Positions 1-64,000 of a DNA stretch of 64,000 nt are shown one piece after another. Made by a program: the position numbers and the translations under genes. The notes below the pieces were generated by a model, which saw nothing but the letters and a program-made list of their open reading frames with translations, was not told the DNA's origin and did no database searches. Every line of letters begins with the position of its first letter. Position 1 is the first letter of the stretch. Source of the DNA: Eledone cirrhosa (lineage: Eukaryota); the NCBI GenBank assembly GCA_964016885.1, contig OZ024742.1, positions 58,094,001 to 58,158,000 on the forward strand, written 5' to 3'.

Positions 1-240
1 GCATCTGTTTTCTGTATCAGGAGTTTTAGGTATGTTTTCCTGTTTGGTACAGGTATGTTCTTTGTAGAAATATTCAGATGTTGTTTCTGCATGATGAATG
101 CAAGTCAATAGAGTACTCAACTAAGGGAGCGAAATAGTAATAATAATAAATTTTAAGACTAAAATCCAAAGAGAGCTCGATAAGGATAAATATTACGTCT
201 TGATGTGGTAGCTAAGTATATGTTATGTTTATACCACTAC
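1..240 (-). mobile_element. Penelope-like element (PLE) N-terminal remnant
   Basis: Minus strand of 1-75 reads NISTKNIPVPNRKTYLKLLIQKTD, resembling the 'KNIPIP..K.YLK.LI.K' segment that precedes the RT in invertebrate PLEs. Confidence 0.45.
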
Positions 241-584
241 TTATTTGTATAGGTAAGTATATATTACCTGTATGTTTTGTGAAGGTACGTATACTTTCTC
301 GTACGTATATTTGATTGTATATGTTATGGCGTATATATTATATAGTCTGGTACATATGCTTTTGGTTATGTGTATACGTGAGTTTTGCATTTGTGTGAGT
401 ATGCGGGTTCGTACGTATGTAGGGTGTGTGTATATGTGTGCTTTGTGTTTTGGTTGACCTACGTCTCCGAACATATGTGTATTTACATGTAGGTATGTGT
501 GTGGGCTTGTTATATACGTATTTATTTATTTATATACGTTTATTTAATTATATGTATACACGCACACACACACACACACACACA

Positions 585-913
585 CATCATCATCATCATC
601 ATTTCATTTTACGTCCACTTTTCCCTGCTTGCAAGGGTGGGACGGGAACTGATTCTGGCTTGATTTCTACAGCTGGATGCCCTTCCTAGCACCAACCTCA
701 TTTACAGTGAGTGCTGGGTACTTTTTTGCCGTGGCACCTCCATGAGCACTTTGCAGTGCAATGATAGGGACCCCAGTCTACAGCTGAGTAAACTGGAGCA
801 ATGTGAAATAAAGTGTCTTGCTCAAGGAAACAACACATCACCCGGTCTGAGAATTGAACTCACAACATTTCGATTGCAAGGCCAATGCTCTAACCACTAA
901 GCCATGTGCCTCC
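585..913 (-). mobile_element. tRNA-derived SINE, family A (RTE-type 3' tail)
   Basis: Minus strand has a tRNA-like head (box A TGGCTTAGTGG, box B GAGTTCAATTC), central CCTTGAGCAAGACACTT domain and (GAT)n tail; near-identical to 3689-4026 and 5567-5903. Confidence 0.9.
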
Positions 914-1099
914 AGGGTTCTGTAAGTGCGTGCGGGTTTTTTTTGTGTACGTGCGTGTATTTGTATACCTATGGCGAGTGTTTTCGCATATGCTTGTGTA
1001 TGTACGTTTATGGATGCGCGTATGTATTTATTTAATTTCAATTACCTCTGTATTTTATTTACTTTATTCTTAACTCTGAAGCCGAGAATCATTCGGTTT

Positions 1100-1350
1100 C
1101 CTAGTTAGAATTCTTGTCTACGACTTCAGTTATACCATTTACGTGGTTTTGTCTTTGCGCGCAATTGTTCTCCCCGCTCCACATGACGTATTTTCTTTGT
1201 TTTTTCCGTTCATTGCCAGAGAACGTCTCTATGAACCACCTAATAGAATATTAGTCTACGACTTCTTTTATACCATAAACGTGGTTTTGTCTTTGCGTGT
1301 AACTGTTTTTCACCGATCCAAATAATGACGTATTATATTCGTTTTTTCCC
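1100..1350. repeat. Degenerate direct duplication of about 140 bp
   Basis: AGAAT..TGTCTACGACTTC..TTATACCAT..ACGTGGTTTTGTCTTTGCG..ATGACGTATT occurs at about 1107 and about 1245. Confidence 0.7.
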
Positions 1351-1479
1351 GCTCTTTGCCAGGGAACGTTTCCACGAACCAAAGTATCGTCTACCTGTCT
1401 TCCACCGGTTGCGACGGTTTTTGAAATATCCACTTCTGCGTTCACAGATTGACTTTGTTAGTTTCAGAAGATCCTGTTA

Positions 1480-1524
1480 AGGGTGAAAGCAGCGATTCTT
1501 TGCTGCTTAAACTTTAATCTGTTA

Positions 1525-1607
<83 letters not shown>

Positions 1608-2870
1608 TGTAAAATAAGAAAATTATAAAATTAACTTACTTACTAAAATATCACTTCCAACTAATTAGTTTCTGGAATGGAAAAAATATATTTTCCGAAG
1701 AAAACACACAGAATCATTCCGTCGTCAGGGGAGACTATTCTCATCTAAGTATCCAGGCAAAGCGTGGACTCTGGAAACTTATTAAAAAATAATTCAGTGG
1801 ATAGAAAATAGCAAAGCGTGGACTGAATTCCTAGCCATTGAGAAAATCACTGCCTCTGCGTCGGTGGCAAATTCAAAAAGAATCAATCACGTGACATCGA
1901 GGTCAATCAGTGGAAAGTGGTTTGCTAATAAGACAGCGCCCTGCCTGCGACCATAGCAGCAGTCACGGCCAATATTGCTCGACAAATAATTTGGAGATAA
2001 TTATAAAGAAATAATATCTAGTAACATATATATACATACAGATGCATATCAATGCTAGCAAATATATAGGTTTTGTCTTAGTAACTTTGTGGTTCAATGC
2101 ATGGGGTTGCAGAACAATAATATGAGAGACGTAAAATAAGAAAATTATAAAACGTCTCTCATATTATTGTTCTGCAACCCCATGCATTGAACCACAAAGT
2201 TACTAAGACAAAACCTATATATTTGCTAGCATTGATATGCATCTGTATGTATATATATGTTACTAGATATTATTTCTTTATAATTATCTCCAAATTATTT
2301 GTCGAGCAATATTGGCCATGACTGCTGCTATGGTAGCAGGCAGGGCGCTGTCTTATTAGCAAACCACTTTCCACTGATTGACCTCGATGTCACGTGATTG
2401 ATTCTTTTTGAATTTGCCACCGACGCAGAGGCAGTGATTTTCTCAATGGCTAGGAATTCAGTCCACACTTTGCTATTTTCTATCCACTGAATTATTTTTT
2501 AATAAGTTTCCAGAGTCCACGCTTTGCCTGGATACTTAGATGAGAATAGTCTCCCCTGACGACGGAATGATTCTGTGTGTTTTCTTCGGAAAATATATTT
2601 TTTCCATTCCAGAAACTAATTAGTTGGAAGTGATATTTTAGTAAGTAAGTTAATTTTATAATTTTCTTATTTTACGTCTCTCATATTATTGTTCTGCAAC
2701 CCCATGCATTGAACCACAAAGTTACTAAGACAAAACCTATATATTTGCTAGCATTGATATGCATCTGTATGTATATATATGTTACTAGATATTATTTCTT
2801 TATATATATATATATTTATATTTATTAAAATAACAGATTAAAGTTTAAGCAAAGAATCGCTGCTTTCACT
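1480..2870. repeat. About 1.4-kb foldback built from a ~520-bp PLE pseudo-LTR-like unit
   Basis: 1602-2131 is the near-perfect reverse complement of 2151-2682; outer arms 1480-1530 and 2822-2870; (TA)n tracts inside both outer arms; partial tandem repeat of the unit at 2122-2150 and 2675-2800. Confidence 0.9.
2545..2637 (+). ncRNA. Degenerate type I hammerhead ribozyme motif (mirror copy on - strand at about 1647-1740)
   Basis: CTGACGA (2556), stem II GGAATG/CATTCC, GAAA (2612), palindromic stem III CTAATTAG, GUU triplet; stem I imperfect. Confidence 0.5.
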
Positions 2871-3680
2871 CGTGGCTAGGGCCCAACCATTCAATGGACG
2901 AAGAAAATCTTGTGATCTCTGTGTTACGGAAGCATATTACATAACTCTATCACGACCTCTACCGATTAACGATAGAACGGAGGTAACCATTAGCTGTGAA
3001 CATCGAAGGGCTAATTCCTTCGCCAATAGAATTTGTGACCCAACTTAGTCATGTAGCCCCATTTCTACTTGTAGCTAATAAGTTAAATTGCTATGAACAA
3101 CTCGATAATTATAAGTTACCTCCCCTACATTGTCTCAATTAAAAAATTTAAAAACTAGCACTTAACTATAAATACTCACAATTTCTAATCTCTCGAGAAG
3201 TTACTTCCCCTGAAACCACCCTCTAATTAGTAAGGTAAATATGCCCTTTGGCAGCCATCTTGTTACCCATAGGCAGATCTCACACAATGCAGCCTCGACA
3301 GATGAATACTGCTTGATTATGGCTGACAGCTGATGCAACCAAGACACCATAGTATAAACCAATATATGGAACATTATATTATGTAACATTATCCCATTAT
3401 TTTAATTTATATTCCTTTGAAGTTCCGATGAGCCACTCTGTTTTTTAAATATGTTAATTATTTTCAACTGAACCAGATCAATTATGATATATAGTCATCT
3501 GAGCCAGAAATATTATATGGAGTAGCGAAACAACTGTAAACGGACATTATTATTATTAATATTATTATTATTCTCTACATTCCTTACATCAAACTAAAAT
3601 ATGTTGACAATCTTTTAATAATGTCTTCCTTGTGAAGTTTGTGGTCTTGTTTTGCTTAACTAATGAATATATATATATAT
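2870..3680 (+). mobile_element. PLE 3' end: GIY-YIG endonuclease C-terminus plus pseudo-LTR
   Basis: 2881-3048 reads AQPFNGRRKSCDLCVTEAYYITLSRPLPINDRTEVTISCEHRR.., matching the PLE C-terminal pattern CxLCxxE..N.R.E...C.H; hammerhead motif downstream. Confidence 0.75.
3421..3546 (+). ncRNA. Type I hammerhead ribozyme motif with mutated core
   Basis: GTT-CCGATGA-GCCACTCT...GGAGTAGC-GAAAC-AACT-GTA-AAC; the core reads CCGATGA instead of CTGATGA. Confidence 0.55.
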
Positions 3681-3688
3681 ATATATAT

Positions 3689-4026
3689 CATTATCATTTC
3701 ATTTTACGTCTGCTTTTTCCCTGCTTGCAAGGGTGGGACGGAAACTGATGCTGGTTTGATTTCTACAGCTGGATGCCCTTCCTAACACCAACCTCATTTA
3801 CAGTGAATGCTGGGTGCTTTTTTGCCGTGGCACCTCCATGACCACTTTGCAGTGGAATGATATGGACCCCAGTCCCTATCATATCATTTCTACAGCTGAG
3901 TAAACTGGAGCAATGTGAAATAAAGTGTCTTGCTCAAGGAAACAACACATCACCCGGTCTGAGAATTGAACTCACAACCTTTCGATTGCAAGGCCAATGC
4001 TCTAACCACTAAGCCATGTGCCTCCA
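3689..4026 (-). mobile_element. tRNA-derived SINE, family A
   Basis: Same head, core and tail as 585-913. Confidence 0.9.
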
Positions 4027-4676
4027 TGTGTGAAAGTTTTTTAAAATCCTGGAGGGTAATATATGTGTATGTGTGTGTATGTATATATATATATATATAT
4101 ATACACACACATATATATATACACACGCATACACATATATTACACTCCAGGATTTTTAAAAGCTTTCACACACATATTCTTACCATCTCCTTTTTATAAA
4201 GACTTGTTACGGCTCTGTTTCATGTAGACACTGTTACCATCCCCTTTCCATAAAGACTTTTTACAGCTACGTGTATCTCACCTATAAACACCCTCTTACT
4301 TTGTCTTTTCCATAAAGACTTGCTGAAAGATCTCTCACATTAGAGAGTTGTTGTCAGAAAAAAAAGGTAGATCTCCCATCATTGTTGTTGTAAGGTACGT
4401 AAATAAAAGTGAGAATATATCCTAATAGAGCCAAAAAGTAACACAAACATCAACATTAAAGTGAAACAAAGGTACAAGGAATGAAAAAAAAAATAGTAGT
4501 TAGACAGTTAATTGAGGGAGAACAACACAATACTGCTATAGATATACACAGAAGTTTAAAGTAATGATTGTTTATTAGAAAAGGGGAAAGAGATACAACA
4601 GAACCCTTCTCATTTCGATTCCTGTTGCAAATGTTCTGCCAATTGTGTTAACATTATTTTTTTAGTGGATTGGTAA

Positions 4677-4870
4677 GGGCAGTGGATTGGCAGTATCGGT
4701 AGAGGGTCGGACGCCATGCTTTGCAGCAAAGAGTTACGGCTGTTTATGATCTGAGTTCAAATCCCGCCGAGGTTAACTTTGCCTTTCATCCTTACGGGGT
4801 CGATAAAATAAAGTACCAGTAATGCACTGGGTAATTGCTGGCCTTGTGCCTAAAGTAGAAACAATTATTT
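4677..4870 (+). mobile_element. tRNA-derived SINE, family B
   Basis: TGGCAGTATCGGTAGAG..GAGTTCAAATCCCGCC..TTTGCCTTTCATCCTTACGGGGTCGATAAAAT; several copies in the window. Confidence 0.85.
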
Positions 4871-4884
4871 TTTTAATAATAAGT

Positions 4885-5100
4885 GGGGCGGTGGATTGGC
4901 AGTATCAGTAGAGGGTCAGACGCCATGCTTTGCAGCATAACGGCCCTTTATGATCTGAGTTCAAATCCCGCCAAGGTTAATTTTGCCTTTCATCCTTACG
5001 GGGGTCGGTAAAATAATGTACCAGTCACACACTGGAGTCGATTTAATCGACTTTCCCCTCCCCCAAATTACTGGCCTTATACCTATACTAGAAATCATTA
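4885..5100 (+). mobile_element. tRNA-derived SINE, family B
   Basis: Tandem neighbour homologous to 4677-4870. Confidence 0.85.
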
Positions 5101-5274
5101 TTTTCAGTAAATTCATCACCCTGCTTCTCATGGATACTACAGCAAATGTCAAACAAACTTGAAAGCGGTTTCTAAATTTAAAATTTAAATCAAATATCAA
5201 AGCGACAAAACCAGAACATTTTGATGGAGGGATTTTTAATTCCGAAATATTAGACAAAATAATAATAATAATGA

Positions 5275-5475
5275 TTCCTTTTATAGGCACAAGGCTAGCA
5301 ATTAGGGGGGAGGGGAAAGTCGATTATATCAACCCCGGTGCATTACAGGTGTTTTATTTTATCGACCTTGTAAGGATGAAAGGCAAAGCAAACCTTGGCG
5401 GGATGTGAAATTAAGCCGTAACTAAATGCTGCAAAGCATATATGACACTCTACTGATACTGCCAATCCAGCACCC
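5275..5475 (-). mobile_element. tRNA-derived SINE, family B
   Basis: Reverse complement of the family B sequence (AAGGATGAAAGGCAAAG..GATACTGCCAATCC). Confidence 0.8.
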
Positions 5476-5566
5476 AAAGTCTGATGTTGTTTAACCCCAG
5501 GACAGATGTTAATCAGACCTAGGACTGATGTTTAGCACCAGGACTAATGTTGTTTAGCACACCTAT

Positions 5567-5903
5567 GGAGGCACATGGCTTAGTGGTTAGAGCATTGGCC
5601 TTGCAATCGAAAGGTTGTGAGTTCAATTCTCAGACCAGGCGATGTGTTGTTTCCTTGAGCAAGACACTTTATTTCACATTGCTCCAGTTTACTCAGCTGT
5701 AGAAATGAGATGATAGGGACTGGGGTCCCTATCATTCCACTGTAAGGTGGACGTGTAGGTGCCACGGTAAAAAAGCACCCAGCACTCACTGGAAATGAGG
5801 TTGGTGTTAAGAAGGGCATTCAGCTGTAGAAATCAAGCCAGAATCAGTTCCCGTCCCACCCTTGCAAGCAGGGAAAAAGCGGACGTAAAATGAAATGATG
5901 ATG
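5567..5903 (+). mobile_element. tRNA-derived SINE, family A, inserted in the first satellite unit
   Basis: Full copy; it splits the satellite motif CACACCTATGGA|CCACC, with ATGGA at both ends. Confidence 0.9.
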
Positions 5904-8895
5904 GACCACCATAAGGTTCCCCCTATTGAGATGCTTTTTCTAGCACAATGATAAACTACAATGAGGTTCCTCCTGTTTAGCCGAAGTAGCTGCTATTTCT
6001 AGAACACCTATATACCACAAGAGGTTCCCCTGAAGTAGCTATTTCTAGCACACCTAGGGGCCACCAAAAAATTCCCACTATTTAGTTGCTATTTCTAGCT
6101 CAACTATGGACCACCATGAGGTGCCCTCTATTTAACTGCTATTTCTAGCTCACATATGGACTACCATGAGGTTTCCCCTGCTTAGCTGATGTAACTGTTA
6201 TTTCTAACACACCTATGGACCACCATGAGGTTTCTCCCAATTTAACTGCTATTTCTAGCAAACCTATGGAGTGCTATCAGGTTTGCTCTATTTAGCTGCT
6301 ATTTCTAGTACACATATGAACTACTAAGAGGTTCATGCTATTTATCTTATGTAGCTCCTATTTCTAGTACACCGATGTTCATCTATAAGGTTTCCCCTAT
6401 TCAGCTGCTAATTCTAGCACACCGATGGACCACAATGAGATTCCGTCTATTTAGCTGATATTTCTAGCAAACCTATGCACCGCCATGTGGTTACCCCTAT
6501 TTAGCTGTTATTTCTAGCTCAGCTATGAACCACCATGAGGTTCTCCCTATTTTGCTGCTCTTTCTAGCACACCTATCGATTGCCAAAAGTTTATCACTGT
6601 TTAGCTGATGCAGCTGCTATTTCTAGCATACCTTTGAACCCCCATGTGGTCCCATATATTTAGCTGCTATTTCTAACACACCTATGAACTATCATAACGT
6701 TTCCCCCATTTAACTGCTAATTCTAGAATAACTATGGTCCACTATGTGGTTCCTGCTATTTAGTTGCTATTTCTAGCACGGCTATGGACGAAGATGAGGT
6801 TCACCCATTAAGCTGCTATTTCTAGCACACCCATGGACCACCATGAGGTTTCCCTTGTTTAACTGATGTAACTGCTATTTCTAACACACCTATGCACCAC
6901 CAAGAAGTTCCCCCATTTAGTTGCTATTTCTAGCACTCTATGGACTACCATAAGGTTCCCCTTATTTAGCTGCTATTTCTAACACACCTATGTACGACAA
7001 TAACGTTCCCCCTATTTGGCTGCTAATTCTAGCTCACTTATGGTCCGATATGTGGTTGCCGCTATTTAGCTGCTCTTTTATAATACAGATATGGACCACC
7101 ATAAGGTTCCCCCTAGTTAGCTGCTATATTTAGCACAAATATCGTGCACCGTGAGGTTCCTCTATTTCGGTGATGTAGCTGCTAATTCTAGCACACCTAT
7201 GAACCCCCATGAGGTTTCCCTTGTTTAACTGATGTAGCTGCTATTTCTAACACACCTATGCACCACCATGATTTGCTATTTGTAGCACTCCTATGGACCA
7301 CCATGTGGTTCATTCTATTTAGCTTATGTAGCTGCTATTTCTAGCACACTTATGTGGTTACCCCTATTTGGCTGCTATTTCTAGCATGCCTATGGACCAC
7401 TATGTGGGTTCCCCCAATTTAGCTGCTATTTCTAGCACACATATAGACCACCATGTGGTTCATTCTATTTAGCTTATGTAGCTGCTATTTCTAGCATGCC
7501 TATGGACCACCATGATGTTTGCCCTATTTAGCTGCTATTTGTCGCACACATATAGACCACCATGAGGTTTATCCTATTTAGCTTATATAGCTACTATTTC
7601 TAGAATACCTATGGACCACCATGAGATTTCCCTTGTTTAATTGATGTAGCTGCTATTTCTAACACACCTATGCACCACCATGAGGTTCCCCCCATTTAGT
7701 TGCTATTTCTAGCACTCCTATGGACCACTATGTGGGTCACCCAATTTAGCTGCTATTTCTAGCACACCTATGGACCGCCATGATGTTTGCCCTATTTAGC
7801 TGCTATTTGTAGAACACATGTAGACCACCAAGAGGTTCGTCCTATTTAGCTTATGTAGCTGCTATTTCTAGAATACCTATGGACCACCGTGAGGTTCCCC
7901 TATTTAGCTGCTATTTCTAGCACACTTACAAAATATCATAATGTTCCTCCCATTTAGCTGCTATTTCTAGCACACTTATGTACGACAATAACGTTCCCCC
8001 TATTTAGGTGCTAATTCTAGCACGCCTATGGTCCACTAGGTGGTTCCCGCTATTTAGTTGCTATTTCTAGCACACCTATGGACCACCAAGATGGTCACCC
8101 TATTTAGCTGCTATTGCTAGCAAACCTATGGACCACCATGAGGTTTACCCTTTTTAGCTGATGTAGCTGCTATTTCCAACACAGCTATGGATCAGCATGA
8201 GCTTCCTCTATTTAGCTGCTTTTTCTAGCACACCTATGGACCACCGTGAGGTTCAGCCGATTTAGCTGCTATTTCTAGCACACCTATACCGCCATGAGGC
8301 TTGCCCTATTTAGCTGCTATTTCTAGCACCCCTATTTACGACAATAAGGTTCCCCCTATTTAGTTACTAATTCTTGCATACCTATGGTCCACTATGTGGT
8401 TGCTGCTATTTCCAGCACAGCTATGAACCACCATGATCCCCCCCTCCCCATTTAGCTGCTATTTCTAGCATACCCATGGACCACCATAAGGTTCATCCTA
8501 TTTAGCTTATGCAGCTGCTATTTCGAGAATACCTATGGACTACCATGAACTTCCCCTTATTTAGTGCACCCATGGACCACTGATGTTACTCCAGTTTAGC
8601 TGATGTAGCAGCTATTTTTAGAACACCTATAGACGACCATGATGTTCTCCCTATTTAGCTGCTATTTCTAGTACACCCATGGACCAATGAAGATGAACCT
8701 ATTTAGCAACTATTTCCAGCACACCTATGTACCACCATAAGGTTTCGTCTATTTAGCTGCTATTGCTAGCACACCTATGGACCACGATGAGGTTTGCCTA
8801 TTTAGGTGCTATTTCTAGCAAGCCTATGGCCTCTATAAGGTTGCCCCTATTTAGCTGCTATTTCTAGCTCACCTATGGACCATTATAAGGATCTC
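5900..8895. repeat. Tandem satellite, 50-bp unit with 59-bp variants (about 55-60 units)
   Basis: Consensus about TATTTAGCTGCTATTTCTAGCACACCTATGGACCACCATGAGGTTCCCC(C); exact 50-bp phase at 7901/7951/8001/8051/8101; a 9-bp insert (GCTGATGTA or GCTTATGTA) in some units. Confidence 0.95.
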
Positions 8896-9039
8896 ACAAT
8901 GATGATGATCATTATCAACTCCATTAATAAGCTGATATTTAAAATATGATTTAAATATTTTAAAATGAGCACCTTTCTATCATAAATTCAGCATGGTTTC
9001 AGACAGTTTGGTACCAAAAGGGTTTAGGTATTGATATAT

Positions 9040-11200
9040 AATAAAATAATAATGAAATTATTGTGTATAGTACTCAGGTGCACTACAACTCATCAAAGGT
9101 GCATGTATAGTACATAGAATAATATACAAATGTCAGGGAAGTGAATAGTGTATGAGTCATAATATACATGTGTGTATGTGTACGGAGGGGGATTATTAGG
9201 TGTAGTGTTGGCGAATCTCAGGAAGCATGGAGGTTTTAAAGGATGCAGTGTCTCGACAGCTAATAACTGATGCAGGTAGTTTGTTCCATGCTTCAGCAAC
9301 TCTGAGCATGATAAAATGTTTCCGAAGGTCATGGGAGCTGTGCTGTTTTCTGACTTTGTTGGCATGCCCACATGTGTTAGACACATGGAAATCAAAAAGG
9401 TACTCAGGGTTGTTGTTGGCAAGATGGTTAGTAATTATGTGGGTGTTTACCAAGTCAGTTGCCAGACGTCGGAGCTTCAATGTATCCATGCCCAGGGAAA
9501 CAAGGCGTTTAGAGCATGGTAGATGCCTGATGGAGGGTATTCTCTTGGTTGCACGTCTCTGAACAGTTTCCAGACGGTCAATGTTCTGAGCAAGATAGGG
9601 GTTCCAGACTGGTGATGCAAATTCTAAGTGTGGCCGCACCATAGCTATATACAGCTTTAAATAGATAGCTGGGGAGCAGCTGACAAAGGTCTTGCTGAGT
9701 GATGCTAAGACACCCTCGGCCTTTTTGACAATTTTAGAGACCTGCTTCGTCCAACACAAATCGCTGCTGACAGTAATGCCCAGGTCACATTCACAAGAAG
9801 ACCTTGATATTAGTGTTGTGGAGGGAATATGTGGACGCTGGGTTTTTACTCCCAAAATGCATGGTGGTACACTTGTCCACAGCCAGCTTGAGTTGCCAGT
9901 CCGTGATCCATAGTTGCATTGTGTCCAGGTCAGATTGCAGGAATGATCTATAGTGTTCAGGATCGGTCCTTTTTATCTCAAGGTACAGCTTGATGTCATC
10001 TGCATATTTCAGTACTGTGGCATTCTTTAAGTTGGCATCTATGTCATTAATATATGCCACAAACAAAAGTGGGCCAAGAACAGATCCCTGTGGTACACCA
10101 GATGACATCTCATATGGTGAGGAATGCTGTCCTAGAACCGTGACTACCTCGCTTCGACTGGTAATGAAGGACTTCAACCAGTTAAAAAGATCATCCTTCA
10201 CACCCATTGCAGAGAGTTTTGCCATAAGTCTTTTGTGTGGCACAGAATTGAAAGCTTTAGCAAAGTCAAGGTAAACAACATCCACCCATGAGCCGCCATC
10301 AGTGATCCGGGTGATGTCTTCAAGAAACTCGAGAAGTTGATCACAGCAGCTGGAGTTAGGGATAAATCCAAATTGCGAGGGCCGGGAAAGACTGTGAGAG
10401 TTCCAGAAGTTCCAAAGCGTTTCTCTGACAGAGGATTCCATGGCAATGCAGTTAGTAAGACTGACTGGACGATAGTTCACAGGTGATGTGCGGTCACCTT
10501 TTTTGAACAGAGGAATGACACTGGCAGTTTTCCACTGTTCTGGAGTAGCACCGTTGTTGAGACAGAATTGGAAGTAGCGTGATAGCTGGTGCAGAAGGAA
10601 GTACCTACCACATTTGAGAAGCAGGTACGTAAGACCATCAAGACCAGGAGAGGCATGGTTGCGTTTATTTTTAAGGTGACTTTGCAGCATTGCAAGTGTA
10701 AATTCCATAGTTGTAATAGAATCCGATGTCAGAGGTGGTGGAGATAGTACACTCTGGTCTTCAATAATGAAAATACCTGCATAGCATTCAGCAATGAGTT
10801 CTGCACATTCCTTGGGGTCGTCAGTAACCTGGCTTGTGTGGGGATTGCGAAGAGGACCAACTGCAGAGCGAGGCCTCTGCTTTGAGTGAACATACTTCCA
10901 GAACACCTTACTGTCAGGGCTGGTTGCTATGCACTGCTTAAATTCAAGCACTGCCTTTTTTGTCACCTGCTTGAGATGGTTGGATGATTTATTTCACTTC
11001 TTCCTATTGATATCTGATTTATGCAGTTTGTACTCACATTCAGCATTACAACGTTCTTTTCTGGCAAGACAGACTGCTCCAGTCTCACAAATTGCACTTT
11101 TGGGATGTTTTTTCTGCTTACATGGCACCGATGCTACACATGCTGTCCATATTGAGTTCAGGATGTTCTGGAGTACAGTGTTGACATCTCCAGTGTCGTA
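9040..11200 (-). mobile_element. CR1/L2-group LINE, 5'-truncated, frameshifted RT
   Basis: ORFs 9791-10966 and 9196-9855: NYRPVSLT, QFGF, VYLDFAKAF, SGVPQGSVLGPLLF, YADD, RPHLEFASPVWNP, QRRATK. Confidence 0.93.
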
Positions 11201-11204
11201 GAAC

Positions 11205-11345
11205 TCAAGCAGAGTCCTTAGAATGCCAGATAGAATGCTTTACGTTATTTGTTCTGGTTCTCTGTGATCAGTTATGATCAACTTTATCTTTCATCCTTTC
11301 AAGTTCAATAAATAAAATACCAGTCCAGTACTGGTATCAATTCTT
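11205..11345 (+). mobile_element. Degenerate SINE, family B
   Basis: CTTTCATCCTTTC..AATAAAATACCAGT motif. Confidence 0.55.
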
Positions 11346-12024
11346 CCACTCTCTATCTGGAAGAAATTAGCTTTACTCCAACTGAGAGAGGAATGAGCTC
11401 CTCCAGGTTTAAAAATGCTCAAGATGCACTGTAATGTAACGACAGCAACCTCGTGACTTCATCAGGAATTAAACGGACATAGCATGGTAATAATAGTAGT
11501 ATAGAATAAATATGTATGGGTGTCTGTATCAAGTATTTTATTTGTGCACCAGTATTTATAATTACAGCTTATAATGCTTAACAAGTTCTGTTTGTTTATG
11601 TCCCATAACTGGTTTCATTCACTATCATTAACTGCATATATCATCATCATTGTTTTTACATTAACTTCTCCATGGGTTGGGCAGAACTTATTTACAGCTG
11701 AATGTCTTTTCTGACACCAACATTTTAAGATGCTTCTTACAACATGCAGGGATACAATATACCTATTCTAAACCAGACACACACAGACACATCTGTAATA
11801 TACATGACAATCTGGATAACGCATGCAAACATGGAAAATAACTGTAAAATGGTAATGATCTGTGAGTGCAGCCAAAACACCGCTCTGTCCTAGGTGTAGA
11901 GTCTGTTACTCTCTCCCCTTCCACCTTTCTTTCTTCCATTGCCTAATAGTCCTTGCCCTTTTCCTCTCATTTACAGCATTTATTGTCTCTTTCAATGTTG
12001 AAATAATTATCTGAAAAAAAAAAA

Positions 12025-12180
12025 ATTGTTTCTACTTTTTGGCACAAGGCCAGCAATTGTAAGGATGAAAGGCAAAGTTAACCTCAGCAGGATTTGAACT
12101 CAGAACGTAGAGGGCCATAATTCTATGCTGCAAAGCATGGTGTCTGACGTTCTACCCATACTGCCAATCCACAGTCCCAC
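12025..12180 (-). mobile_element. SINE, family B (internally deleted)
   Basis: GGCACAAGGCCAGCAAT..AAGGATGAAAGGCAAAGTTAACCTC..GATTTGAACTCAGA..TACTGCCAATCC. Confidence 0.8.
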
Positions 12181-12739
12181 TTATTATTAAAAAAATAATA
12201 ATAAATGTTTGTAAATAATAATTTCTTTACAGAAAACCACCTGTTGCTCAACAAGCCAATCAAACAATGAAAAAGAGAACAATTCAGAGCAGGTATTCCT
12301 TTCTCTTCTTTTACAGAGGGACAGCTTTTAGAGAGAATGTGTGTATATGTAAGGATGAGAGAATTGTAGGACATGTGTATTTTTTCTGTCTTGTGAAAGA
12401 GGAAAGAGCAATGCCAGTGACACTTTTCAGGGCCTTGTGGGAGGCAGGTAAAAAGGGATTTACAAACTGAAGACCTGATCTGAATGTTTGTCACAGCAGA
12501 GTGGACACTACTAAAGGTATTAAAGGACCAGGTGATAGTGCTAAACCAGGCAATCAATTAAATATAACACCCATGCAGGGCCACAGCAGGATTTGATGGA
12601 CATTGAAACAATTCTAGTCCTGTAAGTCATTACTATGTAAAATATGCTTATTCTCTACTAACGTATTGAGTACCTTATTTTTTCCTGATCCTCTTCGGAA
12701 TACCATCCATATATATACTGATATATATATATATATACA

Positions 12740-12880
12740 CACATGGCTGGCTTCATATAGTTTCTGCCTACCAAATTCACTTATAAGGCATTAGTCAGGC
12801 CAAGCCTATACTTACATATTTGAAGACACTTGCCCAAGGTGTCACACTGTAGAATAGAACCTGAAACCACATACCTGTTG
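12740..12880 (-). mobile_element. SINE-like repeat with CORE-like domain
   Basis: GAAGACACTTGCCCAAGG is the reverse complement of CCTTGGGCAAGTGTCTTC, followed by a degenerate B-box region. Confidence 0.55.
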
Positions 12881-12983
12881 TGCCTATATATATAAATAGA
12901 GTCTGCGATGATAAGACCAAGGAGAACACTTAATCATGTGAGTACTCGATACTTGGGGAGATGTAGAGTGGGTAAATGATGTA

Positions 12984-13080
12984 GAGATGTGTAAAATCCT
13001 GACGGCAGTGCGAAGCAGTTTTGGCATGTGTCCAGCAAGCCAAAACCGCTTGGCGCTGCGGCCAGGATTTTACACATCTC
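12984..13080. repeat. 97-bp hairpin (inverted repeat)
   Basis: Perfect 18-bp outer arms GAGATGTGTAAAATCCTG/CAGGATTTTACACATCTC, with imperfect pairing continuing to GTTTTGGC/GCCAAAAC. Confidence 0.85.
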
Positions 13081-13474
13081 ACTCTCTCTCTCTATATATA
13101 TATATATGTTTGTGTGTGTGTGAAAGTTAGAAACTTCATCAGATATTTTTGACTATAGAAAAATTGTCTAAATAATAGGGCATTAACACCTATTTGCTAA
13201 ATTTGCTAAAATTTCCAAGTAATTATTTATTTCAATTTTCTTTTTACAGGCAAACTGGCCTGGTTAATCAAAGACTGGCACCTATAAATCAAAACAATGT
13301 TTTAAAAGGAAACAGATAAATGTATATAATGTAGAAAAAAAAATCTTTTAATAATCTCCCACACCCCTCGCTTTGATGTTTTTGTTTAACTGTTATCCAG
13401 TTTAGAATAGGTACACTGTATCTCCACCTATCAAAAGAAGCGACTCGAAAGGTTGGTACCTGAAAGGGCATTAA

Positions 13475-13682
13475 CCCTTTAGCATTTACATTGCTCTATA
13501 TATACTATTATATTTTCACAGTAAAGGCTTTACCTCACATAATATCGAATCTTTGAGATTTTGATATTATTTATTTTGAGAACAATGCCTTAACATCAGT
13601 ATGAGAGACCAGTTACAGCTGGTTTGAACAGAAAGAGGTGAGAGAATTCTGGCCGGATATGGCCGGTTTGAATGCTAAAGGG
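13475..13682. mobile_element. piggyBac-type MITE
   Basis: TTAA|CCCTTTAGCATT ... AATGCTAAAGGG|TTAA: 12-bp TIRs starting with CCC and a TTAA target duplication. Confidence 0.88.
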
Positions 13683-14606
13683 TTAAGGTGTAAGACATTG
13701 CTTCATAAAGGACCCCATAATGAGTATATCATAGCGCCCACATAGCTAAGCCCTTTTAGTAGGAGTTATGGCTTTATTTTATGCTTTTGTTCACAGCTGA
13801 ATAAGTCGATAGAGTAGTGGTTCCCAATATTTTCCCCACCAAGGACCCCTTTATTTAAATGTGTTCCATGGAAAACACTCACTTCATCTACTACAATTAC
13901 TTCCTCACTAGATTGTTATACAGTAATAGAATCAAAAGAAAGAAATGTTTTTTTAAATTGTTACTCACTCTAATCAATGCCACTAAAATGCAAGGGGATA
14001 CTAAGAAGAGGATAATTGATGCTGATTTGGAATTTTTGCAAATTGTTATAGTCAGGAAAGCATGAAGCTGGAAGAGAATCCCATAGGTGAGATGTGCAAG
14101 GGCAGAAACTATCATAATAGAATTTACAACTTCATTTAGGAAGCTGGTGCTGTTTAAACTCGTGAAGATGAAGCAACAAAGAGGAAAGCTCATATACTTA
14201 GAGAATGGATATCCAGTAGTATCACCATTTAACATCCATTTTCCCTGCTAGCAAGGGTTGGAGGGGTCTTCACAGAACAACTTAGTACTGAAGCTGGGCT
14301 GTTAACCTCACAGATAGGCCAGGGGTTTACATCTTGTTTACATATTCCACCAAGTGTATTTTATTGTAGCATCAGCACTAGGGAGGTTGTTGTCTCTGAC
14401 AACAGGTATTTTAATGAAGTATTTGAAATTTTGAACAAAGCTCACAGCAGACACCCAGATTGGGAATCTGGCTGTGATAGAACATGGCAAGCACTGGGTC
14501 ATGGTCTACAGATATTACACATACAGGGATAGTAATGTACAGGTTACCAATATACTAAAACAAACATTACTACTCTATCTGATTGCTGTGCTTTGAAACC
14601 ATTTTT

Positions 14607-14637
<31 letters not shown>

Positions 14638-16384
14638 CATACATGTATCTCTGCTCTCTTTACTACATCTGACATTGCAAACAATGAAATTTGTTTACGT
14701 TGTGTCAACAGAAATCCTGATACTCCGTGTTTGCATGTGCAAAGATCTGTATTTTACTTAAAAATGTGGATTAACAGCAACAAGGGAATCCAACCATAGA
14801 ATTCTGCCAGAAAAAGATTCAGCTAACCCATGATAGCACTGAAAAAGGGACATAAAACATGGTGATGATGTTGATGTCAGTAACACTTGAATTACCATAT
14901 GAACTAGAATATAAAGCGAGAAATACGTGCCCCCCCCCCCCCCCGGTAAATGGGGGGGGGGGGTTACTTGGAATCAATATTTTGACGATTTCCACCAACT
15001 TCAAAGTCTACATAAATAAGGTGCTAGAATAGCTGGAGTGATTATTTCACAATGAAACACTGTTTTTCTACATTTACTATATCTTCATGAGTTTTATTTA
15101 TACATTGTCTTGAGAACATTCCCAACAAATTTTTATTTGAATTTTTTAATGCATAAAATATCCCCTACACATATAAGCATACACGCGCCAACTGTTTTTC
15201 TGTGACATAATTATACTTTTTCTTTCAATCTAGTTTCTCATTTCACGCACGCTTTCTTTCTCTCGCTGTCTCTTCCTCCCGCTTCTACTCTGAATCCTTG
15301 TACAGTGTTCTCTTAGATGATCTCTTTCAACTATTTCCTATTCATTTCGATTGAGAAAATTACTCACGAAAAATAGCTACAGCTTTTTGGAGATGCGGAT
15401 ATATCAGATTTTGAAGGATTTGAAATTGAAAATAATGTAAATTAAACAAGTGTTTTTAATTATTCTGCAAATTTTATATATTAAAGTTATTTTTTTGCAT
15501 AGACTTTTATTTACTTATTGCAAAATATATGTATATCAATTACACCTGTCTCATGTTGGGGGTGAAATTTGAGTTTTTCTTATATTTTGAATGAATTTAG
15601 CTTTCAAAACTGTCAGAATTTTTTTTTTTTTGTTAACGAGGTGGGGGTGGGTGGGGCACACTTCCACATAGTTTGTGAGTGAATATTACACTGGTTTCAC
15701 TTTGGAGATGAAATTTCTCTTTTGTATCGTTTTTGATGAGTTGTGAATGAAAATGGCCTTCAAAATGGTTGGAAAATATCCGTTTTTTACTTAACAGATT
15801 GAGGGTCACATGCTGGCGAGATGTGAATTGCAAAAATCTACTTAAAGCTTTAATACTTGCACAACATTAAATTGTTTCCAATTTTTTTATGGTTTGTATT
15901 TCATTGGATAAGTATATTAAATAAAAATCAGTTACATTCAGGAGATGGCACTATTGTCTGCTGCTAATAAAAAAAAACATTTTTAATTCTCCTAGCATTT
16001 GAGTAGCCAAAAGTAAAGAATTTGAGAAACTTATTGAAACTTTATAAAACAGATGAAATGGTAAAAAAAGTCATTATGCAGTGGATTTGTGAAACAAAAA
16101 CTATACCCTAAATGACACTTAAAACATTTTAAATATCAAAGTATTAAAACTTCATAAATATTTTCTCCATTCATGAGGATTTCAAAGCTGCACCATGTGT
16201 TGATTAGTTGCCTTGGCTTTTAAACAGGGTATTTGCTCATTCCTCAGGCATAAGATGGCTTATATTCGAGTATATATGGTAGTACATAAATAACCACATA
16301 TATTCATACATCAGGTGTTATTTTCTAGCAAAAAATTCCTGTGTATAGCCCCTTTTCCAGTTAACCTGTCACATTGTTGGGTCA

Positions 16385-16625
16385 TCAGGAGATGGGAACA
16401 GAGGTTGATGGTCATGAACATAAGGAAACGAAAGCTACAATACTTTAGCCATGTCTTTAGGGCCCAGAACCTCTGCACCGACATCGTGAAGGACTCAACA
16501 ACAGCAGAAGAATGAAAGGAAAACCAAGGTTATTTGGGAGTGATGACATCAGGGAATGGATTGGAAAAACACTGGTGGACAGCATGGTTGTGGCAAGGGA
16601 GAGACGCTAGTGGAGGACATTGATG
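16385..16625 (+). mobile_element. Old RTE-like LINE C-terminal fragment
   Basis: IRKRKLQYFSHVFR..GKPR, the R-L-x-Y/W-F-G-H-V-x-R motif that follows the RT. Confidence 0.55.
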
Positions 16626-16669
16626 GAATTGCCACCGACCCTCAGTAATGAGGATGGGAACTGAAGAAG

Positions 16670-16952
16670 CATGACTGTGAGGGAAGAAACTCATTCTTAA
16701 ACCGTGAGAGTATATCCTGGTTTCATGTGGTGTTAAGTACAAGACTTCACTTTGAATGGGACAGTAGTCTATCGCAAAGTTAACCCTTCCCCAAGTTGCT
16801 GCTGCTGGTACTCAGAGTTTGTTTATGCTGAATCAACTGGAACATATAGTGAAGTGCTTAGCTCAAGGACACAATGCTCTATGTGGTTGAGAACTGAACT
16901 CACAACACAAGTAATATGAGCTCAAGATCCTAACCACTAGGCAATGTGCCCT
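16670..16952 (-). mobile_element. tRNA-derived SINE, degenerate
   Basis: Minus strand GCACATTGCCTAGTGGTTAGG..GTGAGTTCAGTTC..TGTCCTTGAGCTAAGCACTT. Confidence 0.7.
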
Positions 16953-17329
16953 GGGAAGATTCAAATTAAAAAAATATTCAAATAATAAAAAAACCATAAA
17001 TTTCAAAAACTGATTTATTTTCCAAAAAATTTCATTTATTTTTCTCTTTACATAATTTAGGAGAGAAAATATAAATAAAATATAAAACACATATAATTAA
17101 TTTTATTAAATATCATTAGTTATTTTAAAACATCATAACCAATGAAAAAGAAACAAAAATATCCATAAAATCTTTTTTAAATGACCCCACCCCCTGACCT
17201 CTAAAAAAACCAAAAAAAAACACTTAGCTTATAAAAAAAATTTTTTTCCAGTAAAAAAATTCAGTTTAAAAAAGCTCCTTGTCATGAAATGAACTCTATT
17301 ATTTACATGCTTTGCTTTTAGAAGCTGCT

Positions 17330-18560
17330 AATAGGTTAAATCGAACATTTAATGAAAAAAAGAGCTGAATCGATCAACATTCTTGGTTATGTTATTAGTC
17401 ATAATAACCTAAATTCGTTAGCAAAAGTGGAACAACTCCGTTCTGTTTAATTATTTATCTTACATCTTTACATCGAAGAAATTCTGTACCGAGCAAGACA
17501 TGACGGCATACTGGTTGAATAGAAGCAATAATGACAACTTCATGAAAGCTATAGCACATCAATATGATAGCGTTATGAAAATAGTGTTAGAGTGCGAAAA
17601 GTTGAAAACACTAGCAAGACCATTCGGTGTGAAGTTCGAAACAATGAACTGTGAGTACTTTAATCAATGCGGGTTGTATCTAAATGTAGATACGTCACTG
17701 AAAGTTATTAGAACCATACTAATGACTCAGTGTATTATAGAATCTAATTTTGTTAATCAGGTATGGGAATTACTGACTCTGAAAGCACAAAAAAGGAACT
17801 TGTTAGTATTACGAGGCCTGCCTAACACAGGCAAGAGTATGATAGCAAGCAAGGTCTATAGCAGATCTATTGACACACGTGTCAACTGTTCAGGGGACAT
17901 CTAGCTTCCCCTTCCAAAACTTGATTAATGTGGAGATAGGTTTAGTCAAAGAACCGTCGTTCACGTAAACTCTTCAAACTTTTAAGAAACTTGCCGAAGG
18001 AGTGGATACAGAGGTGATGGTGAAATTTAAATTAGATCAGACAGTCAAGCGAACTCTGCTTATCATAACATCTAATACAAGGTTTGATTCACAGGCACCG
18101 GCAGCTGAAAGACATGCATTCATAACAAGATATTTTGAGTTGCTTTTCAATACACAATCACCATTCTTGAAACATGTCAGAAAACGATTAAATCCTGGAA
18201 TATGGAATGTATTATTTTACGAACATTGCTTTTCTTTAATTTCAAATGAACAAAGCAACTCATCGGATGAACATCTTGCCTTCATTCTAGATGAGTACGA
18301 AAGAAAATGTGGCGAACAACGTGACAAAGGCTGTACTGAAGCCAACAGACAAGGTGGATTGAGGACTCCGACTAGAGCTGGAAGCAGAGACACATTTCCC
18401 TGCACACCATAACAAGGAACGTTGCTCTCCACAACAGAATAAGGAGAATGTGCCTCCGAAGACGATTTCACCTCAGAACCAAGATGGGAAAAATATAAAT
18501 GGTTACTGAAGTCAAACAGAGATGCACCAAGTTCAGTTTTAGTATCAGATTCCGACTTTT
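17330..18560 (+). pseudogene. Endogenous parvovirus/densovirus-like NS1 (superfamily 3 helicase) pseudogene
   Basis: KRNLLVLRGLPNTGKS (Walker A); after a frameshift FPFQNLINVEIGLVKEP (Walker B), FKKLAEGVDTEVMVKFK (B') and LLIITSN (motif C), in the Parvoviridae NS1 order and spacing; disrupted by a stop and a frameshift. Confidence 0.85.
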
Positions 18561-18571
18561 AAGCTTTTTAT

Positions 18572-18690
18572 ATTGCATGTCATAATTATATAATTTTCAA
18601 TGCATGGTTTTCATTATACTATATTTTCTTCTTGCATGTCATAATTATATAATTTTCAATGCATGGTTTTCATTATTTTATATTTTCTTC
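18572..18690. repeat. Two-copy ~59-bp tandem repeat followed by AATAAA and an A-rich tract
   Basis: TTGCATGTCATAATTATATAATTTTCAATGCATGGTTTTCATTAT..TATATTTTCTTC twice. Confidence 0.85.
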
Positions 18691-18899
18691 ATGGCAATAA
18701 AAAATCAAACAAAAAAAAATAAATTAAAAAGAATGAGAAAATAGAAGAAAAATGGAAACCAGCCGGGAGGTTGGTTTCCATAAAAAAACGGCGATCAATG
18801 CACTGTTCAAAGTAGTCGCTAGGTTGAATGCTTAGAATGGCCGAAATAGATTGAGAAGCTTTGCTTTAAAGAATGCGTCAACAGCATTAAGTGCTTTAT

Positions 18900-19230
18900 T
18901 CAACAGTGCCATTCTAGTAACATACGTATGATGGGAGACTTTAATCTACCCTGTATTGATTGGTCTACTAACAGTTTGAAACCAGGCATCCCACCTCAAC
19001 CGCTGACAAAGAAGCAGTTGATTCACTTCTCGACTGTTTGAATGAGTTTTTCTTGTCCCAACTCGTCCTTGCACCAACAAGATATCAAAAGAACATTTTG
19101 GACCTAGTGCTTAGTAACCACACTAACACTATACATAATATTACAGTGGAAAAAAACCCTTCTTTCTGACCATGATATGGTTCTTTGTAACCTGAGATTC
19201 CACCAGCTGAAAGCTAATCCTAGTGATATG
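18900..19230 (+). mobile_element. CR1-group LINE APE endonuclease fragment
   Basis: MGDFNLPCIDW..QLVLAPTR..NILDLVLSN..SDHDMV. Confidence 0.8.
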
Positions 19231-19231
19231 A

Positions 19232-19400
19232 AATTAGCTGGTTGAAATTATCAAATGCAAAAGCCTACACGAACGGGATGTCCCAATGCGGATTATGCAA
19301 TACGGAATTACTCCATATTCTGCAATATAATAAAACACTACTTAACAGCAAAATCGAGCAGACAATTTTCTGTAGGCACAAAGCCACTAGTTAATTTTGA
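19232..19400 (+). mobile_element. PLE GIY-YIG C-terminal fragment
   Basis: AKAYTNGMSQCGLCNTELLHILQYNKTLLNSKIEQTIFCRHK. Confidence 0.75.
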
Positions 19401-19589
19401 AATTTTTTATGACCATGCTGTAAAATGGAGGGGTAGAGAGGGCCCTTGAGTCTAGTAAGACATCCTCTCTAGTGGTGGTGGCACAAATAAAAGCACCCAG
19501 TCCATGCTGTAAAGTGGCGCTGGTGTTAGGAAGGGCATCCAACCAGTGTATTAATGCCAAAACGATTATCAGCACAGCAACAAATAGAT

Positions 19590-21692
19590 AGGAACAACAA
19601 AATATGAAGACGTCGCATCTCAGAGTTTCAACACTTAATATTGGCACTCTCAGAGGTAGATCTGCTGAAATAGCAGAGATGCTGGAGAGAAGGCATGTGG
19701 ATGTGTGCTGCGTGCAAGAGGTGAGATGCCTCTGCGAGACTAGTTGTAGGCAAACATCTTAGCTATAAGCTTTTCTGGGTAGGTAAGGATGATGGGTTAG
19801 GGGGAGTAGGCATTTTCCTGGCTGAGAGATGGATCAATAAGACAATAGAGGTAGTTTGAGTTAGTAATCGAATAATTAAGCTTAGATTAGTTGTAGGCAG
19901 GAGACTACTGACAATCATCTCTGCCTATGCTCCCCAAGCAAGCCTAGGCAAAGAAAGACTGCTTTTATGAGCAACTTTTACAAACAACCGCAATGACAGA
20001 GGATGGAGACATCGTTATGCTAGCAGGGGACTTCAATGGTCATGTTGGACAGCTCCAGGATGTTTACACTGGGGTACATGGTGGGCACGGTTACGGCTCA
20101 AGAAATGAAGAAGGAGTGAGACTTCTTGAATTTTGTGATGCAAGTACACAGTATTTGCAACACTAACTTCCAGAAACCTGCCAACCACCTAATAACATAC
20201 AAATCTGGCGAGCACATAAGCCAGATTGACTTCTTACTAGTTAGGCAGCGGGACAGACAGATGGTGTCAAATACTAAGGCATACCCCAGGGAAGAATGTT
20301 CCCCACAGCATAGGTTAGTCGTTAGTGATATCTCAGTAAGCAAGCGATGGAATGAGACATACAGGAAGGTGTGGAGAAGAAAGGTCTGGAAGCTAAAAGA
20401 CCTTTCACTAAAATACAAATTTAGGAAAGCCCTTCAAGATGTGTATAACAAAAAAGAAGACGATTTAGAGACGTATGACAGATAATGACTGGAATTTCTT
20501 ACGTGACAACTTACTGCAGGCTACTGATGAAACTTGTGGCTGGAGCAGAGCTCCAACCAGACAGAGAGTGACCTGGTGGTGGAACAGCACAGTAGATAAG
20601 GCCATTAGAGACAAAAGACTAGCATGGAAGGCTTGGAAAAAGGGTGGGAGTAGGGAAGGATATACAGCCGCTAAGAGAGAAGCAAGACGTCAGGTGTACT
20701 TAGCACGCAGGGAGGCTGAGAGTAGGAGGTTTGCCAATGTTCTGCGATGAGAAGATCAGAGGCGTGCGGTGGTCCACATTGCAAAGCAGTGTGTCAATGC
20801 AAATCAGGATGTTGTTGGAGATAAATGTGTCCGGAATGATGCCGGTGTACTTAGTGTCATGAATGATCAGAAAAAGGAGGCCTGGAAATGTCATTATGAG
20901 AGACTGATGAATGTGGAGAACGAATGGGAAAGAGAGAAATTACCCTCAGTAGATCTGACAGAGGGACCAGTATTGAGATTGACGAATATAGGGTCCAAGA
21001 GTCAATTAAGGAAATGAAAAATGGTAGGGCTGCTGGACCATCGAGGATAGTTGCTGAGATGCTGAAGGCATCAGGGGACGTAGGAACTAAACTGGTTGCA
21101 CTCATCATCAATCAGGCTATATATGGTGGTGTCATACCCAAAGACTGGTGCAGCAATATTCTCATAAATTGCTACAAAGGTAAAGGGGTTGCTCTGGAGG
21201 GGGGCAATTATAGGGGTATAAAACTGATGGATCAGGTTATGAAAGTGGCAGAAAGGATATTAGCACAACTAATTAGAGAAAGGGTCAAACTAGATGAGAT
21301 GCAGTTTGGTTTTGTACCTGGGAAGAGTACAACAGATGCCCTCTTCTTGGTGAGACAATTACAAGAGAGGTTCTTAGAGAAAAATAAGCCACTATACTTA
21401 GCCTTTGTTGACCTAGAGAGGGCCTTTGATATGGTACCCCGATCTGTCATCTGTTGGTCCCTAAGGAAACTAGGTGTTGAGGAATGGCTTGTGAGGACAG
21501 TGCAAACTTTGTACAGAGGTGTTGTCAGTAAAGTGAGGGTAGGAATGGAGTTTAGTGAGGAATTCCAGATACAAGTAGGAGTACATCAAGGTTTGGCCCT
21601 CAGCCCGCTCTTGTTCATTATAATCCTCCAAGCCATAACAGAGGAATTTAAGACTGGCTGCCCATGGGAACTTCTCTATGTTGACGATCTGG
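19590..21692 (+). mobile_element. RTE-clade LINE (APE endonuclease plus partial RT), decayed and 3'-truncated
   Basis: Homologous to 38490-41529: GDFNGHVG, WWWN, YKGKG, NYRGIKL, QFGF, FVDLERAFD, GVHQG, ELLYVDD; many stops and frameshifts. Confidence 0.93.
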
Positions 21693-22940
21693 TTCCACTG
21701 CCAATTAAAGGCCGCTCTTCGCGCCTATCAAGACTCTCAACGTTTGAGCGAGTACCTTCCTATTGTGTTGTTAGGAATTTGGTCATCAATAAAGGAGGAC
21801 CTTGGGTTCTCCCCGGCCGAATTACTGTATGGTGCTGCTCTAGCGTTGCCTGGGCAAATGCTTGCCCTTGTTGATCTTGCTTTCCAGGACCCTGTTTCCT
21901 ACGTATCTCGTTTGCGCTCCTATTTTCAGGACTTACCGCCCATGAATACTAGGAAACAAACTATTAAAGCTGCAGTCCCGAGGGATATTGCCTCGTGGAC
22001 ACATGTATTCGTCAGAAATGATGCGGTTACTCCACCCCTCACACAACCATACTCTGGACCCTACCGTGTGTTAGCACATACTGACAAACATTTCACTGTA
22101 GACAATTTCGGTGGATAGACTAAAAAGGGCATACAATGACGCTCATACACCCGAGCCACAAATACCTCAATCTTTCTCTCTTGTGCATACACCTGCTCCT
22201 TCTGCCCCATCTTCACCTACATACAAGACCACGACCCGTTCCGATCAAAGAATCCACTGGCCCAAAAATCTCTGCCAAACTGTTTTCATGTGAACTGGCC
22301 ACTGGAGCCTTATTTTTTGTGTGTTTTTCTCTTTATTGTATTACCATGTACCTTTTCGTTACCATCTCATGCCTGTACCTTTTCGTTACCATTTCATGCC
22401 TGTGCTGGGAGCCCATGCTTGTGGGTTCGCTACAATTACCTTTAGGCTTTTCGCCTAGCGTCTGGAGGAGGGTACTGTAGCGTCCCCTTACGGCTGTGAC
22501 TCAGCACCTATAGGAGTTGCGTCCCTTTATGACGGTCGTAACTCAGCATGTATAGGAGTTGCGTCCCTTTACGATGGTCGTAACTCAGCATGTATAAGAG
22601 TTACGACCCTTTGCGACGGTCGCGATTCCCATTGGCAGATTCATGTACTAAATGGAGTTGCGTCCCCCTGGGGACTATATATTTGAGGACAATCAAGGCA
22701 TAACCCTCTCTTGCATCCTGAACTTCGAAGGAAGAAGAAGAACCTTACCAAGAGAAGATTTCTGTTCTTCTCTACACACTCCAGTCTGGGAGTTGTGACC
22801 AACTGAACATCAACATGTGGTAACAATTATTTATATCAATTTATTTGACTTCTGTGAAGTAAAACCATGTCACAACACTCACCTGCATTTATTGTCATTC
22901 TTGATAATATATATATACACTGATACTAATATCCTAAAAT
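21693..22940 (+). mobile_element. Gypsy LTR retrotransposon 3' end: integrase C-terminus, PPT and LTR (LTR about 22476-22940)
   Basis: FHCQLKAAL..LPIVLLGI..SPAELLYG..GPYRVL; PPT GGAGGAGGGTAC followed by TG at 22476; ~43-bp tandem subrepeats in the LTR. Confidence 0.88.
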
Positions 22941-23298
22941 GTCATTGGAGAGAAGTGTATTGGGAATGATAAAGGTGAGCTTGCCCTCACAAGTGCTGAG
23001 AAGATGCATGGAAGAGCCATTATGATAGATTACTAAATGAGAAGAATGCATGGGAAGAAGAGACCCTATAGAGGGGCCAGCAGTACAAGTCAGCAGCAGC
23101 GTAGTAAGGCAATCAAAGATATGAAGATGGGGAAGGCAACCAGTCCATCGGGTATAGCTGCCGAGATGCTGAAAGCATCTGGGTCTGTAGGTCACACTAT
23201 AACCACACGTAGTGTTAACCAGGTAATACTAGGTGTCATACCAAAAGATTGGTGCAGTAGCATCATTGTCAACTGCTACAAAGGTAAAGGTGATGCAT
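22941..23298 (+). mobile_element. RTE LINE internal fragment
   Basis: KAIKDMKMGKATSPSGIAAEMLKASG..IPKDWCSSIIVNCYKGKGDA. Confidence 0.9.
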
Positions 23299-24163
23299 AA
23301 AAAGGGCATACAATGACGCTCATACACCCAAGCCACAAATACCCCAATCTTTCTCTCTTGTGCATACACCTGCTCCTTCTGCCCCACCTTCACCTACATA
23401 CAAGACCACGACCCGTTCCGGTCGAAGAGTCCACTGGCCCAAAAAACTCTGCCAAACTGTTTTCATGTGAACTGGCCACTGGAGCCCTTTTTGTTTTTTT
23501 CTTTATTGTATTACTATGTATACATGTACCTTTTTGTTACTATTTCATGCCTGATTTATACATGTACCTTTTTATTACTATTTCATGCCCGATTTATACA
23601 TGTACCTTTTCGTTACTATTTCATGCCTGATTTATGCATGTACCTTTGCGTTAATATTTCATGCCTGTGCTGGGAGCCCATGCTTGTGGGTTCGCTACAG
23701 TTACCTTCGGGCTTTTCGCCTGTCGTCTGGAGGAGGGTACTGTAGCGGCCCCTTACGGCTGTAACTCAGCACTATAGGAGTTGCGTTCCTTTGTGACGGT
23801 CGCGACTCCCAGTGGCAGATACGTATAGGAGTTGCGTCCCTTCGTGACGGTCGCGACTCCCGGTGGCAGATCGATGTACTAAATGGAGTTGCGTCCCCTT
23901 GGGGACGATATATTTAAGAACATCAAGACATTATCTCTTTCACTTCCTGCACTGGCAACCGAAAGGACCACTTGAACCTTACCAAGAGAAGATTTCTGCT
24001 CTTTACACGGTCCGGTCGGGGAGTTGAGACCCTCACGACATGTGGTAAAAATTATTTCTATTAATTTATTTGACTTCTGTGAAGTAAAACCATGTCACAA
24101 CACTCACCTGCATTTATTGTCATTCTTAATAATATATATACACTGATACCAACATTCTAAAAT
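23299..24163 (+). mobile_element. Second copy of the same Gypsy 3' end and LTR (LTR about 23741-24163)
   Basis: Homologous to 22121-22940; same PPT-TG junction; expanded ~36-bp tandem repeats at 23520-23670. Confidence 0.88.
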
Positions 24164-25600
24164 ACCTTCTTACGTGTATCGACCGTTTACACGTTGGCCT
24201 GAAGCCATTCCTCTTGAAGAGATTTCAGCAGAATCAGTAGCCCGAGCTCTGATGTCTGGCTGGATTTCGCGATACGGTGTCCCTTCCACGATCACCACTG
24301 ACCATGGCGGACAATTTGAATCACATCTCTTTCATGAACTTTCTAAAATCTTAGGGATACATCGGATTAGAACTATTAGTTACCATCCGGCGTGAAATGG
24401 CATGATGGAACGCTTTCATCAACAATTAAAAGCAGCAAAAATGGAGTGAATATCTACCAATTGTTCTTCTTGGCTGTCGCGTGGCAGTCAGGGAGGATCT
24501 CGGTTATTCCCCAACGGAATTGCTGTACAGAACACCTTTATCCTTGCCGGGACAGATGTTAGTCCCAGTCGATGCATTGCTGGAAGATCCTACGTTATAT
24601 ATTAACCGTTTGCAATCATATTTCAACGATCTTCCGCCTATGGGAACACGTCAACAGACGATTAAATCTTTGGTTCCTAAAAATATTACTTCTTGGACTC
24701 ACATTTTTCTACGTAGACTCAGTAAAAGGACCACTTGTGCCACTCTATACATGACCCTACCGTGTCCTGGCAAACACAGTTTCTGTAGATAGGATTAAAC
24801 AGGCCTTTACAGACGCTCCACCAGTTGAACACCATACACCCCCCCCCCCACATACAATACATTGCATGTTGAACCTTCACAAGCATACTCACCCACAACA
24901 TCACACCCACCTTCATTACCGTCACCCACATGTGTTACGACGACTCGTAGTGGTCGTAGAGTACATTGGCCTCAGAGATTGAGTAAAACAATCTATATGT
25001 GAACTGTGATATTGTTCAAAATTTTGACTCTTATGTAAACAATTTCTTTTGCTTGTTCAATTATGTTATGTTTCATTTTTCTTGGTTGTATTCATGCATG
25101 TATTTTTTCTCGGTGTACCCGATGATTTTTTATTGTTTGATGTCATGTAGACATATTGCATATTTAGCACTACTCATGTATTGATATAGATCTTCAATCT
25201 AAACGGAGGGTACTGTAGTGAACAGAATTATTATGCATTTACCTTTGGCGGAAGAATGGTGTCACAGAAGTGAATTGGCTGAAGTAGCCAATCAGAGCCC
25301 TCAGCGGATCGAGACAAGTTGCTGGACTACTTGGACCAGAGACACAGTTGGCTGACAGGCTGAGAGAGACAGAGTTCACTGAACGACCAGTATCAAGATG
25401 TCCGACATTTGATATGCCACATTCTTTCACATCTCCACTGGAATATGCAGCCAACACGATGTGAAGACTTGCTCAACCTTCTCTTATTATTTTCGATTCC
25501 ACATTTGTACAACAAATAAAAGGGAATTTTTGTTATAACGGATTATGTCGTTTTTGTCATTACCTTCTGAATCGATAAATATAATATCATCTCCAGCGAC
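24164..25600 (+). mobile_element. Different Gypsy element: integrase core, PPT and LTR (LTR from 25214)
   Basis: [40 protein letters not shown]; GGAGGGTAC then TGTAG at 25214; AATAAA near 25516. Confidence 0.85.
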
Positions 25601-26492
25601 ACTTAATCAACGTTATAACCTGGCCAAACAACTCATTTACGAGATTTCTGCCTTTTACAGAAGCCAGTTAGTAACCGCACCTCAGAAGAACTGCCAACAC
25701 TAGGGCCCCAACAGCAACAAAAACTGCAACAACCAATGACAACAGCACCAACGCAAAAATCTGCAGCAGCAAAACCAACAACTGCAAGGACCACCAAGAC
25801 AACCCAGGGACCCCCAAAGAAGCCCCCCACCTTGAACACACACACATATTGAAACCCACAAACGCCAACTCACATCTGACACAAACACAGCAACCTCTTC
25901 AAGAAGTCGGACATAGGGAAGATAAGTAAAAGAATCCTGGATCGTATCATACCCAAAGTCAAGCACCAAGTGAGGCTCAGCTGATGGAATAGTACTCAGG
26001 AAGTCATCTGCTTCAATAGTATTGCTGACAAGGAGAATACATTTATTCAGTTCAACATCAAGAATTACTATGCCTCATTACTAAACCACTCCTAAAGGCC
26101 ACTATATAATATGCCAAAACATTTACACCCATGAGTGACAAAGAAATACAAATTATTTTCCACGCTAAGAAGACTATTGCTTTTTGATAATTCTACCCAC
26201 CCTTGCAAGCAGAGAAAAGCGGACGTAAAATGATGATGATGATGATGATAAAAAGAGCCCCAGACTCACCGCTGATGTTAGTATGGGATCCTCAGACTCG
26301 GCCGAGGTCACAGACTTAATAGGCTTGTCACCCTCACCGGATACAACCCCAGTAGCACAGATCATGTCTGTAAACACCTTATCAAGTTCTTCCATGAATT
26401 AGGTTTCAGAATTACCTTATAAACGTACCTTATCTGTGCCAACTTCTTGGATGTAACACTAAATTTGGAGAATAAACTGTACTACCCCTACA
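25600..26492 (+). mobile_element. PLE RT fragments, with a SINE/RTE 3'-tail insertion at about 26190-26250
   Basis: KSDIGKISKRILDRI..FIQFNIKNYY..DVSMGSSDSAEVTDLIGL..NFLDVTLNL; homologous to 35594-36505. Confidence 0.85.
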
Positions 26493-29278
26493 CAGTGGTG
26501 GATTAACAATATAAGCAAAGTAAGCACGTGCTTAGGGCATCAACAAATTTTTATATGATAAATTTACAGTTTAAATTATTAAATTAATTAATTTTATATC
26601 AATTTTCAAAATGAAATAAGAAATGAATAAATTCGGTATAAACATAGTTGTTCATTTCAGTTTATTTGTTAAATCTCAGTTTTTCAGACGTTTACCTTTA
26701 GAAATTTTTCTGAAACCCAATGTATTCTGGTTCAATTTTAAAATGGCTACATGCTTGTTGAAATGTTTTTTAAGGTTTATGAATATAGCCACCAGCTGAA
26801 AGTTTTTTGATACTCCCAATCCCAACAAACCAAGGTTTATTTTCTGCTTCTTTTTATTAACAATTCTGTTCATTAGGGTTTTTTAGTTTTTTTACAAATT
26901 TTTTTTTTAACTTGAACCTTTTAATAGTGTAGACTCTATATCAAAAATAATTGTCATTTGTATTCTAGATTATCTGCTATATAATATAACTTTTTTATTT
27001 CTACATAATTTTTTTTATTTTTTATTTTTTATTTTTTATTTTTTATTTTTTATTTTTAATTTTTAATTTTTAATTTTTAATTTTTAATTTTTTATCTGAA
27101 CAAACTTAAGCTTTAATTTTATAACTGTATTTGCTGATTGTTTATTTGGGTTCACACCATCCTTTTTCAAATCTAACCATCAGATCTAATTAACAGAAGT
27201 GGGGCACAAAAACGAAAACTTTCAAACAAGAAACAAGAAAAAGCTTCGGAATTAGATCGCAAGACAGCAAAGCTGACTAATTTTTTCTCACAAGTTCCAC
27301 AACATGATTTACAGATTCCAGGTCAAAACCGATATACGTTATCAGAAGTAGACATGAATACGGCAAATACAACTTTGATTACTTCAGAATCAAAATATGA
27401 TGACATTAGAAGTACCGAGATGTCGCAAGCATGTTCATCCAGCACATGTCTCACAACTGATCTTACTTTGCCTGTGAATTCTCTTTATTCGGAAACCTCT
27501 ACTACAAATGATAGGGGTCAAATAATTGCTGAAAATAGAAGTTTAGAGCACTGTGACAATGGCGGTGAAATTAATTTGCCTGTAAAAAATGAAGAAAATT
27601 ACAATTTAGCGAACGATCCAGGAATGTGGCTTGATTTCTCTGCTAATGATATAGCTTATTGGATTACTTGTGAACCCAGTATTTGTCAACACCACAACGG
27701 GCCATTTGAAAAGTCTTGCCTTCATTTTAGTAGTGGCAAACCAGTAAGGTATTGCTCACAGAAACTTTTTATTGGGACAAAAGCCAATGGTGAAAAATAC
27801 AAGAGAGAGTGGTTACTCTATTCACCATCAAGAGGATCAGTTTATTGTTTTGTTTGTAAACTGTTTGCTCGTGAAAAAAATTCAATTTTTGTTTCAAGAG
27901 AAGGGTTCAGTGATTGGCGCAATACTATTGTAATTGAAAAGCATGAGAAAAGCATTATTCACTGAGACTCTTTGCTGGCATATTTAACTCGCAGGCAAGG
28001 TGCGGGGTTAAAGTCAGATTTGGAGAAACAAATTCATGAAGAGTGCAATTACTGGGAACACGTTTTGAGGCGTGTCGTAGCTGTTATTTGTACGTTAGCT
28101 GAACATGGCTTGCCTTTTCGAGGAAGTGAAGAGAAGTTTGCAATGTTGCAAAATGGGAATTTTTTAGGGCTGCTTGAACTCAAGCCAGTTTGATCCATTT
28201 TTAGCAGGCCACATTTCTAAATATGGAAATTCTGGAAAAGGAAATCCTTCTTACATATCAAAAATCACTATCGAGGAAATTATTCAACTAATGGCACAAA
28301 AGGTCCGCGAGTTCATTATTAACGAAGTTAAATCTTCTGGTTATTTTAGTTTGTCCGTTGATTCGACACCAAATTGATCACATAGCGATCAATTGAGTGT
28401 TGTACTTAGGTATTTACAAGATGGACAGCCTATTGAACGATTTTTAACCTTCATCATAATAGAAAACCACACTGGCGAGAATATGGCGAACCAGGTGCTG
28501 CTGCATTTATGTGAAGCTTGTGGGTTAAATGTTTCAAAATGTAGGAGTCAAACTTATGACAATGCTGCTAACATGTCTGGGCGTTATAAGGAGATGCAGC
28601 AAAACATTTTAGAAACAAACAAGTTTGCTATATATGTGCCCTGTGCAGCTCATTCATTAAATCTTGTTGGCCGGAGTGCTGTTGACTGCTGTCAAGAGGC
28701 TGTTAATTTTTTCTCTACAGTTGGAAAATTCTCAAAGATTGTATTAAGAATGAATGTGTTTTGAAATCCCTCTCTGATACAAGATGGGAAGCACATGCTA
28801 TGGCAATAGCAGCAATCTTGAAATCGTTCCCTGAGATTTCCGAGGCATTAGAATATATAGCCGAAGATCAATCAGAAAAGGGAGACGCTAGAAGAGAGGC
28901 AAATAATATTGTTGATAAGATGCAAGAGCTAGAATTCGTTTTTATGTTGATTTTTTGGAATGAGATTTTGCAGAATTTTCACAGAGTAAGCAAAGTTCTA
29001 CAAAATGAGGATGTGAACTTAAAAACATGTGCAGATCTCTATGTTTCATTAGCTGACCAACTGAACACCTCACGAGATGATATGACCAACTGAACACCTC
29101 ACGAGATGATATGAAAAAGAGGCCAAGGAAATTCTTCCAGATGTTGATTACAGGACAACTGCAACTCGCAAACGTATTAGAAAAAAAAGTACCCAATAAT
29201 ACTGCAGAAGTTTATTTAGATGATACTGCAGAAGTTTATTTAGATGCCAGAGATAAGTTTCGTATCACCACATTTCTA
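26493..29278 (+). mobile_element. hAT DNA transposon (DUF4371/ZMYM1-like transposase), left end, decayed and 3'-truncated
   Basis: Begins CAGTGGTGGATTAAC; WLLYSPSRGSVYCFVCKLF zinc finger, GNFLGLLEL, FSLSVDSTP, QTYDNAANMSG, CAAHSLNLV, SDTRW. Confidence 0.9.
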
Positions 29279-29279
29279 A

Positions 29280-32200
29280 CTGCAGTTGCACGTGCAGCGT
29301 AAACTGATGAACAATATTCTCGACAACAAAGCAAAAATGCTGCCTCCACTGCTGTGACACGTGCTGGTGAGGACGAAGGGGAGCGTTCCAGACGCCGATT
29401 CAATCGCTTCTGTGCGTGTCAGAGACTGCGCAAATTCGATTATACAGACTAAACGCCAATGCACTCCGCAGGAGTGCTCAACAAGGCACTCCGAGGATCA
29501 GTTGTACTCAGTGGTCTCATAAGGCTTTCCACTATGACCCTACAGTGAATTATGCACTGCTGCCAGAAATTCAGATTGGATCCATGTCCGTCATTTGCCA
29601 ATCTTGCCGGGCAAAAAAAATGGCCTGGGGAATCTTCAGGGATGTGCTGCTCTGACGGCAAAGTGAATTTTCCTCCTCTACAGGAACCACCACAACCTTT
29701 GAAGTCTCTACTGACCGGTGCCACAGTGGAGTCGGAACACTTCCTTCAATGTTCCAGGAGATACAATGCTGCCTTCCAAATGACCTCTTTCGGAGCTAAC
29801 ATCATACGGGAGGGCGGCTTCATGCCTACCTTTAAAGTTCAAGGACAAATTTACCACAGGATCGGTTCACTCCTGCCTAGGACAGACGGAGAGCCCCAGT
29901 TCCTACAGCTATACTTTGTCACTGACTATTTGGACCAAGCGGAACAACGTGCTTTAATTTCACCTGGCACAGAGATGAAAATTCTGTTGGAACTTCAGAG
30001 AATACTGCACAAAGACAACAACTACACTCGCAGTTTTAAATACGCATTGGAGGCCGCTCCGGTGCCAAATTTTGCTGTTATAATCGACACTGACTGGAAA
30101 CCACCAGGCACCCACGACGGCCGTTTTAACGCTCCCACATGCAATGAAATAGCTGTGCTTCTTCATGGAGAACAGTACAACAAGCGGGACATCATACTTC
30201 AGTGTAGGGACAACACTCTGCAAAGAATCAGCGAGACGCATAGGTCCTACGACGCATTCCAATACCCCCTTCTTTTCCCATTCGGTGACGACGGATACCA
30301 CTTTGGAATTCCTTTGTGCAATAGCAACAAAACTGTTTCCTGTAGGCAATTCTACGCCTACCGATTCATGGTCTGCGAAGGCAGCTTTAACCACCTCCAA
30401 CGTGCAAGAGTACTCTTCAACCAATTTGCTGTAGACGCGTGCGCAAAGATGGAATCTGAAAGGCTGTGCTACATAAGGAACAATCAAGCACGCCTTCGTT
30501 CGGACAGCTACATTCACTTACGGGATGGAGTAAGGAATGACGTCGATCCCGAGAACCTAGGAAAACATTGTATCCTTCCGTCGACGTTTATTGGGAGGCC
30601 CCGATACATGAGTGAACGCACACAGGATGTTATGACTTATGTGCGTCTCTACGGCAGACCGGATCTCTTCATCACTTTAACTTGCAACCCTAAGTGGACT
30701 GAAATTACCGTGGAATTATTCCCCGGACAAAGGGCGTCAGACAGACACGATCTTACGGCACGAGTCTTCCACTTGAAATTGACAAAACTTATTTAACTCA
30801 TACAATCAGGTAAGGCCTTTCGACCTGTTAGGTGCTACGTATACACCGTTGAGTGGCAAAAGAGAGGCCTGTCACACACCCACCTACTCATTTGGCTATT
30901 AACGAAAATCAATGCAACCAGCATTGACAGCATTATTTCAGCAGAAATACCCGACCCGAAATTGGACAGAGAACTCCACAACATCATCACTGCTCACATG
31001 GTTCATGGGCCATGCGGAAACGGCTTCAGCATGAATTCGCCATGCATTAAAGAAAGAAGGTGCACCAAGAGGTATCCAAGGCCATTCCTCCGAGAAACTC
31101 AGACAGGTGGCGACGGCTCCCCATTATACCGCCGCAGGGAGCCAGCGGACGGAGGAATTGTTGCGAAAACCACACATCACCACGTCGACAACCGGTGGAT
31201 TGTACCCTACTGCCCACTTCTGCTTAAAATGTTTAACGCTTACATTAACGTTGAATACTGCCACTCCGTCAAATCAATAAAGTACATCAATAAGGGGTCC
31301 GATGCTGCGTCCTTCGGTCTTACAATGGAGAACAGCCGAGACAAAATCACTCGATACCAGGTCAGCCGATACATCAGCAGTAATGAACCGTTCTGGCGAT
31401 TCTTCCACTTTGCAATACACCATAACTTCCCCCCAATCAAACAGTAAGCGGTGCACCTTGAAAACGGTCAAAGAGTCTACTTCACCACATCCACCGCTGC
31501 TGAGATAGCAGAGGAACCCAAGATCACCACACTTACGGTATTTTTTAAGTTATGCCGAAACGATTCCTTCGCCAAGACCCTCTTCTACTCTCAGGTGCCA
31601 TCATACTACACTTGGAACACAGACAACAGAATTTGGTTAAGAAGGATGAAAGGACAACCCCTCGAAGGACATCCAGACATTAAAATCTCCCCTACCCTTG
31701 GGAGAGTCTACACAATTCATCCTAACCAACAGGAATGCTTTTATCTCCGCCTTCTACTGCATGAGGTGGTAGGAACGACATCTTTCGACAATCTGAAAAT
31801 AATCAACGGAGAGGTTTGTACTTCATTCCGTGCAGCCTGCCTTGCCTTAGACTGGAAGATGGCGCTCAGTGGGATGCAACATTGGTGGAGGCAGCTACAA
31901 TACGCTCAGCGCGAAGTCTTCGGCAACTCTTTGCGGTGCTACTGTAGACATGCGAGTTAAGCGATCCTGTATCCTTATGGGAGAAATACAAAGAGGACCT
32001 TTCCGATGACTACATACACCAAGGACAACTGCTACTCCCTCATTCCGACGTGCGACGAATTCTTCAACAAAGCTCTCATAGACATCGAGGACAAAATCCT
32101 AATTGCCAACGGAAATGACCTTCCATTCTATGGACTGTCAAAAGTTCAGCGAACGGGATTGGACAAACTTCCGACGGGTATAATTCATCAAACTGCCTAC

Positions 32201-33586
32201 GACGTCGATGCACTAGAACTGTTCATCAACGAAAACGAGCAGAAATTGTTACAGGACCAATGGCGGGCGTATGACACAGTTTGCACTTCCATTCGTCAAT
32301 GCACAGGAGGTATCTTCTTTTTGGACGCCCCAGGAGGAACTGGTAAAACATTTGTCACTAAAATCCTCCTCGCCAAAGTGCGACAGCAAAAAGGAATCGC
32401 CCTGGCTGTGGCTTCTTCTGGGATTGCCGCAACTCTGCTGCCCAGAGGTAGGACAGCTCATTCCACATTTAAACTGCCATTCAACGCGACTTCAGACGAC
32501 ACAATAACCTGCAATATCACCAAGGACTCTGACAAAGCAGAAGTCTTGAAAAGATGCCAGCTAATTGTGTGGGATGAATGCACAATGGCCCATAAAGGGT
32601 CTTTTGAGGTGTTAGACAGGACCCTACGAGACATCAGGGAATGCAACCGGCCGATGGGAGGAGTACCTCTACTGCTGTCTGGCGATTTTCGACAAACTCT
32701 TCCAGTTGTTCCAAAAGCCACCAGGGCCGACACTGTGGGAGCTTGCATTAAGTCATCTCCCTTGTGGCAGGAGGTGATAATTCTGACCCTCACAACAAAC
32801 ATGAGAGCCCAACTGTTCGGCGACCACTTATCAGCCGACTTCTCGAAGGACCTCTTAACAGTTGGTGACAGCACTGCACCTTCAGATGCAGCTGGAGAAG
32901 TGGCAGTCTCGCAAGTAGGCACCGTTGTCGAAACTGTTGACGACCTCGCAGCCTCTGTCTTTCCCAATATGGCCATCAACTACAAAAACACGAGTTAGCT
33001 GTGCGATAGAGCCATATTAGCTCCCAAAAATGTCTCTGTTGCAAAAATCAATGAGGACCTTCTGCAACGCATTCCTGGTAACCTCCATACCTACAAATTT
33101 GTGGACACAGTTGTGGACACAGTTGTGGACAAAGATGACGTTGACGATTTTTCCACAGAATTCCGCAATTCCTTGGACCTCTCCGGACTGCGCCTGAAAG
33201 TTGGGGCTCCAGTGATGCTGTTGAGGAACCTGGAACCACTGTGTCTCTGCAATGGAACACGGTTAGTGGTAAGAAACCTCCTGCCGCATGTAATTGAAGC
33301 CACAATTCTCACGGGATGCGGTGCTGGAGAAAACGTATTTATACCCAGAATACCATTAACTCCATCAGGTAAGGAATGCCCCTGTACTCTGCGCCGACTT
33401 CAATTCCCCATTAAACTTTGCTTCACGATGTCAATCAACAAGTCCCAAGGCCTCCATTTAGGCCAGCCGTGCTTCTCACACAGCCAATTATACGTCACAT
33501 GCTCAAGAGTCGGATGCAAGCAGAACTTATTCATACTTGCGCCCAAAGGCAGAACAAAAAGTGTGGTCTACAGAGAGGTGTTGTGA
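29280..33586 (+). mobile_element. Helitron RepHel pseudogene (HUH Rep plus PIF1-family helicase)
   Basis: Rep motifs PDLFITLTCNPKW, VEWQKRGLSHTH, KYINK; helicase motifs DAPGGTGKT, IVWDE, GDFRQ, QFPIKLCFTMSINKSQG, QLYVTCSRV; several stops and frameshifts. Confidence 0.95.
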
Positions 33587-33589
33587 CTC

Positions 33590-35385
33590 CTATTCAGCAC
33601 CACTACAGTCTTGCCGGTCTGACATATGGTGAGGTGTGCGGTGGCCGGAGGCTGGGGAGGGCTCGACTGGAAGAGTGTTTGACCGGAAGGGTGCTTGGCC
33701 GGAAGGGTGCTCGACCGGAAGGACCAGCAGGTCTTCCTCTCTCTAGGGTGGTCAGCGAATGTGGTGGACGTCATTCTTGGAGCTCCCGGTTAACGAGCAA
33801 GGTGAGGCCGGTACTGGACTTTCGGGAGCTGAACAAGCACGTGTCATGCCACACGAGGTCATGGATGTCTGTGGGGAAACCCTGCGTGAGTGGAGATGCA
33901 TGACGGGGGCTTCCGCAATCGTCGATCTAAAGTCGGCATACTTACAATTACACATAGATGAGAAGTTCTGGCAGTATCAGCTGGTCAGGTATAAGGACCG
34001 GACATATTGCCTGACCAGGCTCGGTTTCGGGCTGAGCTCTGCACCGAAGATCATGGCAGCGGTCCTCAAGACCATTCTGGGAAAGGCCGACAAGATGAAG
34101 AGGGTCACTAATTCCTACATTGACGACATCCTAGTAGACGAGTCTGTAGTGTCGGCGGCGGAGGTCACAAGCCATTTACAGGGGTATGGACTGGCTGTGA
34201 AGCCGTCAGAAGCGTTGGAGGGAGGAGCCGCGCTGGGACTTAGGCTACGGCGAGACAGGACGGGCGTGTTAGCATTCCAGAGGGGAAATGAAGTTCCAGA
34301 ACTGGGCCCAAGTATGAGTAGGCGGGAGCTTTTCTCGGCGTGTGGAAAGTTGGTGGGTCTCTACTCGATTGCTGGGTGGCTCCGGACGGCATGCAGCTAT
34401 GTCAGTGACAGAGTGGGAGAGAGGACGGTGGCCATGATGCAGGAGATTGTGGAGAGCGTGAAGGCTGGTATGTTCCCAAATCACAGAACGGGACCGTATG
34501 GTGCGATGCCAGCAGCATAGTGCTGGGTGTCACGTTGGAGATACGAGGTGTTGAGGTCGAGGTGCAGCCTGGCTTAGGAAGAAGGACGATTGCAACCACA
34601 TCAATGTGGCTGAACTGGACGCGGTGTTGAGAGGGGTGAACCTCGCCCTGAGGTGGGGACTGCGCACCATCGAGATACGCACCGACACGGCTACTGTACT
34701 CGGATGGGTGAGATCAGTGGTCACCAGTGAGAAGAGAGTGCGAACGAGAGGGGCGGCGGATGCTGATAAAGCCCCGCCTGGGAACTTTAGGAGAGCTGGC
34801 CACCGAGTTCGACCTGAGGCTGAGCGTAGTTTTCGTGCCCTCAGAGAAATATAGGGCGGACGTTTTAACCAGAACCAGGGTGAAGAAAGCCTGGATGCAA
34901 GTGCCTGAGGAGGTAGAAGAGGAGATAGCTGCTGTGTGTCGGCTGACTGAGTCGGATCTGAAACGGTTGCATGACATGCACCACATGGGAGTGGATAGGA
35001 CTCTGTTCCTAGCCAGGAGAATCAACTCGGACGTTAACAGCCACAGTGTTCTAAGAGTGGTTCGAGGCTGCGTCCGATGTCAATCCATTGATCCCGCCCA
35101 CGGTGTGCACGAAACGGGAAGCCTCCCGGTGGATCGCGACTGGAAGCGATTGACGGTGGATGTAACACACTACCGACAGAGAACGTACCTATCAATGGTC
35201 GACTGTGGACCGGGACGTATGGCGATATGGAGGGAGATGAAGACTGGAACAGCCGAGGAAATCACGCGGACGTTGAGAGAGGTGTTCTTGGAACGGGGCC
35301 CTGTGGACGAACTGCTGATGGACAACAGCACAGCGTTCCGCTCGGAGGCGCTGAGGGAGATGCTCGATGGATGGAAGGTGGACCG
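33590..35385 (+). mobile_element. Gypsy-like LTR retrotransposon pol fragment (RT, RNase H, integrase)
   Basis: KVRPVLDFRELN, DLKSAYLQ, RLGFGL, YIDD, INVAELDAV, HHCC zinc finger (H..HHMG..CVRC), VDVTHY, MVDCGP, LMDNSTAF; GC-rich. Confidence 0.85.
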
Positions 35386-36510
35386 TTTTTATACCATTCA
35401 ATTACTTCGTTTGTATCCTTCCACAAGCTCAATTTAGACCTGAATTTCAAAATTAATTGCAAAGTCAGGAATTGAAGGAAGAACCGAGCCTCTTATACCT
35501 AGACAGCCGCGGAAAAATTTTAAAGATCACAAAAGAAATTTTGATCGGATATTGGAGTAATCAGTAAAAATATTAGATAGAATTCTACCTATTTTGAAAT
35601 TGAGGTCTAAATTGAGCTTGTGGAAGGATACAAACGAAGTGATTGAATGGTATAAAAATATAGATGATAAGAAAAACCGTAAATTTATCCAGATGGACAT
35701 AACAAGCTATTACTCTTCCATTACGCCTAACCTACTAAATAAGGCTTTATCATACGCTTACAAACATACTGATCTAACTACGGATGAAATTGATATCATA
35801 TTAACTGCTAGAAGAACTCTAATTTACTTCAACAATAAGTATTGGACCCGCTCAGATAGAAATAGAAACGTCGACATTACCATGGGATCATCTGATTCAG
35901 CGCAAGTCACGGACCTGCTGGGGATTTTCATCTTAAATATGATAAATAGAAAACTGCCGGAGATTACCGGTGGTTTATATAGGGACGATATTTTATTTAC
36001 AGTTGTTAAACACAACAATATAGAACTACATAGGGTAAAGAAAAATATAGTTGAATTCTTTAAAAATGACGACCTTAAACTAGAGGTAGAAAGTGGTACC
36101 AAAATAGTTAATTTCCTTGATGTTACCCTTAACTTAAACTCTGGCTTTTATTACCCTTTCTATAAGCCCAATGAAAACTTAAATTACGTTAGTTATTACT
36201 CTAATCACCCTAAATCTGTGAAAAAAGCAATTGTAAATAGTGTACAAAAACGCATAAATAGAATATCTGCCAATAACTCAATATTTGATGAAAACGCAGG
36301 ATATTATAATGATGCGCTAAAAAAGGCAGGTTATAAAAATAATATAGAATATATAGGCAATAATAATCCGAGTGTTAATCCTGATAAAAATAATGGCATA
36401 TATAAACGAAATTCTATAAATTCTAATAATTGTAATTCAAACACCTGTACTGTGAATAAATTGGGGAAAAGAACCAGAACTAAATCAGTTATATGGTATA
36501 TCTAGGTATA
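35386..36510 (+). mobile_element. PLE reverse transcriptase fragment with a short 5' inversion
   Basis: ORF 35594-36505: FIQMDITSYY, MGSSDSAQV, YRDD, NFLDVTLNL, SNHPKS; 35386-35453 is the reverse complement of about 35591-35657. Confidence 0.9.
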
Positions 36511-36723
36511 AATATAACAAACCATAATAGCCGACAAATATTGGTCTATCTCTCCACTGAACTGGAGGTAAAACTACAATTATAACATTACTAATAATGA
36601 TTATAATTATTATTTTTATTAAATGTATACCGTTTCATTAATACCTATAATAATATATCTATATAGTTGTACAAATATCTTTATCTAGTGTAATAACATA
36701 ATCGTAGTTACATTTATAAATAA

Positions 36724-37203
36724 TTTAGACACTCATATGACTTTATATTGTTATAAGTGTTTGATATTCCCTGGTAGGTAGAACTTATATAATCATTTAC
36801 TTAATATAATATAATTTAATTTAACTTACTTTATTTTATTTTATTTTATTTTAATTAAATTTAGATTACCTTCGGCTTTTTCAAATATTTAGCTCCTCTT
36901 TATATCACATTCGCTAAAATATTTTAGATATATCTTTTCTATACTACATTAAAACCCTATTGCATTTATAGACACTCAAATGACTTTATATTGTTATAAG
37001 TGTTTGATATTCCCTGGAAGGTAGAACTTATATAATCATTTACTTAATATAATATAATTTAATTTAACTTATTTTATTTTATTTTAATTAAATTTAGATT
37101 ACCTTCGGCTTTTTCAAATATTCAGCTCCTCTTTATATCACATTCGCTAAAATATTTTAGATATATCTTTTCTATACTATATTAAAACCCTATTACATTT
37201 ATA
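36724..37203. repeat. Tandem duplication of a ~240-bp AT-rich segment
   Basis: TAGACACTCA.ATGACTTTATATTG...AAAACCCTATT.CATTTATA twice, near-identical. Confidence 0.9.
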
Positions 37204-38169
37204 ATATATTATTAATATTGGGCACCTTTAAGTGTCACAAACAATTCATTTTCGTTTATTTGTATATTTATTTTGTATCTAGCCCCCATCATTAGGACTC
37301 ATATAGTTTTGACTTATATCTTTATAGTGTATATCAACTAAATGAAAATAATTGATATAAAACATTAATTCTTTAACAACATTTTTAACTATATATATTT
37401 TTGAACAATATTTTCAGTAACTTATTTACTATATTGCATTATTGCATTATTATATTATATTATATTATATATATTTGAAAGGTATCACCTCACTATTGCA
37501 TTATTATATTATATTATATATATTTGAAAGGTATCACCTCAATTATAAAACAAATAATAAACTATAATCTTTCTATTTTTTTATCAATCTTAATTCCTTA
37601 ATTCTATCGTATTTTCAAAAACAAAAACAAAATCCTTTCCTTCTTCTTCTTCTTATAAATTCTTTTAAATATATTATGCTACTTCGAAAACTCTAAACTC
37701 CCGCTCCTACTATCTTCGCCTCCCTCCCTCTACTTTATGAGGGTTTCGCGGTCAGCCACCCCAATACCTACATCATGCGGCCAAACCTATCCCCCCACCA
37801 TCTTTCTCTCTCTCTCTCTCCCCCTCTCTCTCTTAGCTATATATATATAAGATAAACCCTTCAAGTAAATCACATTCGCCAAATTCATCGCTGCTTCTTC
37901 ACGGTATATCATGTAACGTAATGTACACATTTTTCTACCATCTCCACACTCCATTTTGTACCCAGTCCAAACCTCCAATCTTGCCAAATCCTAAATGGAG
38001 TTGTCGTATTCCTAAAACAAATCTGTATTTTTTGTTATTACTTGTTAAATACGAGGGTTTTTGTCGTATTGAACAGAACAAATCTTGTATTTTTGTTATC
38101 GCTTGTTAAATACGAGGACCTCATTCAATCCTTACCTTCTAGCTATCTACCCAACACCCCTCCCTCCCG

Positions 38170-38266
38170 TCCCCACGCACCACCATTGTTATTACGTGGA
38201 CCAATCATAAGCCAGAGCCCCCACGCACCACCATTATTATTACGTGGACCAATCATAAGCCAGAGG
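38170..38266. promoter_or_regulatory. Duplicated ~48-bp unit containing a CCAAT box, upstream of the RTE ORF
   Basis: CCCCACGCACCACCATT.TTATTACGTGGACCAATCATAAGCCAGAG twice; GACCAATCA fits the NF-Y consensus; function inferred only. Confidence 0.35.
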
Positions 38267-38489
38267 CCTATACTACCGCTTGCCTGGTTGCCTTTCGATA
38301 TATGATGGATGGATGGACTACGGAATCCTGGAGAGTGGAAGAGAGAGAAAAATCTGGACGCTCAGCGACAATGCCAAAGATAAAGACAAATTCACCTCGT
38401 GGACGAGAATGCGAGCACTCCTCTTTGTTTCGGCTGCGGATGGCTAACATAACCCCATCTCCCCCCGCTCCCACCCTCCAAACGCAATC

Positions 38490-41400
38490 CTAAACTTCAG
38501 AGTTGGTACCATAAATGTAGGCACCTTAAAGGGTCGCTCTAACGAGGTTGTAGAAATGCTTGAACGTAAGGAGGTCGATGTTTGTTGTATTCAAGAGACC
38601 AGGTGGAGGGGTGGGTCTGCTAGATTCATTGAGGGTAAAAAACGATGCTATAAGCTTTTCTGGGTGGGAAATGACGATGGGCTGGGTGGAGTAGGAATCA
38701 TGGTAGCAGAAAAGTGGGCAGATAAGATAATAGACGTAAATAGAGTGAACGACACAATAATTAAAATAAGACTTGTCCTTAATAGAACTACGGTGACAGT
38801 AATATCTGCGTACGCACCCCAATCCGGACTGCCCGGCACTATAAAAGACAGATTCTATGAGACACTGATGCTCACTTCCTCCCAAATAACCGACAGTGAC
38901 TATATAATTATTGCAGGCGACCTAAATGGTTACGTTGGACAACATTGTGACGGCTACGACGAAATCCATGGAGGCTATGGGTTTGGTACTAGAAATGAGG
39001 AAGGCTCCAGAGTCCTGGAATTCTGTGACGCAAATAACCTAACTATCTGTAACACTAACTTCAAAAAACGTGACAATCACCTGATCACCTATAGATCCGG
39101 GGAACACACAAGCCAGGTAGATTATATCCTTACCAGAAGACGCGACAGAGTGTCTGTTGTAAACACTAAATCCCTCCCCCATGAAGAATGCACCTCCCAA
39201 CATAGACTGATAATTAGCGACCTCATAGTCAGGACGAGACGTACTCGACAGCAGAAGAGGACTATCCTCAGGAGAAAAATATGGAAGCTAAAGGACCCCA
39301 CAGCTAGAAATAAATTCCAAAGCATATTACTTGATGCTTTCGACAGTAAGGAAGAGCATTTAGAGTCGGACAATATAGAGGGACAGTGGGAATTCCTGAA
39401 GGCAAACCTGCTGATGGCGGCAGACGAAGTCTGTGGCTGGAGCAGGCCTGTAGGCAGGAGGAGAGTAACATGGTGGTGGAACAGTAAGGTGGAGGGGTCA
39501 ATTAAGGCCAAAAAGCAGGCTTGGAAAGTATGGCGGGATGGGGGAAGTAGAGAAGACTATCAAGTGGCCAGGAGGGAAGCTAGGATACAAGTGTACTTCG
39601 CAAGAAGGGAAGCAGAGGAAAGAAAGTTCAAGCATGTTCTACAACGCGAGGACCAAAAACGTGAGGTGTTCAGGATTGCTAGGCAATGTGTCAAGGAAAA
39701 CCGTGATATTGTCGGGGAGAAGTGTGTACTTAATGATGACGGCATACTTGCCATCACCGACGCTGATAAGAAGGTAGCTTGGAAGTGTCACTATGAAAGG
39801 CTACTAAATGAGGAGAATAAATGGGAGAAAGAGTCTCCCCCACATCGACCCAATAGAGGGACCAGCAGTGTTAGTCGAGGGTAGTATAATAAGTAAGGCA
39901 ATCAAGGATATGAAGACGGGTAAGGCGGCTGGGCCTTCGGAAATAGTTGCTGAGATGCTGAAGGCATCTGGCACGGTGGGACACACCATGGTCACCCGCA
40001 TAGTTAACCAAGTCGTACAGAATGGGGTTGTTCCGAAGGACTGGCATAGCAGCATCATCGTTAACTGTTATAAGGGTAAAGGAGATGCCCTAAATAGGAG
40101 TAACTATAGAGGCATTAAATTAATCGACCAGGTCATGAAGGTCACGGAAAAAGTAATAGCGCAACTAATCAGAGAGAGAATTGACCTAGATGAAATGCAG
40201 TTCGGGTTTGTGTCAGGCAAAAGTACCACAGACGTTCTTTTCATTGTACGACAACTACAGGAGAAGTACCTAGCTAAAAGTAAACCCCTCTACTTAGCTT
40301 TTGTCGACTTGGAGAAAGCCTTCGACAGAGTCCCCCGTTCCATTATCTGGTGGGCCCTTAGAAAACTAGGTGTCGACGAATGGCTTGTGAGAGCTATACA
40401 AGCCATGTATAAAGAAACAGTCAGCAAGGTTAGAATTAACAACGAATATAGTGAAGAGTTTAGCGTAAAAGTTGGCGTCCATCAGGGCTCTGTTCTCAGC
40501 CCCCTACTATTTATTATTGCCCTTCAGGCTATAACAGAGGAGTTCAAGACCGGCTGCCCATGGGAACTCCTATACGCAGACGACCTAACACTCATAGCTG
40601 AATCAATGGCCGAGCTAGAGAAGAAATTCCAAACATGGAAGCACGGCCTAGAATCAAAAGGCCTTAAAATTAATCTGGCTAAGACCAAAGTTCTAGTTTG
40701 TAGGAAAGAAAATAAGGCGGCGGTCCCTTCCGGGAAGTGGCCATGCTCAGTGTGTAGGAAAGGCGTAGGTAGAAACTCCATTTTGTGTCAGAAATGCAAA
40801 GTATGGGTGCATAAAAGATGTAGTGGGATCACAGGTAAGCTAACTAAGAACATAGATTTCACATGTGGCCGGTGCTCTGGTGCAATAAGTAGCAGCAAGT
40901 GCCCACAAAATACTAGCTCTTTCAACTGCGCAGAGGGCTCTATAGAAATAGTGGACAGCTTCCGTTACCTGGGTGACAAAATCAGCAGTGGGGGAGGGTG
41001 CTCTGAAAGTACAGTAGCTAGAGTCAGAACTGGATGGAAAAAGTTCAGAGAGCTTATACCACTATTAGCCACTAAAGGGTTCTCCCTAAAAACAAAAGGC
41101 AGGTTGTATGATGCCTGCATACGAACAGCAATGTTGCATGGCAGTGAGACCTGGGCATTGTGTGCAGAGGATATACGCAGACTAGAGAGGAACGAAGCTT
41201 GCATGCTCCGCTGGATGTGTAATAGTAATATACGTGAACGGCAAAGCATAAACGAACTAAAGAAAAAACTAGAAATAAGAGGGATCAGATGTTGTTTACT
41301 TGAGAGAAGGCTACATTGGTATGGACACGTGATGCGCATGAAAGTCGATAGCTGTATAACAAAGTGCAGGGCAATAAAGATAGACGGTAGCCACGGAATA

Positions 41401-41910
41401 GGCAGACCTAGAAAAACCTGGGACGAGCTGATAAACTCCGACCTCACACACTTACACCTCTCCAAGACAATGTCACTGGACCGAGACCTTTGGCGGTACT
41501 CAGTAATAGAGAAGACCCGCCTTACCTAAATACATAGTAAAACCTACTACAGTCAGTAGGCATCTCTAACAAAATACACCCCCGTCCCACCACCCCCACC
41601 CCATTCTATGTAAAGTTATGTTGGTGCCACACCATCCAGGCCGAAACAAATGATCGTGTAGGTGTCACGACAAAAAACACACAGTCCACGCTGTAATGTG
41701 GCCGTGTAGGCAACACGGTAAAAACCTCCCAGACCGACACTGTAAATGTGGTTGGTGTTAGGAAGGGCATCCAACTGTAGAAAACCTGCCAGACAGTCCT
41801 ATGCGAGCAAGACAATCACTCTTGCCTCAAGTGGGAAAACCCCCGTCCAAACCCATGCAAGCGTGGAACACGGACGTTAAACGTTGATGATGATGATGAT
41901 GATGATGATA
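38490..41910 (+). mobile_element. Near-intact RTE-clade LINE (APE EN-RT ORF with one frameshift near 39840, 3' UTR, (GAT)n tail)
   Basis: ORFs 38556-39884 and 39808-41529: VGTINV, CIQETRW, SAYAPQ, GDLNG, VDYIL, QH, NYRGIKL, QFGF, GVHQGSVLSP, YADD; tail GGACGTTAAACG(TGA)n. Confidence 0.96.
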
Positions 41911-41914
41911 TATA

Positions 41915-42800
41915 TAATTAAAAATTCGGACTTCTTTAAGTTTAGTTATAAGGTCGGTTGATACTTTAGGCACTCAAACTATTTAACAATAAATTCTTTA
42001 ATAATTATAACTATAATTATTTTACAAATTATATTATAGAAACTGTTGTCAATATTATAAATAATTTTAGTATAGATTACCTTTGTGAAGATAGAAAAAC
42101 ATTATATGTATTTTCTTAAATTTTTAAATTTGTTTTCATAAAATTTGAATTTTAGAAATTAAACATAATTATATTATAATATTAATACAAATATCTATTA
42201 ACTTTTAAAACCTAAAATATTATTCATTACCCTGAAATAACTTAAATTTAATATTTTGAAAATTAACCGCCAACTATATTATTTTGGACATGTGTTACAA
42301 ATATCGAAATCTGTGTATATAAACTTGAACATAAATTACTCCCCTTTGTCTCACTCTCTCTTTAATCATATTTCATCTGTTTTTTCAAGCCACCTACTAA
42401 ACATATTATCACATCAGCTGTTTCTTCCTCTATGCTTTCCTTTCCCTCCTCTTTCTCCAGTAGTTTTTAAAATTTAAAAAAATTTATAACTGTTATATTG
42501 ATGCCATATATTTCTTAAACTCTACACGCACCCTCTCTATTGTTTGTATTATGTTATCTCATCTTCTCAATATTAGGGTATAAATATTGAGTTTTGTCAT
42601 AAGTTAATCACTACCATGACTAAATCTTAACCATCTAATATGTCAGGGTATGTCATGTATCATTTTATTTTATCTGATGAGGACGTACTGTTGAACTTAA
42701 CTCAGTACCTCTGAAATATGTATAATAAAATATAATTGATCACAAGAATATCTATTTCGTTAATATTTTGAATTAATATATATATATATATATTAATTCA
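41915..42800 (+). mobile_element. AT-rich PLE-type 3' or pseudo-LTR region
   Basis: Contains a canonical hammerhead and ends in a (TA)n-centred palindrome (AATATTTTGAATTAATA..TATTAATTCAAAATATT). Confidence 0.55.
42662..42735 (+). ncRNA. Minimal type I hammerhead ribozyme
   Basis: Stem I ATTTTAT/ATAAAAT; CTGATGA (42674); stem II GTACTG/CAGTAC; GAAA (42713); short quasi-palindromic stem III; AUA cleavage triplet. Confidence 0.75.
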
Positions 42801-42887
42801 AAATATTGTAAATAAAACGAGTAAATCAGACAAAGTTGGAATTCCTTTTATTAATATAATCTTCTATACACAATCATACACACCCGT

Positions 42888-42917
42888 GTATATCTATCTA
42901 TCTATCTATCTATCTAT
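42888..42917. repeat. (TATC)n microsatellite, target site at the head of the Tx1 array
   Basis: GTATATCTATCTATCTATCTATCTATCTAT. Confidence 0.95.
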
Positions 42918-42924
42918 ATAATCT

Positions 42925-45900
42925 AGCTGTCGTCTGTTCTACAGTGTGGATGTAATTCACTTCGTGCAGAAGTTTTGTTCAAATTTATTGCGGAAATTTT
43001 GTGAGTTCAAATTTAATTTTGATACTATTGTGTAGCTTGACCCCCCGTCTGAACTGTCAGGCGGTGGGTCAACTCATCTTTACCCCTCCTAGAGGTGAAA
43101 AACCTATTTTAAAAAATTTTGTGGCAAAAAAAGTTCAATCGTCTGACAGAAATGTTAAACGAAGCGAACGAAAATAGTGGTGGGGGGACAGCGGTAAGAG
43201 TTGTAAGCTCGCACGCTTTAGTCCCCCCTTCCTTCCCAACTAACGTCATAGAGAAGGAAGGAAAAATTAAAATAAAAACAGACGAATCTGCGGAGAAAAA
43301 AAATGATGAAAACACAAATCTGGACATGGATTCCAACAACGAAAAAAAAAAATTTGAAAAATTGCCTGACAATACTAACACCACAAACAAAGACACAACA
43401 AACACAAAAATAACATTTGAAAATAACACCATAACAGAAAGCAAAGCAGACGACAGAGTCAAGATTTCATTTGCACAAACAACAAAGAAATCTTTGACAT
43501 ATGTAGCCGAAAATATTTCAGATGTGGCACGAAGAATCACAGACGCCAAACAATACATAAGTGAAGGAGAGAATGGTATTTTATCGGTAAAAATGCCTCA
43601 AGAACTCACCAAAGACATTGAAAGTCGAACGGTCGTGTTCCGCACCATTAACAACATTTCTAAAAAACCTGAACAGCCTTCTCAAGCAGATATCAAAACA
43701 GTACTCACAGAAGTACTTAATGAAACCACTTTCGTAAGAAAAGACAGACTGTATGGAAGCCTAGCAATTATCATGAAGAACGAATCGGCGGCAAAAAAAT
43801 GTGCTTTGTCACCGATTCGTTCGAAAAATTTTACCTTTTATCCATCTTATATGGGTAAAAGAACTCAACGCATATGGCTGAATGCAATGATGCCAGATGT
43901 GGACTACTGCTGGCTCATAGCTGGCTTCATCGATCCAGTGAATGACAACGTGATTTCCATTGGGAAAAACCACAGGCAATGCGTTCAGTGGAACAGGAAT
44001 AGAGCTGGTAGTGCAAATGAAGCCTGAACGCATCGCCCAAATACCCGACAGAATCCTATTAGAGGGCCATGGGTATATAAACATTAGCGTGGAGGGGAGA
44101 AGGCTGTCCTGTCATATCTGTGCAGGCAGAGGACACCTGAAGGCCGCTTGTCCCCAACTCAACAAAAAGAAAACCCTGCTACCAACACCAGCTCCACCAC
44201 CACAACAGATAAACAAACAACAAAACTCAGTCCCACCCAACCCGTCCCTCAGTAAAACTACACCACCACCACAACACAAACAGTCACAACACATTACCCC
44301 AAAACAAAATACAGGCCCACCCAACCCCTCACTCAATAAAACAACACAACCACCGCAGACACAACACACAACACAGTCTAACATAGTGACATCCATCTCC
44401 CCCACAAAGAAAACCAACACGGAAACATTACCAGCAAACATACCTCTTCCCTCCAACACTGAAGATAACCCAATGAATTCGGAGGAAGAAACGGAGTCCT
44501 TCAGACAGATTAAAAGGAAAAAAAGAAAACATGTGCAAAACACACAAGGCCAAACAAACCCCACCCAAATGTCAACACAATCCAACAAAACAGAAAACAC
44601 CCCTCCAGCAACAAACAAAACCAAACCTGCCCCTCCCCTCTTCGAAACACTCACACCATCCGAGAAAAAGACATTACACTATACTTACACCAACAGAAAC
44701 AATAATAAATTAAATGAACTCATGTACAATAATCCTTCGGTACAAACCGAAGGTGTAAACTTTGTTTCTTCAGAAAACTACCCACATTTAAAATTAATAA
44801 AGATCCCAATGAACCTCTACCAAAAACTAAAAAAGGATTTTAAGGAGGACGTAGGACCACCCTCTGTCAAACCCATAAACCGCGTCCTACTAAAAAGCTT
44901 TCCCCCTCCCCTTCCCCTCCCCAACACAACTCCAAACACCCCAACCCCACCACACACTGACGACCCCACACCACCACAAGACACCCCTTCACCCAACACC
45001 CCCGACCCCATGGAAGTCGTGCGACCCGAACCCCGGGAAGCGGAAAGGTAGGTCTCTACACTCTCCTTTGGCTCTGCCGCCCACATGGATGTGTTAAGAG
45101 TAGGATGTTTAAATGCACGTGGCCTGGGCTCAACTTGGAAGCAAGCAAAGCTTCTAAATGACCTCAGGTCATGTGGTATAAATGTAATGATTATCTGTGA
45201 GACTCGGATCAGCGTCGTGCGGCAGCTGGCCCCTACCTTCGATGACTTTGAGGTGCATGCATCTCTCTGTCAACCTGGAGGTGGGGGTGGGGTTGTCGTA
45301 CTGCTGCAAAAACACCTGGGTCTTGCCGTACAGGTTGTTCACTCGGACCCGGAGGGTCGTTTGTTGGTGCTAGACGTTGGTAGTAGTGAAGGTGCGGCCT
45401 TAAGACTGGTAGCCGTCTACTCCCCTTTCGGAGCTGAACGGTCCGACTTCTTCCAGCGTTTAGAGACTTTTCTGGGAACGTCGCGTTCCCTGCTTCTAGC
45501 GGGGGATTGGAATGACATCCTAGATGCACGTTGGGACTATGCAGGAGCATGTCCTAATAGAGGGGGGTGTAACAGCCTCAAGGGGTTACTCGACTGTTTT
45601 AACTTGGTCGATAGATATCGACTAGATTTTCCAACTGTGCCTACCTGGACTTGGAGAAACCACAGTGGTCAATCTAGATCGTACTTAGATAGATTCTTAG
45701 TTAGAAGTAAGGATAGGGACATATTAAGCTGTCCAGAAATGCGCACGGTTGGCTACACGGATCACAAATTAGTGACCTGCGTAGTCAATCTCGAGAAAAC
45801 ACATAAACAGGGTCCCGGTTACTGGAAACTTAATTTGTCTTTACCGGCAAAAGAGACTTACAGAAACCGGATTAGCAGATTAGTTAAGGAGAGGTTGACG

Positions 45901-48740
45901 GGTGCAATCGTCAACAACCGATGGTGGGCATCTCTCAAAAGAGAGATTAAAACAGAATCAATAAGTTATAGCAAGATGTTAGCTGCCGATAGGAATAGAA
46001 ACGAGAAAGAATTAACAGGTAAATTAGAAGAGGCAATCAAGAGCGAAGATGTGGCCAGAGTGCTGGCATCGAGGACGGCCTTGAACCAGTTTTTCGATGC
46101 AAAGCACGAAGGCTGCGTCATTCGAAGTAAAATACGTGCTCTAGGTAATGAGGGGGCCAAAGCCGTTGGCTGGGCCCGCGTGACATAAGCTAAGAGTGGA
46201 AATCGATCCACCATCCTGTCGTTGCAAGACAAAGATGGACGGGTGATCCGGGAGCCTAAGCAGATGTGCGAGGCCTTTCAAAGTCACTTTGCCCGATTGT
46301 TCGGGGGAGGCGAGGGTCCGGGCGGGGGCGTGGATTTCGGTCCATACCTCGACGGCCTGCCGCGTCTCTCGAGCGAAGAGGCAGAGTCCTGCGAGGGACC
46401 AATCTCGGCTGATGAGATCGGAGATGCGCTGAGCCAATGCAGCAGACGCAAATCTCCAGGTCTCGATGGTATACCTTACGAACTTTATTTAGCAATGCCG
46501 GTCTTCTTCTTCGAACTCCTCGAAGCGGTCTACTGCAATTGGCAGCAGAACGGGAGAATTCCTTGTTCTGTAGCCAAGGGCGTAGTCACGCTGGTGAGGA
46601 AGGACGAGAACAAGGGAGATAGTATAAATAATTTTCGGCCCATAAACCCTGCTAAACACAGAGTTAAAGATTTTGGCCAAGGTGTTAGCAAAGAGGTTGG
46701 CGCTTGTTGTGGGTGGCCTGGTGGGAGATGCGCAGACATGTGCTATCCCATCCAGGTCCATTCACGATAACCTCCACCTCATGCGATACATCATAGAGAG
46801 GGTTGGCAACAAACCCGGCTTCGGTGGGGCCCTGATCAACTTGGATCAGTCTAAGGCCTTCGATAGGGTCGACCATGGTTACCTGGATGCGGTGCTAGTG
46901 GCGGCTGGGTTCGGTCCTGTTTTCAGAGGCTGGATCACTGCCTTACATAGCAACCACATCTGTTCTAGGATCAAGGTGAACGGCTACCTTTCGAAGCCGT
47001 TCGAAATCACACGATCCATTCGACAGGGGTGCCCTCTCTCCTCCCTTCTGTACGTATTGACTCTCGAGCCTTTACTGAGGAAGTTGGTGTTGTTGCAGGG
47101 TATCCCCCTGGAACAAGGATTGAGCAAAGCGGTGTCGGCCTACGCCGATGACGTAACAGTAATGGTATCGACCGACTCGAAGATCGAGGCGATCGGTACC
47201 TTACTGGAGGATTACGAAAGGTTGTCAGGAGCGAAACTGAACCGGGAAAAATCCATCGGGCTGCAACTCGGAACGTGTAGAGGCAGACCGATGCCTCCCG
47301 ACGGTGTCGTCGGACACTGGACGGAGGGCCCGGTGAAGTTGCTTGGGGTCTGGTTTGGACCGGACCTCCAGGTGGAAAAGAACTGGAACGAGGTTACGAA
47401 CAAGGTGTTTGCACTAACCCAGAAATGGGCCAAGTGTAAGCTGTCCCTAAAAGGCCGGGCGGAGGTGGTGAACATTTACATAGCGTCCGTCACTTACTAC
47501 CGCCTGACTGTCGTGCCTTGCCCTAAGGAAACACTCACCACCATGGAACGCATGCTCTTCCAATTTCTTTGGAAGAAGCGCCCTCCTATGGTGAGAAGAT
47601 CCATCTGCTGCCAACAACCTTCGAAAGGAGGGCTGGGGATGCCGTGGTTGATGATGCGTAGGCACGCATTAAGGCTACGGCACCTACAGGTATTCCTCAC
47701 TGGTCAACCGGTGTGGGCTCCGTTCGTGAAACGAGCCTTTCCGAGACTCGTCTCGCTCACCGAGCTACAGTCCTGGGTCAAGCAAAGATCCGGAAAACTG
47801 GGAGACTGGCACACTGAGTGTACTCAGGCGCTCAGGGCTCTCTGGCAAGCAGGCCAGGCCATCGGTGGAGAATCCACCTCATCATTCTATAGAGGGCTGG
47901 TGGCTAGCAGGGGCGATGACACCCTTGGAGAGTCGCTAGACATGGAGGAAGACGAACTGGCCAGCCTGTTCGGTAGGACTTTCGGCCCAGGACCAATGGA
48001 CAACTTCCAGAAGTCACTGGCCTGGCAGTGCTACCAAGGGGCTCTACCCGTTCGAGAGAGGCTCTACAGACACGGGCGCCCGGGCAGGGATCCCTCAAAA
48101 AAGATTTGCCCTAGATGCGTGCATCACGAAGAAACCGTTGCGCACGCATTGGTGCAATGTCCGGGCGTGGCTGATCTGTGGGGCTACGCCGAACGACTGC
48201 TGTCGCGGGTGGCGCCGATTCAATTGACCGCCGAGTCCGTGATGACAATCAAGCCGCCTCCCCTCTTCACAAAGGAAGCAAAGGCGATTTTTCTGTGTGT
48301 AATAGCCATGTTGAAAGAGGTTGTTTGGTGGACACGATTGAAAGGTCTGAGGTCAGGCAACTTCCTCTCTGGCCAGAGTCTGGTCTACTTCTTCCGATAT
48401 CACTTCGGAAGAAGGATAAGAATGGAGAGAGAGGTGCTTGGCCACAGGCAGTTTTATGAAAGGTGAGTGATAGTGGCGAGAATGGCTCGTGTAAATGGGC
48501 CTTCTCTGTATACCATCCTGTAGGTAATGAAGTAAAGGAGAGGGGAGCACCTTCTCCATGTGCTCCCCGGGCAAAGGATTGCACACTTTTTCGGGGGTGT
48601 GTGCAACCCCCATCACGTCCCCTCCCTTTTGAGGTTATTTTCGATTATTTTCATGTTATACCCTTTTTACTCGATTGTATGTAAACTCCCCCCTTTGTAT
48701 TTGTCCCTTCTTTTTATGCCTTTATGGTAAATAAAGAAAT
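42925..48740 (+). mobile_element. Tx1/L1-clade LINE copy E1, full-length (ORF1 about 43150-45051, ORF2 45085-48523)
   Basis: ORF1 has a CCHC knuckle CHICAGRGHLKAAC and one frameshift; ORF2 has APE (LNARGL, GDWN, YLDRF, TDH, GYWKLN), RT (SPGLDG, DQSKAFDRV, RQGCPLS, YADD) and a C-terminal CPRC..ETVAHAL..C; 2 stops and 1 frameshift; AATAAA at 48730. Confidence 0.95.
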
Positions 48741-48741
48741 A

Positions 48742-48775
<34 letters not shown>

Positions 48776-51700
48776 CGATGGACACATGTGCTGAGCTCGC
48801 TCGGTAAGTTTTTGTTTAAATTCATACGAAAATTGTAAACTGTAAACTTTCATTTTTGTACCATTTTGTAGAGGGACTGCCAGGTCAAATTTTGATCTGG
48901 TCGGTCTCTCAAAATATTCTGCGCCTTTGGGCGAAATAGTATTGTGAACATTTTATCTTTCGAAAAACTTCGAAAAACCCTATTTTGAGAAAAATGGCTG
49001 AAGCATCTTCACCATCAATCAAAGAAGGAAAGGGGAAGTCATACTCACAGCTTCCCCCTGCCACTGTCACAGCAGCAGATGCCAAAGGCAGAGGTCAGAG
49101 AGAGGAAGAATTGTCTTCACCTGTTGACCGACCACTAGATGTAGCCACAACTACACAAGAATTTGAAAACAACAACAACAACGACAACAACAGCAACAAT
49201 AAAGACAACAAAAACAACAACAACACAAACGTCACAAGTATCCACACACGAAACGAGAAAGACAACAACAACAACAAAGATGAAAACAACTCAAACGACG
49301 AGAAACAAAACAATACTAATATCCAAAACGAAAACAAAATATCTTTTGCACAAACGGCTAAATTATCAGTCGCTTATGTGCTGGAAGATATTTCAAAAGC
49401 AAAAGAAATGCTGGAAAAAGCCAAGAAATATGTGTCTTTTGGCGAAAACGGTTCGTTTTCTATACATTCACCTCCGGAGCTAAAAAGACAGACGGAATTA
49501 CGAACTGTCGTATTCCGAACAATTTTAAATAAAACAAAGAAACCAGCGCAACCATCTCAAGCGGAAATTCAGTTAGTCTTGAAAGACGCGATGAGAGATA
49601 TCACTTTTATACAAAAGGATAAACTCTATGGGAGTTTATCCATATTGATGAAAGACGAATTGGCGGCAAAAAAATACTCTGTGTCGCCAATTCGGTCCAC
49701 ACACTACACCTTCTTCCCCACCTACATGGGTAAAAAAACCCAGAGGATATGGATAACCACCATCACCCCAAACATAAACTACTGGTGGTTACTAACCGGT
49801 TTCCTCAATTTAGACGAGGACAACCTCATTTCAATAGGGAAGGCATCCTGCGACGCGTTCAGTGGAATGAGCCTCGAAGTTCTGACCCAAATAAGGCCAG
49901 AACGCATCGCCCAAATCCCTGAGCGCGTCATGCTGGATGACCGTACCCACCTCAACATTATTGTGGAGGGTAGGCGTCCCTCCTGTTACCTCTGTGGCAA
50001 TAGAGGTCACCTGAGGGCTGCCTGTCCCCAGCTCACACAGAAAAAAACACTGCTACCAACACCAACACCACCCCAACTACAACAACGAAAACAACCACAA
50101 CAACAACAAAAACCAACAACCCCACCACCACCACAACAACAACAACAACAAACACGTGAAAAAATAACACAGAATACTGTCCCACCCAATCCCTCCCCAC
50201 CCAAAACAAATACAAAAACACGTACACCGCAAACACTACCAGAAAACATACCCCTCCCACCCAACAAGGAAGACGAACCTCTTTCGTCGCAAGACGAAAA
50301 AGATCCCTTCCAACAAGTAAAAAGAAAGAAGAGGAGACGCACCACAGACACACATGTTAACTTTAACCCTCCCCAAGAGAACACAAACTACACACAAACC
50401 ACCCCTCCCTGTCACACAACACTAACTGCTACACAAAAAAAGACCTTACAATACACATACATGAACACAGACAACAAAGAATTACGGAAAACAATTGCAT
50501 CAAACCCTTCGGTCCAAACTTTATAACTGCTGTGGGACTACCTCATTTAAAAATGATAAAAGTCCCAATGAACTTTTACAAAACACTGAAAATAAATTTC
50601 ACGGAGGACGTGGGCACCCCCTGCGCCAAACCAATCAACCGCGTCCTCCTAAAAAATTTCACCCCCCCACCCCACCCAGACACCCACTCAACCACAAACA
50701 CCCCAACCCCACAACACACCGATGCCCCTTCACTTCCACAAACCACCACCCCACCCAACAACCCATCCCCAACCAGCATGGAAATTGAGCGGCCCGTTTC
50801 CCGGGACGCAGAGAGGTAAGTGCCTTTTCTCTTTACCACCAACATGGCTGTGCTAAGAGTAGGGTGTCTAAATGCGCGTGGCCTGGGCTCGTCTTGGAAG
50901 CAAGCAATGCTTCTAAATGACCTCAGGTCACAATCTATAAATGTGATGGTTATCTGCGAGGCCCGGATCAGCAGCATGCGACAGCTAGCCCCCACCTTTG
51001 ACGACTTTGAGATGCACGCATCTCTCTGTCAGCCCGGAGGTGGGGGTGGGGTTGTCGTTCTGCTGCAAAAACATATGGGCCTTGCAACATAGATAGTTCA
51101 CTTGGACCCAGGGGGTCGACTGGTGGTGCTGGACCTTGGCAGTGGTGAAGGTAGAGCCTTTAGGCTGATAGCCGCATATGCCCCTTTTGAGACAGAGCGG
51201 CCCGACTTTTTCCAGCGTCTGGAGTCTTTTCTAGGGACGTCCCGTTCCCTGCTTTTAGTGGGGGATTGGAATGGTATCCTGGATGCACGTTGGGACTATG
51301 CAGGGGCATGTCCCGATAGAGAGGGGTGCAACAGCCTCAAGGGGTTACTCGGCCGATTGGACCTGGCCGATAGATTTCGACTAGATTTTCCGACAGTGCC
51401 AACCTGGTCTTAGTCAAATCGCAGCGGATCATCTAGATCGTACCTAGATAGATTTTTAGTTAGAAATAAGGACAGGGACTTTTTAAGTTGTCCAGAAATG
51501 CTCATGGTTGGCTATTCAGACCACAAGTTGGTGACCTGCATGGTCAACCTTGATAGAACGTATAGACAGGGCCCCGGTTACTGGAAGCTCAACTTGTCCT
51601 TGCCGGCAAGTAGAGCCTACAGGAATCGGATTAGTACGTTAGTTAAGGAACGGTTGACTGGAGCGATCGTCAACAGCAGGTGGTGGGTATCTCTAAAGAG

Positions 51701-54403
51701 AGAGATTAGAGTAGTCTCGATTGAATTTAGTAAGGTTCTAGCTGCGGATAGGAATAGGAAGGAAAGGGAGCTAATAGATAGAGTAGAAGAGGCAATTAGA
51801 AGCGGCGACGTGGCCAGAGTGCTAGCGTCGAGAACGGCTTTGAGCCAGTTTTTCGACGCGAAGCACGAAGGCTGCGTTGTCCGAAGTAAAATACGTGCTC
51901 TAGGGAACGAGGGGACCAAAGCTGTTAGCTGGGCCCGCGTGACAGAGGCCAACAGTGGAACTAAATCCACCATCCGGTCTTTGTGAGACCTGGATGGACG
52001 GGCGATTCTTGAGCCTAAGCAGATGTGTGAGGCCTTTCAAAGGCACTTTGCCCGACTGTTCGGGAGGGGCGGGGAGCCGGTTGGGAACGTGGACTTCGGT
52101 CCATACCTCGACGGCCTGCCGCGCCTCTCGGACAGGGAGGCGAAGTCCTGCGAGGAGCCGATTTCGGCCGCTGAGATAGAGGACGTGCTGAGCCAATGCG
52201 GCAAACGCAAATCCCCGGGTCTCGATGGTCTTCCTTACGAATTATATCTAGCTATGCCGGACTTGTTCCCCGATCTCCTCGAGGCGGTCTACTGCAACTG
52301 GCAACAGAAAGGGAGAATTCCCTGTACTGTGACCACGGGCGTAGTCACGCTAGTGAGGAAGGACGAGAACAAGGGGGACGAAATAAGTAACTTCAGGCCA
52401 ATAACTCTGCTAAATACAGAGTTACAGATTTTGGCCAAGGTGCTAGCAAAGAGGTTGGCGCTTGTCGTGGGCAACCTGGTGGGAGATGCGCAGACATGCG
52501 CTATCCCGTCCAGGTCCATCCATGACAACCTCCACCTCATACGATACATCATAGAGAGGGTTGGGAACGAACCCGGCTTTGGTGGGGCTCTGATCAAATT
52601 GGATCAATCTAAGGCGTTCAATAGGGTCGACCATGGTTACCTGGATGCGGTGCTAGCGGCGGCAGGCTTCGGACCCGTTTTCAGGGGCTGGATCACTGCT
52701 ATGCACAGCAGCCGCATCTGCTCTAGGGTCAAGGTGAACGGCTACCTCTCGGAGCCGTTCAAAATCGCGCGGTCCATCCGACAAGGGTGCCCTCTCTCCT
52801 CCCTTCTGTATGTGTTGACTCTCGAGCCACTACTGCGGAAGTTGGAGTTGTTGCAGGGCATCCCTTTGGAACCGGGATTGCGGAAAGCGGTGTCAGCCTA
52901 CGCCGATGACGTGACAGTAATGGTGTCGACGGCCTCCGAAATCGAGGCGGTCGGCACCTTACTGGAGGAGTACGAAAAGTTCACAGGGGCTAAGCTGAAC
53001 CGGGACAAGTCGATCGGTTTGCAACTCGGCACGTGGAGGGGCAGACCGATGCCCTCCGATGGCGTCGTTGGACGCTGGACGGAGGGCCCGGTGAAGTTGC
53101 TCGGGGTCTGGTTCGGACCGGACCTCCAGGTGGAGAAAAACTGGGCGGAGGTTACGAACAGGGTGTTTGCACTGACCCAGAAGTGGGCCAGTTGCAAACT
53201 ATCCCTGAAAGGTCGGGCGGAGGTGGCGAACACTTATATAGCGTCCGTCATCTACTACCGCCTGACCGTAGTGCCCTGCCCAAGGGAAACCCTCACCAAG
53301 ATGGAGCGCGCGCTCTTCCAATTCCTTTGGAAGAGGTGGGCTCCTATGGTGAGGAGATCCATCTGCTGTCAACACCCTTCGAAAGGAGGGCTGGGAATGC
53401 CGTGGCTAGTGATGCGTAAATACGCATTAAGGCTACGGCACCTCTACGTATTCCTCACCGGACAACCGGTGTGGGCCTCGTTTGTGAGACGAACCTTTCC
53501 CAGACTCGTCTCACTCACCGAGCTGCAATCCTGGGTCAAGCAAAGACCGAGAAAACTGGGCGCCTGGCACACTGAGTGTGCCCAGGCGCTCACCGCCCTC
53601 TGGCAGGCGGATCCGGTTATCAGTGGAGACTCCACCGCAACATTCTATAGAGGGCTGGTACGCAGCAGGTGCGACGACGCCGTCGGAGAAGCCCTAGACA
53701 TGGAGGAAGACGAACTGGCCAGCCTGTTCGGTAGGACATTCAGCCCGGGACCTATGGACAACTTCCAGAAGTCCCTGGCCTGGCAGTGCTACCGAGGGGC
53801 TTTACCCGTTCGAGAAAGGCTCTACAGACACGGGCGCCCGGGTAGGGACCCCGCCAAAAAGATCTGTCCCAGATGCGTGTGCGACGAGGAAACCGTTGCA
53901 CACGCATTGGTACACTGCTCGGGCGTAGCCGATCTGTGGGGCTATGTCGAACAACTGCTGTCAAGGGTGGGACCGATCCGGTTGACCACCGAGTCTATTG
54001 TAATGATCAAGCCGCCTCCCCCCTTCAAAGATGAAGCAGAGGCGGTGTTTCTGTGCGTAATAGCCATGGCGAAAGAGGTTGTATTGAAAGTGGCGAGAAT
54101 GGCCCGTGTGAATGGGCCTTCTCTTTACATAAGCCTGTAGGTGGAAAAGAGGAAGGAACGAGGGAGCACCCCCTCTCTGTGCTCCTGAGGAGAAGGGTTG
54201 CACACTTTTTTCGGGGGTGTGTGCGACCCCCCAAGGCGCCTCCTCTCTATTGAGGATTTTGTTATAAATTTTATTTTTTGTTATATCTTATTTTATTTTT
54301 ATATTTTGTTATTGCCTCCTCCTTATTGAAGACGCCTTTTTGTGTAAACTCCCCCCTTTGTACTTGTCCCACTTTTGATGCCCTAGTGGCAAATAAAAGA
54401 AAC
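48776..54403 (+). mobile_element. Tx1/L1-clade LINE copy E2, full-length (ORF1 48994-50819, ORF2 50844-54140)
   Basis: Same domain set as E1; several premature stops and a small deletion near 54085; flanked by TATC motifs. Confidence 0.95.
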
Positions 54404-54411
54404 ATATCTAT

Positions 54412-54657
54412 CTGTAGGTTGAGGAAAAGGAGGAGGAGAGGAAAGGAGTACAAACTCTTCGTACTCCTGGAGATGAGGGTTGCACATTTTTTTTTCGGGG
54501 GTATGTGTTACCCATGTAAACTGTCTCCCTCTATTGGGGAAAATCGACTAACTTTTTAAATTCCATTTGTGATAACATTTTACACGTTTTTATTGTATGT
54601 AAACTTCCCCCTTTGTATTTGTCCCCTTCTTTTGTGCCCCTGTGACTAATAAAGAAA
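54412..54657 (+). mobile_element. Tx1 3'-UTR-only copy E2b (E4-type subfamily)
   Basis: Starts at the ORF2 stop context CTGTAG and ends AATAAAGAAA; near-identical to 60228-60473. Confidence 0.88.
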
Positions 54658-54670
54658 TATATCTATCTAT

Positions 54671-55654
54671 CTCACCGAGCTGCAAAACTGGGCGCCTGGC
54701 ACACTGAGTGTGCCCAGGCGCTCACCGCCCTCTGGCAGGCGGATCCGGTTATCAGTGGAGAATCCACAGCAACATTCTAGAGGGCTGGTACGCAGCAGGT
54801 GCGACGACGCACTCGGAGAAGCCCAAACATGGAGGAGGACGAACTGGCCAGCATGTTCGGTAGGACATTCAGCTAGAGACCTATGGACAACTTCCAGAAG
54901 TCCCTGGCCTGGCAGTGCTACCGAGGGGCTCTACCTGTTCGAGAAAAGCTCTACAGACATGGGCGCCCGGGTAGGGACCCCGCCAAAAAGATCTGTCCCA
55001 GATGCGTGTGCGACGAGGAAACCGTTGCACACGCATTGGTACACTGCTCGAGCGTTGCCGATCTGTGGGGCTATGTCGAACAACTGCTGTCAAGGGTGGG
55101 ACCGATCCGGTTGACCACCGAGTCTATTGTAATGAACAAGCCGCCTCACCCCTTCAAAGATGAAGGAGAGGCGGTGTTTCTGTGCGTAATAGCCATGGTG
55201 AAAGAAGTTGTATGGTGGACGCGTCTGAAAGGACTGAGGTCAGGCACCTTTCTCTCTGGCCAACAACTGGTCCGTTTCTTCCGATATCATTTCGGAAGAA
55301 GGATCAGGATGGAGAGAGAGGTGCTCCACCCCAGTCATTTTTATGAAAGATGGGTGAAAGTGGCGAGAAAGGCCCGTGTGAATGGGCCTTCTCTTTACAT
55401 AAGCCTGTAGGTGGAAAAGAGGAAGGAACGAGGGAGCACCCCCTCTCTGTGCTCCTGAGGAGAAGGGCTGCACACTTTTTTCGGGGGTGTGTGCGACCCC
55501 CCAAGGCGCCTCCTCTCTATTGACGATTTTGTTATAATTTTATTTTATTTTTATATATTGTTATTGCCTCCTCCCTATTGAGGACGCCTTGTTTTGTAAA
55601 CTCCCCTCATTGTACTTGTCCCACTTTTGATGCCCTGGTGGCAAATAAAAGAAA
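54671..55654 (+). mobile_element. 5'-truncated Tx1 copy E2c (E2 subfamily)
   Basis: ORF2 C-terminus (54883-55410) plus 3' UTR; TATC motifs at both ends. Confidence 0.93.
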
Positions 55655-55666
55655 CATATCTATCTC

Positions 55667-58600
55667 TGGGATGGACACACGCGTGTAACTTGCTGAGTAA
55701 GTTCTGCTTAAATTTCTATAGAAATTCTTGACTGTAAACTTTCATTTTTGTACCATTTTGTAGAGGGACTGCCAGGTCAAATTTTGATCTGGTCAGTCTC
55801 TGAAAATATTCTACTCCTTTAGGTGAAATAGTTAACAAAAAGTTGTTTTTTTTGAAAAGCTAACATTTTTTTTTTAAATGGCTGAAGCTTCTTCACCAAA
55901 ATTCGAAGGAGGAAAGGGGAAGATATGCTTACAGCTTCCCCCTGCCACTGTCATAGTAGATGTCAAAGACAAAGGTCAGCCAGAGGAAGGATTTTCTCCA
56001 CCTGCTGACCGACAACTTGACGTTGCCATGGCAACAAACGAAACAACCAGCTGCACCAGCAACAACAACACCAACAACACCAATAACAACAACAACAATG
56101 ATAACAACACCACCACCAACTACAACAGCAACACACATAAGGAAAACCCTAGACTATCTGCCAGTAGATACAACCAAAGCGAAGGAGCTACTGGCAGATG
56201 CCAAAAAATACATAATGTACGGGGAAAATGCATCAATATCCATGGGAAAGGCATCGGGTGACTCGTTCAGTGGAACGAGCCTCGAACTTGTAGTGCAAAT
56301 GCGGCCCGAAAGGATCGCCCAGATCCCTGAACAAGTCTTACTGGATGATCAAACTTTTATCAACATTACCGTTGAGGGTAGGCAGCCCTCGTGTTACCTC
56401 TGTGGAACCAGAGGTCATCTGAGGGCTGTCTGTCCTCAACTTAACAAGAAAACCCCAATCCTGCCTACACCACCAACAACTGCACAACCAACACAATCAC
56501 CACAACCACCACTACAAAAACAACAACCACAGCTCAAACCAAAACAACACAATGTCCAACCCATCCCCCCCACTAAAAAAAAAACAATTTCCAAAACACC
56601 CGCACCACAAACACAACCCGAAAATCTACCCCTCCTCTGCAACGCGGAAGATGACCCTCGTTCGTCGTCAGAGGAGGAGGAGCACTTCCACACAATCAAA
56701 AGAAAAAAAAGAAAACACACCTCAAACACATAAATGAAAACAACCCCTCCCCCAAAACATAACACTGACACCAACACAAAAGAGCACACAACAACAGCAA
56801 ACAAAAACATGCATGCACATACATAAACATAAGAAATACAAAACTGTTAAACATTGTGTAAAACAACAATTTGATAAAACCCCAAGGACCTAAATTCACC
56901 CAGGCAGAGGATTTCCCCCACCTCAAAATGATTAAGGCCCCAGAGGACACATATAAAACACTAAAAAACAACGAAAAGAGGGAGTAGATCCACAATCCGG
57001 TCTTTGCGAGACCAGGATGGACGAGTGATCCTTGAGCCTAAGCAGATGTGCGAGGCTTTTCAAAAGCACTTTGCCAGATTGTTCGGAAGGGGCGGGGAGC
57101 CAGTTGGGGAAGTGGACTTCGGTCCATACCTCGACGGCCTGCCGCGTCTCTCGGACAGGGAGGAGCCGATTTCAGTCCTGCGAGGAGCCGATTTCAGCCG
57201 CTGAGATAGAGGACGTGCTGAGCCAATGCGGCAAATGCAAATCCCCGGGTCTCGATGGTCTTCCATACAAACTATATCTAGCTATGCCGGACTTGTTCCC
57301 CGATCTCCTCTAGGCGGTCTACTGTAACTGGCAACAGAACGGAAGAATTCCCTGTGCTGTGACCAAGGGCGTAGTCATGCTAGTGAGGAAGGACGAGAAC
57401 AAGGGGGACAATATAAATAATTTCAGGCCCATAACTCTGCTAAATACAGAGTTACAGATTTTAGCCAAGGTGCTAGCAAAGAGGTTGGCGCTTGTCGTGG
57501 GCAACCTGGTGGCAGAGGTGCAGACATGTGCTATCCCGTCCAGGTCCATCCACGACAACCTCCACCTCATGCGATACATCATAGAGAGGGTTGGGAACGA
57601 ACCCGGCTTTGGTGGGGCCCTGATCAACTTGGATCAATCTAAGGCGTTCGATAGGGTCGACCATGGTTACCTGGATGCGGTGCTAGCGGCGGCAGGCTTC
57701 GGACCCGTTTTCAGGGGCTGGATCAATGCCATGCACAGCAGCCGCATCTGCTCTAGGGTCAAGGTGAACGGTCTGTAACTCGGCACGTGGAGGGGCATAT
57801 CGATGCCCTCCGATGGCGTCGTCGGGCGCTGGACGGAGGGCCCAGTGAAGTTGCTCGGGGTCTGGTTCGAACCAGACCTCCAGGTGGAGAAGAACTGGGG
57901 TGAGGTAACGAACAGGGTGTTTGCACTGACCCAGAAATGGGCCAAGTGCAAACTGTCCCTGAAAGGTCGAGCGGAGGTGGTGAACACTTATATAGCATCC
58001 GTCATCTACTACCGCCTGACCGTTGTGCCTTGCCCAAGGGAACCGCTCGCCAAAATGGAGCGCGCACTCTTCCAATTCCTTTGGAAGCGGGCTCCTATGG
58101 TGAGGAGATCCATCTGCTGTCAACACCCTTCGAAAGGAGGGCTGGGGATGCTGTGGCTAATGATACGTAAACACGCATTAAGGCTACGGCACCTCCAGGT
58201 ATTCCTCACCGGTCAACCGGTGTGGGCCCCGTTTGTGAGGCGAGCCTTTCCCAGACTCGTCTCACTCACCGAGCTGCAATCCTGGGTCAAGCTAAGACCG
58301 AGAAAACTGGCAGGCGGACCCGGCTGTCAGTGGAGAATCCACCTCGTCATTCTATAGAGGGTTGGTGGTTAGCAGGTGCGACGACGCCCTCGGAGAAAAG
58401 CCCTAGGCATGGAGGAAGACGAAATGGCCAACCTGTCCGGTAGGACATTCAGCCCGGAACCCATGGATAACTTCCAGAGGTCCCTGGCCTGGCAGTGCTA
58501 CCGAGGGGCTCTGCCCGTTTGAGAAAGGCTCTACAGACACGGGCGCCTGGGTAGGGACCCCTCGAAAAAGATCTGACCCAGATGCGTGTGCGACGAGGAA

Positions 58601-59215
58601 ACCGTTGCACACGCATTGGTACACTGCTCGGGCATTGCCGATCTGTGGGGCTATGTCGAACAACTGCTGTCAAGGGTGGGACCGATCTGGTTGACCACCG
58701 AGTCTATTGTAACGATCAAGCCGCCTCCCCTCTTCAAAAACGAAGGAGAGGTGGTGTTTCTGTGCGTAATAGCCATGGCGAAAGAGGTTGTATGGTGGAT
58801 GCGTCTGAAAGGACTGAGGTCAGACACCTTTCTCTCTGGCCAACAACTGGTCCGTTTCTTCCGATATCATTTCGGAAGAAGGATCAGGATGGAGAGATAG
58901 GTGCTGCACCCCAGCCGTTTTTATGAAAGATGGGTGAAAGTGGCGAGAATGGCCCGTGTGAATGGGCCTTCACTCCACATCAGACTATAGGTGAGGAAGA
59001 TGAAAAATCAAGGGAGCACCCCCTCTCTGTGCTCCTGGGGAGAAGGGTTGCACACTCCCTATTGAGGATTTTGTTATAAAATTTATTTTGTTATATTTTA
59101 TTTTATTTTTATACTTTGTTATTGCCTCCTCCTTATTGAGGACGCCTTTTCATGTAAACTCCCCCCATTGTACTTGTCCCACTTTTTGATGCCCTGGTGG
59201 CAAATAAAAAGAAAA
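55667..59215 (+). mobile_element. Tx1 copy E3 with internal deletions (ORF1 end and endonuclease lost)
   Basis: 5' UTR like E2; ORF1 MAEASSP.. with CCHC; jump into ORF2 near 56975; RT fragments; stop at 58988-58990; AATAAA at 59203. Confidence 0.93.
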
Positions 59216-59251
59216 TTATCTATCTATCTATCTATCTCTCTCTCTCTCTCT

Positions 59252-60473
59252 ACCAGACATGTGTAACTTCGCGGAGAAGTTTCCGTTAATTTATGTAAGA
59301 AAAAAACGTGAGTTTTCAGTTAAATTTTATATTATTGTGTAACTTGACCCCCTGTCTGGACCTTCAGGTGGTGGGTCAACCCATTTTCGCCCCTACAAGG
59401 GCGAAATATTCGTTTGATAAATTTTTCCTCCATAGAATTTTTGAAAAAATATCCTAAGAAGTTTGATTCCGTTATGAACGCTGCATCCAACGATAATGGT
59501 GGTGGAGAGTCGGTAAGACTACATAGCTCGCAGTCAACATCGTCTTCTTCCCTTTCCTTCTCCATAGATACTGAGATGGAAAGACGAAATAAAATTGTAA
59601 AAACAAATTCATATCCAAACAGCACAAATGACACCAAACAGTACGACAACAAAAATAACAACAACACCAATAATGATGATAAAAACAACAATGACAACAA
59701 CAACAAAGAAAAAAATAAAAACAACACCAATAATACCAGCATCAAAGACAATAACAACACCAACACCAACACCAAGGAAAATACGAATAATATCAACATC
59801 AGTGACAACAAGAATAACAACAAGAATAACAACAATAATGACAACACCACCAACACGGATAATTCCACAAAGAATCCGAAAATCTCCTTTGCACAGACAG
59901 TTCAGAAAAAGGAGGAACTGACATATCTCGACATAACAAATGCCGAACAACTTTTAAAGGACGCTAGGAGATGTGTCACTTTCGAAAAGAATGGTGCTTT
60001 CAGCATCAATTCTCCGGTAGAAATTCGCAAGGAAACTGCTTTCAAAACGATAGTTTTTAGGACAGTTTCCAATTCTACCCGAAAACCAGTCCAATTGTCA
60101 CAGAAAGAAATTGAACTGGTTTTCAAAAATTCAATGAATGATATTTCATTCATTCAAAGAAGCAAACTCTTTGGGAGTATTTCGGTACTCATGAAGGATC
60201 AATTGACGGCCCAAAATGATGGTGTCAGCCTGTAGGTTGAGGAAAAGGAGGAGTAGAGGAAAGGAGTACAAACTCTTTGTACTCCTGGAGATGAGGGTTG
60301 CACATTTTTTCGGGGGTATGTGTTACCCATATGAACTGTCTCCTCCTATTGGGGAAAATCGACTAATTTTTTTAAATTGCATTTGTGATAATATTTTACA
60401 CGTTTTTATTGTATGTAAACTTCCCCCTTTGTATTTGTCCCCTTCTTTTGTGCCCCTGTGGCTAATAAAGAAA
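59252..60473 (+). mobile_element. Tx1 copy E4: 5' UTR and ORF1 N-terminal half joined directly to the 3' UTR
   Basis: 5' UTR hairpins like E1; ORF1 ..KISFAQT..VFRTVSN..GSISVLMKD; junction at AGCC (about 60227) into CTGTAG and the 3' UTR. Confidence 0.9.
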
Positions 60474-60494
60474 CATATCTATCTATCTCTCTTT

Positions 60495-63400
60495 CTGTCT
60501 GATGCGTGGAACATCGCCGGTAAGCTTTTTTGTTAATTTCTATACAAAAATCCGAACTAATTGTTTGAAAAAACATAACATTTTGTAGATTAACCCTCAA
60601 GCTGAACTGTCAGCTGGGGCGAAAATTCTATTTTAAAAATTTGTTTTAAAATATCAGATTTTACAAACTAAATAACTTGAGCAACACAAGAACGCTGGAG
60701 AACGTTAATAGAGAAAAGAGAGAGAAAGAGGCAGATATTAACGTTATATCTGCTTCTGCTACTATGGACCTCGCCATAGATACAAGTGTCAACAAAGAGA
60801 AAAATATATTAACACTTGAAAATTTTAAAATTTCTACCGTCGAAGCAGAGAAAAATAACAATAACACACATGAAAACACAGGAATTAAACCCATTAACAT
60901 ACATACACATGAAAAAGACATCAACAACTCTACAGATACATATACACATAATGTTTCACCTCGACAAGGAACTGAGATTTCCAACAACGATAACAACAAT
61001 AACAACAGCAACACCACACAAAAAAAGAAAATGTCTTTTGCTGAAACAGTGAACAAAAAACAAGATTTTATAAATCTTGATATCTCCAACGCAAGAGATA
61101 TGCTCCAGCAAGGGAAAAAATTTGTAACTTTCGAAGAAAAAGGTGAGTTTAGAATTAACTCACCCCTTGAAATAAAGGAAGCCACAATCCGCAGATCAGT
61201 CACCTTTAGGACTGTGTCAAATTCCACAAGAAAGCCAACATTTGTTAACCAAGCAGATATAGAGGATTCTTTCAAGGAAATTCTAGCAAATGTCGATTTT
61301 CTCCAGCGAGGAAAACAGTACGAAAGTGTTTCCGTACTGTTTAAAAGCGAGGCACTCCCCCCAAAAAAACTCTGTGACACCAATAGTGTCAAAAGCATAC
61401 ACCTTTTTCCCTACATACATGGGAAAAAGGACACAAAAACTAAAAATAAAAAACATACCTCTAAACATTAACATCTGGTGGATCTTGGCTAGGTTCGTAG
61501 AGCCAGAAACTGATATGATACTTTCGATATGAAAATCTATTCGACAAAGGTGGGTGGGCACAGATTTGGAGATTCTGTTGCAAATGAAACCGGAGAGAAT
61601 CTCCAAAATACCCGAAAGAGTCGTTATCGATAATAACAACAAAATAAACATTTCGGTAGAAGGACGAAAATTTCATTGCTTTCGCTGTGGTAGCACAGCA
61701 CACCTAAAAGCCTCTTGTCCACAAATACACAACATCATAAAAAAAACGCTATTACCAACACCAACACCAAAACAACTACCACCACCACAAGTACAACGAC
61801 AGACGAAACGAGCAACCACACCAAAACAAACAGACACTCAACCAACAACAACAGAAAAAACAGAGACAACACCCCTGAAGAACACAGCCCCACTCCATCA
61901 AACACTACCACAAACACCACCACCACACAACATACCCTTACCCCACACACCTGACGATGATTATTCATCGACGGATGAAGCTGCTTCTCCTTCTTTAAGT
62001 GAAGAAGAGAGAGAACCGCGGAAATCTAAAAAACAAAAAGAGACACCACAAAACCCACAAAACTCCAATCACCAACACACAACCACAGACACAAACAACA
62101 ACACAAACAACACCACAGTCAAACATCCCCCTATCAGCAAAACAAGCACCAACACCACCACAATCACAAGCACCCACCATAAAAAGAAAACTCCCGGACG
62201 AACACCAAACTAAAACAACACAACAAAAACACAAACAACAATACGCATACATCAACACAAACAACAAGAGTTTGATGGAGGTCATCTCCCAAAACCCCAA
62301 GGTGGAGACGGAGGGCAAAACTTTCGTCAAGGCAGAATCGTCTCCACACCTTAAACTTATAAGGGTTTCTATGGAAACCTATAATGACCTAAAAAATAAA
62401 TTTTCACAGGACGTGGGCAACCCCTGCCATAAACCCATCAACCACGCCCTGTTAAAATGTTTCCCCACCCCACCCAACACCCAAATGGAGATTGAACAAC
62501 CCAATCTCCAGGAAATGAAAAGGTAAGTGCACCTTTCGTCCTTTTTCTCCAACTTTTCTTCACCAACATGGCTAGTTTACGAGTTGGAACCGTGAATGTG
62601 CGTGGCCGAGGGATGCCCTGGAAACAGGGCCAACTTTTAAACAACCTTAGGTCACACAGTATGGATGTGATAGCCATCATCTAGTCCAGGATCCACAACA
62701 GGCAGCAACTAACCCCCATCTTCGACGACTTTGAGATCTACGCATCTCTCTGTCAGCCAGGAGGTGGAGTGGCTGTCATGTTTCGGAAGAACCTGGACGT
62801 CGGAGTACAGCAAGTACACTTGGACCCGGAGGGTAGACTGGTAGTCCTAGACGTGAACAGTATCGGAGGTGGAGCCTTCAGACTGGTGGCCGTTTATGCC
62901 CCGACCGGGCTATCGCAATCACGCCCAGACTTCTTTAAGCGTCTAGAGTCTTTTCTGGGAACGTCTCGCTCCTTACTTTTAGTGGGGGACTGGAATGGTA
63001 TCCTAGATGCACGATGGGACTATGTGGGAGCATGTTCCAGTAGAGCTGGGTGCAACAGCCTCAAAACTTTAATCGGCCAATTCCAACTGGCCGATAGGTA
63101 TCGACTGGATTTCCCGACTGCACCACAGTGGACGTGGGCAAACCGCAGTGGGACATCTAGATCGTATTTAGATAGGTTCTTCATTAGAGAAAGGGATAAG
63201 ATGTTAAGCTGTCCATGAATGCACATAGTTGCCTATTCAGATCACAAGTTAGTCGTCTGCTTAGTCAACCGTGATAGAATAGAATACATAGACAGGGTCC
63301 CGGATACTGGAAGCTGAACGTGTCGTTGCCGGCACGTAAAGCTTACAGTGAATGGATAAGTAGACTAGTCAAGCAACAGTTAACGGGAGCCATCGTCAAC

Positions 63401-64000
63401 AATAAATGGTGGTACTCTCTCAAGAAAGCAATTAGAATAGAATCGATAGGGTATAGCAGAGAGTTAGTCTTAGAGAAAAACAGAATAGAAAGAGAACTAG
63501 TAACCAAGGTAGAGGAGGCACTTAGAAGTGGCAACGCGGCTAGAGTGTTAGCGTTGAGAACGGAACTGGACCAGTTCTTCGATGCGAAACACGAAGGCTG
63601 CGTGGTCAGAAGCAAAATACGTGCTCTAGGAAACGAAGGAAAGCTGTCAGCTGGGCCCGAGTGGCGGAGGCAAAAAGTGGCAACAAGTCCATAATTCGTT
63701 CTTTGAAAGACCAAAACGGACATGTGCTACTTGACCCCAAGCAAATGTGCGCGGCCTTTCAGCGGCACTTTGCGCGACTGTTTGAGCAGAACGACGGTGA
63801 GCCGAACGGGGCAATGGACTTTAATTCATACCTCAACGGCCTGCCGGGTCTCTCGAACACGGACGCCGAGTTCTGCGAAAGACTGATCACGGACACTGAG
63901 ATACGGGACGCTCTGAGCCGCTGCGGGAAACGCAAGTCACCCGGTCTAGATGGTCTACCCTACGAATTGTACATAGGCATGCTGGACTTGTTCTCTGGCG
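60495..64000 (+). mobile_element. Tx1 copy E5 (ORF1 to 62526, ORF2 from 62568), runs off the window
   Basis: ORF1 has CFRCGSTAHLKASC; ORF2 APE (VNVRG, GDWNG, YLDRF, SDH, GYWKLN) through SPGLDGLPYE; decayed. Confidence 0.93.

Follow-up and report, generated by a model that had tools for sequence, protein, structure and literature searches.

How piRNA clusters arise is an open question. The mosquito core read-through piRNA clusters described by Qu et al. (10.1101/2022.08.22.504762) start right after an ordinary gene, extend in one direction for up to more than 220 kb and carry non-retroviral viral inserts in antisense, a layout shared by the octopod block reported here; the mosquito inserts are pieces of RNA viruses, whereas ours are parvovirus-like DNA-virus pieces and the read-through is predicted. 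Mammalian piC-DoGs are piRNA clusters downstream of genes (PMC11615739), and they resemble the octopod block in having dense antisense transposon fragments directly downstream of a host gene with an intact coding sequence, although the octopod block is longer, contains 13 classes of elements and is read through by prediction. In the slug Arion vulgaris, likewise a mollusc, uni-strand clusters produce piRNAs from one strand, antisense to packed transposon fragments that are dense and one-sided as in the octopod block; the passages of PMC11615739 on these clusters mention neither viral inserts nor a gene upstream, and their coverage does not extend to cephalopods. Drosophila flamenco and flam-like loci have their own promoter and a Gypsy-specific bias (PMC10643416), with expression in the ovarian soma as a further trait, and Aedes cluster 38 contains fused transposon-virus pieces (PMC7161354); both resemble our block in exceeding 100 kb, in their one-strand fragments and in being recognisable by strand bias alone. 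The initial annotation called the octopod block flamenco-like, which holds for the large one-strand block but not for its content, as 13 classes show the bias and Gypsy is a minority among them, nor probably for its promoter, as a gene end adjoins the block. We found no description of cephalopod piRNA cluster architecture or of octopus parvoviral inserts in the open-access literature.

The window, a 64-kb stretch of the Eledone cirrhosa genome, was originally described as a mixed-orientation, SINE-bearing flank (1–17 kb) followed by about 47 kb of transposon and viral fragments on one strand (17,330–64,000). Both parts of this description are borne out. The flank contains a minus-strand reverse transcriptase and SINE matches, and all Pfam and tblastn transposon or parvoviral matches in the block are on the plus strand, except for a short inverted Penelope piece that had been noted as a ~65-bp inversion at 35386. 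The features are listed in Table 1.

Table 1. Features of the window (window coordinates) and further one-strand blocks in the genome
Feature	Position	Strand	Evidence or remark
Predicted antisense precursor path	17330..64000	minus	Distal block part; whole block C3 ~58,111,330-58,279,500; predicted from element orientation and POLH position
CR1/L2-like RT, outside block (control)	9199..10993	minus	RVT_1 E=6e-32; flank with mixed orientation and SINEs
Parvovirus-like NS1 C-terminal fragment (SF3 helicase)	17408..18520	+	Parvo_NS1 E=8e-4, PPV_E1_C E=7e-5; stops, frameshifts
LINE endonuclease fragment, weak	18850..19040	+	Exo_endo_phos_2 E=0.0012; CR1-like in the initial annotation
Penelope C-terminal fragment, weak	19227..19397	+	tblastn E=1.5e-4
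RTE tail piece (19,489-19,543) and truncated RTE LINE	19489..21694	+	Pfam, tblastn, DNA-level match
Gypsy 3' end and LTR-like sequence	21700..22940	+	83%, same orientation, to sequence after + strand Gypsy pol at 180.3 kb
RTE fragment	22938..23297	+	tblastn
Gypsy LTR-like repeat and integrase fragment	23300..25000	+	rve E=5e-7
Penelope RT fragment	25904..26491	+	tblastn
hAT transposon, 3' truncated	26493..29275	+	DUF4371; extent set against dispersed copy
Helitron Rep-helicase	29338..33633	+	Helitron_like_N, PIF1
Gypsy-like pol fragment (RT, RNase H, integrase)	33747..35385	+	RVT_1, RVT_3, rve, DUF7047
Inverted 68-bp Penelope piece, 5' end of next element	35386..35453	minus	DNA match 97%
Penelope RT fragment	35453..36502	+	tblastn; the matching Penelope frames have relatives with GIY-YIG
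RTE LINE, near full-length, (TGA)n tail	38217..41910	+	Exo_endo_phos, RVT_1, PHD; 96% to copy outside block
Tx1-type LINE head-to-tail array, several subfamilies	42915..64000	+	Each unit ends AATAAA + (TATC)n; continues to ~87 kb
Further block, C12			48/51 units on one strand
Further block, C25, 0.58-0.67 Mb			39/41 units on one strand
Further block, C25, 7.91-7.94 Mb			13/13 units on one strand
Further block, C2			20/20 units on one strand
Further block, C27			9/9 units on one strand

The Pfam search covered all stop-to-stop frames of at least 75 aa on both strands of the 64-kb window. Every transposon or viral match among the 105 plus-strand frames falls within 17.4–63.2 kb (NS1, RVT_1, rve, DUF4371, Helitron_like_N, PIF1, Exo_endo_phos and zf-RVT), and the single match among 103 minus-strand frames is the reverse transcriptase at 9.8–11.0 kb, outside the block. 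In the tblastn map, 17,330–64,000 contains 12 plus and no minus units as drawn, or 10 plus units when the Tx1 array, which makes up 21 of the 47 kb, is counted as one unit because it co-orients by itself. The approximately 15 units counted originally are reached when weak or DNA-level units (the endonuclease at 18.85–19.04 kb, the Penelope C-terminus, the RTE tail, Gypsy at 22.0–22.7 kb and the second RTE piece) are added to these 10. The block extends farther than had been noted. Strict one-strand orientation reaches 92 kb (15 of 15 independent units from 17.3 kb on), and a weaker plus bias continues to 186.5 kb, with 42 of 52 units over about 170 kb altogether and 20 of 24 in the outer stretch (116.5–186.5 kb). 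No bias is seen in the 217-kb left flank (13 plus and 15 minus units). With queries restricted to sequences from outside the cluster, the plus to minus ratio was 6:0 for the window, rising to 13:0 when the count was carried on to 92 kb.

Neighbouring units in random windows are on the same strand in 59% of pairs (170:120), and one random window reached 15:4; binomial p-values therefore overstate the bias, including the value of 2 x 0.5^15 that had been proposed under independence. The classes that show the bias include Helitron, hAT, piggyBac, Merlin-like, Penelope and Tx1 elements, and its presence in DNA transposons and DNA-virus fragments argues that it is not an artefact of reverse transcription. 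A suspected minus-strand piece at 42,810–42,880 proved to be part of a short dispersed repeat, to which no strand can be assigned because its internal palindrome matches in both orientations. Transposon proteins or repeats cover 89% of the sequence at 17–92 kb. As had been noted, SINEs are essentially absent: there are no tRNA-SINE matches at 17.3–64 kb, where about 8 are expected, and one at 17.3–92 kb, whereas random windows totalling 400 kb contain 68.

The NS1 fragment at the start of the block has 17 other matches in the genome, including another copy at 88.9 kb that is 74% alike. With its homology to the NS1 SF3 helicase and its integration in host DNA it qualifies as an endogenous parvoviral element; all five NS1 homologues carry PF01057, and related loci contain VP frames with PLA2 in the same orientation. 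Around 10 loci chosen solely by NS1 similarity, neighbours from other families are on the same strand in 61 cases and on the opposite strand in 13, with two loci showing no co-orientation (2:4 each). Where two NS1 matches lay together, as on C27, C841 and C25 (7.9 Mb), this comparison treated the pair as one locus; the 10-kb C998 locus was excluded as too short, and matches on C13 and a second one on C1 were outside the set. Four further loci of 20 kb each, chosen by parvoviral VP similarity, showed no co-orientation (7:8).

At the far edge of the block lies the gene for DNA polymerase eta (POLH), on the minus strand. Its last exon, with the UBZ domain, ends in a stop codon at window-equivalent position 187,166, 123 kb beyond the window, and the gene faces the block, its orientation opposite to that of the transposons. 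The best match is POLH of Octopus vulgaris; five more exons are 84–92% alike, and the IMS exons lie at 203.7–205.9 kb. The nearest plus unit ends 1.6 kb downstream of the stop codon. The 4.1 kb after the stop contain no AATAAA and an ATTAAA at +122, a weak hint in favour of read-through; counting against it, AATAAA depletion on the predicted precursor (minus) strand was not seen at 17–43 kb (16.4 per 10 kb).

Dense, mostly one-strand transposon fragments over tens of kb are what marks a uni-strand piRNA cluster, and they are present here. We propose, with a probability of roughly 0.6, that the block is a candidate cluster of this type transcribed by read-through. POLH transcription would likely run past the weak poly(A) site, and the resulting RNA, antisense to the transposon and parvovirus fragments along about 170 kb, is predicted to be cut into primary piRNAs against the trapped families; selection for antisense insertions may have caused the one-strand bias. 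Transcription, processing and selection are all deduced rather than observed. In favour of this reading, close relatives of the trapped hAT, Tx1 and Helitron elements are dispersed elsewhere in the genome; against it, minus units in the block are no younger than plus units. The minus-strand, transposon-antisense precursor predicted in the initial annotation gains support from POLH ending at the far edge and from three other loci that are laid out alike. Four multi-exon Piwi-domain loci are present in the genome (C2, C15, C23 and C24), and Piwil1 and Piwil2 are reported to be conserved in molluscs (PMC6128900).

Five more parvovirus-containing one-strand blocks occur in the genome, with edges drawn from the maps (Table 1). 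The side and strand of a driver gene were predicted beforehand, and three of these blocks have a gene that fits, which has a chance of 0.002–0.06 under assumed gene densities. The last exon of a JADE-like gene, with a canonical AATAAA 51 nt after the stop, lies 12 kb before its block, an FKBP-TPR gene lies 14 kb before its block, and NAF1, whose first exon had no homologue match, is at the edge of its block. As at POLH, these blocks start after a gene that points in, with elements antisense to it. Several points count against read-through: no driver gene was found at the C2 and C27 blocks, the JADE-like gene has the canonical signal just mentioned, and a gene is to be expected at one edge or another wherever transposons pile up between genes, as with a STEAP-like gene whose end lies 49 kb past the opposite side of one block. 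The FKBP-TPR gene could not be identified as FKBP6/Shutdown, as FKBP4/5 score equal or better, and a divergent partner block to the right of C2 was not supported, orientation being mixed there.

From these loci we suggest, tentatively and at slightly less than even odds, that octopods may keep read-through piRNA clusters throughout the genome behind housekeeping genes, namely POLH, NAF1, a JADE-like and an FKBP-TPR gene, archiving nearly all transposon classes and parvoviruses in antisense. If true, the downstream-of-gene mechanism would reach lophotrochozoans in addition to mosquitoes and mammals, and cephalopods would inherit a small-RNA memory of DNA viruses. The four loci with named driver genes would offer a direct testing ground in a third bilaterian branch, and clusters in cephalopod genomes could be sought by a DNA-only rule, namely a SINE-poor block with many families on one strand that lies downstream of a gene and antisense to it.

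Against read-through from POLH, the strictest part of the block is the farthest from that gene, 95–170 kb away, and strict bias starts abruptly at 92 kb. A cluster could instead have its own promoter near 92–116 kb, with 17–92 kb as one unit and POLH driving at most 116–186 kb. The zone at 92–116.5 kb has six of nine units on the minus strand and a reversed A/T skew (−0.073 versus +0.147 and +0.069), unique gaps are located at 91.6–92.9 and 111.5–114.1 kb, CpG o/e exceeds 1.1 at 111–113 kb, and no gene was found at the C2 and C27 blocks. We nevertheless regard this possibility as unlikely, given that in four of six blocks the predicted edge is where a gene ends and that some of the minus Penelope pieces adjoin plus Penelope copies. 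Penelope-class elements are known for inverted insertions, in which pieces lie beside opposite-strand copies. An inversion could also account for the 92–116 kb zone, although a clean one is not supported, with six minus and three plus units and no split element seen.

Bias beside a gene end could also arise without a role in defence, if a long minus-strand transcript (a 3' extension, a lncRNA or the intron of an unseen gene) led to the purging of sense insertions by termination or mis-splicing and yielded no piRNAs. The partial co-orientation in random windows, up to 15:4, is in keeping with this scenario. It seems quite improbable, as it leaves unexplained both why parvoviral pieces and numerous families of low copy number are enriched (protein-level cover is 74% at 17–92 kb versus 16–18% in the left flank) and the loss of SINEs, which affects both strands. 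The intron version, already considered in the initial annotation, finds no support: a Pfam scan of the 312 kb between POLH and DCAF12, covering exons of at least 50 codons, found no host exon. An IBR Pfam match at −84 kb is a Penelope nuclease and no host exon.

Orientation could also be mechanical, with nested insertion, target-site preference or local duplication propagating one direction in a transposon graveyard. Internal duplications exist in the block, and the Tx1 array probably grew by its own microsatellite-linked head-to-tail insertion. Its copies are 64–96% alike, (TATC)n or (TC)n lies at the end of its units and next to them, and of 10 dispersed copies that could be read, 3 lead into another Tx1 in the same direction. 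Kibi and Koshi belong to the Tx1 LINEs. Both are described as microsatellite-targeting (PMC3812793), a likeness that accounts solely for the array at 43–87 kb and rests, as to target specificity here, on 10 flanks. As an explanation of the whole block we consider a mechanical origin very unlikely. The hAT, Helitron, Gypsy, Penelope, RTE and parvovirus fragments insert by unrelated chemistries, and elements are antisense to the adjacent gene in all four blocks that have one. All three families tested have dispersed relatives elsewhere in the genome, on both strands: the hAT with 27 further full-query matches (93–97%), the Helitron with 39 scored copies at 88–92% out of 515 candidates, and Tx1 with relatives at 98%.

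That the mosaic is a misassembly is extremely improbable even though the region is repeat-rich and short contigs fail to span the block, as it contains no N, the Tx1 copies differ by 4–36%, misjoins would neither pick one strand nor recur at five loci, and the border between flank and NS1 (16,132–18,602) is bridged at single-copy depth by contigs of three DNA-like runs, possibly from the source sample. These runs, which were used as DNA, reach the same depth in the unique sequence of the flank as in that of the block.

The unit map covers the window (G000:C3:58,094,001–58,158,000) and 200 kb on each side, in a genome of 3.0 Gb, and was made by tblastn with ~100 natural frames as queries; units are oriented transposable-element (TE) or viral pieces. 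Between 17.3 and 64 kb there are 12 units on the plus strand and none on the minus strand (10 if the Tx1 array is collapsed), and between 17.3 and 92 kb the counts are 19:0 (15 after collapse). The bias is weaker from 92 to 186.5 kb, with 23 plus and 10 minus units, and the 217-kb left flank contains 13 and 15. Queries drawn solely from outside this block gave 6:0 to 64 kb and 13:0 to 92 kb. In the window, the TE/viral Pfam matches of 105 plus-strand frames all lie from 17.4 kb on, and the sole match among 103 minus-strand frames is an RT at 9.8–11.0 kb. The one-strand block is thus a real feature, as the initial annotation had described it to 64 kb; the weaker units listed there are also on the plus strand, with weak support, and the reported ~65-bp inversion exists as 68 bp of Penelope sequence, while a supposed minus-strand piece at 42.8 kb cannot be assigned an orientation.

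Eight random 50-kb windows had strand counts of 0:3, 4:15, 4:5, 4:3, 2:4, 7:5, 4:8 and 1:2, and in none of the eight are the units as pure in strand, as dense or as diverse as in the block. Orientation thus varies more than a binomial model assumes (overdispersion), which makes binomial values too favourable. The near-absence of SINEs was confirmed, with 0 tRNA-SINE matches in 17.3–64 kb and 3 in 17.3–186 kb, compared to 68 per 400 kb across the random windows. The Tx1 units terminate in AATAAA and (TATC)n, the next unit starting immediately, and are 64–96% alike. Eleven dispersed Tx1 copies were retrieved; in 3 of the 10 that could be read, Tx1 sequence in the same direction came next. Since the units abut head-to-tail and some dispersed copies show likewise, the array orients itself and counts once, as had been assumed. 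A 50/59-bp satellite array lies beyond the distal end of the block, with an outlier inside the window, which also contains an inverted repeat (542 bp, 99% complementary, loop 5 nt).

Positions of the block's neighbours, of other one-strand blocks and of minor features (kb in window coordinates)
Feature	Position	Length	Strand or units on one strand	Remark
POLH last coding exon	188.4–187.17 kb		minus	UBZ and stop
POLH further exons	up to 205.9 kb		minus	
DCAF12 first exon	~ -124.5 kb		minus	next host exon found leftward
C12 block		133 kb	48/51	SINE-poor
C25 block	0.58–0.67 Mb	at least 88 kb	39/41	SINE-poor
C25 block	7.91–7.94 Mb	27 kb	13/13	
C2 block		53 kb	20/20	SINE-poor
C27 block		47 kb	9/9	not SINE-poor
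Satellite array	G000:C3 ~58,024,000–58,084,000	~60 kb		just left of window
Satellite outlier	5,900–8,900	3 kb		
Inverted repeat	1,598–2,686			
CpG-rich unique sequence	111–113 kb			
Second NS1 insert	88.2–90.0 kb		plus	
C12 Penelope run	G000:C12:9,023,500–9,050,000	26 kb	one strand	
NS1 pieces, unplaced contig	G000:C841:41,000–71,300	30 kb		tandem, ~1.6 kb each

The arrangement recurs elsewhere in the genome. At ten loci selected on similarity to NS1 alone (the parvovirus-like SF3 helicase fragment near the left end of the block), 61 other-family neighbours within 20 kb were on the same strand and 13 on the opposite strand, the random-window baseline for such pairs being 170:120. Two of the ten (2:4) had no same-strand excess, and five are long, one-strand, many-family blocks, with edges set by hand. 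The Penelope run inside the C12 block is probably a tandem array.

The neighbouring gene best matches Octopus vulgaris DNA polymerase eta (POLH), from which an octopod host is assumed, and the plus unit nearest to it ends at 185.5 kb. Among 216 short frames (at least 50 codons) from non-repeat gaps there was no convincing host-exon match, the best being one isolated frame at E=1e-4. From this and the positions of POLH and DCAF12, the block is placed downstream of POLH, to which it runs antisense. An ATTAAA stands at +122 after the POLH stop and no AATAAA occurs within 4.1 kb, a weak hint of read-through. At the five other blocks, on which side a driver gene should lie, and on which strand, was predicted ahead of the search, and candidate drivers were found at three: a JADE-like gene (EPL1, PHD, HC5HC2H; last exon, of 892 codons, 12 kb before its block), an FKBP-TPR gene (G000:C25:554,000–568,000) that ends 14 kb ahead of a C25 block, and NAF1, whose proline-rich last exon is 5 kb inside the block edge. 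None was found at the C2 and C27 blocks. Under an assumed 6–20% chance per locus, three of five gives p = 0.002–0.06. FKBP6/Shutdown is a piRNA co-chaperone; if the FKBP-TPR gene is this gene, a piRNA-pathway gene would drive a cluster.

These results lead us to propose, with a probability of about three in four, that the block is a piRNA cluster of some kind. That it is driven from POLH is a prediction we hold somewhat less firmly, if still as the likelier course: transcription would run past the gene end into the block, the resulting long, U-rich antisense RNA would feed primary piRNA biogenesis, and antisense insertions could be retained through silencing of their own families, as antisense inserts do in flies (PMC13226689). 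Orientation, composition, gene positions and recurrence are the observed part of this mechanism. Dispersed relatives of the block's hAT (93–97%), Tx1 (98%) and Helitron (88–92%) occur on both strands, and the genome has four Piwi-domain loci. Read-through from POLH leaves unexplained that the strictest part of the block is distal from the gene, and also a mixed zone at 92–116.5 kb, where 6 of 9 units are minus and the plus-strand A/T skew, 0.06–0.15 outside the zone, is reversed. This zone may harbour a promoter inside the block, or may stem from an inversion of old date. It contains CpG-rich unique sequence.

Of known systems, mosquito read-through core clusters and mammalian piC-DoGs come nearest to the block. 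A slug is already known to have uni-strand, transposon-antisense clusters (PMC11615739), and young Gypsy and DNA transposons are over-represented in the clusters of molluscs (PMC6128900). The initial annotation called the block flamenco-like; the one-strand bias holds, but that of flamenco is Gypsy-specific and that of the block is not. Small RNAs exist for O. bimaculoides, with no cluster layout in the accessible part of PMC12479628. The open-access literature yielded nothing to the point on how piRNA clusters are built in cephalopods or on parvoviral inserts in octopuses.

Elsewhere in the genome the NS1 fragment matches at 17 places, and its border with the flank is bridged at single-copy depth in DNA-like runs, possibly from the source sample. 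The second NS1 insert within the block is 74% alike to the first, and NS1 pieces also occur in tandem on an unplaced contig. A psyllid densovirus-derived insert reportedly gives rise to piRNAs (PMC7527727). The parvoviral PLA2 domain has 28 matches genome-wide; four of these capsid-gene loci, chosen afterwards, showed no co-orientation (7:8), and therefore many parvoviral inserts are solitary. Seven PLA2 matches on C5, C10, C14 and C998 have identical scores, some in inverted pairs, which suggests recent duplication. Two on C25, of equal score, on opposite strands and 460 kb apart (7,455,998, plus; 7,919,145, minus), possibly mark a second, inverted copy of the C25 block.
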